Origin: Desulfomicrobium sp.
Lineage (GTDB): Bacteria; Desulfobacterota; Desulfovibrionia; Desulfovibrionales; Desulfomicrobiaceae
NCBI GenBank assembly: GCA_040768745.1
Contig: JAXGMI010000001.1
Span: 544,001 to 608,000 of the forward strand
Direction: 5' to 3'
DNA: 64,000 nt
The notes beneath the pieces are model-generated. The model did no database searches. It was given only the letters and a program-made list of their open reading frames with translations, and had not been told where the DNA came from. The translations under genes and the position numbers were made by a program. Of the stretch, positions 1 to 64,000 are shown one piece after another. The stretch's first letter is position 1. Each line of letters begins with the position of its first letter.

Positions 1-477
1 GCCGCCCTGGCCGAGTACCGGCGCAGACAATTGGAAACGGGCAGGAACTTCCTGCAAGGTGAGGAGACGGACAAGGCCCGCCAGATTTTCAGGCATCTCG
101 TCGATGGGGCCCGCACCGATGCGGACCTGAAAGTCGCCATCGCCGATCTTTTCCTGCAATACGGGAAATACGACGACGCCCTGGAATATCTGATGTCGGC
201 CCATGCGGACAACCCAGAATCAGCCCATGTCTTCAACAAGCTGGGTATGCTCCTGCGCAAATCCGGACGACTCCAGGAGGCTGAAAAGTTCTATATCCAG
301 GCCCTGGAGCGCCAGACAGGGGATGAGTATATCCATTTCAATCTGGGTCGGGTCTACGTGGACATGAAGCGCTGGAAAAATGCCGTCGCCTCCGCTGACC
401 GGGCCCTGGCCATCAACCCCGACTTTGTCGAGGCAAGGAAAATGAAACTGTTCGCCACAAAGCAGATGGGGGAATAG
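1..477 (+). CDS. TPR-repeat protein, C-terminal part (5' end outside window)
   Basis: Frame +1 is open from base 1. Several TPR-like helices (VFNKLGMLLRKSGRLQEAEKFY, IHFNLGRVYVDMKRWKNA). Confidence 0.85.
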   Translation, partial: AALAEYRRRQLETGRNFLQGEETDKARQIFRHLVDGARTDADLKVAIADLFLQYGKYDDALEYLMSAHADNPESAHVFNKLGMLLRKSGRLQEAEKFYIQALERQTGDEYIHFNLGRVYVDMKRWKNAVASADRALAINPDFVEARKMKLFATKQMGE

Positions 478-625
478 CGGAAAAATTTCCTATCATTTCA
501 GTTCTATATATTCCGATAGCAACGCGCCACCAGCCCATTGCCGGGCGTCATGGCCTGTGATGAAACATCGATTTCAGGCAGGCCGTCTCCGCATATCCAA
601 CAATCCCCGCCTTTTCCTCTTCTCT

Positions 626-641
626 TGGCACGCTAGCTGCT
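626..641 (+). promoter_or_regulatory. sigma-54 (-24/-12) promoter
   Basis: TGGCACGCTAGCTGCT has exact GG-N10-GC spacing and a perfect TGGCACG box, upstream of the CDS at 896. Confidence 0.7.
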
Positions 642-895
642 TTGCTTTGGACGCCGGCAAAAAACGGACTCAGCGTGGCTCCATGGTTTTGCCTGCAGGG
701 GGAAAATGGACGTGAAAACACGTGAACGGGACTGGAGCAGATCCCGCTATCCCAGATGCAGTCCTGTTGCGAAGTCATCCTTCCTCCATCATCATCCATT
801 CTCATTCCATATTGTGCATCTCTCAGCATAGTACACTTTCATTGTAGATTCTCGCATAGAATAACGTGAATTGAAATCATTCAAGAGAATACACC

Positions 896-3800
896 ATGAA
901 CAGCATTGAAAATAGATGTTACGTTTGCGGAAATAATGATAATTTCCATACGCAAAATGGGTTCAGCTTGAGAGAGGCATGCTGTCTTGCTTGCGGAGCG
1001 AGTAGACGAACCAGCGATCTTGCCCGATGCATCATTCATGAATTCGGTGAACATGACTGCCTTTCACTTCGCCAATACATTCCATCCATACCCGAATTGA
1101 AAATCTATGAGGCCCAGGCAGATGGTGCTTTGCACAAGGTACTCATGGATCTTCCAGGGTATGTGTGCTCTGAATTCCTCGTCGGAGTAGCTCCTGGCGC
1201 CTTGTCCAAAGACGGTGTGCGATGCGAAAACCTCGAGGCGTTGACCTTCCCCGACAATTCCTTTGATCTTGTTGTCACACAGGATGTTTTTGAGCACATC
1301 GCCGAGCCGATTGTAGGGTTTCGGGAAATTGCCCGGGTGTTGCGGCCCGGCGGCAAGCATATCTTCACCGTGCCCGTTCACGAGGGACGCAAAACCGTTG
1401 TCCGGGTCGACACACAATCCGGAAAACCTGTCTTTTGTCTCCCCAAGGTGTATCACGGTGACCCCCTGCGCCCTTCAGGTTGTTTGGTCTACACGGATTT
1501 CGGGGACGACATCCCACAGATTCTTGGACCGTTGGGATATGTTACGAAATCTGTCTCCTACGAAAGATTCTACACACCATCTGAAATTCCATCCGTCATG
1601 GACGAAGCATCCTGGAAACGTTATGAAGAATTGAGAAATAACGGGGAACAACGCAAATTTTTTATGTACAACTCTGTCGTTTTTGTATCAAAAATTGAAA
1701 AGAATAAACTTCATTTTTCAGATTTTCGCATTGAATTCACGCATCATACGGATAAATATCAAATTTTAGGCACTGATGAAATTCAAAATATTGCAAAAAT
1801 GCAATGGGATATTCAATTACTACGCGGAGAAGGGATCCGCCTGCATGGCAAACAGACATTGGCAGTAGACGCCACGCTATCGTGTCATGGCAGAACAGTT
1901 GGCGTCATCATGATGACGGAAGTCCAGGCCGGCAATGAAGTCGTGTTCCGCTTTCCGACCCTTGTTGCTCAAGCCGGCGACAGCTTTGCCTTGGCTCTGG
2001 CAGGAGCCATGGCGGAAGCCCTCGGTCGATCATGCACGAACAGCGCTCTCCCTCCCCGTTTTTTGATTGATGCCGCTGGAGTCTCGCTTTCATCCGACGG
2101 ACCCGCTGAGAGGGTTCTGCCTGGCCAGTCTCCATGGGGAACTTTGCTCGCGCACATCCGGCGTTATCAGTTTGCCGAAACCATGGCTCGTGGCGTGGAG
2201 CGGGGACTCGATCTTGGCTGCGGAGTTGGCTACGGCCTGGGGCTGATGTCATGCCTGCACGGGACGGGAGTGGACGTTTCCCCTGAAGCGCTGGCCTGGG
2301 CCAGAGGTGTGTACCAGTCGGACAATCGGAATTTTGTTCATGCCCCCATCGAGGCGGCCGCTGATGCGGATGGCTTGACCGGGCGCTATGGTGTAGTAAC
2401 GGCCTTTGAGATCTTGGAGCATCTTCAGGACCATGCGCCACTCATGGACCTTGCCAGGGAACGAATGACCGATGACGGCGTGTTCATCGTGTCAGTGCCC
2501 TGTCCAGAGTTGCACGGCAAAGAGCTCAACCCGTACCACAAACGCAACTTCACCCCGGATCATTTCAAGCTCATCCTGCGCGATGCCTTCCAACAGGTCG
2601 AATTTTACCATCAAGGCCGGGACATCCACGGCGACGTGGTAGATCGCTACCACGTCCATGAAGGCCTGCCGGCTGAAGCGGAGTTTTGGCTGGCCGTGTG
2701 CCACCGACCCAGGCCACGGCGCAGGCAGCCAAAAGTGAGCATCGTCATCCCCCTCTTCAACAGGTTCGACTATACCCTGCAGGCGTTGATCGCCATCGCG
2801 AAGAACACGCCGGAAGAGGCCGACTACGAAGTCGTGCTGGTTGACAACGCCAGCTCCGATGAGACGCCCAGGGCCCTCCGGAAATTGAGCGGAGATGTCG
2901 TTCTCCATCGAAACAGTGAAAACCTGGGCTTCGCAAAGGCCTCGAACCAGGGGGCGCTGCTTGCCAGGGGCGAGTACGTGGTCTTTCTGAACAACGATAC
3001 CGAGGTGCGCCCAGGATGGCTGCAGGCGCTTGTCGAAGAACTGGACTCGAATCCAGCCGCGGGTATAGTCGGCGGCCGCCTCCTGTACCCTGATGGGACA
3101 GTACAGCACGCCGGAGTCGCCATCGGCAGAGACATGGTGCCAATCCACGTGCACCGGGGACTTCCCGCGGATCACGAACTTGTCATGGAGCGACGGACCT
3201 ACCCCATTGTGACTGCAGCCTGCGCCGCAGTCCGGCGACAGGAATTCTATGCACTGGGCATGTTTGATGAAGAATTTATCAACGGACACGAGGACATTGA
3301 CCTCTGCCTCCGATACCGCGCGCAAGGCAAAGAGGTCGTGTACCGTCCCGATTGCATGGTCATCCATCACGAAAGTGTGAGTGAAGGGCGGATGGCCTCC
3401 CGGCCGCACAACCTGGCCCGGACCATGCGAAAATGGCGTTACAGCCTCCTCCAGGATGACTTCCTGTTCTGTTGCACCGCCGCCTCGCGGGGCAACCCTG
3501 CAAAAGCATTACGGTTCGCCATAAAAATCGGACCTCCGGACAGGTCGCAAACCAATTGGGGTGATACCTACTTTGCCGAGAGCCTGGCCCGGGCCATGAT
3601 CCGCCGGGGGCATGCATGCCGGATTGACTATCTCAACGAGTGGGGCCGCGAGGATCTCGATATCGATGTCGTCATCCATTTGAAGGGCCTCTCCGAATAC
3701 CATCCCAAGCCGTACAACATGAACATCCTGTGGATGCTCAACCATCCGTCGCGGCATACGGCAGAAGAACTCTCCCGCTACGACGCAGTCCTGGTTGCGT

Positions 3801-5644
3801 CCACCACCCATGCCGATAGGCTCAAGGACGAACTGCCCGTTCCCGTGTATGCATTTCTGCAGGCCACTGATGACGAGCATTTCCGTCCCCTCCCTGAAAA
3901 GAAGTGTTTCGATCTTGTTTTTGTCGGCAACAACAGGGGAGTCGGCAGGCTGAAAATGCGCCAAATAATCGCCGACCTCCTGCCCACCACCTATTCCTTG
4001 GCCGTCTGGGGGGATGGGTGGGCAGGCCTGCTCCCGGAAGGTGTCTGGCAAGGCAAATTTGTCCCCTGGGAGGAACTCCCGCGTGTTTATGCCCAGGGAC
4101 GAGTGGTGCTCAATGATCATCAGCCGGAGATGCGCGAGTCCGGGTTCATCAATAACCGCACCTATGACGCCATTGCCTCCGGGGCCCTCGTGCTTTCCGA
4201 CTACGTCCAGGGCATGGAGGATGTGCTCCCCGTCCGCTTTTATACCAACCCAGCAGACCTCCGCCGCGCGCTGAAAGAGCTGCTCAAAAACAGAAACAAA
4301 ACGGAGAAGGCAGCTTCTGCGCTGCGGGAGAAGGTCCTCGCCTCATTCACTTTCGACCACCGGGTTGCAGAGCTTCTGGACATTGTCGAATCGAACCGGA
4401 CCGAACCGGTTGTTCAGAGAATCAAATCCTCAAAACGGCGCGCCCTGGATCCTCCGTCAGCCGAACAGCCCTTGGTGTCTGTGCTCATGAGCACCCACAA
4501 CCGCCGCGAATTTCTTCCTGCCGCCATTGCATCCGTTCAGGCCCAAACCTATCAAAACTGGGAACTCGTCCTTGTCCGCGATGGCGGCGCCCCGGTGAGT
4601 GACATTGTGCACCGGGCCAATGATGCGCGCATACGACTGATCGACATGGCAGATCGGCGAGGCAAAGGGCACGCCATCAACCGCGCCTTCCGGGAGTCCA
4701 GAGGCCAGTTCATCGCCTATCTCGATGACGACGACATCTTCCATCCCATTCATCTGGAAAAACTCCTGTTTTTTCTGAAAAATGTGCCCTCTGTCCGGAT
4801 GGTGGTTTCGAACACCGAGAAAGTGACCCTTGAGGAAAACGAGCGCGGTGAATTCCGCGAGGTCAAGCGGGAGCTTATCTATCACCGGCAAATCAATCTG
4901 GGCGACCTGCTTGAAAGGAACCAGATCACCTGGCTGTCCGTCATGCACGATCGCGGACTCTTTGCCCAGGCAGGAGGGCTGGACGAAACCCTTTCCGCAC
5001 TTCTGGATTTCGACCTGTGGCGCAGGATGGTATCCCTGACGTACCCCTACCATGTCTCCTCGACGACGGCTGAATACTACCTGCGCAAATGTCCCGCTAT
5101 CTCGGGGAGGGGACAGATCACCCGCATGGCGGAATCCGACCCGCCCAGATATCTGGCAAATCGGCTTCGAGTCCTGAGCAAGCGGCTTCCAATCCCGCAC
5201 GATTCACCCATATGGCCCACGTGGGAACGACTCAGAAATGAAGCGCGGCACGAGTTTCTGCTTGCCCGTGGCAGGAAGTTCAAAGCCGAGGGGAATCTTG
5301 CCCGGTGCAGAAGCGCGTATACGTTGGCCGCACGCCTGAAGGGCAATCCCCCAGTGGCCTGGAGGGAGCTGGGGCTGGCAGAGTTGGAGGCAGGGAACCA
5401 TCTCAAGGCCGCGACCGCCTTCATGCACTGCCTGAATGCCCCAACCGGCCGGGATGTATCTGATTATCTCTATGCGGCATTGGCCTGCCTTGAGCTGGGC
5501 AGGGGCGGCGATGCCCTGATCTGCCTGGCCCGATTGGAGGGGGAATATCGTATTAATGAAAAGGTGGGCAAGATCGTGGCTGAATACCGCAAACGTGCCG
5601 CAGGCGTGCTCAATCCCGCTATGCAACTCCGAAGAACAGCCTGA
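896..5644 (+). CDS. Multidomain protein: two SAM methyltransferases, GT2, CgeB/GT4-like glycosyltransferase, GT2, TPR
   Basis: MTase 1 (FPDNSFDLVVTQDVFEH, RVLRPGG); MTase 2 (DLGCGVGYG, FEILEHL); GT2 (VSIVIPLFN, DNASSD, FLNNDT); CgeB-like (DLVFVGN, NNRTYDAIASG); GT2 (VSVLMSTHNR, YLDDDD); C-terminal TPRs. Confidence 0.85.
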   Translation: MNSIENRCYVCGNNDNFHTQNGFSLREACCLACGASRRTSDLARCIIHEFGEHDCLSLRQYIPSIPELKIYEAQADGALHKVLMDLPGYVCSEFLVGVAPGALSKDGVRCENLEALTFPDNSFDLVVTQDVFEHIAEPIVGFREIARVLRPGGKHIFTVPVHEGRKTVVRVDTQSGKPVFCLPKVYHGDPLRPSGCLVYTDFGDDIPQILGPLGYVTKSVSYERFYTPSEIPSVMDEASWKRYEELRNNGEQRKFFMYNSVVFVSKIEKNKLHFSDFRIEFTHHTDKYQILGTDEIQNIAKMQWDIQLLRGEGIRLHGKQTLAVDATLSCHGRTVGVIMMTEVQAGNEVVFRFPTLVAQAGDSFALALAGAMAEALGRSCTNSALPPRFLIDAAGVSLSSDGPAERVLPGQSPWGTLLAHIRRYQFAETMARGVERGLDLGCGVGYGLGLMSCLHGTGVDVSPEALAWARGVYQSDNRNFVHAPIEAAADADGLTGRYGVVTAFEILEHLQDHAPLMDLARERMTDDGVFIVSVPCPELHGKELNPYHKRNFTPDHFKLILRDAFQQVEFYHQGRDIHGDVVDRYHVHEGLPAEAEFWLAVCHRPRPRRRQPKVSIVIPLFNRFDYTLQALIAIAKNTPEEADYEVVLVDNASSDETPRALRKLSGDVVLHRNSENLGFAKASNQGALLARGEYVVFLNNDTEVRPGWLQALVEELDSNPAAGIVGGRLLYPDGTVQHAGVAIGRDMVPIHVHRGLPADHELVMERRTYPIVTAACAAVRRQEFYALGMFDEEFINGHEDIDLCLRYRAQGKEVVYRPDCMVIHHESVSEGRMASRPHNLARTMRKWRYSLLQDDFLFCCTAASRGNPAKALRFAIKIGPPDRSQTNWGDTYFAESLARAMIRRGHACRIDYLNEWGREDLDIDVVIHLKGLSEYHPKPYNMNILWMLNHPSRHTAEELSRYDAVLVASTTHADRLKDELPVPVYAFLQATDDEHFRPLPEKKCFDLVFVGNNRGVGRLKMRQIIADLLPTTYSLAVWGDGWAGLLPEGVWQGKFVPWEELPRVYAQGRVVLNDHQPEMRESGFINNRTYDAIASGALVLSDYVQGMEDVLPVRFYTNPADLRRALKELLKNRNKTEKAASALREKVLASFTFDHRVAELLDIVESNRTEPVVQRIKSSKRRALDPPSAEQPLVSVLMSTHNRREFLPAAIASVQAQTYQNWELVLVRDGGAPVSDIVHRANDARIRLIDMADRRGKGHAINRAFRESRGQFIAYLDDDDIFHPIHLEKLLFFLKNVPSVRMVVSNTEKVTLEENERGEFREVKRELIYHRQINLGDLLERNQITWLSVMHDRGLFAQAGGLDETLSALLDFDLWRRMVSLTYPYHVSSTTAEYYLRKCPAISGRGQITRMAESDPPRYLANRLRVLSKRLPIPHDSPIWPTWERLRNEARHEFLLARGRKFKAEGNLARCRSAYTLAARLKGNPPVAWRELGLAELEAGNHLKAATAFMHCLNAPTGRDVSDYLYAALACLELGRGGDALICLARLEGEYRINEKVGKIVAEYRKRAAGVLNPAMQLRRTA

Positions 5645-5692
5645 TCCAGGACGTCCGGAAGGGTGCGCGGTCCGACGCTGCCCCCACGCCGC

Positions 5693-6895
5693 TCACTCGT
5701 GGCGCAAGGCGTCGATGGGGTTCAGCCCTGCGGCCCGGCGGGCCGGAAAATAGCCGAAGATGACGCCGATGGCCGCGGAAAAGAGAAAGGAAAGCAGGTT
5801 GATACCCAGATCGAAGAGATAGGGGATGTCCATCAGGCCGGCCAGGGAAATGGAGGCCGCGGTGGCCAGGGCGATGCCGACCAGACCTCCGAGACTGGAG
5901 AGGACAACGGCTTCGATCAGGAACTGCAGCAGCACTTCCCGTTCCAGGGCGCCAATGGCCAGTCGGATGCCGATTTCGCGGGTCCGCTCGGTGACCGAAA
6001 CCAGCATGATGTTCATGATGCCGATGCCGCCCACGAGCAGACTGACCGCGGCCACGGCGCCGAGGAGCATGGTCAGGATTTTGGTCGTGCTGGTCAAGGC
6101 CTCGGCGATCTGTCTGGTGTCCATGACGCGGAAATCGTCGTCTTCGTTGTCACCAATGTTGCGCCGTTCCCGCAGCAGCCGGGACAACTGGTCCTTGACC
6201 GTGTCGATGGAGGCTCCCTCCTTCACAGAAATCGTCATCCGGCCAATGTCCTGGTTCCCGGCAATGCGGCGCTGCACCGTACGCAGCGGCATGACCACCG
6301 TGTCGTCCTGGTCCTGTCCCATGGACGCCTGGCCTTTGGCTCTCAGCAGGCCGATGACCTCGCAGGAGAACTGCTTGATGCGGATCTGGCTGCCCACCGG
6401 ATTCTGACGGCCGAAAAGCTTCTCCCGCACCGTCTCGCCGATGACGCAAACGGCCTTCCCTGAACGTTCCTCGACTTCGGTAAAGTTGCGGCCCGAGGCG
6501 ATTTCCCAATTGCCAGCCTCGAAATACTCGTTCGAACTGCCGGTTACAGCCGTGGCCCAGTTGTTGGCCTGGTACACGGCAGTCGCGGACTTGCTCACAA
6601 CCGGCGCCACAGCTCTCGCGGCAGTGATCTGGTGGCGCACAGCATCGACATCGGCGATCCTGAAGGGCGCCCCCGGCACAGCCCCCGGGCCGAAGCGTTG
6701 GCCCGGCAAAACCATCAGCAGGTTGCTGCCCATGCTGGAAATCTGATCGGCCACGGACTTTGTGGCGCCGTTGCCCAGGGTGACCATGGTGATAACGGCG
6801 GCCACACCGATGACAATGCCGAGGATGGTCAGACAGGATCGCATCAGGTTGCGCCGAATGGAACGCAGGGCAAGCAGCAAAGTGTTCCAGAGCAT
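5693..6895 (-). CDS. MacB-type ABC transporter permease
   Basis: LTILGIVIGVAAVI, GGIGIMNIMLVSVTERTREIGIRLAIGA, PARRAAGLNPIDALRHE. Confidence 0.92.
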   Translation of the reverse strand: MLWNTLLLALRSIRRNLMRSCLTILGIVIGVAAVITMVTLGNGATKSVADQISSMGSNLLMVLPGQRFGPGAVPGAPFRIADVDAVRHQITAARAVAPVVSKSATAVYQANNWATAVTGSSNEYFEAGNWEIASGRNFTEVEERSGKAVCVIGETVREKLFGRQNPVGSQIRIKQFSCEVIGLLRAKGQASMGQDQDDTVVMPLRTVQRRIAGNQDIGRMTISVKEGASIDTVKDQLSRLLRERRNIGDNEDDDFRVMDTRQIAEALTSTTKILTMLLGAVAAVSLLVGGIGIMNIMLVSVTERTREIGIRLAIGALEREVLLQFLIEAVVLSSLGGLVGIALATAASISLAGLMDIPYLFDLGINLLSFLFSAAIGVIFGYFPARRAAGLNPIDALRHE

Positions 6896-7602
6896 CAGAC
6901 TCCCTCTCCATCGTTGCGGCGGTCGCTCTCCACGCGGCCGTCGACAAAGCGGATGACCCTCCTGGCATATTCAGCCATATCGGGTTCGTGGGTGACCATG
7001 AGCACGGTGATGCCCAGCTCATGGTTGAGGGTCTGAATCAAGTCCATGATGTCCTGACTGGAACGCGTGTCGAGATTTCCCGTGGGTTCGTCCGCGAGCA
7101 GCACATGGGGTCGGGTGACAATGGCGCGGGCAATGGCCACCCGCTGCTGCTGACCTCCGGACAACTCGCCCGGGGTGTGGTGCTCCCAATCTTCCAGGCC
7201 GACCTGCCTGAGCGCCGCGCGTGCCGCGGCATGGCGATGGGCTGTGGGCTGGCCACGATAAATCAGCGGCAATTCAACGTTTTCCAGCGCTGTGGTGCGC
7301 GCCAGAAGGTTGAACCCCTGGAACACGAAACCGAGATAGTTGCGCCTGAGCAGCGCCCGCCCATTGCGTGTCAACTGCTCGACCCGGATGCCCTCGAATT
7401 CGTAGCTCCCGCTGGTAGGCGTATCCAGGCAGCCAAGGATGTTCATGACTGTGGACTTGCCCGAGCCGCTGGGTCCCATGATGGCCACAAAATCACCCGC
7501 CTCGATGGCGAGGTCGATGCCCCTCAATGCCTGGAAGGCGACATTTCCGCTGCCGTAGGTCTTGGTGATACCCGACATCCGGATGAGGGCCGCATCGCTC
7601 AT
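6895..7602 (-). CDS. ABC transporter ATP-binding protein (LolD/MacB-like)
   Basis: GPSGSGKS, LSGGQQQRVAIARA, LADEPTGNLD. Confidence 0.95.
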   Translation of the reverse strand: MSDAALIRMSGITKTYGSGNVAFQALRGIDLAIEAGDFVAIMGPSGSGKSTVMNILGCLDTPTSGSYEFEGIRVEQLTRNGRALLRRNYLGFVFQGFNLLARTTALENVELPLIYRGQPTAHRHAAARAALRQVGLEDWEHHTPGELSGGQQQRVAIARAIVTRPHVLLADEPTGNLDTRSSQDIMDLIQTLNHELGITVLMVTHEPDMAEYARRVIRFVDGRVESDRRNDGEGV

Positions 7603-8894
7603 GGCTGGGCTCTCAGGGCCTCGGTGATGACCTGCATGCCGGCCTTGAGCTCCCCGTCCGTGATCTCAGTCATGCGGCCGTTGGTGGCCCCTGTCCGCAC
7701 ATCGATGGCGACGGGCTGGCTTTCCTGCAGCACCCATACGCGCGAAGCGACGCTGTTTCCGGTCACTCGGACCTTCTTTTCCTGTCTCGGCATGCGGGGC
7801 AACAGGGTGCCGACGACACTGGTGCCTGGTTTTTTTTCACCCTCATCGCCCAGGGCCGGAGTGAAACGCAGTGCAGCATTGGGGACCAGAAGGGCATCCT
7901 CCCGCGTCAGGGTGGTGATCTCGGCGGTGCCGGTCATGCCTGGACGAAGACTGAGATCAGTGTTGTCCACATCAAGCACCGTGCGGTAGGAAATCACCCC
8001 GCCCGATTCCTGGGATCCGAAGCCAACCCGGGTGATGACGGCGGTGTACTCGCGGCCGGGCCAGGCATCCACGGTGAATGTAGCGTTCTGACCCTCCTTC
8101 ACCTGCCCGACATCGGCCTCGTCCACGTCAACCTGCAGTTCCATCTTGGTCAGATCTTCGGCCAGCTTGAACAGCACCGGTGCCTGGAAGGAAGCTGCCA
8201 CGGTCTGGCCCGGATCCACCTCGCGCGACAGCACCACGCCATTGATGGGGGAACGGATGCTGGCTTTGTACAGATTGGTCTCGTCGGACTGCAGCGCGGC
8301 TTTTGCCTGAATAACGCTTGCATGCGCGCTTGCCTCATTGGCCTTGGCCCGCTTCAGGTTGGCCTCTGCCGTGTCCATCTCAGCCTTGGACGGGACCTTG
8401 CCTCCGGAAAGCTGGGAAACGTGGCGGTAACGAGCCAGCACGGCATGCACTTCGGACACGGTGGCCTGGGACTGCAACACCTGCGCCTCGGCCGCCGCAA
8501 GCAGGGCGCGCGACTTTGCCACCGTGTCCTGAAGCTTGGACAGATCCAGCCGCGCCAGCACCTGGCCCTTTGTGACTTGGTCGTTGTCATCCACAAAGAC
8601 CTTGTCGACGATTCCGGACAGTTCACTGCCAACATCCACTGTATTGGTCGGCTGCAGATTGCCGGTGGCCGAGACCCTGACCACCAGAGTGCCGCGTGCG
8701 GCGGCTTCGGTCGTGTAGCGTGGGGCCGATTTCTCGTTGCCGGAACGCAGCCACAACCAAACCGAGACCCCCACCACCATCAGCGCTCCGGCTAGCCAGA
8801 CCCATAGCCATGGGAATCGTTTGGCGGATTGGGTTTCCAGGAGGTCCTTGAGTTGCATGTCCTGCTTGGCCCGGGAAAAGTTGGCGTCATTCAT
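7599..8894 (-). CDS. MacA-type periplasmic adaptor (membrane fusion protein)
   Basis: N-terminal TM segment, VDVGSELSG, IRSPINGVV, GQTVAASFQAPVLF, LRPGMTG. Confidence 0.9.
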   Translation of the reverse strand: MNDANFSRAKQDMQLKDLLETQSAKRFPWLWVWLAGALMVVGVSVWLWLRSGNEKSAPRYTTEAAARGTLVVRVSATGNLQPTNTVDVGSELSGIVDKVFVDDNDQVTKGQVLARLDLSKLQDTVAKSRALLAAAEAQVLQSQATVSEVHAVLARYRHVSQLSGGKVPSKAEMDTAEANLKRAKANEASAHASVIQAKAALQSDETNLYKASIRSPINGVVLSREVDPGQTVAASFQAPVLFKLAEDLTKMELQVDVDEADVGQVKEGQNATFTVDAWPGREYTAVITRVGFGSQESGGVISYRTVLDVDNTDLSLRPGMTGTAEITTLTREDALLVPNAALRFTPALGDEGEKKPGTSVVGTLLPRMPRQEKKVRVTGNSVASRVWVLQESQPVAIDVRTGATNGRMTEITDGELKAGMQVITEALRAQP

Positions 8895-10341
8895 GGGATG
8901 TCCTTTCCGGCCGGGCGGCTTCGGTCTGCCACGACCATCCCCCGCCCAGCGCCTTGTACAAGCTGATGAGCGTCAGCACCCCGTCGGCACGGGCGGTGGC
9001 GAGGTTGTCCTCCACGGACAACACACTGCGCTCGGTGTCGAGCACCGATTGGAAATCAATCAATCCGCTGCTGTAGCGTTGCCGCGCCATTTCTGCGGCA
9101 TTGCGCTCAGCCTCGACGGCATTGGCCAGCGCCCTCACCCGTTCCCGGTTGCGCGCCAGGGCAACAAGGGCGTTCTCCACCTCCTCCAGTGCCTCCAGGA
9201 CGACCTGTTCGTAAGCCACCAGTGCCTGCTCCCGCACAGCGTTCTGGATTTCGACCTGACCTCGCAGGCGGCCGGCGTCAAAGATGGGCGCCGAGATGCC
9301 GGCAAGAAGCGACGACGTGCCTGTCCCGCTGCTTCCGAGAGCGCCCAGGGACAGCGCTTCGAATCCGATGGTTCCGGAAAGATTGAAAGCTGGATAGCGC
9401 GCTGCCTCGGCAGCGCCGATCCTGGCGGTTTCCGCTGCCAATGTGCGCTCAGCCGCACGCACGTCGGGCCGCTGGCGCAGGATGTCCGCCGGAATGCCAA
9501 CCGCGATCCCCTCGGGCACGGCCGGGAGATCCCCTGACGGAGTGAGCCGGGCCTGCAGCGTCCCGGGAGTCTGCCCTAAAAGGACATCCAGCCGATGTCC
9601 CGCCTCGGCCAGGCTGGTTTCCAGGTTGGGTATCTGCGCCCTGGTCTGCTCCAGGTTGCCGCGGGCCTGCTCAACGTCCTGACTGCTGACTAAGCCGGCC
9701 TGGGCGCGCCATTCGGTGAGCTGAAGCGTCTCCGACTGGGTGGCAAGATTTTCCCGGGCAATGCGCAGGCGAAGCTGCACGGTGCGGAAGTCCATGTAGT
9801 TCCGGCCCACTTCGGCTGTCAGGGTAACCTGCGCGTCGTGCAAACGGGCTATGGACGATTCGAAGGAGGCCCCGGCAGCCTCGACGCTGCGCCGTACCCC
9901 GCCGAAGAGATCAAGCTCCCAGGCTGCATCGAATCCCGCGTTGAACAGCTCACGCGTGGTTCCACTGCCAACTTCCTTGCTCGACTGGCTGCGCCTGGCA
10001 TTGCCGGATGCGGCCAGGTTGGGAAAGAATTCAGACACAGCCACTCCCCGGCGGGCCCTGGCTTCCCATAACTTGGCCTGTGCGCTGCGCACATCCGGGC
10101 TGTTCAGCAAGGCCTCCTCCACCAATGCGATGAGCAGGGGATCGTCCAGGTTTTCCCACCACTGGCTGATGTCTGCCACCGGATCAGGATGCGTCACAGG
10201 ACGGGCAGACGTATCGAGGTTGGTCCACCCTGCTGGTGGGGCCATTGCCGGAGGAGTGTAGTCAGGACCCACTGCAGCGCAAGACGCAAGGATGACGAGG
10301 CAAAGCAGGAAGAACGCACGAGAGAGAATGATCACATGCAT
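8887..10341 (-). CDS. Outer-membrane efflux lipoprotein (NodT/OprM/TolC family)
   Basis: Lipobox LASC followed by AVGPDY, WELDLFGG, RPDVRAAE, LYKALGGGW. Confidence 0.92.
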   Translation of the reverse strand: MHVIILSRAFFLLCLVILASCAAVGPDYTPPAMAPPAGWTNLDTSARPVTHPDPVADISQWWENLDDPLLIALVEEALLNSPDVRSAQAKLWEARARRGVAVSEFFPNLAASGNARRSQSSKEVGSGTTRELFNAGFDAAWELDLFGGVRRSVEAAGASFESSIARLHDAQVTLTAEVGRNYMDFRTVQLRLRIARENLATQSETLQLTEWRAQAGLVSSQDVEQARGNLEQTRAQIPNLETSLAEAGHRLDVLLGQTPGTLQARLTPSGDLPAVPEGIAVGIPADILRQRPDVRAAERTLAAETARIGAAEAARYPAFNLSGTIGFEALSLGALGSSGTGTSSLLAGISAPIFDAGRLRGQVEIQNAVREQALVAYEQVVLEALEEVENALVALARNRERVRALANAVEAERNAAEMARQRYSSGLIDFQSVLDTERSVLSVEDNLATARADGVLTLISLYKALGGGWSWQTEAARPERTSHE

Positions 10342-10592
10342 GTCGATTCGCCCCCGCGTGTCTTGCGGTCCTGGCAGGACGCTCCAGAATCATATGAAAT
10401 ACACTGCTTCACATTCTCCTCAAATGCCACAAGACTTGCCACGATGGGGATTCCCAGACGTTGTGCCCTTGTGCGCGACAACGCCGCAGTCTGCCTGCCC
10501 AGCCGTTGCGCAGGGAGGCTGCCGGTCTTTCCTCTTCAATGCATGAAAGAGGCCGCGTGTTCCGAAGTGCATCACCTGGCGAATTCCCGGAC

Positions 10593-10617
10593 AAAAAAAG
10601 GCATCCCGAAGGATGCC
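10593..10617 (-). terminator. Rho-independent terminator of the PilZ gene
   Basis: Minus strand reads GGCATCC-TTCG-GGATGCC followed by T7. Confidence 0.8.
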
Positions 10618-10678
10618 ACCATTGACCAAGAACAAAATACACGGGCATGATTGTCTGATTGCGCAGTGAAATGCGAAA

Positions 10679-10981
10679 TCAATTCACAAATTCCACACCC
10701 ACTCCGTAAAACCCGGAGCAGCTGCCTTCCTGGGCAGAACACCACCGCACGATCCCATCGTAGCACGCCTTGTCGAGGCCTGAATCCCCTTTTTTTTCCG
10801 CATCAAATTTGATGGTTACAGGGGACCATTCCAGCAGCAGGTAGTCCGATTCAAGCATCACCCCGCCCGTGCTGTAGTTGAGAACCCTCGAACCGAACGT
10901 GAATTCCTCCAGAAAAAAAATCTCCACGTTGCATGGCTCAAAGCTTGCTTTCCGGGGGTATCTTCGTTTTTCCATTTCCAT
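10679..10981 (-). CDS. Stand-alone PilZ-domain protein
   Basis: EKRRYPR (RxxxR) and NYSTGG (D/NxSxxG) motifs, C-terminal GVGVEF. Confidence 0.85.
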   Translation of the reverse strand: MEMEKRRYPRKASFEPCNVEIFFLEEFTFGSRVLNYSTGGVMLESDYLLLEWSPVTIKFDAEKKGDSGLDKACYDGIVRWCSAQEGSCSGFYGVGVEFVN

Positions 10982-11287
10982 ATTCCCAGGACATCACAAA
11001 TCGAATGGATTGATGGGACAATCCTGAATCATTGAAAAATCCTATTCGCAAACCCAGACATCTCACTGCACCGGGCAGCGCCTATCTCTCGTTCCTGTAC
11101 GATATAATATTTCCCATACTCTTCTCGGGCGTCCCGGGCAACCCAATATTGGCGGAACTGCCAATATTTTGTGCGCAACGGCGCGGAAGGCAGCCCTTCG
11201 TCAGCCGGGCCACCCCTCCTCCTTTTGGGGCGACACAATGCCTTGTCATCCTTGTCATCCCCGGCTGCCTGCCGTAACCACAGAGCC

Positions 11288-12160
11288 ATGCCGGAAATCG
11301 ATTTGCACACCCACTCCACGGCCTCCGATGGGACCCTCAGCCCGACAGCCCTTGTGGCTGCAGCTGCGGCCATGAAACTCAGGGCCATCGCACTGACGGA
11401 TCATGACACCATCCAGGGCCTCCCCGAAGCCTGTGCAGCTGGGCAGGAACTCGCCCTGGAGGTCATCAGCGGATGTGAACTGAGCGTCAACTTCCCCAAA
11501 GGGAGCATGCACATCCTCGGGCTGTGGATTCCCCTGCATCCGGCCCGGCTGCAGTCCACCCTGGACAGGTTGTCCTCCCTGCGCAGGTCCCGCAACGAAA
11601 CCATCCTCCGGAATCTGAACCATTACGGGGTTGAGGCCACGTACGACGAGCTGGAACGGATAGCGGACGGGGGGATCATTGGCCGGCCCCATATCGCCCA
11701 GCTTCTGGTCAGCAAGGGGGTCGCCCTGAACCTGCAGGATGCGTTCATCAACTGGCTGCGGCCCGGGACCAAGGGCTACGCGCCGAAAGAAAAGCTGGAC
11801 CCACGGGAAGGCATTGATCTGTTGAAGGAGGAGGGAGCGACTGTCATCCTGGCCCACCCCTGCACCCTGCACCTGGAAGGGCCCGAACTGGAAGGTCTTC
11901 TCCACGAACTCAAGGACTGGGGGCTCGACGGGGTGGAGGTCATCTACTCCATGCACACCCAGGCTCAGACCGATACCTATGCCCGCTTATGCCGCAAGCT
12001 CGACCTGCTCCAGAGCGCAGGCTCGGACTTCCATGGTGCCAACAAGCCGAACATCTCCCTGGGGCGGGGCAAGGGAGGGTTGAGACCAACATACCGCCTG
12101 GTGGAGCGGATGAAGGAACGACGCGCCGCCCAAGGTCTCTCAATCCCTTCCTGCAGCTGA
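11288..12160 (+). CDS. PHP-domain phosphoesterase (YciV/TrpH-like)
   Basis: IDLHTHSTASDG, ALTDHDT, GRPHIA, LAHP, GSDFHG. Start placed at ATG 11288. Confidence 0.9.
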   Translation: MPEIDLHTHSTASDGTLSPTALVAAAAAMKLRAIALTDHDTIQGLPEACAAGQELALEVISGCELSVNFPKGSMHILGLWIPLHPARLQSTLDRLSSLRRSRNETILRNLNHYGVEATYDELERIADGGIIGRPHIAQLLVSKGVALNLQDAFINWLRPGTKGYAPKEKLDPREGIDLLKEEGATVILAHPCTLHLEGPELEGLLHELKDWGLDGVEVIYSMHTQAQTDTYARLCRKLDLLQSAGSDFHGANKPNISLGRGKGGLRPTYRLVERMKERRAAQGLSIPSCS

Positions 12161-12179
12161 TTTCCACGGAACACAGACT

Positions 12180-13403
12180 ATGCTCCCTTTGCCTGAACTT
12201 CTCGTTCCAGCCGCCGACCCGGATAAACTCGACACGGCCCTGACCTACGGGGCCGACGCCGTGTATGTGGGAGGAAAGGAGCTGAACCTGCGGGCCAAGT
12301 CCGGGGGATTCTCCTTTGCAGAGCTGACCCAGGCCGTGACCCAGGCCCACGCCCGCCAGTGCGCGGTCTATTTCACCCTCAACCTCCTGGCCTGGGAGGA
12401 GCATCTTCCGGCCGTGGCCCGCTATCTGGACGAACTGGCAGCCTCCGGCGTCGACGGGATCATCATCGCCGACCCTGGCGTCCTGGCCATGGCCGCCAAA
12501 CGCGTCCCGCACATCCCCATCCATCTTTCGACCCAGGCCAACACCTCCAATTCGGCCTCCGCGGCCTTCTGGAGGGATCAGGGCGCCACTCGCGTCAATC
12601 TGGCCCGGGAGCTGGGAGCCCGGCGGATCCGGACCCTGGTTGAAAATGTGAGTGGCCTTGAATTGGAAGTTTTCGTGCACGGCGCCATGTGCATGGCCAT
12701 CTCAGGCCGCTGCCTGCTCTCGGCCCATGTCAACGAGCGCTCGGCCAATCTGGGGCAGTGCACCCATCCCTGCCGCTTTGACTACAGGGTCACGGGACTG
12801 CGCCTGGAGGAAAAACTGCGTCCAGGCCGGGATATGTGGGAACTGGTGGAGGGCGGGGAATATGCCCAGATCATGAGCGCCGAGGATCTTTGCCTGGTCA
12901 AGTATCTGCCCTGGTTCCAGCGCACTGGCGTGCACAGCCTGAAGATAGAGGGACGCATGAAGACGTCTTCCTACCTGGCCCAGGTCACGGACGTGTACCG
13001 CACGGCCCTCGACGACGTGGCGCAGCGGACGTGTCGGCCGGCCCTGTATTTGGACGAACTCCGCCAGACAGCCACCCGGCCCCTGTCCACAGGTTTTTTC
13101 ACGCCCGTACGCCGCACACTGGCTTTGCCCCTGCCCCGGGACCAACGCAAGAACATTGTCGCCCGGGTACGCGAAGAAATCCGGCCCGGCCTGTGGGCCA
13201 TGGATGTCAAACACCGCTTCCTGGCTGGCGACCCCCTTGAAATCCTTGTCCCTGGCCTGCGACGTCCGGTCATGGATTCCGGAACGTATGGGGTGGAGAG
13301 GCAGGACGGCAGCCTTGTCCGGGAGGTGCACAGCGGCCTGCGCCTTGTGCTGCGCAGCGATCACCCAGATCTCAGGACTGGGCTCTTTCTGCGGTCCAGG
13401 TGA
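12180..13403 (+). CDS. U32-family Fe-S protein (TrhP/YegQ-like tRNA hydroxylase)
   Basis: PELLVPA, GADAVY, HLSTQAN, HGAMC..SGRC..GQC..PCR, SLKIEGRMK. Confidence 0.85.
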   Translation: MLPLPELLVPAADPDKLDTALTYGADAVYVGGKELNLRAKSGGFSFAELTQAVTQAHARQCAVYFTLNLLAWEEHLPAVARYLDELAASGVDGIIIADPGVLAMAAKRVPHIPIHLSTQANTSNSASAAFWRDQGATRVNLARELGARRIRTLVENVSGLELEVFVHGAMCMAISGRCLLSAHVNERSANLGQCTHPCRFDYRVTGLRLEEKLRPGRDMWELVEGGEYAQIMSAEDLCLVKYLPWFQRTGVHSLKIEGRMKTSSYLAQVTDVYRTALDDVAQRTCRPALYLDELRQTATRPLSTGFFTPVRRTLALPLPRDQRKNIVARVREEIRPGLWAMDVKHRFLAGDPLEILVPGLRRPVMDSGTYGVERQDGSLVREVHSGLRLVLRSDHPDLRTGLFLRSR

Positions 13404-13440
13404 TCGGCGCACGGATAGACGCGGCACCCCTGGCCGGACC

Positions 13441-14586
13441 CTACTCCCTTTCTCCGAGCAGATACCGCAGCTGGGCCACGCTCTTACCCGTCTTCGCGGC
13501 CAGGTCCTTCAGGGCCTCAAACTCCGGCCGGCTGTAGCGCCGCCCGTCCAGAACCATGTCCTTGACCCGGAGTTGCCCCCAGGGCGAGGCCTGCGTTGCT
13601 GCTTCACGCGGCACCACTGCCCTCAGGGTCTCAGTGATACGCAAACCAAGGGTCATGGTCTGGGCAAAAACCAGGTCGCGGATGCGGGACAGGTCTCCGG
13701 GCCGGCAGAGCACCTGCAGCAGCCCGCCCGGCCGGTTCTTCTTCATCACCCCGGGCAGAAAAAGAACATCCAGGGCCCCCTGCGACAAAAGCACCGAAAA
13801 GACATCGCCCAACTCCTCCCCGGTCAGGTGATCGACATTGGTCTCCAGCACCATGACCCGCTCTGTGCCCGGCTCCCTGCCGGAAAAAAGCATCGCCCGC
13901 AGCCCATTTACCGTCCCCAGGTCCATGGTCCCGAGCCCGAGGCCCGTACGTTCGATCCGCCCAACGGGGCCGGATGCGAACTCGTCCACAAGCTGGTCGA
14001 CCAGGAGGGCGCCTGTGGGCGTGATGACTTCCTGCACATACTCCGACGCGTACACAGGTTTCCCGCGCAAAAGTTCCAGGGTAGCTGGGGCAGGGAGGGG
14101 CATGAGGCCATGGGCGCAGCGCACGGTTCCGGAAAACCAGGGCAGCTTCGAACACGTCACGCGGGTCACGCCGAGACACTCCACGGCCCAGAAAGCCCCG
14201 ACTACATCGACGAGGGTGTCCACGGCCCCTATTTCGTGGAAATGGATCTGCTCCAGCTCCACATCATGCACTTTTGCCTCCACCTGACCCAGGCGTTCCA
14301 ACGCGGCCTGGGACCGGGACCGGACCTGTTCAGAAACAGGCAATTTCCCGATAATACCGGTCAGATCATGAAGATGGCGCAAAGGTTGCTTTGCCGGCCC
14401 TTCGATGTGCAGGCGCGTCCCGGCAATGCCCTGGCTGCGCGCCTGCACGGCCGCAACATCAACCTGCAACCCGGCGTGGCGGAACGTGGCGCCCAGAACG
14501 GCAAGATCCACTCCCAGATCCGCCATGGCCGCCAAAAACATGTCCCCGGCAATCCCGGCTGGACAATCAAGATACAACTCGGGCAT
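13441..14586 (-). CDS. larC: Nickel insertion protein LarC
   Basis: LYLDCPAGIAGDM, IHFHEIGAVD, AHGLMPLPAPAT, TPTGA, ETNVD, MKKNRPG, PEFE. Confidence 0.9.
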   Translation of the reverse strand: MPELYLDCPAGIAGDMFLAAMADLGVDLAVLGATFRHAGLQVDVAAVQARSQGIAGTRLHIEGPAKQPLRHLHDLTGIIGKLPVSEQVRSRSQAALERLGQVEAKVHDVELEQIHFHEIGAVDTLVDVVGAFWAVECLGVTRVTCSKLPWFSGTVRCAHGLMPLPAPATLELLRGKPVYASEYVQEVITPTGALLVDQLVDEFASGPVGRIERTGLGLGTMDLGTVNGLRAMLFSGREPGTERVMVLETNVDHLTGEELGDVFSVLLSQGALDVLFLPGVMKKNRPGGLLQVLCRPGDLSRIRDLVFAQTMTLGLRITETLRAVVPREAATQASPWGQLRVKDMVLDGRRYSRPEFEALKDLAAKTGKSVAQLRYLLGERE

Positions 14587-14625
14587 TTTCTTCCTCACCG
14601 TCAATTTTTTACACGCAGGCACCAC

Positions 14626-15438
14626 ATGCGCATCGCAGCCGTTCAGGTCTCCGGAATTCCCGGAGATGTCCAGGGCAATCTGGAAAAAATCCGGATCCAC
14701 ACCCAAAAAGGGGCCGCAGCTGGATGCCGACTCCTCCTGTTCCCGGAACTGACCGACCTGGGTTACGACCTGCGCGCTGTGCCCCGTCACGGACCCGCAA
14801 CCTGGAAAACCTCCCAGGGCGTCCTGGCCGGCTTGGCCAGGGAGTTCTCCCTCTGCCTCGTCTGTGGCGTCTGCCTGGCCGACGGCCACAACCATGCCAA
14901 CGCCCTGGTGGCCTGGGGACCGGACGGGGAGATCCTGGTCATCTACCGCAAGACCCATCTCTTCCGGGCCGGAGACATCGACGAGACCCAGGTTTTCCGG
15001 GCCGGAGACGCGGCAACCTGCTTCGAGCTGGATGGGATCAGATTCGGTCTGTCCATCTGCTATGATCTGCGCTTTCCGGAGCTGTTCCGCACCCTGGCCC
15101 TGGGAGGATGTCACGTCCTGCTGCTGGCCGCGGCCTGGCCCAGGGCAAGGATCCATGTCTGGAAGCCTCTTTGCATTGCCAGGGCCGTGGAGAACCAATG
15201 CTACCTTGTGGGGGCCAACCTCGTCGGTGATCAGGGGATGTATCCCTGTGGAGGAGCCTCCCTTTTTGTCACACCCGCAGGTCAGACGACAGAGGCAGAC
15301 CCCCGGCAGGAATGTCTCGTCCACGGCTCGGTCTGCACGGAAGAGCTGCGCGAGATCCGGAATGCCGTTCCCGCCCTAGCGCACCGCCGTCCGGATCTGT
15401 ACGCGCGAGGCTTGTCCTATTGCCCATCCTCTCTTTGA
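14626..15438 (+). CDS. Carbon-nitrogen hydrolase (nitrilase superfamily)
   Basis: E-K-C triad: FPEL, YRKTHLF, ICYDLRFPE; also ARAVENQ. Confidence 0.9.
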   Translation: MRIAAVQVSGIPGDVQGNLEKIRIHTQKGAAAGCRLLLFPELTDLGYDLRAVPRHGPATWKTSQGVLAGLAREFSLCLVCGVCLADGHNHANALVAWGPDGEILVIYRKTHLFRAGDIDETQVFRAGDAATCFELDGIRFGLSICYDLRFPELFRTLALGGCHVLLLAAAWPRARIHVWKPLCIARAVENQCYLVGANLVGDQGMYPCGGASLFVTPAGQTTEADPRQECLVHGSVCTEELREIRNAVPALAHRRPDLYARGLSYCPSSL

Positions 15439-15545
15439 CGGACCAAAGAAAAGATATTAGTAGTCTGGCAACTTACGCGCTTGCATGGTGTGATAAACGC
15501 AGTGTATCTCACAATGGGCATGCCGCCCCTCCAAGGAGAACTGAC

Positions 15546-16220
15546 ATGATTATCAAGGATTGGATGACAAAGGACGTGATCACGGTGGACCCCGAAGCCT
15601 CCATGATGCGTGCGGCCAAGCTGATGAAGGAAAAAGGCATTCGCCGGTTGCCCGTCGTCGACGACAAGGGCAAGGTGGTTGGCATGCTCAGCGACCGTGA
15701 TGTGAAGGAAGCGTCCCCCTCCAAGGCCACGACTTTGGACGTGCACGAGCTCTACTATCTTCTGTCCGAAATCAAGGTCAAAAACATCATGACCCCCAAT
15801 CCCATGACCATCAGAGACTCGGACACGGTGCTCAAATGTGCTGCCATCATGCATGACAAGAAGGTCTCCGGCTTGCCCGTCCTGGACGACAACGACCGAC
15901 TGGTCGGCATCATGACCCAGAACGAGGTGTACCGGGTTCTCCTGAGCATCACCGGCGTCTACCACGGCGGCGTGCACATCGGACTTAAGCTTCCGGACGA
16001 AAAAGGCAGCCTGAAGGACGCCCTTGACTGCCTGCGCAGTTACAAAACCCGGGTCATTTCCATCCTGACGTCCTACGACAAGGTCGAGGAGGGATTCCGC
16101 GAGGTTTTCATCCGCATCAAGGACGTGGACAAGGCCACCCTCAACGACCTCAAGCAGGAATTGACCGACAAGCATGGCCTCACCTTCCTGGTGCGGGACA
16201 GCATCAATCCCATCAACTAG
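15546..16220 (+). CDS. CBS-pair plus ACT-like domain protein (AcuB-like)
   Basis: IRRLPVVD, ASPSKATTLDVHELYYLL; RBS AGGAG upstream. Confidence 0.88.
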   Translation: MIIKDWMTKDVITVDPEASMMRAAKLMKEKGIRRLPVVDDKGKVVGMLSDRDVKEASPSKATTLDVHELYYLLSEIKVKNIMTPNPMTIRDSDTVLKCAAIMHDKKVSGLPVLDDNDRLVGIMTQNEVYRVLLSITGVYHGGVHIGLKLPDEKGSLKDALDCLRSYKTRVISILTSYDKVEEGFREVFIRIKDVDKATLNDLKQELTDKHGLTFLVRDSINPIN

Positions 16221-16286
16221 ACGACGCTGCGCCATGCAAAGCCCGCAGGCATGACCAGCGGGCTTTGCCGTACTGAAGGAGCACCG

Positions 16287-16427
16287 ATGCAAGACAGCTA
16301 TCCCATCAAGGACACGTTCAACGAGATCGTCAACACCCTGCAGGCCGCTCTGGACACGGATTACGTCATTGGCCTGCTGGTGGCCACGGCGCTTCTGTCC
16401 TTCATCATTGGTCGCATGAGCAAATAG
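16287..16427 (+). CDS. 46-aa small membrane protein (not in the ORF track)
   Basis: GAAGGAG RBS, then MQDSYPIKDTFNEIVNTLQAALDTDYVIGLLVATALLSFIIGRMSK, with GC-rich third positions and a downstream terminator. Confidence 0.7.
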   Translation: MQDSYPIKDTFNEIVNTLQAALDTDYVIGLLVATALLSFIIGRMSK

Positions 16428-16448
16428 GTTCCAACCGCCCGTTTTCAC

Positions 16449-16488
16449 GAACCGGATTCCCGCCCTGGACGGGAATCCGGTTCTTTTT
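16449..16488 (+). terminator. Rho-independent terminator
   Basis: GAACCGGATTCCCG / CGGGAATCCGGTTC 14-bp stem followed by TTTTT. Confidence 0.85.
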
Positions 16489-16511
16489 GTCCGGGCCATG
16501 AGCGGTCCGGC

Positions 16512-17270
16512 TCAAGTCTGCACTGCGTTGCAGGCCAGATGCGGGCAGAAATCCAGAATTCCTGCCGTGAGGCGGGAGGCCTCTCCCTGTCCCTCGTGCA
16601 GGACCAGACCTGGGGCCACACGGAGTCCGGATCCGCCGTTCTTCACTCCCCGGACCAGCACCATGCGGGCCGCATCTTCGGCCCGGGGATGCACAAAGCA
16701 GAGCACCTTGGGCCGCAGGCGGCTTTCCCGCAGCAGGACGAGCAGGTCGTCGGCCCGCTCGGCCAGATGGATAAAAGCGTAGGGTTTTTTGTTGCCCAGG
16801 AAGAAGGCGGTGGCGCGGATAAAGTCGGCCAGACCTGCACCAGTCTCGAAGCGGGCCGCGTTCTTCACAGCATCGGGGCAGGCCCGGCCCGTTCTTGGAT
16901 CTCGGTAGGGGGGATTGCACACGACCAGGTCCATGCTCCCGGGCCTCAGTCCGCCAGGGTTGGCCACATCGCCCTGCAGCACCGCAAAGCGCTTTTCGAG
17001 CCCAAGGCGGCGGGCGTTTTCCCGGGCATGGTTGAGCATGACCGGACTTGCGTCCAGGCCGACCACAACGGAATCGGGATGGCCCAGGGCCACGGCAAGC
17101 CCCACCACACCGCATCCTGTTCCCAAATCAAGGACCCTGCCCCGCACCTCCCACTGCCCGGCAAAGGCGGCCAGCAGCAGGGCGTCCAGGGAAAAGCGGA
17201 ATCCCTGCCGGGGCTGTGAAAGGCCACGCGGAAACATGTCCCGGGCCCGCGCCTGGTCCGGATCAGACAT
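16512..17270 (-). CDS. tRNA1(Val) adenine-N6-methyltransferase-like (YfiC/TrmN6 family)
   Basis: QPRQGFRFSLDALLLA, LDLGTGCG, CNPPY, ARFE. Start uncertain (17270 or 17312). Confidence 0.82.
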   Translation of the reverse strand: MSDPDQARARDMFPRGLSQPRQGFRFSLDALLLAAFAGQWEVRGRVLDLGTGCGVVGLAVALGHPDSVVVGLDASPVMLNHARENARRLGLEKRFAVLQGDVANPGGLRPGSMDLVVCNPPYRDPRTGRACPDAVKNAARFETGAGLADFIRATAFFLGNKKPYAFIHLAERADDLLVLLRESRLRPKVLCFVHPRAEDAARMVLVRGVKNGGSGLRVAPGLVLHEGQGEASRLTAGILDFCPHLACNAVQT

Positions 17271-17342
17271 CCCGGCCCGGTCTGCGCTCACGGCTTGTGT
17301 CTCTTGCATCATGAGTGGGCTGGAGATGAACGTGAACCGGGG

Positions 17343-18572
17343 CTATTTCAGCACGGACCGCAGACGATCCATGGCTTCCTGCACATTGGCCGAACTGTTG
17401 AAGGCCGAAATGCGGATGAAGCCCTCGCCGCAGGCCCCGAAGCCCGCCCCTGGGGTGCACACGACGGCAGCCTTGTTCAGAAGCATGTCGAAGAACTCCC
17501 AGGACCCCATCTTGCCGTCGATCCACACATAGGGCGAATTCTCGCCGCCCACGCAATCGAAGCCCAGGGCCGTCATCTCCGCGCGAATGATGGCCGCGTT
17601 GGCCAGATAATGGTCCACCAGGGCCTTGGACTGGATCTTGCCGGCCGGCGTGTACACCGCCGCTGCGGCCTTCTGCACCGGATAGCACACCCCGTTGAAC
17701 TTGGTGGTGTGGCGGCGGTTCCACATGGCGTGCAGGCTGTGCGGATTGCCGTGGGCATCAAAGGCCATGCAGTCCTTGGGCACCACGGTGAAGGCCAGGC
17801 GGGTGCCGGTGAACCCGGCGGTCTTGGACAGGGAACGGAACTCGATGGCCACTTCCCGCGCACCCTCGATCTCGTAGATGGACCTGGGCAGTTGTGGATC
17901 CCGGATAAAGGCCTCGTAGGCGGCGTCGAAAAGGATGAGTGCCTTGTTGGCCCTGGCAAAATCCACCCATGTCTTCAACTGGTCCCTGGTGATGGTCGCG
18001 CCGGTGGGGTTGTTGGGGTAGCAGAGGTAGATCAGATCCACCGACTCCGTCGGCAGGGCCGGGATGAAGCCGTTGGCCTTGGTCCCCTCCAGGTACACCA
18101 GACCCTCGTAGCGGCCGCCGACATTCTGTCCGGTGCGCCCGGCCATGACATTGGTGTCCACATAGACGGGATAGACCGGGTCCGGGACGGCGATGCGGAT
18201 GTCTCCGGCAAAAAGCTCCTGGATATTGCCGGTGTCGCATTTTGCCCCGTCGCTGATGAAAACTTCATCCGCGGAGATGTCTGCGCCCCGGGACTGGAAA
18301 TCCTCCCTGGCGATGAGTTCGCGCAGGAAGTCATAGCCCTGCTCCGGGCCGTAACCGCGGAAGGTCCCGGCCACCGCCATCTCATCCACGCCTGCATGGA
18401 AGGCCGCTATGACGGATTCGGGCAGGGGTTCGGTCACGTCCCCGATACCCAGCCGGATGATCTTCCTGTCCGGGTTGGCGGATTGGTAGGCCGCAACACG
18501 GCGGGCAATATCGGCAAAAAGATAGGATGCTTTGAGTTTCAGGTAATGTTCGTTGATGCGGATCATCGGCAT
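17343..18572 (-). CDS. dapL: LL-diaminopimelate aminotransferase
   Basis: [44 protein letters not shown]. Confidence 0.95.
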
Positions 18573-18636
18573 TCCTCATGGGTTGGTTGCGTTGTGTAGA
18601 AACGTGGCCGTACCGTCAAAGGACGCACAGCTCAAG

Positions 18637-20172
18637 TCAGGATCGGCTGCGCCTCACGCGTCGGCCCAGGGCCTCGGCGAAAAGCCGGGCCTGGGAAATA
18701 TTCAGCACGAGGGCGAGCCCCATGTAGAGAGCCGCCCAGACCGGAATGAGCAACAGGCTGGCCTGACCCAGTCCTGTGCTCAGCCAGCATCCGGCCAGCA
18801 TGCCGAGGCTCAGCATGAAGGACAGCGCATGATCGCGGTTGATCCGAAACCAGACCCCGCAGTGGCGGCGCAGAAAAAAACCCAGCAGCAACACATTGAC
18901 CCAGGCCGACACGGACGAGGCCACGGCCAGTCCCACATGGCCCAGGACGTGCAAGCTGCTGAAGCCGACGACCACGTAGATGAACAGACAGAAGAGGGCC
19001 ACCCGCACCGGGGTTTTGGTGTCGCCCAGGGCGTAGTAGGCCGAGGCCAGGGAGCGCACACCGGAAAAAGCGGGCAGGCCCACGACATAGCCCAGCAGGG
19101 CCATGGCCGTGCCGTGCACTGCGGCCTCGGAGAACTCCCCGCGACCGAAGAGCAGGCCCACCAACGGCAGGGACAATCCGGCCAGACCGGCGGCGGCTGG
19201 CAGATTGATGAAAAGGGTCAGGCCCAGGGATGTGGCCAGGGTGTCCTTGAACTCGGGGCGCCGCTCCGGGGCGGTCAGAAGCGAGAGCGACGGCAGGGTG
19301 GCCACGCCCACGGCCACGCCGAAAACGCCGAGAGGAAACTGAAAGAGCCGGTCCGCGTAATACAGGTACGACACGGAACCCTCGGGCAGAAAGGAGGCCA
19401 TGCCCGTGCCGATGAGGATATTGATCTGGTACACGGCCGAACCGAGAACCGTCGGCAGCATGAGCGTGCCGATGCGGCGCACGGCCGGCCCCGTCGGCTC
19501 CAGCGGACCGATCCAGGAAAACCCCTTGGAGCGCAACACCGGCTGCTGCAGGAGCCACTGCCCGATCCCGGCCACGAGCACGCCCCAGGCCAGGTACACG
19601 GCCACGTTCCCGCCGACGTTGATGGCCAGGAGGCTCGCGCCTATAAGCACGATGTTGAGGATGCACGGTGCCAGGGCGGGCAGGAGAAAATGGCCCATGC
19701 TGTTCAGGATGCCCATGCACAGGGCCACGCCGGAGATGAACAGGATGTAGGGGAAGCAGATCTGGATCAGGCTCGCGGTCAGCTCAAACAGCTCGGGCCG
19801 CTTGGCCGCGAAGCCGGAGGCGATGAGCAGGGTCACGGCCTTGGGAAAGAGCAGAACCAGAATCGTCAAAAGACCCAGGATGAGCAGCAGCCAGAACTGG
19901 ATGGAGCGGGCCAGGGCAAAGGCGGCCCTGTCGCCCTGCTGCTGCCGGATTTTGACGAAGGTGGGCACGAAGGCCATGGTCAGGGAGCCCTCAGCGAAAA
20001 GACTGCGGAGCAGGTTGGGCACCCGGAAGGCCACAAAGAAGGCGTCGGCCAGCACGGATGCCCCCAGAGTGTAGGCCATGATCAGGTCACGGACCAGTCC
20101 CAGCCCCCGACTGAGGAGGGTTGCGCCGGAGACGATGGAGGCGTTGCGAACAATGGTCTTCTGGGTGGACAC
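18637..20172 (-). CDS. murJ: Lipid II flippase MurJ (MviN)
   Basis: SRGLGLVRD, DAFFVAFRVPNLLRSLFAEG, YADRLFQFPLG. GTG start at 20172 is inferred. Confidence 0.95.
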   Translation of the reverse strand: MSTQKTIVRNASIVSGATLLSRGLGLVRDLIMAYTLGASVLADAFFVAFRVPNLLRSLFAEGSLTMAFVPTFVKIRQQQGDRAAFALARSIQFWLLLILGLLTILVLLFPKAVTLLIASGFAAKRPELFELTASLIQICFPYILFISGVALCMGILNSMGHFLLPALAPCILNIVLIGASLLAINVGGNVAVYLAWGVLVAGIGQWLLQQPVLRSKGFSWIGPLEPTGPAVRRIGTLMLPTVLGSAVYQINILIGTGMASFLPEGSVSYLYYADRLFQFPLGVFGVAVGVATLPSLSLLTAPERRPEFKDTLATSLGLTLFINLPAAAGLAGLSLPLVGLLFGRGEFSEAAVHGTAMALLGYVVGLPAFSGVRSLASAYYALGDTKTPVRVALFCLFIYVVVGFSSLHVLGHVGLAVASSVSAWVNVLLLGFFLRRHCGVWFRINRDHALSFMLSLGMLAGCWLSTGLGQASLLLIPVWAALYMGLALVLNISQARLFAEALGRRVRRSRS

Positions 20173-20350
20173 GCAGAACGTCCTTGGGGATGAAATCAAA
20201 TCTGGAGGCGCCAAATCGCGCCAGGGCCGGAAACCTTCGTATCCGGCCCTGGCGCGTCCGTCCACCGTCATGTGAGCGTTCACCCATCCATCAACGCAGA
20301 ACCGGCATCACGGCTGGACATTGAGGTTGGTTGATCCATATACACAAACA

Positions 20351-22453
20351 ATGCAAACCCTGGCGCCCTTGAAATTCCTGCTGCTGATCCCCCTGGCCCT
20401 GACCCTCTGGGCCTGTGGAGTCCGTCATCCTGTCCCGGACCCCATTGTCCCGCCAGCCATCCCAGACAGGGCCAATCCCAATGCTGCTGCCCTGCGCGAC
20501 TTTGCCCAGGGGTACGCCCCTGGCTCAGAGGAAGCCCGTGCAGCCAGTTTCCTGGTCGAAAACCTGCCCCTGGCCGACGCCCTTTCCCTGACCGCTGCAG
20601 ACTTGCGCGAAAATCTGGACCATGCCTTCCTGGCCCGCCAGCTCATGCCCTGGGGAAAAACGGTTCCATGGGACGTCTTCCTGCACTACGTGCTGCCCCA
20701 CCGTGCCAGCCAGGAGCCTTTCCAGCCTCACAGGGCCTTTCTCTTCGCGGAACTGGCCCCCCTCTGCGCCACGGCGTTGAGCATGGAAGAGGCCTTGTCT
20801 CGGGTCGGCGGCTGGTGCGCGGCAAGGGCCGAATACAGACCCACCTCCCGCCGGGACCTGGGAGTGCAAGCCATCCTGGACGGGGGCTATGGCCGCTGCG
20901 AGGAGACCAACATCCTCTTCCTGGCTGCGGCCCGGGCCGTGGGTCTGCCCGTACGCCAGGCCATGGTGCCCTGGTGGCAGCACGCAGATGGCAACCATGC
21001 CTGGATCGAGGCCTGGACGGAAAAAGGGTGGCGGTTCCTGGAGAGCGGAACGGAATTTTCGGCCCTGAACCGGACCTGGTTTGCGGCCCAGGCCCCGCGC
21101 ATGCCCAAAGTCGTGGCCCACGTTCTCGGGCATCCCCAGGACCCCCAAGTGTACCGCACCGGACCGGGCTTTGCCCTGGTGGACAGTACGGCCGCCTATG
21201 CCCCGGCCACCGACGTTGAGGTTCGGGTGGTCAGCACGGAACCCGTCAACAACGGTGACGTGTACTTTTCCGTCTTCTCCCTGGGCGGCCTGCGGCCCGT
21301 GACCAGATCCGGAATGGACCCGGAAGGCCAGGCCCGGACGACACTGGGTCCAGGGGTCTTTTTCGTGTCCACCCGGGCCGAAGAAGGATTGGCCTGGGCC
21401 CTGATCAACACCCACGGGCAGGACAGGGTCAGCCTCTCCCTCGATGCCCGCACTGCCATGCCCCTGCCGGAATCGATGGAATTTTCCTGGCCAGAGACAG
21501 CGAGGGACGGCTTCGACGCCACCCCGCGACCCGAACTCGTCCGCCTGAGGCAGGAGCGGTCCACCCGATGGGCTCCCCTCCTGGGAGACCTGCCCCAGGC
21601 CCTGCTAAACCGTCTGCTCCTGGCCGGAACGCGCACTCCCGGATGGCTGCAAGCCCTGCATGGGGCGTCCTCCGATCTGCGTTCCTGGCTTGAGGCCTGC
21701 ATCCTGAACCTGGATGACAAGGACATGCTCGAAGCAGACCCGGCCGGGCTGGCCAGGGAGGTCGGCATGGCCCTGCAGGCCAGGGAACAGGCCGCCGCCA
21801 CTGGACTTGTCTATCCCGACGCCCTCTTCACGGAATATGTCCTGGCTCCACGCATTTTCCTGGAACCCTGGTCCCCCTGGAGGGCCCAGCTCCGGTCCTG
21901 GCTTGGACAGGGCTTTGGACTCGACCTGGAAAAGAAGCTGGCCCTGCTGCACAACAGGCTGAATGAATTGGGCTCGCTTCGCCCGGCACTTTTCGGCCCT
22001 CCCCTGACTCCTGGCCAGACCCACGCCGGTGGCTACTGCGGCCTGAAACAGGACAAAATAGTCCTGGCCACGGCCGCCCTGCGCGTTCTGGGCATTGCGG
22101 CCCGCTGCCAGCCCGATTTTGGCGGGGTTGAGTACCATGACGGCCGGACCTGGAAATTCTGGGAATTCGATGCCAGACCCCAGGCCAGCGGAAGTGTGCG
22201 CATCCTGTCCCCCGAACCTCTGAACCCGCTCAAGGATTTCGGTATGGCCAGAATCCAGGACGGATATCTGCGCACCCTGGACGATCTGCCCTGGGAAGAG
22301 ACTGCAGACGGTCTGCACTGCGCCCTGCAACCAGGGCCGTACGTCCTCCTCACCGCCATGCGAACGGGAAACCGGGCCAGGGTGAACCTAGCGTCCTTCA
22401 GCGTCGAAGCCGGATCTGAAACCCGACTGCATGCCGGTTCGACGACACCGTGA
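20351..22453 (+). CDS. Lipoprotein with transglutaminase-like domains
   Basis: Lipobox LWAC; FLHYVLPHR..EP, GRCEE, GNHAWIE; a second, degenerate copy (EYVLAPRIFLEP). Confidence 0.75.
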   Translation: MQTLAPLKFLLLIPLALTLWACGVRHPVPDPIVPPAIPDRANPNAAALRDFAQGYAPGSEEARAASFLVENLPLADALSLTAADLRENLDHAFLARQLMPWGKTVPWDVFLHYVLPHRASQEPFQPHRAFLFAELAPLCATALSMEEALSRVGGWCAARAEYRPTSRRDLGVQAILDGGYGRCEETNILFLAAARAVGLPVRQAMVPWWQHADGNHAWIEAWTEKGWRFLESGTEFSALNRTWFAAQAPRMPKVVAHVLGHPQDPQVYRTGPGFALVDSTAAYAPATDVEVRVVSTEPVNNGDVYFSVFSLGGLRPVTRSGMDPEGQARTTLGPGVFFVSTRAEEGLAWALINTHGQDRVSLSLDARTAMPLPESMEFSWPETARDGFDATPRPELVRLRQERSTRWAPLLGDLPQALLNRLLLAGTRTPGWLQALHGASSDLRSWLEACILNLDDKDMLEADPAGLAREVGMALQAREQAAATGLVYPDALFTEYVLAPRIFLEPWSPWRAQLRSWLGQGFGLDLEKKLALLHNRLNELGSLRPALFGPPLTPGQTHAGGYCGLKQDKIVLATAALRVLGIAARCQPDFGGVEYHDGRTWKFWEFDARPQASGSVRILSPEPLNPLKDFGMARIQDGYLRTLDDLPWEETADGLHCALQPGPYVLLTAMRTGNRARVNLASFSVEAGSETRLHAGSTTP

Positions 22454-22554
22454 ACCACGGGATGAAGCCTGATACGTGAAACGTTGCCAGGACAGTCCCT
22501 TTGATCTACATTTACCCACGAACACCAAAAAATTGAATCCCGTGAGGAGCAGAC

Positions 22555-23421
22555 ATGGACAAGCACATCCTGATGACCATCAGCGACGACTACAGCGCTC
22601 TGCAGGCCGTACGCTTCGCCGCCGGCTTCTTCGGCAACACCCAGTCCCTGCACCTGACCCTGCTCTATGTGGCATCCAATCCCAAGGCCGGGCTTTCGGA
22701 ATCAGAGATCATCCAGAATTACGGAAATTTGAACCGCAGGGAAGCCCAGACCAAGGAGCAGGCCCAATCCGCCCTGGACAAGGCCGAAGAGTTGCTGATC
22801 CTGAAAAAATTTCCGCATAACAACATCCACAAAAAAATCACCTTCAAGCAGCTCGGCACAGCCCACGACATCATCCAGGAGGGCCTGACCGGGATGTATG
22901 ACGCCATCGCCCTGGGCCGACGCGGCCTTTCCCGCCTGGAAGAGCTTATCCACGACAGCGTCAGCAATCAGATTTTTAACACGCCCATGGACATCCCCTT
23001 GTGGATCTGCCGCAACCAGGCCAAACCTGCGCCCCATGTCCTCCTGTGCACCGACGGCTCTCCGGCCAGCCTGCGCTGTGCCGACCACGTGGGCTTCATG
23101 CTGAAGGACGACCCCCTGCATGAGATCACCATCCTCCACATCGTCACCGGCATGTCTTCGGTCACGCCTGCGGAGGCCATCGCCAGCGCCAGGAACATGC
23201 TGAACGAGAACGGTATTCCGGCCAACCGGATCAAAGAAAAAACCGTGCAGGGCAGAAACTCCGCAGAGGCAATCGTCAAGCTGGCCCAGGAAGGCGGATA
23301 CGGAGTGGTGGCCATGGGCCGCACAGGCCGGGGAGAAACCAGGTCCCTGCACCTGTTGGGCTCGGTCAGCATGAACATGCTCAAAAACCTGGATTTCGCC
23401 ACGTTGTGGATCAGCCACTGA
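22555..23421 (+). CDS. Tandem universal stress protein
   Basis: Two Usp domains (HILMTI..LGRRG; VLLCTDGS..MGRTG..GSVS). Confidence 0.88.
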   Translation: MDKHILMTISDDYSALQAVRFAAGFFGNTQSLHLTLLYVASNPKAGLSESEIIQNYGNLNRREAQTKEQAQSALDKAEELLILKKFPHNNIHKKITFKQLGTAHDIIQEGLTGMYDAIALGRRGLSRLEELIHDSVSNQIFNTPMDIPLWICRNQAKPAPHVLLCTDGSPASLRCADHVGFMLKDDPLHEITILHIVTGMSSVTPAEAIASARNMLNENGIPANRIKEKTVQGRNSAEAIVKLAQEGGYGVVAMGRTGRGETRSLHLLGSVSMNMLKNLDFATLWISH

Positions 23422-23551
23422 GACCATGGCGGCTCCACAGTCACGAAGGTCGGGATACGGGGACCTTCAGCGCTGACGGCCATGGATGCAAAGGCAGGGC
23501 GGAAGTGCCCTCCACTTCGCATCCGGATGTTCCCAGCCGTCCCGGCGAGCC

Positions 23552-24661
23552 TCACGTTGCATCGGCGCCGAAAAGAACGTCGTGAATGGCTGCGACCAGG
23601 GGCTGCGGGAGGGGGTCTTCCAGAAAGATCTCATACTTGAGGACCGTGCTGCTGATGGCCAGAACGCGGTTTCCGGCCCGCTCCAGCATGTCAAGGACCG
23701 TATCCACCCGCTCTTTCTGGGCCGCCACCCGCGACCCGATGAGGGACAGACTGCAGCAGGGCACTCCTTCCATTCCTCCGGCATACTTGGCGTCAACCAC
23801 CACAACAGTGCGTCCATCAATGGACTGGCACAGTCGGCAATCCGCCGGCAGGGGCACACCCGCGTCATAGGCGACCCACCGCAGCCTTTCGTAGTAGACC
23901 ATGGCCTGTAGGGTGTCGCGGTTCAGGCATTCATTGCAGACAATGGTCCCGATCTGTCCGGAACCGCTGGACCCTGCAGCTATGCGCACGCCCAGTCGAC
24001 GGGCGTATTCCACGGCGTCGTCCTTCAGGACTTTGGCGCCGGCCGCGGACATTTCCAGCATGGTATCGTAGTCCACGGTGTCCAGGCGACGGGCTGCCGG
24101 GGCCAGCTGCGGGTCCGATGTATACACCCCGTCCACGTCGGAATAAATCTCGCACACATCCGCGCCCAGGGCCGCGGCCACAGCCACTGCCGTGGTGTCC
24201 GAACCGCCCCGGCCGAGGGTGGTGATTTCACGGGTCGTGGAAACGCCTTGGAATCCCGCCACAACCGGGATTTTCCCCTGGTCCAGGGTCTGCCGCAGAC
24301 GGTCCCCCCTGACCTCCAGCACCCGGGCGTCTCCGTGATTGCAATCGGTGATGAGACCGATCTGGGAACCGGTGAAGGACACGGCCAGACCTGGACGGAT
24401 GCCGTTGATGGCGATGCTCATCATGGCGATGGAAATGCGTTCCCCCGTGGAGACGAGCATGTCCATTTCCCTGGGGTCGGGATGTTCAGCCAATGTCCGC
24501 GCCTGGGCCACCAGGGAGTCCGTGGTCTTGCCCATGGCTGAAACCACGGTTACGATCTGATTCCCCTGGTCATGCCGGGCCACGATGCGCCGGGCCAGGG
24601 CCCGGATTTGCTCCGGCGTGGCCACACTGCTCCCGCCGTATTTCTGGACGACAAGCGCCAT
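23552..24661 (-). CDS. lysC: Aspartate kinase with shortened regulatory region
   Basis: VQKYGGSSV, VVSAMG, VAGFQG, TTLGRGGSDTTA, DVDGVY. Confidence 0.88.
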   Translation of the reverse strand: MALVVQKYGGSSVATPEQIRALARRIVARHDQGNQIVTVVSAMGKTTDSLVAQARTLAEHPDPREMDMLVSTGERISIAMMSIAINGIRPGLAVSFTGSQIGLITDCNHGDARVLEVRGDRLRQTLDQGKIPVVAGFQGVSTTREITTLGRGGSDTTAVAVAAALGADVCEIYSDVDGVYTSDPQLAPAARRLDTVDYDTMLEMSAAGAKVLKDDAVEYARRLGVRIAAGSSGSGQIGTIVCNECLNRDTLQAMVYYERLRWVAYDAGVPLPADCRLCQSIDGRTVVVVDAKYAGGMEGVPCCSLSLIGSRVAAQKERVDTVLDMLERAGNRVLAISSTVLKYEIFLEDPLPQPLVAAIHDVLFGADAT

Positions 24662-24672
24662 GATTTCTCCTT

Positions 24673-26085
24673 TCAGTTCGCCATTTTCACAATGCGCGGG
24701 ATGAACGTGGCCACAATGCGGACCAGATCACTTTGGGCGGCCATGACCGTACGGATATCCTTGTAGGCCATGGGCACCTCGTCCAGCCCGGCTGAAAGCA
24801 GGCGCACCCCGTGTCTGTCCAGGACCTCATCGAGATCGGATCGGCGGTACCTGCTGGACGCCTCCTGCCGGCTCATGGCCCGACCAGCGCCGTGGGCCGC
24901 GGAGCACAGCGCGAGGGGATTCCCCAGACCCTCGACCACATAGGCGGGGTGGACCATGGTCCCCGGAATCACGCCGAAAACCCCGGCCCCGGCCGGGGTC
25001 GCGCCCTTGCGGTGGACGATGACCTGCCTTCCTCCGTGGATCTCCCTCCAGGCGAAATTATGGTGGTTCTCCACGCCCCAAACAGGACTCAACCCCAGAT
25101 GTCCGCCCACGGCTGCGTGGATCAAGGCGTGGTTTGCCGCGCTGTAGCGGCCCATGAGTTCCATGGCGGCCCAATATTCCCGCCCCGCGTCCGTGTCCAG
25201 GGCCAGCCAGGCCAGATGCCCGAGACTCCGCGGCAGTTCCGGATGCAGGCGGCGGGCCAGGGCCGAATAGTATTTGGCCACCTCCCCTCCCGTGCCCCGG
25301 CTGCCGCTGTGGGACAGAAAAGCCAGATACGTCCCGGCGGCCAAGCCCGGCAGGCCCAGAGGCACGTCCAGCACTCCCCATTCCACGAAATGGTTCCCCG
25401 CCCCGCTCGTGCCAAGCTGCTCCCGGGCCGTCTCTTTCATCCGGGCTATGACGGACGAGAATTTCCAATCCTCATGCATGACCGGATGGTCCTTGGGGAT
25501 CCGGAACCTGGCCCCCACACCGAAACTCGTCTCCTGCTCGATGGCCCGGATCAGGTCCCTCTGGTGCGTGTCCACCAGATCCGGCGTGACCGCGAACACG
25601 CTCATTTTCACTCGGCAGGCGATATCCATGCCCACGCCATAGGGGATGACCGCCTCATCCACGGCCAGAACCCCACCGATGGGCAGACCGTAACCCACGT
25701 GAGCATCGGGCATGAGCGCCCCGCTGACGGCCACGGGCAGGGAGCACCCGTCGTTCATCTGCTCCACGGCCTTGGGATCGAGGTCCTCGCCCCAGACCCT
25801 CCACGGTGCGTGAGGCTTGAACTGAGCCCGCGGCAAGGGCACAGGAGTGTCCTGCGAAACAGCTCCCCGCAGCATGGCCGCCAAGGTCCCGAGAACAGGA
25901 TGCTCCAGAAAAGAGGCCGGATTTTCGGCCAATCCCCTGAAAAGCCGCCGCAGGGCCTTTCCCCGCACGCCGTCCTGTTCCAGCTCGCGCACACAGGCCA
26001 GGACGGCGTCCTGCAGGGCCTCGGGCATCCCCAGCGCAGACAGGCGAAAAGGCATTCTCAGATTGGTTTTTCGTTTTGAGGGCAT
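24673..26085 (-). CDS. rtcB: RtcB-family RNA ligase
   Basis: MPDAH.GYG.PIG, DIAC, GNHF, HSGSRG, HHN, HRKGAT, HGAGR. Confidence 0.92.
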   Translation of the reverse strand: MPSKRKTNLRMPFRLSALGMPEALQDAVLACVRELEQDGVRGKALRRLFRGLAENPASFLEHPVLGTLAAMLRGAVSQDTPVPLPRAQFKPHAPWRVWGEDLDPKAVEQMNDGCSLPVAVSGALMPDAHVGYGLPIGGVLAVDEAVIPYGVGMDIACRVKMSVFAVTPDLVDTHQRDLIRAIEQETSFGVGARFRIPKDHPVMHEDWKFSSVIARMKETAREQLGTSGAGNHFVEWGVLDVPLGLPGLAAGTYLAFLSHSGSRGTGGEVAKYYSALARRLHPELPRSLGHLAWLALDTDAGREYWAAMELMGRYSAANHALIHAAVGGHLGLSPVWGVENHHNFAWREIHGGRQVIVHRKGATPAGAGVFGVIPGTMVHPAYVVEGLGNPLALCSAAHGAGRAMSRQEASSRYRRSDLDEVLDRHGVRLLSAGLDEVPMAYKDIRTVMAAQSDLVRIVATFIPRIVKMAN

Positions 26086-26209
26086 AGGTGATCCTTGGCG
26101 GGCCTCAGGCAGCTCCAGCGGATGGCTGCCCCGAGCGGGGCTGGGGTCCCGGGATCAGCCCGAGGCTTGCAGCCCTGGGGAACCAGACAGCGCAGCCTGC
26201 CCAATCCCT

Positions 26210-26824
26210 TCAGCGGGCCGCAATGGCCCGCAGTATGAAACGCCTCGCTTCGGCGAACAGTCCGGGGTCTCCGAACGGAGTCAGGAAAACGGTCCGCACC
26301 GCCCCTACGATGGCGGCATAGATCATGAAGGCAGTGTCCCGAACCGGGAGAAGGGCTATGGTCCCGTCCCTCATACCCCTCTCCAGGCCTTTTTCGATCT
26401 CCGCGATCAGCTCTTCGAATTTGGCCCCGATCTTCTGGCGATCCAGATGGGGATTGTCATCGCTGAAGGGCGAACAGCGGATCAAGGTGGGAAAGGTTGT
26501 CCGGTTTGCCTGGGTAAAGGCGAAATAGGAGCCGACAAAGATGTCCACGGCCTCCAGTCCGTTGCGTGCACTTTCGGCATCCCTGCGGATGGCGGCCAGC
26601 ATGGCATCTATCATCTCGTACCCGGCGACCAGGAACAGGTTCTCCTTGTTCCCGAAGTAGTGGGAGACCAGCCCGAACGCCACGCCTGCCCTTTCCGCGA
26701 TGATGCGCATGGTTGTGCCCGCATAGCCGTAATCGGCAAAAAGCTCCTGTGCTGCCGCCAAAATCCGGTCCCTTTTGCTCACGTCCGCTCCGTCCCTGTC
26801 CGCTGTCGCGTCCCTTTTTCTCAT
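26210..26824 (-). CDS. TetR-family transcriptional regulator
   Basis: RILAAAQELFADYGYAGTTMRIIAERAGV..HYFGNKENL; start overlaps the xth stop. Confidence 0.9.
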   Translation of the reverse strand: MRKRDATADRDGADVSKRDRILAAAQELFADYGYAGTTMRIIAERAGVAFGLVSHYFGNKENLFLVAGYEMIDAMLAAIRRDAESARNGLEAVDIFVGSYFAFTQANRTTFPTLIRCSPFSDDNPHLDRQKIGAKFEELIAEIEKGLERGMRDGTIALLPVRDTAFMIYAAIVGAVRTVFLTPFGDPGLFAEARRFILRAIAAR

Positions 26825-27594
26825 GGCAATTCCAGTTCCAGGCCCACGGGACAATGGTCCGATCCAAGCACGTCCGCCTCGATCCAGGCATCCCTGACTG
26901 CGCCGCGCAGCTCCTCGGAGACAAAAAAATAATCGATCCGCCACCCCGCATTGCGGGATCTGGCTCCAAACCGGTATGTCCACCACGAATAGGCATTCTC
27001 CACGTCACCGTGCATGTGCCTGAAGGTGTCCACATAGCCGGCGGCGATGAAGCGGTCGATCCAGGCCCGCTCCACGGGCAGGAACCCGGAGGTGTTCTCG
27101 CTGGCCTTGGGGTTCTTGAGGTCGATTTCGCGGTGGGCCGTGTTGAAATCCCCGCAGACCACGATCGGTTTTTCCTTGCGCAACGCTTGGGCATGGTCGA
27201 GGAACGCCTCGTAGAAGCCCATCTTGAAGTCCAGCCGGTCCTGGCTCATCTGACCGTTGGGGAAGTACACGTTGAAATAATGAAAATGTTCGAATTCCAG
27301 GCGGATGACCCGCCCTTCACCCTGAAAGCGGGCATCGGTCAGGCCGAAATGCACGGAAAGGGGTTCCTGAAGCGCATAGCAGGCCGTGCCGGAATATCCC
27401 TTTTTGGCCTTGGCCGCGTTCCAGTAACACCGGTAGCCGTCGAAGAAGCGCTCATCCCCGAGCTGTTCCTCCGAGGCCTTGACCTCCTGCAGGCCCAGCA
27501 CATCGGGCCTGGTCCCCTCGAACCAGTCCCGGAACCCCTTGCCCAGCACGGCGCGGAACCCGTTCACATTCCAGGAATACAGGCGAATTCTCAT
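26821..27594 (-). CDS. xth: Exodeoxyribonuclease III
   Basis: SWNVNG, LQEVK, GDFNTAH, GWRIDY, GSDHCP. Confidence 0.95.
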   Translation of the reverse strand: MRIRLYSWNVNGFRAVLGKGFRDWFEGTRPDVLGLQEVKASEEQLGDERFFDGYRCYWNAAKAKKGYSGTACYALQEPLSVHFGLTDARFQGEGRVIRLEFEHFHYFNVYFPNGQMSQDRLDFKMGFYEAFLDHAQALRKEKPIVVCGDFNTAHREIDLKNPKASENTSGFLPVERAWIDRFIAAGYVDTFRHMHGDVENAYSWWTYRFGARSRNAGWRIDYFFVSEELRGAVRDAWIEADVLGSDHCPVGLELELP

Positions 27595-28259
27595 GACGTT
27601 CCCCGCAGACTGGCCACCAGCCCCTCAGACGCCTCCTCGATGCGCACATATCCCCCCTGGGCAAAACTCCCGGGGTTGAGGACATGAGAGCGACCGATGC
27701 GCTCCTGGCCCCGTCCTTCATGGATGTGTCCGGTTACCACGATGGCGGGCTGATATTTCTCTATCAGGGCCCGCACCCCGGGGCTGCCCACGTGCGCGCC
27801 CGAAGGCACCCTGTCGACCACCTTACCCCGCGGCGGGGTATGCACCATCAGAATGACCTGCTTGAAGGTTGCGGCCGATTCCAGCACATCGCGGACCCAC
27901 TGGCTGATCTGCTCCTCGCTGGCCTCGGAAGGGGTCTTGAAGGGGGTGGGGGTGGAGAGCCCCACCGCGGCCAGGCCCACGCCCTGGCCCAGGTCCACGA
28001 CCCGGCCATGCACGTTGCATCCTTTTTCGGTCAGGGCCAGATCCACGGCCCGGGTATCCATGTTGCCAATCTGGGCAAAAATACGGGGGTTGAACCCCTC
28101 GACGACAGCCAGGATGCGTTCAGCCCGTTCCCTGCCCCCGACATTGGTCAGATCCCCGGAAAGGAGCACCCCGCTGGCCTGATCGAGATCCTCAATGGCG
28201 GTCACGGCCTCGATCCTCTCGTGAATATCCCCGAAAGCTATCCAGAACCTGTTTCGCAT
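27591..28259 (-). CDS. Calcineurin-like metallophosphoesterase
   Basis: GDIH, SGDLT, GNMD, HTPP, GHIHE, NPG. Confidence 0.88.
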   Translation of the reverse strand: MRNRFWIAFGDIHERIEAVTAIEDLDQASGVLLSGDLTNVGGRERAERILAVVEGFNPRIFAQIGNMDTRAVDLALTEKGCNVHGRVVDLGQGVGLAAVGLSTPTPFKTPSEASEEQISQWVRDVLESAATFKQVILMVHTPPRGKVVDRVPSGAHVGSPGVRALIEKYQPAIVVTGHIHEGRGQERIGRSHVLNPGSFAQGGYVRIEEASEGLVASLRGTS

Positions 28260-28325
28260 TTGCCTCCAGCCCTCAATTCGATTACGTGTCGCAGGCGATT
28301 TCATGGTAAAGGAGCATCCACGGTC

Positions 28326-28916
28326 ATGCAAGAGCGATCCAAGAGCGCCCTGCGGACTGCCTTCCGCCAACTCCGCCAGCACCTTGATCCAGGTCAGGCA
28401 GCAACGGACAGCTCCATGGTCCGCGAGCGCTTGCTGAACCTTGACCGGTTCCGGCAGGCCAGGTCCGTGCTGCTGTATCTGCCCACCAGCGGGGAGGTCG
28501 ATACCTGGCCTCTCCTGGACCATTTCTGGAAAATGGGCAACCAGGTCCTTCTGCCCCGCTGTCGTCCCCATGAACCCGGGATCATGGACGCGTACGCCGT
28601 GACTTCGCGACACGACCTGGCCCAAGGGAGTTTTGGCCTGACCGAACCGCGCCCGGACCTGGCCCGGCTGATCCCGCAGCCAGATCCGGAGGTTGTCCTG
28701 ATCCCGGCCTTGGCCTTTGACCGGCGCGGCTATCGCCTGGGCTTTGGGGGGGGCTACTACGACCGCTTTTTGCCCACCCTGTCCGCCCTGACCCTGCTCA
28801 TCGGGCCTGCCTATGATTTTCAGGTTCTGGACCTCCTGCCTGTTGATCCGTGGGACATCCCGGTCCACCTGATCGCCACCCCGAAGGCAGCCATCACACC
28901 TCAGCCGGAGTCATAA
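28326..28916 (+). CDS. 5-formyltetrahydrofolate cyclo-ligase
   Basis: KSALR, LLPRC, PALAFDRRGYRLGFGGGYYDR, WDIPV. Confidence 0.92.
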   Translation: MQERSKSALRTAFRQLRQHLDPGQAATDSSMVRERLLNLDRFRQARSVLLYLPTSGEVDTWPLLDHFWKMGNQVLLPRCRPHEPGIMDAYAVTSRHDLAQGSFGLTEPRPDLARLIPQPDPEVVLIPALAFDRRGYRLGFGGGYYDRFLPTLSALTLLIGPAYDFQVLDLLPVDPWDIPVHLIATPKAAITPQPES

Positions 28917-29654
28917 ATGTCTGTGGATTATCTTGATTTTCACTTCCCCGGACTCAGCAACGTGCGCTGCGTTTTCACCACCCGCCATGGAGGACACAGC
29001 ACAGGTGATTTTTCCCAGGCCAACATGTCCCTCGAAGTGGGCGATGCGCTGGAGGCGGTGCGGGCTAACCGGGCCGGACTGCGTCGGGAACTCGGCATCC
29101 GGGTCTGGCAGGAGCTGAGGCAGGTGCACGAACAGTCCGTGTTCATGGACCTGGAGGAGGACTTCTTTTCCGGAGCCACCCTGGAAGGCGACGGGTTGTG
29201 CACATGCAGAACAAGCCACGCCCTGGTCGTCAAGACCGCGGACTGCCAGGCTCTTCTGCTAGCGGACATGGCCGGCCGCCATGTGGCGGCCCTGCACTGC
29301 GGATGGAGAGGAAACGCCGGGAATTTTCCGGCCGCCGGAGTGCGCAAATTCTGCGCCCATTACGGAGTGGATCCGACCGAGGTCCTGGTGGTGCGGGGAC
29401 CGAGCCTCGGACCGGGCAAAAGCGAATTCGTCAATTTCAACACCGAGTGGAACCCCATGTTCCGATCCTACTTCAATCCCCTGACCCGCAGCGTGGACTT
29501 GTGGACCCTGACCCGCAACCAGCTCATGGGGGCAGGCATCCCGGCCAGGAACATCTACTCCCTGGATCTGTGCACGGCCTCATCCTCCCAGTTTTTCTCC
29601 TACCGCCGGGACAAGGTCACTGGCCGTCAGCTCGGCATCATCTGGATGGAATAG
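28917..29654 (+). CDS. YfiH/PgeF-family purine nucleoside phosphorylase / laccase-domain protein
   Basis: FTTRHGG, QVH, TADC, HCGWRG, FFSYRR. Confidence 0.9.
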   Translation: MSVDYLDFHFPGLSNVRCVFTTRHGGHSTGDFSQANMSLEVGDALEAVRANRAGLRRELGIRVWQELRQVHEQSVFMDLEEDFFSGATLEGDGLCTCRTSHALVVKTADCQALLLADMAGRHVAALHCGWRGNAGNFPAAGVRKFCAHYGVDPTEVLVVRGPSLGPGKSEFVNFNTEWNPMFRSYFNPLTRSVDLWTLTRNQLMGAGIPARNIYSLDLCTASSSQFFSYRRDKVTGRQLGIIWME

Positions 29655-29678
29655 TCCCCCTGATGGGACCCTCCCGGC

Positions 29679-30032
29679 TCAACCCCTGCGGCTCATGATC
29701 CGCCGGCTGGACAGAGGGGTGATGAGGGCCCCGTTCCGGTAGCCGCCCATGCGTCGGTTCTCGGACCTGAGCTTGAGCAGCTCTTCCTTCAAGGACTGGT
29801 GCAGGGCCCTGACCTCCCGCTGCAGTTGGCCGTTCATGGCCGAAATCCTTGCCAGTTTGTCCAGAAATTCCTCATCCCTGCGGGCTGCGTCGCTGGCCAG
29901 GAAGCGTTGGATGGCCGATTCCCTGGCCAAGAGCACGCCGGAAAGCCTCTCCGTGTCGCGGGCGGCAACAAGGCCCATCTCCTCCTGTCCCAGGCCCATG
30001 ATCCCCTCGAATCCACCACTCCCTTCAGTCAT
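29679..30032 (-). CDS. Hypothetical coiled-coil protein (possible FlgN/FliT-like chaperone)
   Basis: 117-aa helical ORF overlapping the upstream gene, with a late GY motif. Function is inferred only. Confidence 0.55.
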   Translation of the reverse strand: MTEGSGGFEGIMGLGQEEMGLVAARDTERLSGVLLARESAIQRFLASDAARRDEEFLDKLARISAMNGQLQREVRALHQSLKEELLKLRSENRRMGGYRNGALITPLSSRRIMSRRG

Positions 30033-30642
30033 GGCTGTCCTTCCTGGCCGATTCCTCGACGCTGTTGTGCAACTGGACGATGAGGGCCTTGGTTCTGTCC
30101 ACCATTGGCAGGTATTCGAATTCCAGCAGGTCCGCGAGCAGGATCCAGTCCTGGTTCTCCTGAATCTCAATCAGTTCGGTGAACAACACGGACAGACCCT
30201 CCAGGGACGATGCGAACTCCGCCGGCGCGCTGACGCCGAATTCATTCCTGAGCACGCCGACCATGGCCAGAAAATCCCGGTGCACGTCCAGCAGGTCTGA
30301 GTAGAGTTCCAGGGCCTGGGCGTCGTCGGCCTGGCGGAAGAAATCGGCCACCTGCTGACCCGCCGCGGCCATCAGAGAGACGACCTTATGCAATTCGGCG
30401 ACAATGTTCCGGGCCATTTCCACGGCGGGCACGGACACGATTTCCACTCGGTTTATGTCGTGCGCTTCCACATCCTGGGCCTGATGGGGATACACCTCCG
30501 AAAACGCCTCGTCGTTGACGAAGACGTCGGTCACGATCCGGCTGCGCATGCGCTCGCCATCCAGGACTTCCTCAATGATCTGCTCTAGGTTTTGGAAATG
30601 TACGACTTCCAGGGGACTGGGTTGACCGTCGACAATGATCAT
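30025..30642 (-). CDS. Hypothetical acidic protein
   Basis: GGAG RBS before MIIVDG; ENQDWILLADLLEFE motif. Confidence 0.75.
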   Translation of the reverse strand: MIIVDGQPSPLEVVHFQNLEQIIEEVLDGERMRSRIVTDVFVNDEAFSEVYPHQAQDVEAHDINRVEIVSVPAVEMARNIVAELHKVVSLMAAAGQQVADFFRQADDAQALELYSDLLDVHRDFLAMVGVLRNEFGVSAPAEFASSLEGLSVLFTELIEIQENQDWILLADLLEFEYLPMVDRTKALIVQLHNSVEESARKDSHD

Positions 30643-30697
30643 ATTTTCGCCCTCCGCATGGGGATGAATTTGCCGTAGCACTCGGGATTATCAACAA

Positions 30698-32236
30698 TCA
30701 TGCCAAGCCAAGACACTGCTGAAAAACACGCAGCAGCTCGCTGTACCGTCCACACAAGCCCAGGAACATGGCCATGTCTCCGCCGTGATCCTGGGCTTGA
30801 TGATTCCACATGGGCCCCAGCGCCCCAAGGGCCGGACTGCCCGCAAAAAAATCCTGCACGTTCTGACAGTTGGCCAGGAATTTTTTTCGTACCGGTGCGC
30901 CCGGGTTCATGGTCAACAGGCGGCCCTGCTCCTGCACCAGGGCCAGCAGGAGCAGACCGCGCTGCAGGTCCTGCTTCAGCCGGCGTTTGAACTGGCCGCA
31001 CGGCCATGACTGCCCCACCATTTCCCCCACAGGCTTCTGGTCAAGGAATTGGCGGTAGACATCCCTCTGCACGCTCACCCATCGACTGCGATCCTCGGTT
31101 TCGTGTCCGGAAAGGGAGACGAGGCCCATGAACCCGTAGCCGTCTCGGCGACCCTGCCACACCCTCGCACCGAGTCCGGGGGGAACGGTCCAGTCTCCAG
31201 AACGCAGGAAGCCTTCCACAAACAGGCCCACCGCTTCGGGGTCCATGCGTCTCTGGCAGGCCATGCCGTTGGGGCAGACCTGCCCGAAGGAGCAGGGGTG
31301 ACAGGCCATATCCGGCTCCAGGCTGATGCTCCCCTCCAGGTAGGGCCCCGTGTCGAAGGGCTGGGCAGTAGCCAGAAAGACAGCCGCCACGGGTACGCCA
31401 AGTCCTGCAGCAAGGTGCATGGTGCCTGTGTCGTTGGTCAGCAGGAGCCGGGCGCGGAGGAGAACCGCTGCCAGGGTGGGAACGTCTGTTCGGCCGATCA
31501 GATCCCTGAACGGATACTGGGCCAGCCTGGCGAATTCCAGGCCCAGGTGGGCCTCCCCGGCACTGCCCACCAGAACCGGCGTGCACCCTGTTTTTTCCCA
31601 CACAACCCCGCCGGCCCGGGCAAAGGCCGCCACTGGCCAGCGCCGGGCGCCCTGACTGGCTCCCAATTGAAGCGCGACCAGCCCTGGGCCGTGCAAGCCT
31701 TCAAGCAAAGACCCGGCGCAGATTTGCGCTTCCCGATCCGGGGCTTTCAAGGCAAAAGGACCGGGGTCGAGACCGGCCACGCGCTGGAACACATCGACCA
31801 GATTGAACGGGCTGCAGCCCCGGTAGGCCGAAGCGGCCTGCAGAAAGACGGCCCAGGGGGAGGAATGCTGCCCGAAACCGAAGGCATCCAGTCCAAAACC
31901 GCCGTCCCCGTTCTGGCCCAGGACCCGCCCCAGAAGACGGGCGGGCAAGGTCGGGGTCAGGTTGAGGACCCGCGCTGGCATGGGATCCTGTGCCTGGACA
32001 GTCCAGGATGCGAAATCCGCCACGGCTGAGGGCCAGTGGGCATCCAGTCCGGCCAGAAAACGGGCCCCTGGCAGGGGAAAAATCCGGTCCACGTCACTGA
32101 GCAGGGATGCCGCGCCCTGGAATGCGTCCAGACAGACCAGATCCACCCGGGATCCACGGGCCCGGAGGCCGCTCAATGCGGGCTGGGTCTGCAGCAAATC
32201 GCCGAATCGAGTCAGATTGATGACTACGGTGCGCAT
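30698..32236 (-). CDS. Glycosyltransferase family 9 (heptosyltransferase-like) with C-terminal extension
   Basis: NLTRFGDLLQ, QLGAS..RRWP, TNDTGTMHLAAG, CHPC. Confidence 0.88.
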   Translation of the reverse strand: MRTVVINLTRFGDLLQTQPALSGLRARGSRVDLVCLDAFQGAASLLSDVDRIFPLPGARFLAGLDAHWPSAVADFASWTVQAQDPMPARVLNLTPTLPARLLGRVLGQNGDGGFGLDAFGFGQHSSPWAVFLQAASAYRGCSPFNLVDVFQRVAGLDPGPFALKAPDREAQICAGSLLEGLHGPGLVALQLGASQGARRWPVAAFARAGGVVWEKTGCTPVLVGSAGEAHLGLEFARLAQYPFRDLIGRTDVPTLAAVLLRARLLLTNDTGTMHLAAGLGVPVAAVFLATAQPFDTGPYLEGSISLEPDMACHPCSFGQVCPNGMACQRRMDPEAVGLFVEGFLRSGDWTVPPGLGARVWQGRRDGYGFMGLVSLSGHETEDRSRWVSVQRDVYRQFLDQKPVGEMVGQSWPCGQFKRRLKQDLQRGLLLLALVQEQGRLLTMNPGAPVRKKFLANCQNVQDFFAGSPALGALGPMWNHQAQDHGGDMAMFLGLCGRYSELLRVFQQCLGLA

Positions 32237-32247
32237 GCCGTGGCGCT

Positions 32248-32263
32248 AACAAAAGCCGTGCCA
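32248..32263 (-). promoter_or_regulatory. sigma-54-like promoter of the GT9 operon
   Basis: Minus strand reads TGGCACGGCTTTTGTT: perfect -24 box, TTGT variant at -12. Confidence 0.55.
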
Positions 32264-32406
32264 GGACGCAGTCATGCCCAATGCATCTGGGGGACGTCGC
32301 CTCGGGCCCGCACATCCGTGACCCGGGAAAACGCCTCCTTGACGGGGTGGGAGGCATCTCCTAGTCACACTCCCAGGGAGAACAAACACCATACAAGGAA
32401 TCGTTC

Positions 32407-33274
32407 ATGTTTGCAGATTTTTTCCGTCCTGACCGGCTGGCCCTGGTGCACCGGCTTGTGGACCTGGCCCTGGACGAGGATGGCCGGGACCTGACCTCTG
32501 AGGCCCTCTTCGAGAGGACATCCATTCTGCACGCGTCCATCGTGGCCAAGGAGGACTCCCTGGTCGTCGGACTGCCCCTGATCGCCATCATCCTGGAACG
32601 CATGCACTGCTCCGAACACCGCATAACCCTGCTGGCCGCCGACGGGCAGGATGTCGTGCGCGGTCAGGAGGTGGCCCGCATCAGCGGCCCGGCCCCGGTC
32701 CTGCTCAAGGCCGAGCGGGTGGTCATGAATTTCATCTGTCGCCTGTCAGGCGTGTCCAACGCCACCAGACGCTTCGTCCAGGCCGTGCAGGGAACGTCGG
32801 TGCGTGTGCTGGACACCCGCAAGACTACCCCGGGGCACCGCTACCTGGAGAAATACGCCGTGCGCATGGGCGGTGGGCACAACCACCGCGCCAACTTGGA
32901 AGAAATGCTCATGCTCAAGGACAACCATATCGATCAGGCCGGCTCCATCACCGCGGCCGTACAACGCCTTGGCCAAGCCTATGCCGTCTGCCCGCCCCTG
33001 GAAATCGAATGCCGGACGTTGGATCATGTCCGTGAAGCCGTGGGTCTCAATCCCCAGCGCATCATGCTCGACAACATGCCCCCCCAGCTTGCGGCCGAGG
33101 CCCTGCGGCTCATCCCCGGGCACATCGAGTCCGAGATCAGCGGCAACGTGACCCTGGCCACAATCCGCGGCCTGGCCGAACTCAGGCCGACCTTCATTTC
33201 TTCAGGCGCCATCACCCATTCCGCCATTGTCGCGGATTTCTCCATGCGCCTGGCCCCGGCACAAGGGAGGGAGC

Positions 33275-33282
<8 letters not shown>
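32407..33282 (+). CDS. nadC: Quinolinate phosphoribosyltransferase
   Basis: DTRKTTPG, NHR, LKDNH, IMLDNM, SGAITHS. Confidence 0.95.
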
Positions 33283-34288
<1,006 letters not shown>

Positions 34289-34297
34289 GAGAATCAC

Positions 34298-35881
34298 ATG
34301 ACCGCCACACGCATCAAAACCGAAATCCTGATCATCGGCTCCGGCATTGCCGGCTGCACCGCGGCTCTCGGCCTGGCAGACAAGGGGCACGAGGTGACCC
34401 TGCTCTCCTCGGGCATGACCCTGGACAACGGGAACACCGCCTTGGCCCAGGGGGGGATCATCTACAAAGGCACGGACGACAGTCCGGAGCAGCTCGCCCG
34501 GGACATCTTCACCGCGGGATGGAACTACAACTACGAATCGGCCGTGCGCCACCTCTGCGAAGAGGGTCCAAAGGCCGTGGAGGAAATCCTCTTCGAGCGC
34601 GTGCATGTGCCCTTCGACCATACAGAGCATGGGGAACTGTACCGGACCAAGGAGGGCGGCCACGGCCTGCACCGGATTCTGACCTGCGCAGACTACACGG
34701 GCCGGGCCATCCAGGACTGCCTGACCAAGGCCGTGGAGTCCCATCCCAATATCCGCATCCTGCGCAGCTGCACGGCCATCGATCTCCTGGCCACACGCCA
34801 TCATTCCACCCAGATCGAATTCCGGTACCAGCTCGTGAACCAGTGCGTCGGGGCCTACGTGTTCAACGCGGAAACGGATGAACCCAACACGATTTTGGCC
34901 GATTACACGGTGCTTTGCACCGGCGGGCTGGGGCAGATATTCCTGCACACCACCAACTCCTCGTCCTCCATTGGGTCAGGAATGGCCATGGCCTACCGCG
35001 CCGGCGTGACCTTGATGAATCTGGAGTACATCCAGTTCCATCCCACTGCCCTTTTCCACCGCTCGGACCGCAAATTCCTCATTTCCGAGGCCGTACGCGG
35101 CGAGGGCGCCCGCCTGTTCAACATCAAGGGCGAACGCTTCATGGCCCGCTACGATGAGCGCATGGAACTCGCGCCCCGGGATATCGTGGCCCGGGCCATT
35201 GTCGATGAAATGCTGAAGACCGGCGAGGACTGCGTCTTTCTGGACGCGGCCAACTACGTGGACAAGAACCTGCGCAAGAGATTCCCGACCATCTACAAGA
35301 AGTGCAAAGAGAACGGGGTGGACATAACCAGGGAGCCCATTCCGGTCGTTCCGGCCGCCCACTATTTTTGCGGCGGAGTCCTGGTCGACAACCGCGGAAG
35401 GACGACCATGGACAGGCTCTACGCGGCCGGGGAGATTGCCTGCACCGGACTGCATGGGGCCAACCGGCTGGCCTCGTCCTCCCTGCTGGAAGGACTGCTC
35501 TGGGGCATGGGCACGGCCAAGGACATCCACCAATGCTACGACGAAGGGCAACGCCTGGACCAGCGTCTGCAGGACTCCATCCCCGACTGGGTCACCTCCG
35601 GCAAGACCGAAATGGAGGACCCCGCCCTCATCAACCAGGACTGGGCCACCATCCGCAGCACCATGTGGAACTACATGGGTATCGTGCGCACCACGTCTCG
35701 TCTGGAACGGGCCTTCGAGGACCTGCGCAACCTGAACAAACGGCTGCACTCCTTCTACAAGTCAATCCGCATCTGCAAGGAATCCGTGGACCTCTTTCAT
35801 GGATGTCAGACCGCCTATATTGTGACCACGGCGGCCCTGCGCAACAAGAACAGCCGCGGCTGCCATTTCCGGAAGGACTAG
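34298..35881 (+). CDS. nadB: L-aspartate oxidase
   Basis: IIGSGIAG, AQGGI, EGGH, QFHPT, SEAVRGEG, HGANRLASSSLLE. Confidence 0.95.
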   Translation: MTATRIKTEILIIGSGIAGCTAALGLADKGHEVTLLSSGMTLDNGNTALAQGGIIYKGTDDSPEQLARDIFTAGWNYNYESAVRHLCEEGPKAVEEILFERVHVPFDHTEHGELYRTKEGGHGLHRILTCADYTGRAIQDCLTKAVESHPNIRILRSCTAIDLLATRHHSTQIEFRYQLVNQCVGAYVFNAETDEPNTILADYTVLCTGGLGQIFLHTTNSSSSIGSGMAMAYRAGVTLMNLEYIQFHPTALFHRSDRKFLISEAVRGEGARLFNIKGERFMARYDERMELAPRDIVARAIVDEMLKTGEDCVFLDAANYVDKNLRKRFPTIYKKCKENGVDITREPIPVVPAAHYFCGGVLVDNRGRTTMDRLYAAGEIACTGLHGANRLASSSLLEGLLWGMGTAKDIHQCYDEGQRLDQRLQDSIPDWVTSGKTEMEDPALINQDWATIRSTMWNYMGIVRTTSRLERAFEDLRNLNKRLHSFYKSIRICKESVDLFHGCQTAYIVTTAALRNKNSRGCHFRKD

Positions 35882-37578
35882 GCTGGGCTGGACAGGGAGC
35901 TGGTCAACAGGTTCCTGAACCGGGCCAGCCCCTGCTCCGCCCTGAACGTTCCCAGAACCTCCACGCCCGTGGTCTGGATCCAGGCCACCAGGACGCCCAG
36001 GCTGACCAGGTTGCGCTGCAGCAAAACATCCTTCTCCCCCACCCGCAACGCCTCCAGGTAATCCCCGCACGAAGACACTGCGAAGCCCTCTCCCTCCAGC
36101 ACGAGGCGCATGATCTCGAGCCGGCGCGCCCGCGCGGCCTTGTCCCCATTCCCGCCCTTGAAGCGGAAGTGGACGTATTTTTCGACCCCATCCTCGCACC
36201 GGCACTCGGCCACATAGAGGTTCTGGCCCAGGCGCAGGGTGCAGTGCATGAAAAACTGGGACAGCACGGCATAACTGCTGGAATGGGGCATGTCCCCTTC
36301 TTCGTCCCGCCTGGCCCCTGCCCAGAGGATGTCCGGGCAGGTCAGCCCCAGCAGCAGGGACCAGGCCGGAATGGAACGCACATCCTCCACGGTGATGACA
36401 CTGCGCTCCGCTGCCGAGGGGAAGAGCCCGCCCCCGAGGTTGAAGGTGTTGATGACCACGGGGATCTCCAGACGCATCTGCTTGATCCCGGCCAGACCCC
36501 GGGCCGGAAGGCCGGCAAAGGCGAAAATCTGGGACAGGCCCCGTTCCAGGCACAGACACACAAGGTCGTGCAGGGAACGGCAGTGCTTCTGACTCAGGAT
36601 CAGCCCCTGGGCCTGGAAGACGTGCAGCTGGGTCACCCGGGGCAGGACCTGCTCCAGGCGCCGTACAAGGGCCGTGGCATCGGGGATGCACGGCAACGGC
36701 GAGGCCGGCAGCGGCTCCACCTGCCCTGCGGGGGTGGCCACCACGGCGAACAGCTCTTCGCCGTCGGCCATGCCCAGGGACAGTCGACCGCACAGAGCCG
36801 GGATGGAGAATTTGCAGGCGGCCGCTTTCTTCCAGGCGTCGACAACCCCCAGGGGCCGGACCGCTTGCTGCTGGCCGATGAGGCGCCAGGTGCTCCCGGA
36901 ACCCGTGAATGCCCACAGGTCCAGGAGCCCTCCCTTGGGGGCCAGTTCCACGGCCGCGATCTCCAGCTCGTCCTCCAGGAGCTGCGGCAGCCGGCCGGCC
37001 TGGATCAATTCCCCGGCCTGCCGGACTGGGCCTTTGGCATCGGGGCATAACCCCAGATCCAGCTCGCGCAGCACGGCATCGAGCTGCGGACGCAGGTCAT
37101 TGGCCTCCACGAAATACGCGTAGAGCGCAGGCATGACGGCCAGGGCCGGAGAGCGTCCCCCGGGAGCCACCAGATGGTCCGGCACCCACTTCAATGCCGC
37201 AGGCCCCTTCAGCAGGGAGAAGGGCACCAGATACGGGGGGGCGGCCGGAACATCCGTCTGGTCCGTGGCCAGGCGGGCATAAAACCCGAGCTTGGCGGAC
37301 CATTCGTGCACGTCCATGAACTCCACCGGGTTCATGATCCGGAGTTGCTCCACGAGGTTGGCAATGACCCCGATCAGCCTGGCCACCAGGTCTGTGACCC
37401 GGCACCAGTCCACCACCGAGCGGCCACCGGCCAGTTCCTCCACCTGGGCGAGCAGTTCGAGGCTCTGGCCCGTCTGGCGCTGCATGGCACTGAAGGCGTT
37501 GTATTTCCGGCGCGGGATGGATCCAGGCGCGAACGACTCGAAGGTCCAGTGGGAAAAAAGCTCGAATTCGCGCATCAT
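35878..37578 (-). CDS. Degenerate PEP-synthase / pyruvate-water dikinase-like protein
   Basis: Segments resembling PEP/pyruvate-binding proteins (CRSLHD, FRFKGG..RARR), but no VRSS..ED..FAGQ motif and no phospho-His domain. Confidence 0.6.
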   Translation of the reverse strand: MMREFELFSHWTFESFAPGSIPRRKYNAFSAMQRQTGQSLELLAQVEELAGGRSVVDWCRVTDLVARLIGVIANLVEQLRIMNPVEFMDVHEWSAKLGFYARLATDQTDVPAAPPYLVPFSLLKGPAALKWVPDHLVAPGGRSPALAVMPALYAYFVEANDLRPQLDAVLRELDLGLCPDAKGPVRQAGELIQAGRLPQLLEDELEIAAVELAPKGGLLDLWAFTGSGSTWRLIGQQQAVRPLGVVDAWKKAAACKFSIPALCGRLSLGMADGEELFAVVATPAGQVEPLPASPLPCIPDATALVRRLEQVLPRVTQLHVFQAQGLILSQKHCRSLHDLVCLCLERGLSQIFAFAGLPARGLAGIKQMRLEIPVVINTFNLGGGLFPSAAERSVITVEDVRSIPAWSLLLGLTCPDILWAGARRDEEGDMPHSSSYAVLSQFFMHCTLRLGQNLYVAECRCEDGVEKYVHFRFKGGNGDKAARARRLEIMRLVLEGEGFAVSSCGDYLEALRVGEKDVLLQRNLVSLGVLVAWIQTTGVEVLGTFRAEQGLARFRNLLTSSLSSPA

Positions 37579-37672
37579 GGCATGCCCCCCTCCGAAGCCG
37601 GCCCAAACCTGCGCGGGGGCGATATTTTCGGGTTTTCCCCGGCTGTCGTGGCCCGACGCCGACGCGATACCG

Positions 37673-38332
37673 TCATGGCTGGCCCTTGTCTTCGGTGGTG
37701 TCCGGGGGCGGAGCATCCTGTGTCGACTCTGACGCATCCTGGTCCGGCGAAGGTTTGAGCAGGTCCACGAAGGGGACCATTTCCGTGCCGTCGCCATGTC
37801 TGGTCCAGGCCAGGATGCGCTGGTAGAACGGGAAGCAGCGCATGGCCTTGCCGTAGAGAATACGCGCGGCGATATATACGGGAATGAAAAAGAACGGATA
37901 CGCCACACTCTGGCCCACGCCGGGGAGCGAGAACGGAAGGGCCAGGGGGATTCCCCCGAAACGCAGCTCCATCCAGGCCATGGCGAAGGGCACGGGCCAG
38001 ATGGACAGGGTGAACGCCCCGGCCTGGCTGAAAAAATACTTCCCGAAGGCCTCGTGGGCCTGCTTGTTGACCGCCTTGTACGCCTCCTTGTCGGCGTGGC
38101 GCAGGGCCCGCACCGAAAGGTTGTGGTGGCGGACCATCTCGTCGCGATACCGGCCGTAGAGATTGCGGTTCAGCCTGCGGGCCAGCTGCGAGGTGACATC
38201 ACCCATGATCACGCAGATCAGATTGAGGACAGAGATCCCGAGGAAAAAGCCGACCCACGGGTCGTCCACCAGGCGGAAGGCCCAGATGATGAAGGGATCC
38301 AGGGCCAGGATGAAATTGCGGAGGATATCCAT
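37673..38332 (-). CDS. Hypothetical membrane protein
   Basis: About three hydrophobic segments plus a charged helical insert (DKEAYKAVNKQAHEAFGKYFF). Confidence 0.75.
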   Translation of the reverse strand: MDILRNFILALDPFIIWAFRLVDDPWVGFFLGISVLNLICVIMGDVTSQLARRLNRNLYGRYRDEMVRHHNLSVRALRHADKEAYKAVNKQAHEAFGKYFFSQAGAFTLSIWPVPFAMAWMELRFGGIPLALPFSLPGVGQSVAYPFFFIPVYIAARILYGKAMRCFPFYQRILAWTRHGDGTEMVPFVDLLKPSPDQDASESTQDAPPPDTTEDKGQP

Positions 38333-38521
38333 ACCGTTATAAATCCTTGCAGAAGATCTGCCGCGGGGCGTTACGCGGCCCACGGAACAGGCCGGCTCAG
38401 ACCGTTTTCGAGGCACTTTGGGTTCGGGGACTGTGCCCGGTAGTGCGTGCCCACCGGTCGTCCATGGCCTCTCCCGTCCCCCTATCCCAGTCTGCCGGTC
38501 TTGAGCAATTCCGGAGAGGGC

Positions 38522-38552
38522 AAAAAAAAGGCCCCGGCGCGAACCGGGGCCT
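38522..38552 (-). terminator. Rho-independent terminator of the TauE-like gene
   Basis: Minus strand reads AAGGCCCCGG..CCGGGGCCTT followed by a T-run. Confidence 0.8.
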
Positions 38553-38581
38553 TGTCCAGAACCCTCTGCCAGCCAGTGCGG

Positions 38582-40048
38582 CTAGCCGAACATGCGGATA
38601 TCGAAGAAGCCCCGCAGGACGTAATCGATGCCCACGTAGAAGGCCAGTACGATGAAGAGGCGCTTCAGCCAGGTATCCGAGAAGTACTTGGACGTGTATG
38701 GGCCGACGATGGAGCCGATGGCCACACCGACCATCTCCGTGCCGATCAGGGCCCAGTCTATGGTCGTGCCCTTGGTCATCAGGGTCAGGATGCTGGTGAT
38801 CATGCTGATCAGAACGGCCAGGGCGGAGGTGCCGGCAGCCAGGTACATGGGCAGCTGCGAAATGGCGGTCAGGAAGGGGACCAGCAGGAAGCCGCCGCCG
38901 ACGCCCAGGAAGGCGGCCACAGCGGAGATGACCACGCCGCCGATGATGGGCAGCAGGGGGTTGAAGCTGAACTGGACTCCGCAGAAGGTGAAGTCAACCT
39001 TGCCGAGGCTCATGCCAAGGATCTTCACGCCTGTCGGGGCCGGAGCTCCGCCGGTCTTCTGGGCCTTGACCGCAGCCTCGAATGCCTTGGCAGCTTCCTT
39101 GGCCTTGCTTTTCTTGGCCTGGCCCGCCGCCGAGGTGTCCCAGAACAGGAAGCAGCCCAATCCCAGGACGAAAAGTCCGAACCAGCCCTGGTACTGGGAG
39201 AAGGACACCTTGCCGGCCGTCAGAGTGGCCGAACCCCAGGCGCCCAGCAGGGAGCCCAGACCCAGGGCCAGGGCCAGGGGTAATACCAGGCGGCCCATCT
39301 TGCCGTAGTTGATGGAGGTGATCAATGCGGACAGACCGACCAGGAACTGGTTGGAGGCGCGGATGGAGTCCGTCACGTTCTTGTTCAGCTCAGGGGCGGT
39401 GGTCTTGAAGGTCTTGGCATACGCACCCAGGCCGAAAACCGTCATGTGGCCGACACCAGCCATGACGCCGCCGAAAGCGCCGACAGTGGAGAAAATCCAG
39501 CCTACCCAGATGGCCCAGATCAGGGCCAGGATGATGTTGACCTGCGGTGCTCCAGCAATGCCGAGAAAGCCCGCGGGCTTGGAGGGATCGATCTGGCCCT
39601 TTTCCGTGCCCACCGGGGCCTTGGCAATGGCCTGCTGCAGTTTGCTGCCGGTAGCCGCTGCCTTGGGGGCCTGGGCGGCAGGGGCAACGGCGTCAGAAGC
39701 CTTCTGGGCCGCTGCGGAGGCTGCTTCGGACGCCTTTTCCGCCGCAGGCTTGACCGCCTCGGTGGTCTTTTCCACGGCAGTGGAGGCTGCCTCGGAAGCC
39801 TTTTCCGCCGCAGGCTTGACCGCCTCGGTGGTCTTTTCCACGGCAGTGGACACCGCCTCGGAAGCCTTTTCCACCGCAGGCTTGACCGCCTCGGTGGTCT
39901 TTTCCACGGCAGTGGACACCGCCTCGGAAGCCTTTTCCACCGCAGCGGCGGCGGGTGCGGAAGCGTTGTCCTGGGCCCACACGGGCATCACTGCGCTGGC
40001 CAGCAGAAGAAGAATTGTTGCAACGGCAAGGTGCAAACGTTTTGACAT
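38582..40048 (-). CDS. TauE/SafE-family permease with signal peptide and N-terminal repeats
   Basis: STVGAFGG, LGVGGGFLLVP, AAGTS; multiple TM segments; GGAGGG RBS. Confidence 0.85.
   Translation of the reverse strand: MSKRLHLAVATILLLLASAVMPVWAQDNASAPAAAAVEKASEAVSTAVEKTTEAVKPAVEKASEAVSTAVEKTTEAVKPAAEKASEAASTAVEKTTEAVKPAAEKASEAASAAAQKASDAVAPAAQAPKAAATGSKLQQAIAKAPVGTEKGQIDPSKPAGFLGIAGAPQVNIILALIWAIWVGWIFSTVGAFGGVMAGVGHMTVFGLGAYAKTFKTTAPELNKNVTDSIRASNQFLVGLSALITSINYGKMGRLVLPLALALGLGSLLGAWGSATLTAGKVSFSQYQGWFGLFVLGLGCFLFWDTSAAGQAKKSKAKEAAKAFEAAVKAQKTGGAPAPTGVKILGMSLGKVDFTFCGVQFSFNPLLPIIGGVVISAVAAFLGVGGGFLLVPFLTAISQLPMYLAAGTSALAVLISMITSILTLMTKGTTIDWALIGTEMVGVAIGSIVGPYTSKYFSDTWLKRLFIVLAFYVGIDYVLRGFFDIRMFG
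39723..39945. repeat. In-frame 66-bp tandem repeat (about 3.4 copies, with 33-bp sub-periodicity)
   Basis: Units start at 39723, 39789, 39855 and 39921 and encode AVEKASEAVSTAVEKTTEAVKP. Confidence 0.92.
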
Positions 40049-40332
40049 AAACCCTCCCTTTCGTACCCGGTTGAAAATAAACATTTTTTTAAATTCAGGT
40101 CATGTATCCCCGGGCGGATCCGGCCTGTTGCGCCCGGAGGAATGGCGGCTGATAGCATTTTTCAGAACAAAAAGGCAAACCATGAATGAGGGAGCGGTGG
40201 TTTGATCTTTTCGTCACGTTTTTCACCAGGCAAACCCCAGTTTCCGGCGTGAGGGGGAAGGAATTGCGTTCAAAATTTCACAAGAGAGGCCGTGGACATG
40301 CCCGCCAGGGCCGGAACACAGGAAGGTCCTGA

Positions 40333-41514
40333 TCAGCAGGCCCGGTCCGGATCGGCGCCTCCGCACAGGGCCAGGGCGGTCAGGGCGGCAACGCCGTAGG
40401 GGAAACACCCCTCGTCAGGGTTGAAGCAGGCGTTGTGCAGACCGCCCGAACCGTCCGGCCCCTGCAGGCCACAGCCCAGGAAGAAGAAACAGCCGGGTCT
40501 GAACTGCAGATAGTAGGAAAAGTCCTCCCCGGCCATGGTTGGGAGAATGTGGCTGTCTATCTCCATGCCCGCCCCGCGCACGGCCTGCACCAGGCTCTGC
40601 ACGCTTCCGGCATGGTTCACCAAAACCGGGAACCCCTGCACATACTCCAGGCTGGCCGCTGTCCCTGTTGAACTGCTCACCGCATCGGTCAGACGCGCCA
40701 TTTCTCCGCGCACCAGCGCGCCCACGTCGTCCGCAAGGGTGCGGACCGTGCCCTGCAGGAAAACCGTCTCCGGAATGATATTGTAGGCCGTGCCGGCGTG
40801 GAACCTGGTCACACTGAGCACCGCCGGTTCCAGGGGCGAAACGCGACGCGAAACGATGGACTGCAGCTCACAGACCAGGCGGCTCGCCGCAAGGACGGGA
40901 TCCACGCAGAGGTGCGGAGCCGAGGCGTGCCCACCCTTGCCGGTCAGGATGATGGTGAAGACGTCCGGCCGGGCCATGAGCGCCCCGGTGCGGGTCCCGA
41001 TCCAACCCACCGGCTTTCCCGGCCAAAGATGCAGGCCGAAAATTTCATCCACCCTGTCGAGGCAGCCAGCCTCTATCATGGCCTGCGCTCCACCGGGGTG
41101 GTTTTCCTCGTTGGGCTGGAACAGGAAACGCACATCCCCCCGCAGCCGGCTTTTCCGGGCGGCCAGCAGGCGGGCCGCACCGAGAAGCATGGCCACATGG
41201 GCGTCGTGACCGCACATGTGGCCATGGCCGGGGATCTCGGAGGCAAAATCGAGCCCGGTTTCCTCCTGCATGGGCAGGGCGTCCATGTCTGCCCGCAGGG
41301 CGATGCGGGCCCCCCGCCCCCCCCTCAGATCGGCCACGATGCCGCCGCCCACGTCCTCGCGAACCAGCAGCGGCAGGTTCCGCAGTTCCCGCAGGATCAG
41401 TGCCCTGGTCCGGGGCAGGTCTGTCCCGGTTTCCGGGAACCGGTGCAGCTCCCTGCGGATGGCCCGCACGTATTCCAGATCCGCCTGGCATTGGGCCAGC
41501 AGTCCCGTGGTCAT
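40333..41514 (-). CDS. M20D amidohydrolase (hippurate/aminoacylase-like)
   Basis: RRELHRFPE, RADMDALP, HMCGHDAH, FQPNEE, GGHASAPH, GEDF, LHN. Confidence 0.92.
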   Translation of the reverse strand: MTTGLLAQCQADLEYVRAIRRELHRFPETGTDLPRTRALILRELRNLPLLVREDVGGGIVADLRGGRGARIALRADMDALPMQEETGLDFASEIPGHGHMCGHDAHVAMLLGAARLLAARKSRLRGDVRFLFQPNEENHPGGAQAMIEAGCLDRVDEIFGLHLWPGKPVGWIGTRTGALMARPDVFTIILTGKGGHASAPHLCVDPVLAASRLVCELQSIVSRRVSPLEPAVLSVTRFHAGTAYNIIPETVFLQGTVRTLADDVGALVRGEMARLTDAVSSSTGTAASLEYVQGFPVLVNHAGSVQSLVQAVRGAGMEIDSHILPTMAGEDFSYYLQFRPGCFFFLGCGLQGPDGSGGLHNACFNPDEGCFPYGVAALTALALCGGADPDRAC

Positions 41515-41709
41515 TGAGCCCCCTGTCCTGGAAAGTATGGCGACCGCCCGGTCTCGCGAGCAGTGGGCACACACTGAACGCTTTGCAAATGTAAATCAAG
41601 GACCGGCGCGGCGCAGTGGGCGGCATTGTCATTCCTTTCGTATTCTAGTAAAAATTATCTGTTTTGCGCATGTCAACATAACCATCACACGCCAGCGCAA
41701 GGAGATACC

Positions 41710-42891
41710 ATGCGATTTCTCGACGAAATGACCGTGAGCGGCAAAAGGGTCCTCATCCGCGTGGACTATAACGTGCCCCTGAAGGGCGATGTCATAGTGG
41801 ACGACAACCGCATCAAGCAGAGCCTTCCGACCTTGAACCTGGCCCTGGACCGCGGGGCCTCCCTGGTCATCTGCTCCCACCTGGGCCGTCCCAAAGGGGC
41901 ACCCGACCCGGCATTCTCCCTCAAACCGGTGGCCGCCCGACTGTCCGAGCTGCTGGGCCGGCAGGTCGTCATGGCCCCGGACTGCATCGGCCCCCAGGTC
42001 CAGGCCATGGCCCAAAGCCTTGCCCCAGGCCAGGTCCTGCTCCTGGAAAACCTGCGCTTCCACCCCGGAGAAACCAAGAACGACCCGGATTTCAGCCGCG
42101 AACTGGCGGGACTGGGCCAGGTCTATGTCAACGATGCCTTTGGCGCCTCGCACCGGGCCCATGCCTCTGTGGTGGGCGTGACCGAATTCATCGACGACTG
42201 CTGCGGCGGGTTGCTGCTCAAAAAGGAATGGCAATACCTCGGCGAGGCCCTCAAAGACCCGCAACGGCCTTTTGCCGCCATCATCGGGGGGGCCAAGGTC
42301 TCCTCCAAACTCGGCATCCTGAAGGCCCTCATGGACAAGGTCGATTCCATGATCGTGGGCGGGGCCATGGCCAACACGTTCCGCAAGGCCCAGGGCTTCG
42401 AAGTGGGCAAATCCCTGGTGGAGGATGAGCTCCTCGAGGACGCCATGGCCATCATGGTCGAGGCCCGGGAAAAAGGCGTCAAGTTCTATCTGCCAGTGGA
42501 CTTCATCCTCGGCACGGATCCCAAGGGCGGAATCGCCTCGGGCGTGCGCACCTACCAGGACATCCCGGCCGGCGAGATGATCCTCGACACCGGCCCGGCC
42601 TCGCACACCCTCTTTGCCGAAGTGATCAAGAACGCCAAGACCGTGATCTGGAACGGCCCCATGGGCGCCTTCGAAAACCCGGCCTTTGCCCAGGGCTCCA
42701 TCAACCTCTGCCGCGTTGTGGCCGCCCTTGACGCCATGACCATTCTGGGCGGGGGCGACACCAACGTCATTGTGGAACAAACCGGCCTGACGGACAAATT
42801 CTCCTTCATTTCCACTGGCGGCGGGTCCTTCCTGGAATTTCTGGAGGGCAAGGAAATGCCGGCCTTCACCGCCCTGGAGAAGAAGTCATGA
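41710..42891 (+). CDS. pgk: Phosphoglycerate kinase
   Basis: RVDYNVP, SHLGRP, LLENLRF, WNGPMG, STGGG. Confidence 0.98.
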   Translation: MRFLDEMTVSGKRVLIRVDYNVPLKGDVIVDDNRIKQSLPTLNLALDRGASLVICSHLGRPKGAPDPAFSLKPVAARLSELLGRQVVMAPDCIGPQVQAMAQSLAPGQVLLLENLRFHPGETKNDPDFSRELAGLGQVYVNDAFGASHRAHASVVGVTEFIDDCCGGLLLKKEWQYLGEALKDPQRPFAAIIGGAKVSSKLGILKALMDKVDSMIVGGAMANTFRKAQGFEVGKSLVEDELLEDAMAIMVEAREKGVKFYLPVDFILGTDPKGGIASGVRTYQDIPAGEMILDTGPASHTLFAEVIKNAKTVIWNGPMGAFENPAFAQGSINLCRVVAALDAMTILGGGDTNVIVEQTGLTDKFSFISTGGGSFLEFLEGKEMPAFTALEKKS

Positions 42892-43643
42892 AGAAGCTCA
42901 TGGCCGCCAATTGGAAGATGTACAAGACCGTGGACCAGGGCGTGGCCACGGCCCAGGAGCTGGTGCGCCTGCTGGCCGGCCGGCTGCCCAGCGACAGGGA
43001 GGTGCTCCTCTGCCCCCCGTTCACCATGCTCGAGGGCGTGTCCCGCGTCCTGGCGGACGCCCCAGGCTGCTCCACCGGAGCCCAGAACTTCTACCCTGCG
43101 GCCCAGGGCGCCTTCACCGGCGAGATCGCGCCAGACCAGCTTCTGGCCCTGGGCTGCACCTTTGCCCTGGCCGGACATTCCGAGCGGCGGCACATCATGG
43201 GCGAAAGCGATGAATTCGTGGGCCAGAAGGTGGCCTTTGGCCTCGCGGCCGGCCTCAAGATGATCCTGTGCATCGGAGAGACCATTGCCCAGCGCAGGGC
43301 CGGCCAGGTGGAAGACGTCCTGGAGCGCCAGCTGGAGGCGGGGCTGTCCGGCGGCCTGGGCGCCGCCACGGCCGAGAACCTGGCCGTGGCCTATGAGCCG
43401 GTGTGGGCCATCGGCACGGGCGAGGTGGCCGGCCCTGCGGAAATCCTGTCCGCCCATGCCTGCGTGCGGGACAAACTCAAGGCCATGCTCCCAGCCCAGG
43501 CAGACCAGGTGCGGATCCTGTACGGAGGATCGGTCAAGCCCGACAACGCCGCCACCATCATCCGCCTTGACAACGTGGACGGTGTGTTGGTAGGCGGCGC
43601 AAGTCTCAAAGCAGACAGCTTCAGCCAGATCGTGCTGGCCTAA
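42888..43643 (+). CDS. tpiA: Triosephosphate isomerase
   Basis: NWKM, GHSERR, AYEPVWAIGTG, YGGSVK, LVGGAS. Confidence 0.98.
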   Translation: MKKLMAANWKMYKTVDQGVATAQELVRLLAGRLPSDREVLLCPPFTMLEGVSRVLADAPGCSTGAQNFYPAAQGAFTGEIAPDQLLALGCTFALAGHSERRHIMGESDEFVGQKVAFGLAAGLKMILCIGETIAQRRAGQVEDVLERQLEAGLSGGLGAATAENLAVAYEPVWAIGTGEVAGPAEILSAHACVRDKLKAMLPAQADQVRILYGGSVKPDNAATIIRLDNVDGVLVGGASLKADSFSQIVLA

Positions 43644-43661
43644 TTCCCAGGAGGTACTTCC

Positions 43662-44012
43662 TTGAATTCTTTAATCATTACCATACACGTCATTGCCTGT
43701 GTCACCCTTGTGGTCCTTGTCCTGCTCCAGTCCGGCAAGGAAGGCATGGGGGTCATTTTCGGCGGTGGCGGCGGGTCCCTGTTCGGATCCTCCGGCGCCG
43801 GAAGCCTGCTCAGCAAACTGACGGCAGGTGCGGCGACCGTGTTTTTCCTTACCTCCATGGTCTTCACCTACATCAGCACTCAGAAGCACACCGCCCCCAG
43901 GGAATCCATCGTCCTGGACATGCCTGTGAACCAGGCCCCGGCAGGGCCGGCAACCGCCCCGGCGCAGGAGCAGAACGCCCAGCAGCCCGCAGGCCAGGAA
44001 AAATCACAGTAA
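43662..44012 (+). CDS. secG: Preprotein translocase subunit SecG
   Basis: VLLQSGK, FGGGG..FGSSG, LSKLT; classic tpiA-secG-tRNA-Leu synteny. Confidence 0.95.
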   Translation: MNSLIITIHVIACVTLVVLVLLQSGKEGMGVIFGGGGGSLFGSSGAGSLLSKLTAGAATVFFLTSMVFTYISTQKHTAPRESIVLDMPVNQAPAGPATAPAQEQNAQQPAGQEKSQ

Positions 44013-44106
44013 GAAACACTGGACAAACATGGTGGGCATGGCTAAACACTGCATCTCCGGTCGGGGGTGCGGTTTGCGCCGGGAAGATACGGAAAATTCG
44101 AGAGTT

Positions 44107-44191
44107 GTCGAAGTGGTGGAATTGGTAGACACGCTATCTTGAGGGGGTAGTGGGGTATCCCGTGGGGGTTCGAGTCCCCCCTTCGACACCA
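44107..44191 (+). tRNA. tRNA-Leu(GAG)
   Basis: Acceptor stem GTCGAAG/CTTCGAC plus ACCA, anticodon arm CTATC-TTGAGGG-GGTAG, long variable arm, GTTCGAGTC T-loop. Confidence 0.96.
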
Positions 44192-44200
44192 GACAAATTC

Positions 44201-44237
44201 GGGCCTTACAGTCAACAACCTGTAAGGCCCTTTTATT
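44201..44237 (+). terminator. Terminator after tRNA-Leu
   Basis: GGGCCTTACAG / CTGTAAGGCCC stem followed by TTTTATT. Confidence 0.85.
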
Positions 44238-44238
44238 G

Positions 44239-44533
44239 GGCTCATCCGGTTTGAGCGAACGCGCACAGATGGGTTATTACAGCAATACTTCGAATTTTCG
44301 ACAGAATGCACCGGTGTGAACATGACGTTTGATTCGTCATCGAGAGGCGTCTTCGCCGTGGCGATCCATTATGATTTGTCCGATTAAACCGGTGCGTCTT
44401 CATTCACCGAAAATCTGGATTGCTTCGTCGCTGACTCCTCGCTATGATAAAATTCAAATGCTGGTGCCCCGTCTTTTGCAAGTGCAGAGAGACCGAGACC
44501 CATAGACCCGCGGACGCTCAAACCGGATGAACC
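44239..44533. mobile_element. 295-bp MITE-like element with ISL3-like terminal inverted repeats
   Basis: GGCTCATCCGGTTTGAGCG (44239-44257) and CGCTCAAACCGGATGAACC (44515-44533) match at 18/19 positions as inverted repeats; no transposase inside. Confidence 0.65.
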
Positions 44534-44568
44534 GAGAAAAAAGACGTTTCCACCATTGCGATAGCAGG

Positions 44569-47500
44569 TCATGGTAAACTCTTTTTGAGACCAAACTTGC
44601 GTAATTTCGCGTAGAGCGTAGAGCGTTTGACGCCAAGGATCTGTTCCGCGCCGCCAGGACCGATCACCTTGCCCTGGGTTACCTCCAGCACATGCTTCAT
44701 ATATCGGATCGTCAGTTCCTCCACTGTGGGGAAATCCGCATAGAACGTCTTGAACTCGTTGCTCTCCTCAGGCTGGGACTCCTGTCTGCGCTGCCCCAAC
44801 AGCAGAAGATCCAAAGGGCCTCCAGTATTCAGAATAACTGAACGTTCCACCACGTTTTTCATCTCCCGGATATTGCCATGCCAAGGATAATGCTTGCATT
44901 TTTCGACTACTGTTTGATCCAATGGGGCAAAATGGCGTCCATATCGCGTGCTGAACTGTTCAATAAACAACTTCAGCAGCCCTGGAATGTCATCTTTGCG
45001 CTCACGCAACGGCGGTATCGTGATGGGGATGACGGAAACACGATAGTAAAGATCTTCTCTAAAACGTCCTTCCTGAACCTCATCCCACAAATTTTTGTTC
45101 GTTGCGGCGATCAGGCGGAAATCCGACTCGATATTTCGCGTCCCTCCCACCCGCATGAAAGTATGCTCCTGCAGGACGCGTAGCAACTTTACTTGAAATG
45201 ACAAAGGGATTTCCGCCAGTTCATCGATGAAGAAAGTCCCATTGTTCGCCAGTTCGAACAGGCCAGGCTTCTGCCTGTCAGCTCCGGTAAAAGCGCCTTT
45301 TTCATGGCCGAAAAACTCGCTTTCAAATAGATTTTCCGGGGTGCTGGCAGGGTGGACGGGAATGAAAGCACCTGTTCTGCCACTGAACTCATGAATCCGT
45401 CTGGCCAAGACCTCCTTCCCCACGCCGGTTTCACCAAGAATCAGTATGGTTGCATCGGACGCAGCAGCATGACGGGCCTGTTCCAGCGTTCTACGAAATC
45501 CGACCCCATCGTAATACTTCATGGCGGAATCATATGGCATGGAGAATTCGATATCGCCCATTTGCTGCAGATTACGCGTGCGAACCATGTTCATCCGGGA
45601 CAGAATCTTCAGTTCGCGCTCCATCGCTCGATGAAGACGCTTTTGCGCCTCTGCATCCATGGACACGAACGCGCCGGCAATATGGCTACTCTCCATGAAG
45701 AAACCATGCGTGCCTTCTCCGCAATTGGAAATCCTTAGACGGAGAGAAACCTTTTCCTGCGTGCAGGACAGCAGGCAATCCGGAGTACCGGGATACGCCA
45801 ACTCCTGAAGCCGTGAAGCATACGTCTGGGAGTCAAATTCCTGAGCCTGGACATTGCAGCCAAGTACATACCCCGCCTTGCCGTCCGGAAGTAGCCTACA
45901 CAGGACAGCGCGCTCAGCCCCCATTTCGCGCTGTACGGCATTGAGCAATGCACCTATCTGCGCCTCAACAGGCAGTGCGGGCCCAATATTTCCAATGAGG
46001 TTGAAGCAGCTTTCCAGACAGTCCGCCACCGAAGCCGGAAAAACATGTCCCTGCCATGGCATAAGATGCACAAAAGCATTGGCGGGTTGCAGCGTTGTTG
46101 ATGCAAAATCCGCCTGCGCCGACACCTCCAGCTTTTCGGCCTCTGCAACCCGGCCGCACCGTTTCAGCAGCGGCACAAGAAGCAGGGCGCTTCGGGCGGC
46201 CTCGCGCCTATCTCCACAACTGCGAAACGCCTCATGACTACTACGGAGCAGGCTTATCCCGTTCTCGACATCATCCCCGGCAAGCCGAAGCGCCTTCAGC
46301 CTAAAGGCCATGCCGTGGAGATGCCTGTTCTGTCTGCCAAGCACATTTTCTATTTCTTCATCTAGTCGATAGCCGGGGATGGGGGGCAAGCCCTTCGCCT
46401 CATAACTCGCCAGAAGCTCCAGCACCCATGTCGCCGTGTAGGCAAACCGCCCTATTCCATGTCGAAAACGCGAACGCATGCACTCCATCATGATGCGGTG
46501 CGAAACTTCAAGCTTGTCGGATTGGGCATGATGGAGTGCCAGAGCACGCCAAGCCCAAAGAAAGAGTTTGGGAGAGGATTCGGTATCCACGCAATCAATC
46601 ACGGCGGACAGATACTCCAACCCCTGTTCTGTAATTCCCATCTGCAGAAAATGTACAGCTAGCAAGATCTTCATCCACAGAATTTTATGCCTGTCTCCGC
46701 GTGCCTGCGCTTCGTGCAGGGCACTTTCGCAAATTCCTATACTTTGAGCATACTGGCAAAGTCGGCTTGCTGCCGGAGCCATGTACAACGGATACATTTC
46801 ATTGAAATACATACAGTTGAGCATCTGCGGACAATTATGCGCGAGATCGAAGGCAGAGTAGCACGCACGAAAATCTCCCCGCGCGTAGTAAAGAAAGGAC
46901 AAAAAGTAGCTGACCTGTCCCTCCATGTCGGCATCATCGAGCACTTTGATGGCGTTGAGCCCCTGTTCAAGCAAACTGTTCAGGCTTGTTGGATCTTCCA
47001 CTCCGGAGAGAATTTCCAGGCAGCCTCCCACAAGATTGATCAGAGCCTGGGCCCGCTGATCCCCCAGCATCTTGGCTACGCAGTGCGCCCGTTCCGAGAG
47101 CGCATGCGCCGCAGTCATACACACTCCCAGCGAAAAAGCGTCGCTCTGAGCCATAAGGATTACACTGACATAGTGACGTTTCTCAAGATCGCTCATGCTT
47201 CCATACGGACAGTCTTGCAGGCGGTGCACCAGCAGTTCAAGACAGATTGCCGCCCCGCTAAGATGCGAAGCAACTATCAACCGTTGCAAAAGCGTCTGCA
47301 ACAGGACGCAGGCTTCGAAAACACGCGAGTCGGCAAGCAGGACAAGGGTGCGTCCCGGAAGATCATCCTCGCGCGGGAAATATTTCTTGAATCCGCCGAC
47401 CAGTTCCTGATTGGACGAGGATGCCGCCAGAAGCCAGTGCGTTTGTTCCTCGTCACGTTCAGCAATTCCGAATTCAACCATGTCGTGGAGCAGACTGTTC

Positions 47501-47610
47501 TGCGTTTCGAGTGACAAGCCAAGAAACTGGCTAAGAGAGGCCGTAGTTAGTCCATTCGGAAATTCTCTAAGAAGCAATAGGGTTCGGAACGCGTCGTAGT
47601 TAAATGACAT
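44569..47610 (-). CDS. Large sigma-54 enhancer-binding protein (AAA+ and HTH) with long helical N-terminal region
   Basis: [60 protein letters not shown]. Confidence 0.92.
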
Positions 47611-47629
47611 GACATGGCTCCTTCAGTTT

Positions 47630-47682
47630 TTTCTAAAAACTGGAATTTTGCCAAATTAAGAAAAATTTCTAAATTAAGGAAA
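47630..47682. promoter_or_regulatory. Three tandem 17-bp imperfect palindromes at 18-bp period (candidate upstream activator sites)
   Basis: TTTCTAAAAACTGGAAT (47630), TTGCCAAATTAAGAAAA (47648), TTTCTAAATTAAGGAAA (47666). Confidence 0.55.
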
Positions 47683-47743
47683 CATTTTTTTCAATTTTTT
47701 TATAATATACTATATTTAAAAGATATAATTATTTATTTTCTCT

Positions 47744-47759
47744 TGGAACATTTTTTGCT
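47744..47759 (+). promoter_or_regulatory. sigma-54 promoter of the catabolic operon
   Basis: TGGAACATTTTTTGCT has GG-N10-GC spacing with TTGCT; it follows an AT-rich tract and is divergent from a GAFTGA-containing EBP. Confidence 0.7.
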
Positions 47760-47946
47760 GATTCGAAGGAAAGACCGCGCACGATGTGGCGAGGCCTGAA
47801 ACAGGGCATGCGGTCTCCGAGACATTCGGCTTCTCGGAAAACTGTGGCACGAGATGGCGCCGGGCGAGTCGGCATCACTCGAAACGCAGGTGATAATGGC
47901 TGAAAAATGCTCACCGTCATCCTCAACCCTCAAGGAGTAATGTATT

Positions 47947-48900
47947 ATGCGCCGCATACTGCTGAGTCTCATGGCTTTTTGCATTGCGTTTGTATTCGTT
48001 TCTGCTCCGGCACAGGCCGAGTATCCGGAACGCCCTGTCACCGTCGTTCTCGGCTTCGCCGCCGGTGGAGCCACGGATATTATGGCACGCGCCTTGGCTG
48101 ATCTCCTGTCCAAGGAACTGGGAGACACCTTCATCGTCAAAAACGTCACTGGCGCCGGCGGCACCATGGGCGCAGCCGAACTCGCCAAAGCCAATCCGGA
48201 TGGCTACACTCTAGGCTATTTTCCGGTTGGTACCATGGCCATCCAACCCAATCTTCGTAAGTTGCCTTACAATTGGGATGAGTTCACACCGATTAGCATG
48301 GTTTCTGTCAACCCAGTCGTTCTGGTCACTTCATCCAAGAGCCCTTGGAAGAATTTCCAGGATGCCGTCGATGACATCAAGAAAAATCCCAACAAGTATG
48401 TCTTCGCGAGCAGTGCTCCGGGCAGCTCGCCGCACTTCTGCATGCAGGCGCTGTTCTCGGCCCTGGGCCTGCAGGTTGTTCACATGCCCGCAAACGGATC
48501 CGCTGGGGCCATCCAGGCACTCCAGGCGGGAACCGTGCAGTTTTACGCCGATCCTCCAGTCATCATCAGGCAGTTCGACCTCGTGGGACTGGGGGTGTTC
48601 GGGGACAAGCGCATGCCTGAATACCCAGACATCCCGACATTCCGCGAACTTGGTATCAACGTTCCGAACTTCACGGGTTGGCATGCCTTCTGGGGACCTA
48701 AGAATCTTCCTCCCCAAATTTTGAGCAAGCTTGAAGCCGCAGCCGAGAAGGCTATCAACTCACCTGAATTCAAGCAGATCTGCCAACGTACCGACATGAA
48801 AAATACATTTATGTCTTCCACCGAAACAACTAGCTTCTTCGCCTCGGAATACAACAACTACAAGGCGCTCGCCGACCAACTCGGCATGGTTAAAAATTAG
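47947..48900 (+). CDS. Tripartite tricarboxylate transporter substrate-binding protein (TctC/Bug)
   Basis: Signal peptide, YPERPVTVVLGFAAGGATD, NVTGAGG, PDGYTL, PDIPTF.ELG. Confidence 0.92.
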   Translation: MRRILLSLMAFCIAFVFVSAPAQAEYPERPVTVVLGFAAGGATDIMARALADLLSKELGDTFIVKNVTGAGGTMGAAELAKANPDGYTLGYFPVGTMAIQPNLRKLPYNWDEFTPISMVSVNPVVLVTSSKSPWKNFQDAVDDIKKNPNKYVFASSAPGSSPHFCMQALFSALGLQVVHMPANGSAGAIQALQAGTVQFYADPPVIIRQFDLVGLGVFGDKRMPEYPDIPTFRELGINVPNFTGWHAFWGPKNLPPQILSKLEAAAEKAINSPEFKQICQRTDMKNTFMSSTETTSFFASEYNNYKALADQLGMVKN

Positions 48901-48912
48901 CCCCCAACAGCG

Positions 48913-48938
48913 ACCGGGGGAGGTGAACCTTCCCCGGT
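48913..48938 (+). other. Intercistronic stem-loop after the tctC-like gene
   Basis: ACCGGGGGAGG-TGAA-CCTTCCCCGGT with no U-tract. Confidence 0.6.
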
Positions 48939-48958
48939 GCCAACAAGGAGCGCGCCGT

Positions 48959-49933
48959 ATGGCAGGACATTATTCCAAAGTGGTGGTTTGCGGCGCCGGG
49001 GTCATGGGGCATTCCCTTGCAGTGCTTCACGCCCGAAGATCCGAAGTCTGGCTGACAGACATCAGCGAACAGGCGCTGCGCCGCGCCGTTCCACTAATAC
49101 GCAGTGCGCTTGAGACCATGAACCGGGCTGGCGCGCTTGACGAGGCCCCGGAAACCGTCATGGCGCGCATCTATTGCTCGACAAAACTGGCCAACTGTCT
49201 GCCGGGTGCGGATTTGGTCGTTGAAGCGATCAGTGAAAACGCCGAAACAAAACGCTCCTTTTTTGCTCAGCTTGTTGACGAAAACGACGGTACCGCCATC
49301 CTGGAGAGCCACACAATTGTTGCCAGCAACACGTCCTCTCTGGACATTTTTGCGCTTGCTCCCGCGCCTCTGAAACGTCGGCTTTATGGGGCACATCATT
49401 TCGTGCCGCCACACATCATTCCGCTGACGGAAATAGCGCAGCCCGCTGACCCGTTGCCCGGGGCCACGGACACGCTTCTGGAGCATTACCGGTCTGTCGG
49501 GGCAGTTCCAGTTCTTCTCGACCGCTTTTGCCCGGGATTCATCATCAACCGTATCCAGACAGCCATCCATCGTGAAATGTTCAAGCTGATTGAAGAAAAA
49601 ATCGTCGACGCACAAAAACTTGATCTCGCCGTCAAGGCCAGTTTGGGAATCCGCATTCCCGTTCTCGGCATCCTGAAACGCCTTGATTTCGCCGGGCTGG
49701 ATATCGTTGCGGGAAACATGACGCGCCTTGGGCTGACTCCTCCCGCGGCCATAAGCAAATTGGTCGCAAAAGGGGATTATGGGGTGAAAACCGGTAGGGG
49801 GTTTTACGATTATACCGACCGCACCACGGAATCCATATTCGAGGAACGCGACAAAGCCATGCTGTCAATACGCAGGGCCATGGAAAATGCCAATCTGCTG
49901 CTGCCGCGGCAGGAAAAGGAGCCATCTCTATGA
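48959..49933 (+). CDS. 3-hydroxyacyl-CoA dehydrogenase-family protein
   Basis: GAGVMG, EAISE, ASNTSS, HFVPPHIIPLTE, PGFIINR, GVKTGRGFY. Confidence 0.88.
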   Translation: MAGHYSKVVVCGAGVMGHSLAVLHARRSEVWLTDISEQALRRAVPLIRSALETMNRAGALDEAPETVMARIYCSTKLANCLPGADLVVEAISENAETKRSFFAQLVDENDGTAILESHTIVASNTSSLDIFALAPAPLKRRLYGAHHFVPPHIIPLTEIAQPADPLPGATDTLLEHYRSVGAVPVLLDRFCPGFIINRIQTAIHREMFKLIEEKIVDAQKLDLAVKASLGIRIPVLGILKRLDFAGLDIVAGNMTRLGLTPPAAISKLVAKGDYGVKTGRGFYDYTDRTTESIFEERDKAMLSIRRAMENANLLLPRQEKEPSL

Positions 49934-50382
49934 CGTACCGTTTTCAGGAACTTATGTTTGGCCTGTTCATGCTTGCTGTTGGCGGAGCTTTGATGCTCCA
50001 CTCGTTTTCCCCACAGTACGCATTGATGGCACAGGACATTCAAACCGGCCCCATGTTCTTCCCGCAAATCATTCTGACCATCTGGATCATTTGTGCCGTG
50101 GCGATGATCATTCGCGCATGGGGTGATGACGCAAAGAAGAAAGTGCCTTTCCAATGGCTGCGGGTTGCCGGAGCCGTCGCCATCATGTCCATGTTTATCT
50201 TCTTTTTCGACAAGATCGGTTACTTCCCTTCTGGCTTCTGCTGCTTTTTTGGCCTTGGCCTGATTCTGGGTCATAAGCATCCGGGACGTTTGCTGCTTGT
50301 CAGCATTGTCTACGCGGGATTCACGGATGTCCTGTTCCGGTGGGGTCTTAAACAGTATCTGCCAACCATGTTCGGTCTGTAG
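49930..50382 (+). CDS. TctB-family small membrane subunit
   Basis: Four TM segments, GPMFFP, terminal F..GL...LP; lies before tctA. Confidence 0.85.
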   Translation: MTYRFQELMFGLFMLAVGGALMLHSFSPQYALMAQDIQTGPMFFPQIILTIWIICAVAMIIRAWGDDAKKKVPFQWLRVAGAVAIMSMFIFFFDKIGYFPSGFCCFFGLGLILGHKHPGRLLLVSIVYAGFTDVLFRWGLKQYLPTMFGL

Positions 50383-50393
50383 GGGGTACAGCC

Positions 50394-51902
50394 ATGCTTG
50401 AATCTTTGGCCTCCGCCTTGCAGATGGTTTTTACGTTCGAAGCCATGCTCTGTCTGGTTGCCGGCACTTTTCTCGGGGTCGTCGTAGGTGCGCTCCCCGG
50501 CTTGGGATCAATACTGGGCATCACGCTCTGCCTGCCGTTCACATTCGGCATGAGCAATGCCGCCGCCATTTCCCTATTGCTTGGAGTCTATGCCGGTTCC
50601 GTATACGGGGGGTGCATATCCGCCGTCCTGGTCAACACTCCGGGCACGCCAGCGTCTGCGGCGACAACCTTTGACGGGTTCCCAATGGCACAAAAAGGCT
50701 TCGCCGAAAAAGCCCTGGGGTGGGCCACGCTGGGTTCTGTCTTTGGAGGCATGTTTTCCTGCGTGGTGCTGGTCATGTGCGCGCCGCAGCTTGCCTCCAT
50801 CGCTATGCTATTCGGACCTCCGGAAACCCTCTGTCTCATCTTCATGGGCATGACCTGCATATGCACCGTCGCGATGGGCGACATCTTCAAAGGGGTTCTT
50901 TCCGGCATGATCGGCCTGTTCTTTGCCAGCGTCGGTCAGGACGTCATGACCGGCGACGAACGTTTCACGTTCGGCTTCTTTCCTCTGGCAAGCGGTTTCG
51001 ATCTTGTCGCCGTGCTGGTTGGGGTCTTCGCCCTCAGCGAAGTCTTTGACCGGATTGATGTCGTAATCCGCCAGCAGATCACCAATATCATCAAATGCAA
51101 CGGGCTCAAAATGCCTTCGCTAAGCGAACTGGATAAATCCCGCTGGCTGCTACTCCTCAAATCCTCCGCTATCGGTTCCTTCATCGGCATTCTGCCGGGA
51201 ACGGGCACTTCGGCAGCGGTTTTTCTCAGCTATGGGGAAGCCCAACGCTCCTCTCCGCGGCGTGAGAACTTCGGCAAGGGCGAGCCTGATGGCATCATAG
51301 CTCCCGAAGCGGCCAACAACGCCGTCACCGGCGGCGCGCTGGTACCTTCACTTGCACTGGGGCTTCCCGGCGATGCCGTTACGGCCGTCATGCTGGCCAC
51401 GCTTATCATCCACGGCATCACTCCGGGAGTCCGCCTGATGCAGGACAGCCCCGACATCGTCTACAGCATGTTCCTGTCCCTGTCTTTGGCGAATCTCCTA
51501 ATAATCCCCTTCGGATGGCTGTGTGCGAAGGGCTTCTCCTACATGCTTAAACTTCCGGAATCCATCCTGCTGCCCATCATCACCCTTCTGTGTCTGCTGG
51601 GAACCTTCGGGGTCCGCAACAGTATGGTGGATCTGTGGACCTGCGTGATCATGGGCGCTTTCGGCCTGTTCATGCGTTATTTCAAAATGCCGCCTGCGCC
51701 GCTGGTCATCGGACTTGTACTCGGCCCGCTGTTCGAACTCAGTCTGCGTCAGACCTATCTGCTGAAACAAGGAGAAATGAGCCGAACCCTGACAGAGCAT
51801 CCCATTGCGCTGTTCCTCTTTATTGTGGCCGTCCTCATGCTGGTCTTCCCGATGCTTCGAAGACTGTGGAAAAGAATTAATGTCAATATATCCCATGCAT
51901 AA
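50394..51902 (+). CDS. TctA-family large permease
   Basis: GALPGLG, YGG.ISAVLVNTPGTP, PEAANNA, LGLPGD, GLVLGP. Confidence 0.93.
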   Translation: MLESLASALQMVFTFEAMLCLVAGTFLGVVVGALPGLGSILGITLCLPFTFGMSNAAAISLLLGVYAGSVYGGCISAVLVNTPGTPASAATTFDGFPMAQKGFAEKALGWATLGSVFGGMFSCVVLVMCAPQLASIAMLFGPPETLCLIFMGMTCICTVAMGDIFKGVLSGMIGLFFASVGQDVMTGDERFTFGFFPLASGFDLVAVLVGVFALSEVFDRIDVVIRQQITNIIKCNGLKMPSLSELDKSRWLLLLKSSAIGSFIGILPGTGTSAAVFLSYGEAQRSSPRRENFGKGEPDGIIAPEAANNAVTGGALVPSLALGLPGDAVTAVMLATLIIHGITPGVRLMQDSPDIVYSMFLSLSLANLLIIPFGWLCAKGFSYMLKLPESILLPIITLLCLLGTFGVRNSMVDLWTCVIMGAFGLFMRYFKMPPAPLVIGLVLGPLFELSLRQTYLLKQGEMSRTLTEHPIALFLFIVAVLMLVFPMLRRLWKRINVNISHA

Positions 51903-51927
51903 CAACTCTAACAGAGGTGAATAACAT

Positions 51928-52707
51928 ATGAATCTCAATGATAAAGTAACTATTATAACCGGAGGAGGACAGGGGATCGGACGTGCGCTTTCCCTTGGGT
52001 TCGCTGGTTATGGCGCAACTGTGATCGTAGCCGACATCAATGAACAGGGAACGCAAGGAACCGTCGACATAATCCGCAAGGAAGGTGGAAAGGCGCAAGG
52101 TGTTCACTTGGACGTCACAGACGAGGCCTCTGTTCAGGCACTCTTTAAAGTTGCTGTCGAAACCTTTGGCGGTGTGGACATCGTTATCAACAACAGCGGC
52201 GTTGCAGGACCCAAAGGCCAGACGGAATCGGTGACCCTGGACGACTGGCGACAGGCCAACTCCATCAACGTGGACGGCATGTTCCTTATGTGCAAGCACG
52301 CGATCCCGGTACTGCGAAACCGAGGCAAGGGGGTCATTCTTAACGTCTCATCCGTATCCGCCAAACGCCCGCTGATAGAACGCGCAAATTACTGCGCAGC
52401 CAAGGCCGCCGTCATAGGCCTCACACGTTCCCTGGCACTTGAGTGCGGCCAGTGGAATATTCGGGTCAACGCCATTTGCCCCGGCGCTGTTGAAGGGCCG
52501 CGGCAAGATGCCATCCTGCGTCATGCAGCGGCAGCCGCTGGGATCAGCTTTGAGGAAGCCGCAGCCCGCAAAAAGAGTAATTCCCCCCTCAACTCGTTTG
52601 TTCCGCCGTCACACATCGCGGAGGTAGCGGCCTTTCTCTGTTCGGACAAAGCATCTTCAATGACCGGTCAAGACATCAACATTTCCGCAGGCGCATGGAT
52701 GTGCTGA
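51928..52707 (+). CDS. Classical SDR oxidoreductase (NAD-preferring)
   Basis: TGGGQGIG, acidic residue in VADI, NNSG, YCAAK, VNAICPG. Confidence 0.92.
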   Translation: MNLNDKVTIITGGGQGIGRALSLGFAGYGATVIVADINEQGTQGTVDIIRKEGGKAQGVHLDVTDEASVQALFKVAVETFGGVDIVINNSGVAGPKGQTESVTLDDWRQANSINVDGMFLMCKHAIPVLRNRGKGVILNVSSVSAKRPLIERANYCAAKAAVIGLTRSLALECGQWNIRVNAICPGAVEGPRQDAILRHAAAAAGISFEEAAARKKSNSPLNSFVPPSHIAEVAAFLCSDKASSMTGQDINISAGAWMC

Positions 52708-52761
52708 AGCGCAGGTTGCAAACATTCAATTGAAATAGAAACATATCAAGGAGACTCTCGA

Positions 52762-54345
52762 ATGACACCAGGTCAGCGTTATTTTACTGTATTGGAAAAA
52801 GCCGGAGAACATGGTCGCCGGGAAGATCTGCTTCGACTGAAGCTCTACATTAATGGCGAATGGCGAGAATCCGCCTCCAAGGCTCCCTACCGGGACGGCT
52901 ATAACCCGTCGACGGGCGAAGTGATTGCTAAGATTCCCCAGTGTACCGTGGCCGAACTTGACGAAGCTGTCGCCGCAGCCAAGGCCGCCTATCCGGCATG
53001 GTCACGCACGCCGGTGCGCAGTCGCGTGCAGGTGTTGTTCCGCATGAAGGCATTGATGGATCAGCATGTTGACGAATTGACAACGCTCCTGTGCCGGGAA
53101 CAGGGCAAAACGCGTTCCGAGTCTAAAGGCGACATCGTCAAAGCCATAGAGGTCGTGGAATTTGCCTCCGGGATGCCGCAGCTGATGAAGGGCGAGTCCA
53201 TCATGAACGTCTCCAAGGGCTACGACACGGTGCTTTACCGTGAATCCATGGGCGTCTTCCTCGGACTGGTGCCGTGGAACTTCCCGGCGATGATCCCGCA
53301 CGGCTGGATGATTCCTCTCTGTATTGCCGCAGGGAACACGTTTGTGCTCAAATCCGCGACCAATTGTCCCCAGAGCTCCATGCGCATCATGGAACTCTGG
53401 GAAGAAGCCGGATTGCCCAAAGGTGTCGTGAACATTGTCACTGCCAATGTCTCGGATGTAGAACACCTTATCAAGCACCCCGACATCGTCGGTGTCAGCT
53501 TTGTAGGCTCGACATCCGTGGCCATGACCGTCTACAGTCAGGCCGCCGAGGCCGGCAAACGCGCGCAGTGTCTCGGCGAAGCCAAAAACCACGCCCTTGT
53601 CACGGCCGATGCACATCTCGAGCGGAGCGCTGCAGGCATCATCAATGCATTCTGCGGCTGTGCCGGCGAGCGCTGCATGGCTCTGCCCGTCGTCGTGGCG
53701 GAAGAAGCCATCGCCGACCGCCTTGTGGAACTCTTGGTGAAACAGGCACAGGAACAGACCCTCGGGTGTGCCTATCTGCCGGATACGAAGATGGGGCCAC
53801 TGGTGAATGCCCGCCATAAGGAATCCGTAGAAAAATGGATTGCGAAAGGCCTCGAAGAAGGCGCCAAAATGGTGCTGGATGGCCGAGGCGTAAAAGTTCC
53901 CGGTTATGAAAACGGCTTCTTTGTCGGCCCCACCATCCTTGATCATGTAACTGAAGACATGACCGTCGGCTCGCAGGAAATCTTCGGCCCCGTGCTGTGC
54001 ATTAAGCGCGTGAAGAATTTCGAGGAAGGCTTGGAACTCATGAACCGCAATCCTTTTGCCAACGGTTCTGTCATCTATACCTCTAGCGGTTACTACGCCC
54101 GTGAATTTGCATTTCGCACGCATGGCGGACAAGTAGGCATCAACGTGGGGATTCCTGTTCCCATGAGCATTTTCGGTTTCACCGGTCACAAGAAAAGCTT
54201 CATCGGTGACCTTCATGTCATGGGAATGGACGGCGTGCGCTTCTACACGGAAAGCAAAAATGTCACGAGCACGTGGTTCACGGCGGAAACAGAAGCCAAA
54301 GTCGATACTTGGGACGGTATGGTCGCTGCCGGACATAAAAACTGA
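52762..54345 (+). CDS. CoA-acylating (methyl)malonate-semialdehyde dehydrogenase (MmsA/IolA family)
   Basis: PWNFPAMIP, SFVGST, AKNH, AGERCMA, EIFGPV, VGINVGIPVP. Confidence 0.9.
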   Translation: MTPGQRYFTVLEKAGEHGRREDLLRLKLYINGEWRESASKAPYRDGYNPSTGEVIAKIPQCTVAELDEAVAAAKAAYPAWSRTPVRSRVQVLFRMKALMDQHVDELTTLLCREQGKTRSESKGDIVKAIEVVEFASGMPQLMKGESIMNVSKGYDTVLYRESMGVFLGLVPWNFPAMIPHGWMIPLCIAAGNTFVLKSATNCPQSSMRIMELWEEAGLPKGVVNIVTANVSDVEHLIKHPDIVGVSFVGSTSVAMTVYSQAAEAGKRAQCLGEAKNHALVTADAHLERSAAGIINAFCGCAGERCMALPVVVAEEAIADRLVELLVKQAQEQTLGCAYLPDTKMGPLVNARHKESVEKWIAKGLEEGAKMVLDGRGVKVPGYENGFFVGPTILDHVTEDMTVGSQEIFGPVLCIKRVKNFEEGLELMNRNPFANGSVIYTSSGYYAREFAFRTHGGQVGINVGIPVPMSIFGFTGHKKSFIGDLHVMGMDGVRFYTESKNVTSTWFTAETEAKVDTWDGMVAAGHKN

Positions 54346-54474
54346 TACCCGGACGGGACGAGACCATTTGAAAGGTGCATGAGGAGTAGTGATGCTATCC
54401 GGATAGATAAAACCTATCATACTCTTCACTAGACAAGAATGAAAAGCATCTAAAAAAACTCGAGGTCATTTGTT

Positions 54475-56151
54475 ATGGCTATGTTGAAGCAGCTTCGCAA
54501 AGGAAGCGAAATTCTGATGGAAATGTTTAAGGGACATGGTGTCACACATGTATTCTATATGGAAGCAGTACTTCGTTACACCATGCTGGAGATGGAGAAG
54601 GTAGGCATTAAGCGCGTTTTGTGTCACTCAGAAAAAGGGGCTGCGTACATGGCAGACGGCTATGCACGGGCCACAGGCAGACCCGGAGTGTGTCTCGCTC
54701 AATCTGTTGGTGCCGCCAATCTGGCTGCTGGATTACAGGACGCATACCTTTCGCATTCTCCAGTTTTGGCGATAACTGGATGCAAGCCTTCAGCTGAAAA
54801 ACATCGAAATACATACCAAGAACTTGATCATTGGCCTCTTTATCAACCCGTTACCAAGTATAATGTATCCATCCAGACAACAGACGAGTTGCCTCAAGCA
54901 CTCAGACAAGCCTTTAGAGAGGCTATGACCGGCGCGCCCGGACCTGTCCATCTGGAGTTTCCTCAGCATCAGGGTATGCATATAGAATTGGGGGAAACTG
55001 AAGGTGGAACGACTGTTGACAAGCGATTCGCCCAATTGCCCCCGTTCAGACCATACCCCGATCCTGCAGATTTGGCCGAGGTTGTTAAGCAAATCTATGA
55101 CGCCGAGCGTCCTGTCTTGGTAATCGGCCTTGGCGCTGTCCTCTCTGGTGCGGGGCCTGAATTAGCCGCCATCATCGATAGATTAGGCATCCCTTTTGCG
55201 ACGACCATGGACGGAAAGGGCCTTGTTCCCGACACGCATCCTCTTTGTGTCGGCCCCATTGGCGGGTATGGCCGCAAGTGCGCAAACGCTATCCTGGCTG
55301 AAGCCGATCTCGTGGTGTTCATCGGGTCTGGCTTGGACGATCAGGTGACTAACAAATGGTCCCTGCCCTCTCAGGACACCCACGTTATCCAAATCGATAT
55401 CGATCCGTCGGAACTGGGGCGCAATTACATGAATAGCGCCAGCATAATGGCAGATGCAAAAGCTGCGGCATCGTCCATCCTGCCATTGCTCACGGGAGCG
55501 CACAAAAGTGTTGCCTGGGCGCAGAAGGCCACGGCAAGTGTCAACGCATGGCGGCAGGCTCAAGCAGAAATCAGGGCAAGCGACAGTTGCCCTATTAGTG
55601 CGGAACGATTGTGCCATGAAGTGCAACAAGCCTTGCCTGCAAATGCCGCACTCGTGGCGGACACAGGATTTTCCGCTATCTGGGCGGGTTCGTTTATCGA
55701 GTTGACACAGCAAGGGCAACGCTTTTTCCGACCTGGCGGCGGTTCTCTTGGTTGGGGGTTCCCTGCATCACTGGGAGTGAAATGCGGCATGCCGGAAAGA
55801 CCCGTTGTATGTTTTACCGGCGACGGCGCCTTCTGGTATCATCTAAATGAACTGGAAACAGCTGTTCGACATAAAATCAATACTGTGACAGTATTGAACA
55901 ATAATGGCGGACTTGGACAATGCTATAGAGGAATAAAAGCTCTTTATAACGGAATAACAGGGCGATCAGAGGATCTTTATGAATATTCGAATGTGAATTT
56001 CGCGGAGCTTGCTGAAAAAATGGGCGCATTTGCTATTCGAGTTAAAAACGCCAAAGACATTGCCCCTGCGTTACGCGAAGCGCTTTCGGCGAATAAGCCT
56101 GCTGTAGTAGAGGTTCTTACAAATATAGCAGGAGACCCACAAGAATATTAA
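54475..56151 (+). CDS. ThDP-dependent enzyme (acetolactate-synthase-like fold, unknown reaction)
   Basis: HSEKGAAYMADGYAR (catalytic Glu), PGPVHL, GDGAF..NNN ThDP/Mg motif. Confidence 0.88.
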   Translation: MAMLKQLRKGSEILMEMFKGHGVTHVFYMEAVLRYTMLEMEKVGIKRVLCHSEKGAAYMADGYARATGRPGVCLAQSVGAANLAAGLQDAYLSHSPVLAITGCKPSAEKHRNTYQELDHWPLYQPVTKYNVSIQTTDELPQALRQAFREAMTGAPGPVHLEFPQHQGMHIELGETEGGTTVDKRFAQLPPFRPYPDPADLAEVVKQIYDAERPVLVIGLGAVLSGAGPELAAIIDRLGIPFATTMDGKGLVPDTHPLCVGPIGGYGRKCANAILAEADLVVFIGSGLDDQVTNKWSLPSQDTHVIQIDIDPSELGRNYMNSASIMADAKAAASSILPLLTGAHKSVAWAQKATASVNAWRQAQAEIRASDSCPISAERLCHEVQQALPANAALVADTGFSAIWAGSFIELTQQGQRFFRPGGGSLGWGFPASLGVKCGMPERPVVCFTGDGAFWYHLNELETAVRHKINTVTVLNNNGGLGQCYRGIKALYNGITGRSEDLYEYSNVNFAELAEKMGAFAIRVKNAKDIAPALREALSANKPAVVEVLTNIAGDPQEY

Positions 56152-56197
56152 GATAAAACGCGAAAAATTGCACACTATCCTGAAATAGTCGCAGCTA

Positions 56198-56441
56198 GGC
56201 AAGCTTACACAGAATTCGTACATTGAACGGTCCAACAAGACCTACAGGGAAGAGGTCCTGGACTTCTACCTGTTCAAATCCCTCACGGAAGTGAAGGAAA
56301 TTACGGAGAATTGGCTGAGGCAGTACAACGAGGAGCGGCCCTATGAGTCTCTTGGCAATTTGACCCCGGCAGAGTTCCTCATGAAAAATTCACCCAAGGA
56401 AGTCTCTCCTTTTGGAGAGCACTAACTTGGGGAGGTTTACA
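56198..56441 (+). pseudogene. IS3-family transposase C-terminal remnant with right end
   Basis: 56198-56425 translates GKLTQNSYIERSNKTYREEVLDFYLFKSL.EV..ITENW..QYNEERP..SLGNLTP; ends GGGGAGGTTTACA, an IS3-type CA terminus. Confidence 0.85.
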
Positions 56442-57355
56442 ACACATTTTACCACGGAGATTCTTATGCGTCTTCTCACCTTGGCAAGTATTGTCTTCAG
56501 TTTGTTGTTTATGGCGCCTCATTCAGGGCAGGCGGCAATCACATTGAAAGCAGCGTATACCAATGTTGAAGAACATCCTCAGGCAGCTGGCTTTGCGCTT
56601 TTCAAAAAGCTTGTGGAAGAACGCAGTAACGGTGAGTTGAAAATCGAGCTGTATGGAAGCGGAAAATTTGGTTATGCAGAAGCTATCATGCAAGGGCTGC
56701 AGATGGGTGTTCTTGCCATAGGCGGTGAATCTCCTGGCAACTACTCTGTCTATGATCCGAGCATAATGGTGCTTGACCTTCCCTATCTGTTTCCGGACTA
56801 CGCATCAGCAGAACGCTTTTTCCTCACCAAGGAAGCCTTTGAGCTGACAAAAGCCTTTGAAAGCAAGGGGGTAACACTGCTCGGCTTTATGCACCTTGGT
56901 TACAGAACCATTTTCAGCAACCGTCCCATCACCTCTCTGGAGGATGCCAAAGGGCTTAAGATACGCACAACCGCATCCAAGGTTGAAATCGAAACAATCA
57001 AGGCGTTTGGCATGAATCCCACGCCGATGTCCTGGGGGGAAGTCTACACCTCGCTTCAACAGAAGACCATTGACGGGATCAATACTGACATCAACTTGGC
57101 GTGGGTAAACAAGTTCTATGAAGTATGCAAGTATGTTACGCTTAGCAATAACAACTACTGCCCACTTATGATTTTTGTATCCAACAGCCATTGGAATAAG
57201 CTTTCTCCTGAGCATCAGAAGATTGTAAAGGAATCCTTTGATGAAGGTCTGGCTTTGCAGCGAAAGCTTATTTTTGAAAATGCCAAAACTCTGTAAGCGC
57301 TCAGACATCCGCATTTTCCACGGGCGTCCCTGACCTGCGATAGAAGCAGGAGTCT

Positions 57356-58909
57356 TTACTTTTTGCGAGGCTTGGGCTTGGGAAGGCTTGGGAGAAGGGA
57401 TTTGTCCACGTGCTGCGGCATGAGCGCCCGCATGTCTTCCGTGGTCCGTGCTGCGGGGAAGCGTTCGAAGAGGAATTTCAGGTAGGCTTGGGGCTCGATC
57501 TCGTTGGCCTTGGCGGTTTCCACCAGGGAAAAGAGCATGGCGCTGGCGTCAGCGCCCTTGGGGACTCCGGCAAAGAGCCAGTTCTTCCGGCCCAGGGCCA
57601 CGGGGCGGATGGCGTTCTCGGCCGTGTTGTTGTCGGGCGTGAGCAATCCGCAGTCCACGTAGCGCACGGCCCGGCTCCACTGGTTGCGGGCGTAGGTCAT
57701 GGCCTGTCCGAGCAGGCTTTTGGGCGGGACGTGGTCGATGCGCTCGTCGAGGATGGCCCGTATTGCGTTGAGGATGGGAACTGCTTGCTCCAAGCGCATT
57801 GGTACCTTTTCCTCCGGCTCCAGTTCTTTGATATTGTGCTCGACCTTGTAGAGCAGACCGATGAGATCCAGGATTTCCTTGGCCGTCCCGTGCGTGATCT
57901 TCTTTGAGGTCGCTTTCTGGACGTCCATGAACTTACGACGGATGTGGGCCATGCAACCGACATGGATGATGCCGTCCGATTCGCCGAGAGCCTGGTACCC
58001 GGAGTAGCCGTCGGTCTGGATGTAGCCCTTGTACTCGCCCAGATACTCCTTGGGGACAGAGCCCGACCTGGTCGGGTCGTAGCAATAGACCACGGTCGGC
58101 CGATCTGGATTGCCGCCACGGAAGAGCCACAGATACGATGTGGAAGTATCGGATCGCCCTGGTTCGTTGAGTACTTGCAGTGTGGTTTCGTCCATGTTGA
58201 TGACCGGGCCGGAGCGGATTTCCGCCTGGAACAGTTCATGGAGCGGCTCCAGCGCCTTGGCCACGGCCATGGCCCATCCGGACATGGAATGACGCGGGAT
58301 GTCCACGCCCAAGCGGGCAAACTGCTTGGTCTGGCGGTAGAACGGCATGGCATCGACGAACTTGGCGGTAATGACCTGGGCCAAGAGGCTCGGCGTGGCG
58401 ATGCCCTTGGGGATGATCTGCGGCGGCATGGGTGCGATACGCACCACCGGCATACCCTCCTCTCCGTCGCAGGCCGGACAGGCGTACTTCGGGCGGATAT
58501 GGCGTTCTACCCGCATGACGGCCGGGACGTAATCGAGCTTTTCGGAGACTTCTTCGCCGATGCGCTTCAGGCAGGCTCCGCAAGAGCAGAGTTTCTGGTC
58601 TTCGGGCAGATCGTGAACGACTTCGATGCGCGGCAGGTGATCCGGCAGAGGCTTGCGTCCCCGCTTGGCTCTGGTGTGGGCCGGGACTTCGACGACGGGC
58701 ATTTCCGCAGGCTTCGCCTCTGCGATCCTAACCAAGGGCAGAGGTAGGATGCCTTGGTAGAGGTCTTTGGATTTCTCGGACTTGGGAGCATACAGGGCGG
58801 CCTGCAACAGGGCCACGCGATCCTGGAGATGGCGGTTTTGCTGGTAGTAATCCCAGACCAGATGCTTGAGTTGCCCGATGTCATCGGGAAGGTTCTCGAT
58901 GTCTCCCAT
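57356..58909 (-). CDS. tnpC: IS66 transposase TnpC
   Basis: Zinc finger (CSCG..CPAC), MDET, QTDGY, CMAHIRRKF, DNNTAENAIRPVALGRKNWLF. Start uncertain. Confidence 0.93.
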   Translation of the reverse strand: MGDIENLPDDIGQLKHLVWDYYQQNRHLQDRVALLQAALYAPKSEKSKDLYQGILPLPLVRIAEAKPAEMPVVEVPAHTRAKRGRKPLPDHLPRIEVVHDLPEDQKLCSCGACLKRIGEEVSEKLDYVPAVMRVERHIRPKYACPACDGEEGMPVVRIAPMPPQIIPKGIATPSLLAQVITAKFVDAMPFYRQTKQFARLGVDIPRHSMSGWAMAVAKALEPLHELFQAEIRSGPVINMDETTLQVLNEPGRSDTSTSYLWLFRGGNPDRPTVVYCYDPTRSGSVPKEYLGEYKGYIQTDGYSGYQALGESDGIIHVGCMAHIRRKFMDVQKATSKKITHGTAKEILDLIGLLYKVEHNIKELEPEEKVPMRLEQAVPILNAIRAILDERIDHVPPKSLLGQAMTYARNQWSRAVRYVDCGLLTPDNNTAENAIRPVALGRKNWLFAGVPKGADASAMLFSLVETAKANEIEPQAYLKFLFERFPAARTTEDMRALMPQHVDKSLLPSLPKPKPRKK

Positions 58910-58956
58910 GCAAGAATATTTAGCAATAATATCTTGAAATAGCAAGATATTTGTCA

Positions 58957-59307
58957 CTATAGAACCGATCTGTAGTACAACCGCTGATGTGCTCCTTGCG
59001 GCGTGAGCGTGAGTCCATCGAGGAGCCAGCCAAGCTGTTGCGGGGTGATATTCATGACCTCTGACGCCCGCTCGGGCCAGCAGAATCGATGCTTCTCCAG
59101 GCGCTTGTGCCAGAGGCAGAAGCCGTTGCGATCCCAGTACAGCACCTTGATGGCGTCGCGCCTGCGGTTGCAGAAGACAAAGAGGTGTCCGGAAAAGGGG
59201 TCCAGATCGAGAATGCCCTGGGCCGTCATGCTCAGTCTGTCGATGCCGGCGCGCATGTCCGTGGTACCGGGGGCGAGATAGACCTTGGCCGCGGGCACCC
59301 TCAGCAT
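58957..59307 (-). CDS. tnpB: IS66 accessory protein TnpB
   Basis: TDMRAGID, LFVFCNRRRD, LYWDRNGF, KRLE. Confidence 0.93.
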   Translation of the reverse strand: MLRVPAAKVYLAPGTTDMRAGIDRLSMTAQGILDLDPFSGHLFVFCNRRRDAIKVLYWDRNGFCLWHKRLEKHRFCWPERASEVMNITPQQLGWLLDGLTLTPQGAHQRLYYRSVL

Positions 59308-59627
59308 CGGGCTTCCAGCACGGTCAGCAGCTTGGTCAGCGTGGCTTCGTCGAAGTCAGCCGGGATATCGAGAGCGTAACGCTTACCGACCAGCAGGCCA
59401 ATGGACGGGGCTTTCGAGGCGAACGTAAGCGGCAACGCCACAAGAGCAGGAATTGAGGTGGATTCGCCACCAGAAGATGATCGGGACTTTGTTATCCAGT
59501 ATTGGAACGTGCTCAAAGCCAAACCATTTTCGCGACAGTATCGGGTCTTGCCGAGGCCACTCTCCCGCCATTGCCGGACATGCGCCATCCAGCGTGCCGC
59601 GTGATTCTGTGCAAATTGAGATTTCAT
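59301..59627 (-). CDS. tnpA: IS66 accessory protein TnpA
   Basis: W..HV.QWRESGL...YCRENGL..STF.YW; GGAGGT RBS. Confidence 0.88.
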   Translation of the reverse strand: MKSQFAQNHAARWMAHVRQWRESGLGKTRYCRENGLALSTFQYWITKSRSSSGGESTSIPALVALPLTFASKAPSIGLLVGKRYALDIPADFDEATLTKLLTVLEARC

Positions 59628-59902
59628 GAAGACCTCCTTGAATTGGAGGCCCATTATCTCACATGAAAAATTTATGGATAGATGCGGACAGGTGAGCGCT
59701 TACAAAACTCTCCGAAAAAAGATGGAAGAAGCGGGTGTGAAGTTCATTGATCTGCCTGACGCCGAACTTGCCCGTTGGAAGGATGCAACCAAAACTGTGG
59801 GTGAGAAGGTTAAGGATATCATTCCTCTGGAAAAACAGGAGCGGATTAAGAGCCTTATTAAGTAACTTCGTACAGAGAGATACCATCAACCAAACGAGGC
59901 TC

Positions 59903-59956
59903 AATCGATCAGGAAAGCTTGTCTCTGACAGCCAGAGGCTTTCCTGATCGATTTTT
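59903..59956 (+). terminator. Stem-loop / partial terminator between dctP and dctQ
   Basis: Perfect 16-bp arms AATCGATCAGGAAAGC / GCTTTCCTGATCGATT followed by a T-rich tail. Confidence 0.65.
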
Positions 59957-59984
59957 ATATTTTTGGATACCCTCTGGAGGAATC

Positions 59985-60470
59985 ATGAAAGTTATTGAGC
60001 GTCTCGAGGAATACATTCCCATCATTTTCCTCTTCATCCTTTTTATTGTGCTCATTGTACAGACTTTTTTCCGCTACGTCCTTTCTAACTCTCTGCTCTG
60101 GCCGGAAGAGATCGCCCGGTATGCTTTTATTGCCCTTGTCTACTTTGGCTCAGGCGTTTCTGCGAGGGAAGGGCGCCACCTTGAAATCAGTGTGTCGAAG
60201 ACTTTATTAGGAGAAAAAATTAGGCGTATTCTGGTCGTTCTGACTTCCGTCATCACCACCGGCTATTGTATTCTCATGACTATCTGGGGTTTTGACATGG
60301 CAATGTTCGTCAAGGAAAGCCAACAAGTTTCCGCATCTATTCCTATTCCTACTTATATATTTTATCTATGTATCCCTATTGGAATGATTTGGATGGCAAT
60401 AAGAACTATAACATTTGGAAAAAAAGATCTTCGTGCTCACCATACGACAGAAGACATACCAATCATATAG
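59985..60470 (+). CDS. dctQ: TRAP small permease DctQ
   Basis: FFRYVL..SL.WPEEIARY, H-containing loop, four TM segments; GGAGG RBS. Confidence 0.9.
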   Translation: MKVIERLEEYIPIIFLFILFIVLIVQTFFRYVLSNSLLWPEEIARYAFIALVYFGSGVSAREGRHLEISVSKTLLGEKIRRILVVLTSVITTGYCILMTIWGFDMAMFVKESQQVSASIPIPTYIFYLCIPIGMIWMAIRTITFGKKDLRAHHTTEDIPII

Positions 60471-60502
60471 TATTTTATTTACTATAGACAAGGAACTTCA
60501 TC

Positions 60503-61783
60503 ATGGAATTGCCGATTATAGTCAGTGCTATTTCATTAGTTTTTTTTCTCATAATAAGTGTACCCATCGGTGTTGCTATGGGTCTGTGCGTTGCGCTAGG
60601 GTTGCTTGTGGGCGATCTACCCCCTCAACTCATGATGCAAAAAATGTACATGGCACTGGACAGCTTTCCATTGCTGGCAGTACCTTTATTTATTCTTTCC
60701 GGTGAAATTATGCAGAAAGGTTCCATGGCCAACTCTCTGCTTAAACTTTCTCGCTCGCTGGTTGGCCACATCCATGGTGGCATGGCACATATATCTGTAC
60801 TTACAGCTTTATTTTATGGCGCCCTGTGCGGCTCTGCCCCTGCCACGGTTGCTGCTGTTGGCGGGATTATGATCCCAGCCATGGAAAAGGAAAAATATCC
60901 CCTGCGTTATGCTACTGCCGTCAACACCACGGCAGGCTGTCTGGGCGTGCTTATCCCTCCCAGCGTTCCCCTCATAATTTACGGTACGCAGGCAAACATT
61001 TCAATCAGTGATCTGTTTATTGCCGGTATTATGCCCGGGATATTAGTAGGCGTATTGTTAATTATCATGTGTTATGTCGTATGCAAAATCAAAAAGTACG
61101 GCATAACTCAGCCCAAGGCAACTTTCAAGGATATAATTCTTGGTTTATCTAGTGCTGGCTATGCACTTGTTGTGCCGGTGGTTGTGTTGGGTGGTATTTA
61201 TGGTGGTATTGTCACGCCGACAGAGGCCGGTGCCATTGCAGCCTTTTATGCCTTGATTGTCGAGGTTTTTATTACGCGCTCCCTAAATGCCAAAGGCATT
61301 GTTGATGTCTTTTGGAGTACAGTTGTTTCCACGGCTACCATCTTCTTTATTGTAGCTCCAGCCACGGCGCTTGGTCAGTTGCTCCTTATCTACAACGTTC
61401 CCGACGTCGTGACCGGACTTATGGCAGGGATTATCGACAATAAGTATCTCCTGTTGTCTTTGATCATTGCCATCCTGCTGTTTACGGGAACATTCATGGA
61501 CACGATTTCCAACATCGTCTTGTTTACTCCTCTCTTTATGCCTGCGGTGCTTAAGGCCGGTGTTGATCCCGTGCATTTCGGAGTCATCATGATTGTCGCA
61601 CTTGCCATTGGCTTCCTGACGCCGCCTGTTGGTGTAAACCTTTTTGTCGGGTGTGGAATCAGCAAGCTGAAAATTGAAGTACTGTCTGTTGCTGTCCTAC
61701 CATTTATCGCAGTACTTGCCGTAGCCCTGTTTACTATTGCCTTTATTCCGTCTATTTCTTTGATGCTTGTGCCAGCACGCTAA
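60503..61783 (+). CDS. dctM: TRAP large permease DctM
   Basis: SFPLLAVPLFILSG, IPPSVP, TPTEA, DPVHFG, TPPVG. Confidence 0.94.
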   Translation: MELPIIVSAISLVFFLIISVPIGVAMGLCVALGLLVGDLPPQLMMQKMYMALDSFPLLAVPLFILSGEIMQKGSMANSLLKLSRSLVGHIHGGMAHISVLTALFYGALCGSAPATVAAVGGIMIPAMEKEKYPLRYATAVNTTAGCLGVLIPPSVPLIIYGTQANISISDLFIAGIMPGILVGVLLIIMCYVVCKIKKYGITQPKATFKDIILGLSSAGYALVVPVVVLGGIYGGIVTPTEAGAIAAFYALIVEVFITRSLNAKGIVDVFWSTVVSTATIFFIVAPATALGQLLLIYNVPDVVTGLMAGIIDNKYLLLSLIIAILLFTGTFMDTISNIVLFTPLFMPAVLKAGVDPVHFGVIMIVALAIGFLTPPVGVNLFVGCGISKLKIEVLSVAVLPFIAVLAVALFTIAFIPSISLMLVPAR

Positions 61784-61830
61784 CCTTTTGAGCAAAGGTC
61801 CTGTCTCACCAGCTTGCATATGGAGGCACC

Positions 61831-63093
61831 ATGGATTTATTTGACTACATCATCTCTGGTGCGCGGGTAATAAATCCCGCAACCTGCCTCGATGATGTTA
61901 TGGATATTGCCATTTCCGGCAAGTTGATTGCCCATATGGACAAAACTATTACCAATAATGATCCGCGCTTTGCCACAACAACGAAAATTATTGACGCGTC
62001 ATCTTGCCTTGTTACCCCCGGATGGGTTGATCTTCACTGCCATTTTTATCCTGATGACTATTATGGACTGATGCCTGACGATCCAGGAGTTCTGTCTGGG
62101 TGTACGTCTATTGTGGATGGCGGCAGTGCCGGGATGTTGACCTATAGTTATTTTTTCAACCGGTATATGGACAGGTCAAAGAGTAAAACCTACGCTTTTT
62201 TGCTGCATCATCCTATCGGACAGTTCTTTCAAGAAGAATGCTGGAAAAATGTTTTTGTCAATGCAAAAGCAACAGCAGAGTTTGTCAAGCAGACTCCTCG
62301 AATTGTTGGCCTAAAGGACAAGTTAACTGCCGACTTTGCTTGGTATCAGGGGATTGAGGGCGTGCGCCGTGCAATTGATATCGCTCATCTCTCCGAAAAG
62401 CCGTATGCAGTACATCTTGGCACCTCTACTCATCTCGTCACTCCCGACAAAAATGCTTCCGCCGATGCCGTTGAAAATGCTGTCCGAAGCTGTACGCTCG
62501 AACTGCTTGCCAGTCTTCGCAAGGGGGATATTATCTTTCATGCTTTTACAGGAAAGCTTGGTGGCCTTTTTACGCCCGATGGAGTATATGATCAGGCTGT
62601 GAGGGACGCTCTGAAACGAGGAGTTTTGTTGGATGCAAGTCTGGGCCGTGCCAATTTTGATTTAAACGCGTACACAATTGCTTTTAACAGAGGAATTATC
62701 CCGCACATCATCAGCTCGGATCTTGTGCAATTTGGGCTTCAAGATATTGTTTTCAATATGGGCGCAATCCTTTCTCGGTTTATGGGAAATGGACTTTCTT
62801 TATCAGAAATTATCGCCAGAGCAACACTGCATCCTGCAAAGGCCGTATGTCTTGCTCCAGGGACAGGCGAACTTTATGCTGGCGGCCCGGCAGATATAAC
62901 CGTCACATCTATGGAAGAAGGAGAGTTCATATTTACGGACAAAATGAACGGGACAGAGTTTACCAGCACGCATTTTTTCCGTCCCCGAATAAGCTTTGTC
63001 GACGGCATTCCGTACAAGGTTCATCACCATGGCCTGTCGGGTACTTCCCCATGGACAGGATCGATTTTGCCAGAAGAATATCCTTTCTGTTGA
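61831..63093 (+). CDS. Dihydroorotase-like amidohydrolase/deacetylase (COG3964-like)
   Basis: PGWVDLHCH (HxH), DGGSAG, VGLK, HAFTG, ISSD, PADIT. Confidence 0.82.
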   Translation: MDLFDYIISGARVINPATCLDDVMDIAISGKLIAHMDKTITNNDPRFATTTKIIDASSCLVTPGWVDLHCHFYPDDYYGLMPDDPGVLSGCTSIVDGGSAGMLTYSYFFNRYMDRSKSKTYAFLLHHPIGQFFQEECWKNVFVNAKATAEFVKQTPRIVGLKDKLTADFAWYQGIEGVRRAIDIAHLSEKPYAVHLGTSTHLVTPDKNASADAVENAVRSCTLELLASLRKGDIIFHAFTGKLGGLFTPDGVYDQAVRDALKRGVLLDASLGRANFDLNAYTIAFNRGIIPHIISSDLVQFGLQDIVFNMGAILSRFMGNGLSLSEIIARATLHPAKAVCLAPGTGELYAGGPADITVTSMEEGEFIFTDKMNGTEFTSTHFFRPRISFVDGIPYKVHHHGLSGTSPWTGSILPEEYPFC

Positions 63094-63353
63094 AGAGGGT
63101 GTTGGAGACGCCACAGCCAAAGATGGTTGATCCATGTTCTCCCGGCAAGATGTGTAAAGCGGCAAAGCGGGACTGTTCGCGGGCGTTCCATTCTGGCTGC
63201 CCGCGAAGCCGCTTACTGGTGTGGACGGGCACCCTGGAGTAGCCCCAAATTCGACCGGAGACCCTGCCAACCGTAAGAAGTAGTGCAAGAGGTATGTCCA
63301 CAGAGTGCTGACGACTATCCAACTGTCGAAGTCGTCAATGGGGTTCAGCGCCG

Positions 63354-64000
63354 CCCAAGTTTGACAGCAATATCGAGCTTATTTGTTTAAAATTAGGATA
63401 TTATCGCTTCGGCGCTAGTTGGAGTTTACACTACATTTCCTTTTTCTCCACGGGTCGGGATCGGCGGGACTCCCAGAGCACGCAGGATCTTTTTCTGCGC
63501 GTCCGTGGGGCGACTAGGAGTCATCAGCGTCTCCTCTCCGACCATGATCTCCCCCATCTTGATCTGACGCAGAAGGCGGATGGCTGTCGGCACAGACACT
63601 GCCATTCCTTTGAGCTTGTTGCGCATCCAGCGCTCTAACTGCAATGCGATCACGCAGACAAACACATGTGCCCTGATTCGCTCCTCAGTCCAGTGATACA
63701 CAGGGCGTAGTTCCAAGGTGCTTTTGAGCGCTCTCCATCCCCGTTCAATTTCAGCAAGCTCTTTGTAATGTTTGATAATGTCTGCGCATGGTGCATCCAT
63801 GTCGGTTGTTTCGAGAAGCAAGACGCCATCGATCTTTTCCTCCCAAGCCCTGCGTTTCCTGTGGGCCTTGACGATGACCTGATCCTGAGTGAGCGCAACT
63901 TGGAACAATGAGAGCAAGCCCTTGTCACGCAGGTAATCCCTGATGCGGTCGTATTGACCCTGTGGGCTTGGTTTGCGTCCCTTGCCTGACCTTGGGGCGA
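63354..64000 (-). mobile_element. IS1634-family element, right part (transposase 3' end at 63426, continues past the window)
   Basis: YKEL.EIERGWRALKS.LELRPVYHWTEERIRAHVFVC; frame open to 64000; candidate terminus CCCAAGTTTGACAG at 63354. Confidence 0.85.

What the first reader, a model, noticed from the sequence alone, without database searches (positions are those of the whole stretch)
44569..63093. tRNA-adjacent sigma-54 catabolic region for an unknown substrate
Seen: directly after tRNA-Leu the DNA becomes AT-richer and IS-scarred. It carries a dedicated EBP divergent from co-oriented genes for a TTT transporter, HAD-family dehydrogenase, SDR, CoA-acylating (methyl)malonate-semialdehyde dehydrogenase, ThDP enzyme, TRAP transporter and amidohydrolase. 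Established: MmsA/IolA makes acetyl- or propionyl-CoA from (methyl)malonate semialdehyde, and TTT/TRAP systems import organic acids. Inference: an imported hydroxy-acid or N-/O-acyl acid is deacylated, oxidised twice, cleaved or decarboxylated by the ThDP enzyme to a semialdehyde, and captured as acyl-CoA. I recognise no described pathway with this gene set: iolB/C/E, valine-pathway and pyrimidine-reduction genes are not seen in the window, nor is a CoA ligase or transferase.
Basis: partly seen in the sequence, partly recalled or inferred. Interest (0 to 1): 0.7.

Follow-up and report, generated by a model that had tools for sequence, protein, structure and literature searches.

The report
Mobile thiamine-enzyme cluster, likely sulfonate breakdown
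A mobile, sigma-54-type gene cluster in a sulfate-reducing bacterium pairs two importers and four known enzyme types with a vitamin-B1 enzyme from an unstudied branch, and likely breaks down a small sulfonated acid such as sulfolactate or a cysteate derivative by an undescribed route, although one of its two importers is interrupted by a transposon.

Summary
The cluster is real. After tRNA-Leu, GC falls from 0.63 to 0.52. A sigma-54 activator faces tctC-HAD-tctB-tctA-SDR-MMSDH-ThDP-dctPQM-amidohydrolase.

It is not one linear pathway. Activator, SDR, MMSDH and ThDP enzyme recur in two other Desulfovibrionales genomes, one with only TTT+HAD and one with only TRAP+amidohydrolase. So this is a core with two feeder modules.

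Three contexts point to sulfonates. Six of the 10 closest DctP relatives sit beside a cysteate sulfo-lyase homologue. A ThDP-SDR-HAD-TRAP run continues into ackA and xsc in two genomes of another family. The sister MMSDHs sit beside an isethionate/DHPS sulfite-lyase-type radical enzyme.

Best reading (about 0.4): sulfolactate and an acyl-cysteate-type compound converge on sulfopyruvate, which the ThDP enzyme decarboxylates to sulfoacetaldehyde. The role of MMSDH is the weak link, and carboxylate look-alikes ending in malonate semialdehyde remain open. The ThDP enzyme forms its own branch and passes no curated model. Seven literature searches found no description. This scan earlier noted similar cassettes on other DNA (e1-5186431, e1-977698). 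No substrate is shown.

The parts
44107..44191 (+). tRNA-Leu(GAG), left border of the low-GC island
   Evidence: GC step
44569..47610 (-). 1013-aa sigma-54 enhancer-binding protein; AAA+ domain 705-951 with Walker A, GAFTGA and Walker B intact; about 680-aa N-terminal region without Pfam match
   Evidence: full-length 54% relative in L183; Atlas lead only, score 0.87
47630..47681 (+). three imperfect 16-bp palindromes, candidate activator binding sites (inferred)
   Evidence: one similar site in L183; pattern was chosen by eye, no chance control
47744..47759 (+). sigma-54 -24/-12 promoter TGGAAC-N5-TTGCT
   Evidence: same motif at the same place in L183
47947..48900 (+). tctC, TTT solute-binding protein (feeder module T)
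   Evidence: PF03401; 65% in L010
48959..49933 (+). 3-hydroxyacyl-CoA-dehydrogenase-fold enzyme, Ser123/His147/Glu158/Asn197 retained (module T)
   Evidence: best model FHMPC dehydrogenase 171 bits, cut-off 500
49930..50382 (+). tctB (module T)
50394..51902 (+). tctA (module T)
51928..52707 (+). short-chain dehydrogenase with K146-R147, R152 and R192 around the catalytic S142/Y155/K159 (core)
   Evidence: R152 in 93 of 94, R192 in 94 of 94 homologues
52762..54345 (+). MMSDH-family CoA-acylating aldehyde dehydrogenase, K127/R304/C305 retained (core)
54475..56151 (+). ThDP enzyme of an unstudied branch; catalytic E53 and GDG..NN motif present (core)
56200..56420 (+). about 200-bp insertion whose frame reads like the end of an IS3-type transposase (family name recalled, not tool-confirmed)
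   Evidence: gap is 315 bp here against 111 bp in L183; translation
56466..57292 (+). dctP, 5' part (module R), truncated
57293..59703 (-). complete IS66 (tnpA, tnpB, transposase) with 8-bp target duplication; eight other copies of 2.1 kb or more at 98.8% identity or higher in the genome
59704..59865 (+). dctP, 3' part
59985..60470 (+). dctQ (module R)
60503..61783 (+). dctM (module R)
61831..63093 (+). amidohydrolase/deacetylase-family metallohydrolase with His-x-His, Lys, His, His, Asp motifs (module R)
   Evidence: (PRK09237 263 bits, cut-off 371); 67% in L183
63350..64000 (-). IS1634-type element at the right border, continues beyond the window

Best explanation
This is a sigma-54-type catabolic island made of a conserved core (activator, SDR, ThDP enzyme, MMSDH) and two feeder modules, and it likely converts C3 sulfonated acids through 3-sulfopyruvate to sulfoacetaldehyde. 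Shown: the genes, the promoter motif, the core-plus-module layout and the IS66 break in dctP. Inferred, step by step: (1) TTT imports sulfolactate, and SDR and HAD oxidise its two enantiomers to 3-sulfopyruvate; (2) TRAP imports an N- or O-acylated cysteate/sulfolactate-type compound, which the amidohydrolase deacylates into the same pool (cysteate would need a housekeeping aminotransferase); (3) the ThDP enzyme decarboxylates sulfopyruvate to sulfoacetaldehyde, doing the job of ComDE with an unrelated three-domain fold; (4) the aldehyde is desulfonated by Xsc encoded elsewhere in the host, or oxidised by the MMSDH-type enzyme to sulfoacetyl-CoA with NADH gain, sulfoacetaldehyde being the sulfonate look-alike of malonate semialdehyde. 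In this strain module R is probably crippled.
For: Modularity: L183 has activator, SDR, MMSDH, ThDP, dctPQM and amidohydrolase at 54-89% identity and no TTT/HAD (no HAD-clade hit in G239 at E<=1e-60). L010 has activator, MMSDH (5' part deleted), ThDP, tctC-HAD-tctB-tctA and SDR at 42-71% and no TRAP/amidohydrolase within 10 kb. Sulfonate contexts: (a) of the 10 closest DctP loci in 146 genomes of the order, 6 lie beside a CuyA homologue; the host's nearest TRAP paralogue sits with CuyA (525 bits, cut-off 450), CuyB (272, cut-off 190) and RidA and groups with our DctP at 99/98; our DctP has the Ser and Asn that bind the sulfonate in IseP and lacks the Lys seen at that place in a solved C4-dicarboxylate binder. 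(b) In G720 and G458 a co-oriented ThDP(51%)-SDR(46-50%)-HAD(40%)-TRAP run continues to ackA and an Xsc homologue; the G720 protein scores 736 bits, cut-off 676. (c) The three 68-70% MMSDH relatives follow TTT and an IseG/HpsG-family radical enzyme (1289-1291 bits, cut-off 1000, for the 2 of 3 scanned). The SDR carries four basic residues at its active site, as for a dianion. Distant SDR and HAD relatives pair with beta-keto acid cleavage enzymes (L174, L262, L266), as expected for dehydrogenases of free beta-hydroxy anions. Precedent: a TTT plus two dehydrogenases oxidise sulfolactate via sulfopyruvate (PMC10507020 passages); sulfopyruvate to sulfoacetaldehyde to Xsc is known (PMC6278857 passages). 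Chemical argument (inference): sulfopyruvate cannot beta-decarboxylate, so it needs a ThDP step, whereas oxaloacetate does not.
Against: No enzyme or binding protein was assayed. The DctP relatives are only 39-46% identical, and 4 of 10 have no CuyA beside them. Tyr153 of IseP is not kept. The TRAP in the xsc-linked operons is a different DctP (24-26%). MMSDH passes the curated cut-off and keeps the same two basic residues as a homologue next to IolD, which fits malonate semialdehyde as well or better. In a host with Xsc, oxidising sulfoacetaldehyde would forgo sulfite, and no CoA ligase is in the cluster. Host-level Xsc is common (13 of 27 in genus g16, 7 of 24 in the host genus), so it is weak support. 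G362 has three ThDP paralogues but no Xsc or IseG over cut-off. Other members of the ThDP branch sit with beta-hydroxyacid dehydrogenases, an IlvD dehydratase, a hydantoinase or a nucleobase permease and show no sulfonate marker. No aminotransferase or sulfite exporter is in the cluster.
Confidence: 0.42

Rival explanations
1. Carboxylate look-alike: a malate- or aspartate-type dicarboxylate, possibly 3-substituted (tartrate, 3-methylmalate, N-acyl-aspartate), is oxidised to an oxaloacetate-type oxo-acid, decarboxylated by the ThDP enzyme to malonate, methylmalonate or tartronate semialdehyde, and turned into acetyl-, propionyl- or glycolyl-CoA by MMSDH.
For: MMSDH is a member of its family with anion-binding residues intact; 55-60% relatives sit with Fe-alcohol dehydrogenases or IolD. 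An acyl-CoA product needs no extra ligase. The dianion SDR motif fits malate too. ThDP relatives sit with semialdehyde-reductase-like beta-hydroxyacid dehydrogenases.
Against: Redundant with central metabolism for oxaloacetate (established knowledge). DctP groups with cysteate-locus binders. Does not explain the xsc-linked operons.
Confidence: 0.2
2. [quoted passage not shown]
For: A 43% SDR relative sits with BKACE, a sugar ABC transporter and an aldehyde oxidoreductase, like the SDR+BKACE deoxyribonate route (10.1101/205583 passages). HAD relatives also pair with BKACE. Uses MMSDH in its normal role.
Against: No enzyme for the second aldehyde in the cluster. The SDR looks built for two anionic groups. 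The sulfonate contexts are unexplained.
Confidence: 0.15
3. A larger, unrecognised hydroxy-sulfo-acid (C4-C5, for example 3-sulfomalate or 3,4-dihydroxy-5-sulfopentanoate) is the substrate, and its cleavage gives both a sulfonated aldehyde for Xsc or IseG and a malonate-semialdehyde-type fragment for MMSDH.
For: It alone explains the link to both xsc and MMSDH. G720 and G458 carry an MMSDH elsewhere. The radical enzyme beside sister MMSDHs keeps the three sulfonate-binding residues of IseG but has Phe680 changed to Val, room for a larger substrate.
Against: I know no natural source of such compounds (recall). The cysteate-like DctP suggests a small ligand.
Confidence: 0.13
4. The ThDP enzyme is a glyoxylate-carboligase-like ligase making tartronate semialdehyde, which MMSDH or neighbouring reductases process.
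For: Glyoxylate carboligase ranks among the best solved relatives; tartronate-semialdehyde-reductase-like genes sit beside 3 relatives.
Against: 118 bits or less against the model's cut-off is not reached (268 against 791); it keeps the catalytic Glu that glyoxylate carboligase replaces with Val; SDR and HAD would have no role.
Confidence: 0.05

Closest known systems
Sulfolactate route via 3-sulfopyruvate and sulfoacetaldehyde to Xsc (Roseovarius nubinhibens; PMC6278857 passages) and the slcHFG-slcC-comC unit of Taurinivorans muris (PMC10507020 passages)
   Same: TTT importer plus two NAD-type dehydrogenases; proposed intermediates sulfopyruvate and sulfoacetaldehyde; xsc-ackA in the same run in G720 and G458.
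   Different: Second dehydrogenase is HAD-fold, not ComC; the decarboxylase would be a three-domain AHAS-like enzyme, not two-subunit ComDE (recalled); no SuyAB; an MMSDH and a TRAP+amidohydrolase module are added; orthology of the SDR to SlcC was not tested.
Cysteate pathway CuyB-CuyA-RidA (PMC11193023 passages)
   Same: Our TRAP system is the sister of TRAP systems found beside CuyA in sulfate reducers.
   Different: No CuyA or CuyB in the island; in Bilophila the neighbouring transporter is an SDF symporter, so the ligand of this TRAP clade is itself inferred.
myo-Inositol IolD/IolA pair
   Same: ThDP C-C cleaving enzyme co-encoded with MMSDH.
   Different: The ThDP enzyme does not group with IolD; no iolB/C/E/G.
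Oxidative deoxyribonate pathway, SDR + BKACE (10.1101/205583 passages)
   Same: SDR oxidation of a free beta-hydroxy acid followed by C-C cleavage.
   Different: ThDP enzyme and MMSDH in place of BKACE, thiolase and glycerate kinase.
Sulfoacetaldehyde acetyltransferase Xsc, AHAS, glyoxylate carboligase, PRK06112 family
   Same: Same three-domain ThDP fold, 25-31% identity.
   Different: Separate clade; all curated cut-offs missed by a wide margin; distinct loops (FxxEAxLR, QSVG, RNxYQE, GxYxR, DQ).

Membership tests
MMSDH (TIGR01722) | score above curated cut-off | tested here: met
   540 against 448.5
MMSDH (TIGR01722) | catalytic Cys and two basic substrate-binding residues (positions recalled from B. 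subtilis work) | tested here: met
   C305, R304 and K127 in place of Arg; invariant in 13 of 13 aligned
MMSDH (TIGR01722) | oxidative decarboxylation of (methyl)malonate semialdehyde | not testable with these tools
   needs assay
Xsc (TIGR03457) | score above cut-off and grouping with Xsc | tested here: not met
   252 against 676; separate clade
Biosynthetic AHAS large subunit (TIGR00118) | score above cut-off; RFDDR motif; ilvN partner | tested here: not met
   341 against 538; motif reads GLDDQ; no small subunit in the cluster
Glyoxylate carboligase | Val in place of the catalytic Glu; score above cut-off | tested here: not met
   Glu53 kept; 268 against 791
IolD / inositol pathway | IolD clade membership and iolB/C/E neighbours | tested here: not met
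PRK06112 ThDP subfamily | score above cut-off | tested here: not met
   352 against 673
Sulfolactate pathway (Slc/Com) | TTT importer co-encoded with two dehydrogenases | tested here: met
Sulfolactate pathway (Slc/Com) | ComC-type second dehydrogenase and ComDE or SuyAB | tested here: not met
   no such family among the cluster's proteins
Sulfolactate pathway (Slc/Com) | SDR orthologous to SlcC | not tested
   no SlcC sequence was at hand; only the best 25 of 217 NCBIfam hits were shown
Sulfonate-binding TRAP proteins (IseP-like) | two Arg plus Ser95, Asn98, Tyr153 | tested here: inconclusive
   both Arg, Ser and Asn kept, Tyr is Leu; the Asn also occurs in two host paralogues of unknown role
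FHMPC dehydrogenase / carnitine dehydrogenase / 3-hydroxybutyryl-CoA dehydrogenase | score above cut-off | tested here: not met
   all 19 models far below cut-off
tRNA-integrated genomic island | tRNA border and composition shift | tested here: met
   L010 copy beside tRNA-Ala, G239 copy beside an integrase and tRNA-Ser
tRNA-integrated genomic island | own integrase and att duplication | tested here: not met

The most novel reading that the evidence does not exclude
A widespread, unstudied branch of three-domain ThDP enzymes is a convergently evolved sulfopyruvate (or larger sulfo-oxo-acid) decarboxylase, and an MMSDH sub-branch has been recruited to sulfonate metabolism. Together they give gut and digester sulfate reducers an undescribed, mobile route for sulfolactate and acyl-cysteate, with an alternative radical-enzyme version (TTT + IseG-like enzyme + the same MMSDH branch) pointing to a sulfonate substrate not yet recognised.
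Probability: 0.3. Interest if true: 0.72.

Novelty: new variant of a known kind. Interest (0 to 1): 0.52.

Why it matters
Organosulfonates are a source of sulfite and H2S for gut and digester sulfate reducers, and several of their routes are still open (PMC12890257, section 4). If the reading holds, the cluster names a new decarboxylase family (nearly all of about 8,000 scored candidates passed E<=1e-60, the top 120 at 51% identity or more), a new use of MMSDH, and a second transporter-hydrolase entry for acylated sulfonates. Each step can be tested with five soluble proteins and two binding proteins. If a carboxylate rival holds, it is still an undescribed route to malonate semialdehyde, of narrower interest.

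Tried and rejected
1) Single linear five-enzyme pathway: rejected by L183 and L010. 2) Host-level Xsc or IseG as support for sulfonates: 4 of 5 ThDP-clade genomes of the order have one, but Xsc is in 24 of 171 order genomes and about half of genus g16, so I discounted it. 3) Allantoin/glyoxylate reading of L200: the hydrolases resemble allantoinase (below cut-off) and allantoate amidohydrolase (above one subfamily cut-off), but the gene between them and the ThDP enzyme does not read like a cupin; dropped. 4) SuyAB reading of L203 and HpsN reading of L261: gene sizes and families fit, but NCBIfam gave only galactarate dehydratase (far below cut-off) and HisD; not counted. The TauD-family gene in L190 is an annotation only. 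5) HAD-seeded collection scans: of 160 loci, only L010 was in the tight clade; 8 others had any ThDP gene nearby, 6 of them at 44% identity or more. 6) RNA-library contigs X13 and X14 (one study) cover tctC to dctP and hardly cover dctQ-dctM-amidohydrolase, where two DNA runs do. This would fit a polar IS66, but it is one study, contigs only and may include DNA, so it is not evidence. No contig skipped IS66 in the 4 runs laid, so no IS-free allele was seen. 7) ESM Atlas gave only generic names. 8) The AlphaFold model (pLDDT 89) confirms the fold; no fold search was obtained, so the pocket was not compared. 9) One wrong-frame row (PRK06112_L058) in the tree was ignored. 10) PMC12017989 holds none of the amidohydrolase PDB ids searched; the deacetylase activity of this family on acetylated hydroxy acids is recalled, not checked. 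11) Pantothenate and carnitine routes were considered and dropped: the first needs an aldehyde dehydrogenase step missing in L183, the second gives no ThDP substrate. Supplements of the papers were not read; gene tables there could list this cluster.
Full report
OBSERVATION. The window is G000:C1:544001-608000 of a 3.09-Mb genome. I place the host among sulfate reducers of the Desulfovibrionales by inference: it has an AprA 74.5% identical to that of a named Desulfovibrio record, and the closest gene relatives come from that group. Behind pgk-tpi-secG and tRNA-Leu, GC drops from 0.626 to 0.523. A -24/-12 site lies at 47744, one of 3 such motifs in the window, and is conserved in L183. An IS1634-type element closes the region. 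No integrase or att duplication was found.

DISTRIBUTION. The cluster is rare and foreign to the host family. The HAD clade was found in 4 of 401 and the ThDP enzyme in 5 of 401 genomes of the order, counting G000, and in 0 of 34 of the host's family. The other copies also lie beside tRNA genes, one with an integrase. Near-identical DNA occurs in digester, wastewater, manure and sludge runs of several studies (16 of 24 listed rows hold half the words or more; 6 may be the source).

A CORE AND TWO FEEDERS. L183 (G239) has activator, SDR, MMSDH, ThDP enzyme, intact dctPQM and amidohydrolase at 54-89% identity, without TTT or HAD, and a second sigma-54 motif in front of the ThDP gene. L010 (counted once with the G298 hit) has activator, MMSDH, ThDP, tctC-HAD-tctB-tctA and SDR, without TRAP or amidohydrolase in 10 kb; a deletion there removes the activator's start, the promoter and most of MMSDH, and may be an assembly error. 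Equal longest-contig lengths in the homologue tables suggest six more HAD/SDR/ThDP pairings; I could not fetch those contigs, so this is a hint. The window is the union of both layouts. HAD and the amidohydrolase are therefore alternative entries, not consecutive steps.

THE ENZYMES. The ThDP enzyme misses every curated cut-off (best 352 against 673). Its best solved relatives are AHAS I, BbmA and glyoxylate carboligase. In a 26-row FastTree, 16 rows form a fully supported clade apart from Xsc, IolD, AHAS and PRK06112 (one wrong-frame row ignored). It keeps the catalytic Glu53 and has conserved E30, R34, K54, R111, H119 and R267; I read these as acid-base groups for aldehyde release and a pocket for an anionic tail, which is inference from sequence position only. 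The SDR has R152 and R192 in 93 and 94 of 94 homologues and K146-R147 in about two thirds; Arg three before the catalytic Tyr marks anion-binding SDRs (recalled). HAD is nearest to FHMPC dehydrogenase but far below cut-off. Distant SDR and HAD relatives pair with beta-keto acid cleavage enzymes, which suggests free beta-hydroxy anions rather than CoA esters. MMSDH is a true family member on its own sub-branch.

WHY SULFONATES. First, the TRAP. I fetched all 10 non-self loci found with the intact DctP in 146 order genomes: 6 lie beside a CuyA homologue, 3 in activator-ThDP-TRAP units with a different ThDP family (2 with an SDR), and 1 beside only an unknown gene that accompanies the CuyA loci. 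The host's nearest paralogue sits with CuyA and CuyB above cut-off. Second, in G720 and G458 (one genus, so one event) our ThDP-SDR-HAD trio runs on to ackA and xsc. Third, of the five MMSDH relatives at 68% or more in 401 genomes, three follow TTT and an IseG/HpsG-family radical enzyme, one is L183 and one sits with a TRAP and an amidase. That radical enzyme keeps the Arg, Gln and Arg that bind the sulfonate in IseG (PMC6453916, Results read). These three lines involve different genes and lineages, but each rests on 40-70% identity, where substrates can change.

AGAINST. MMSDH fits malonate semialdehyde at least as well, and burning sulfoacetaldehyde to sulfoacetyl-CoA is hard to justify in a host with Xsc. 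Host-level Xsc is common. Of the 15 other members of the ThDP clade whose surroundings I read, only the two xsc-linked ones show a confirmed sulfonate gene nearby; others sit with beta-hydroxyacid dehydrogenases, IlvD, hydantoinase, BKACE or a permease. Cysteate, sulfolactate, sulfopyruvate and sulfoacetaldehyde mirror aspartate, malate, oxaloacetate and malonate semialdehyde, so sequence cannot separate the two series. I favour the sulfur series because of the contexts and because only it needs a ThDP step.

MECHANISM. Likely: sulfolactate enters by TTT and is oxidised by SDR and HAD; an acylated cysteate- or sulfolactate-type compound enters by TRAP and is deacylated; both reach sulfopyruvate; the ThDP enzyme gives sulfoacetaldehyde; Xsc or MMSDH takes it on. 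All steps are inferred. I give 0.42 to this, about 0.55 to some sulfonate, and about 0.7 to the general scheme of dehydrogenase, ThDP cleavage and acylating oxidation.

LITERATURE. Searches returned no paper describing this gene set; the library lacks most subscription papers, and I judged from listings and abstract starts. Read: PMC6453916 (outline, Results), PMC12890257 (outline, section 4); passages only of PMC11668362, PMC13335735, PMC12814064, PMC6278857, PMC11193023, PMC10507020, PMC12421959 and 10.1101/205583; PMC12017989 gave no hit. No supplements were read. ComDE architecture, the B. subtilis MMSDH arginines, aminotransferase activity on cysteate and the amidohydrolase family's deacetylase activity are recalled. 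Earlier scan notes: e1-977698 (seen) describes a hydrolase-aminotransferase-ThDP-MMSDH cassette and suggested the amino-acid version of the route; e1-5186431 (seen, after my note) reaches the same sulfolactate reading for another cassette. Neither was checked, and neither counts as support.

VERDICT. A real, mobile, modular catabolic cluster with an unstudied ThDP enzyme, probably for sulfonates, with one importer broken in this strain. New variant of a known kind; interest 0.52.

Noticed in passing
L227:3494-10776, L228, L229 (G055, G144, G155): TTT + IseG/HpsG-family glycyl radical enzyme with an altered pocket (Phe680 to Val, a Tyr to Arg change) + MMSDH, with a GntR gene; no activase motif found within 20 kb by a narrow pattern. 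Possibly a new radical lyase or dehydratase making malonate semialdehyde; worth its own study.
   Followed up: partly
L258:6242-14340 (G000:C2:642242-650340): Host cysteate locus: TRAP, an unknown 420-aa gene, RidA, CuyA, CuyB; its dctP appears cut short next to IS-like ORFs. The 420-aa gene has no NCBIfam hit at 1e-12 and recurs in 6 of the 10 sister-DctP loci.
   Followed up: partly
L241:8341-17852 (G000:C1:1270341-1279852): Host locus with Xsc, a 465-aa gene of unassigned family, alanine dehydrogenase and a TRAP system, like a taurine pathway.
   Followed up: partly
L268-L270: Activator + a different uncharacterised ThDP family + (SDR) + TRAP of the same DctP clade in three genus-g16 genomes.
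   Followed up: partly
L201:978-17008 (G720) and L202: Region with four different ThDP enzymes, acetate kinase, three SDRs and Zn-alcohol dehydrogenases; two of the ThDP enzymes form a further unnamed clade.
   Followed up: partly
L185, L186, L187, L175 (G362): One genome carries three paralogues of the ThDP branch with TTT or TRAP systems, beta-hydroxyacid dehydrogenases, IlvD or a nucleobase permease, plus a distant TTT-amidohydrolase-ligase-ThDP-HAD unit.
   Followed up: partly
L001:8168-13283 (about 9-14 kb past the island): Thiamine salvage genes (thiM, thiE, thiD, NMT1-type ABC) at host GC; probably unrelated to the island.
   Followed up: no
L261:3722-10930: Haloarchaeal plasmid locus with SSS transporter, a 43% SDR relative, a HisD-family gene and a HAD relative, reminiscent of DHPS clusters.
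   Followed up: partly
window 44192-44568: The gap after the tRNA holds short pieces repeated at four other places in the genome.
   Followed up: no
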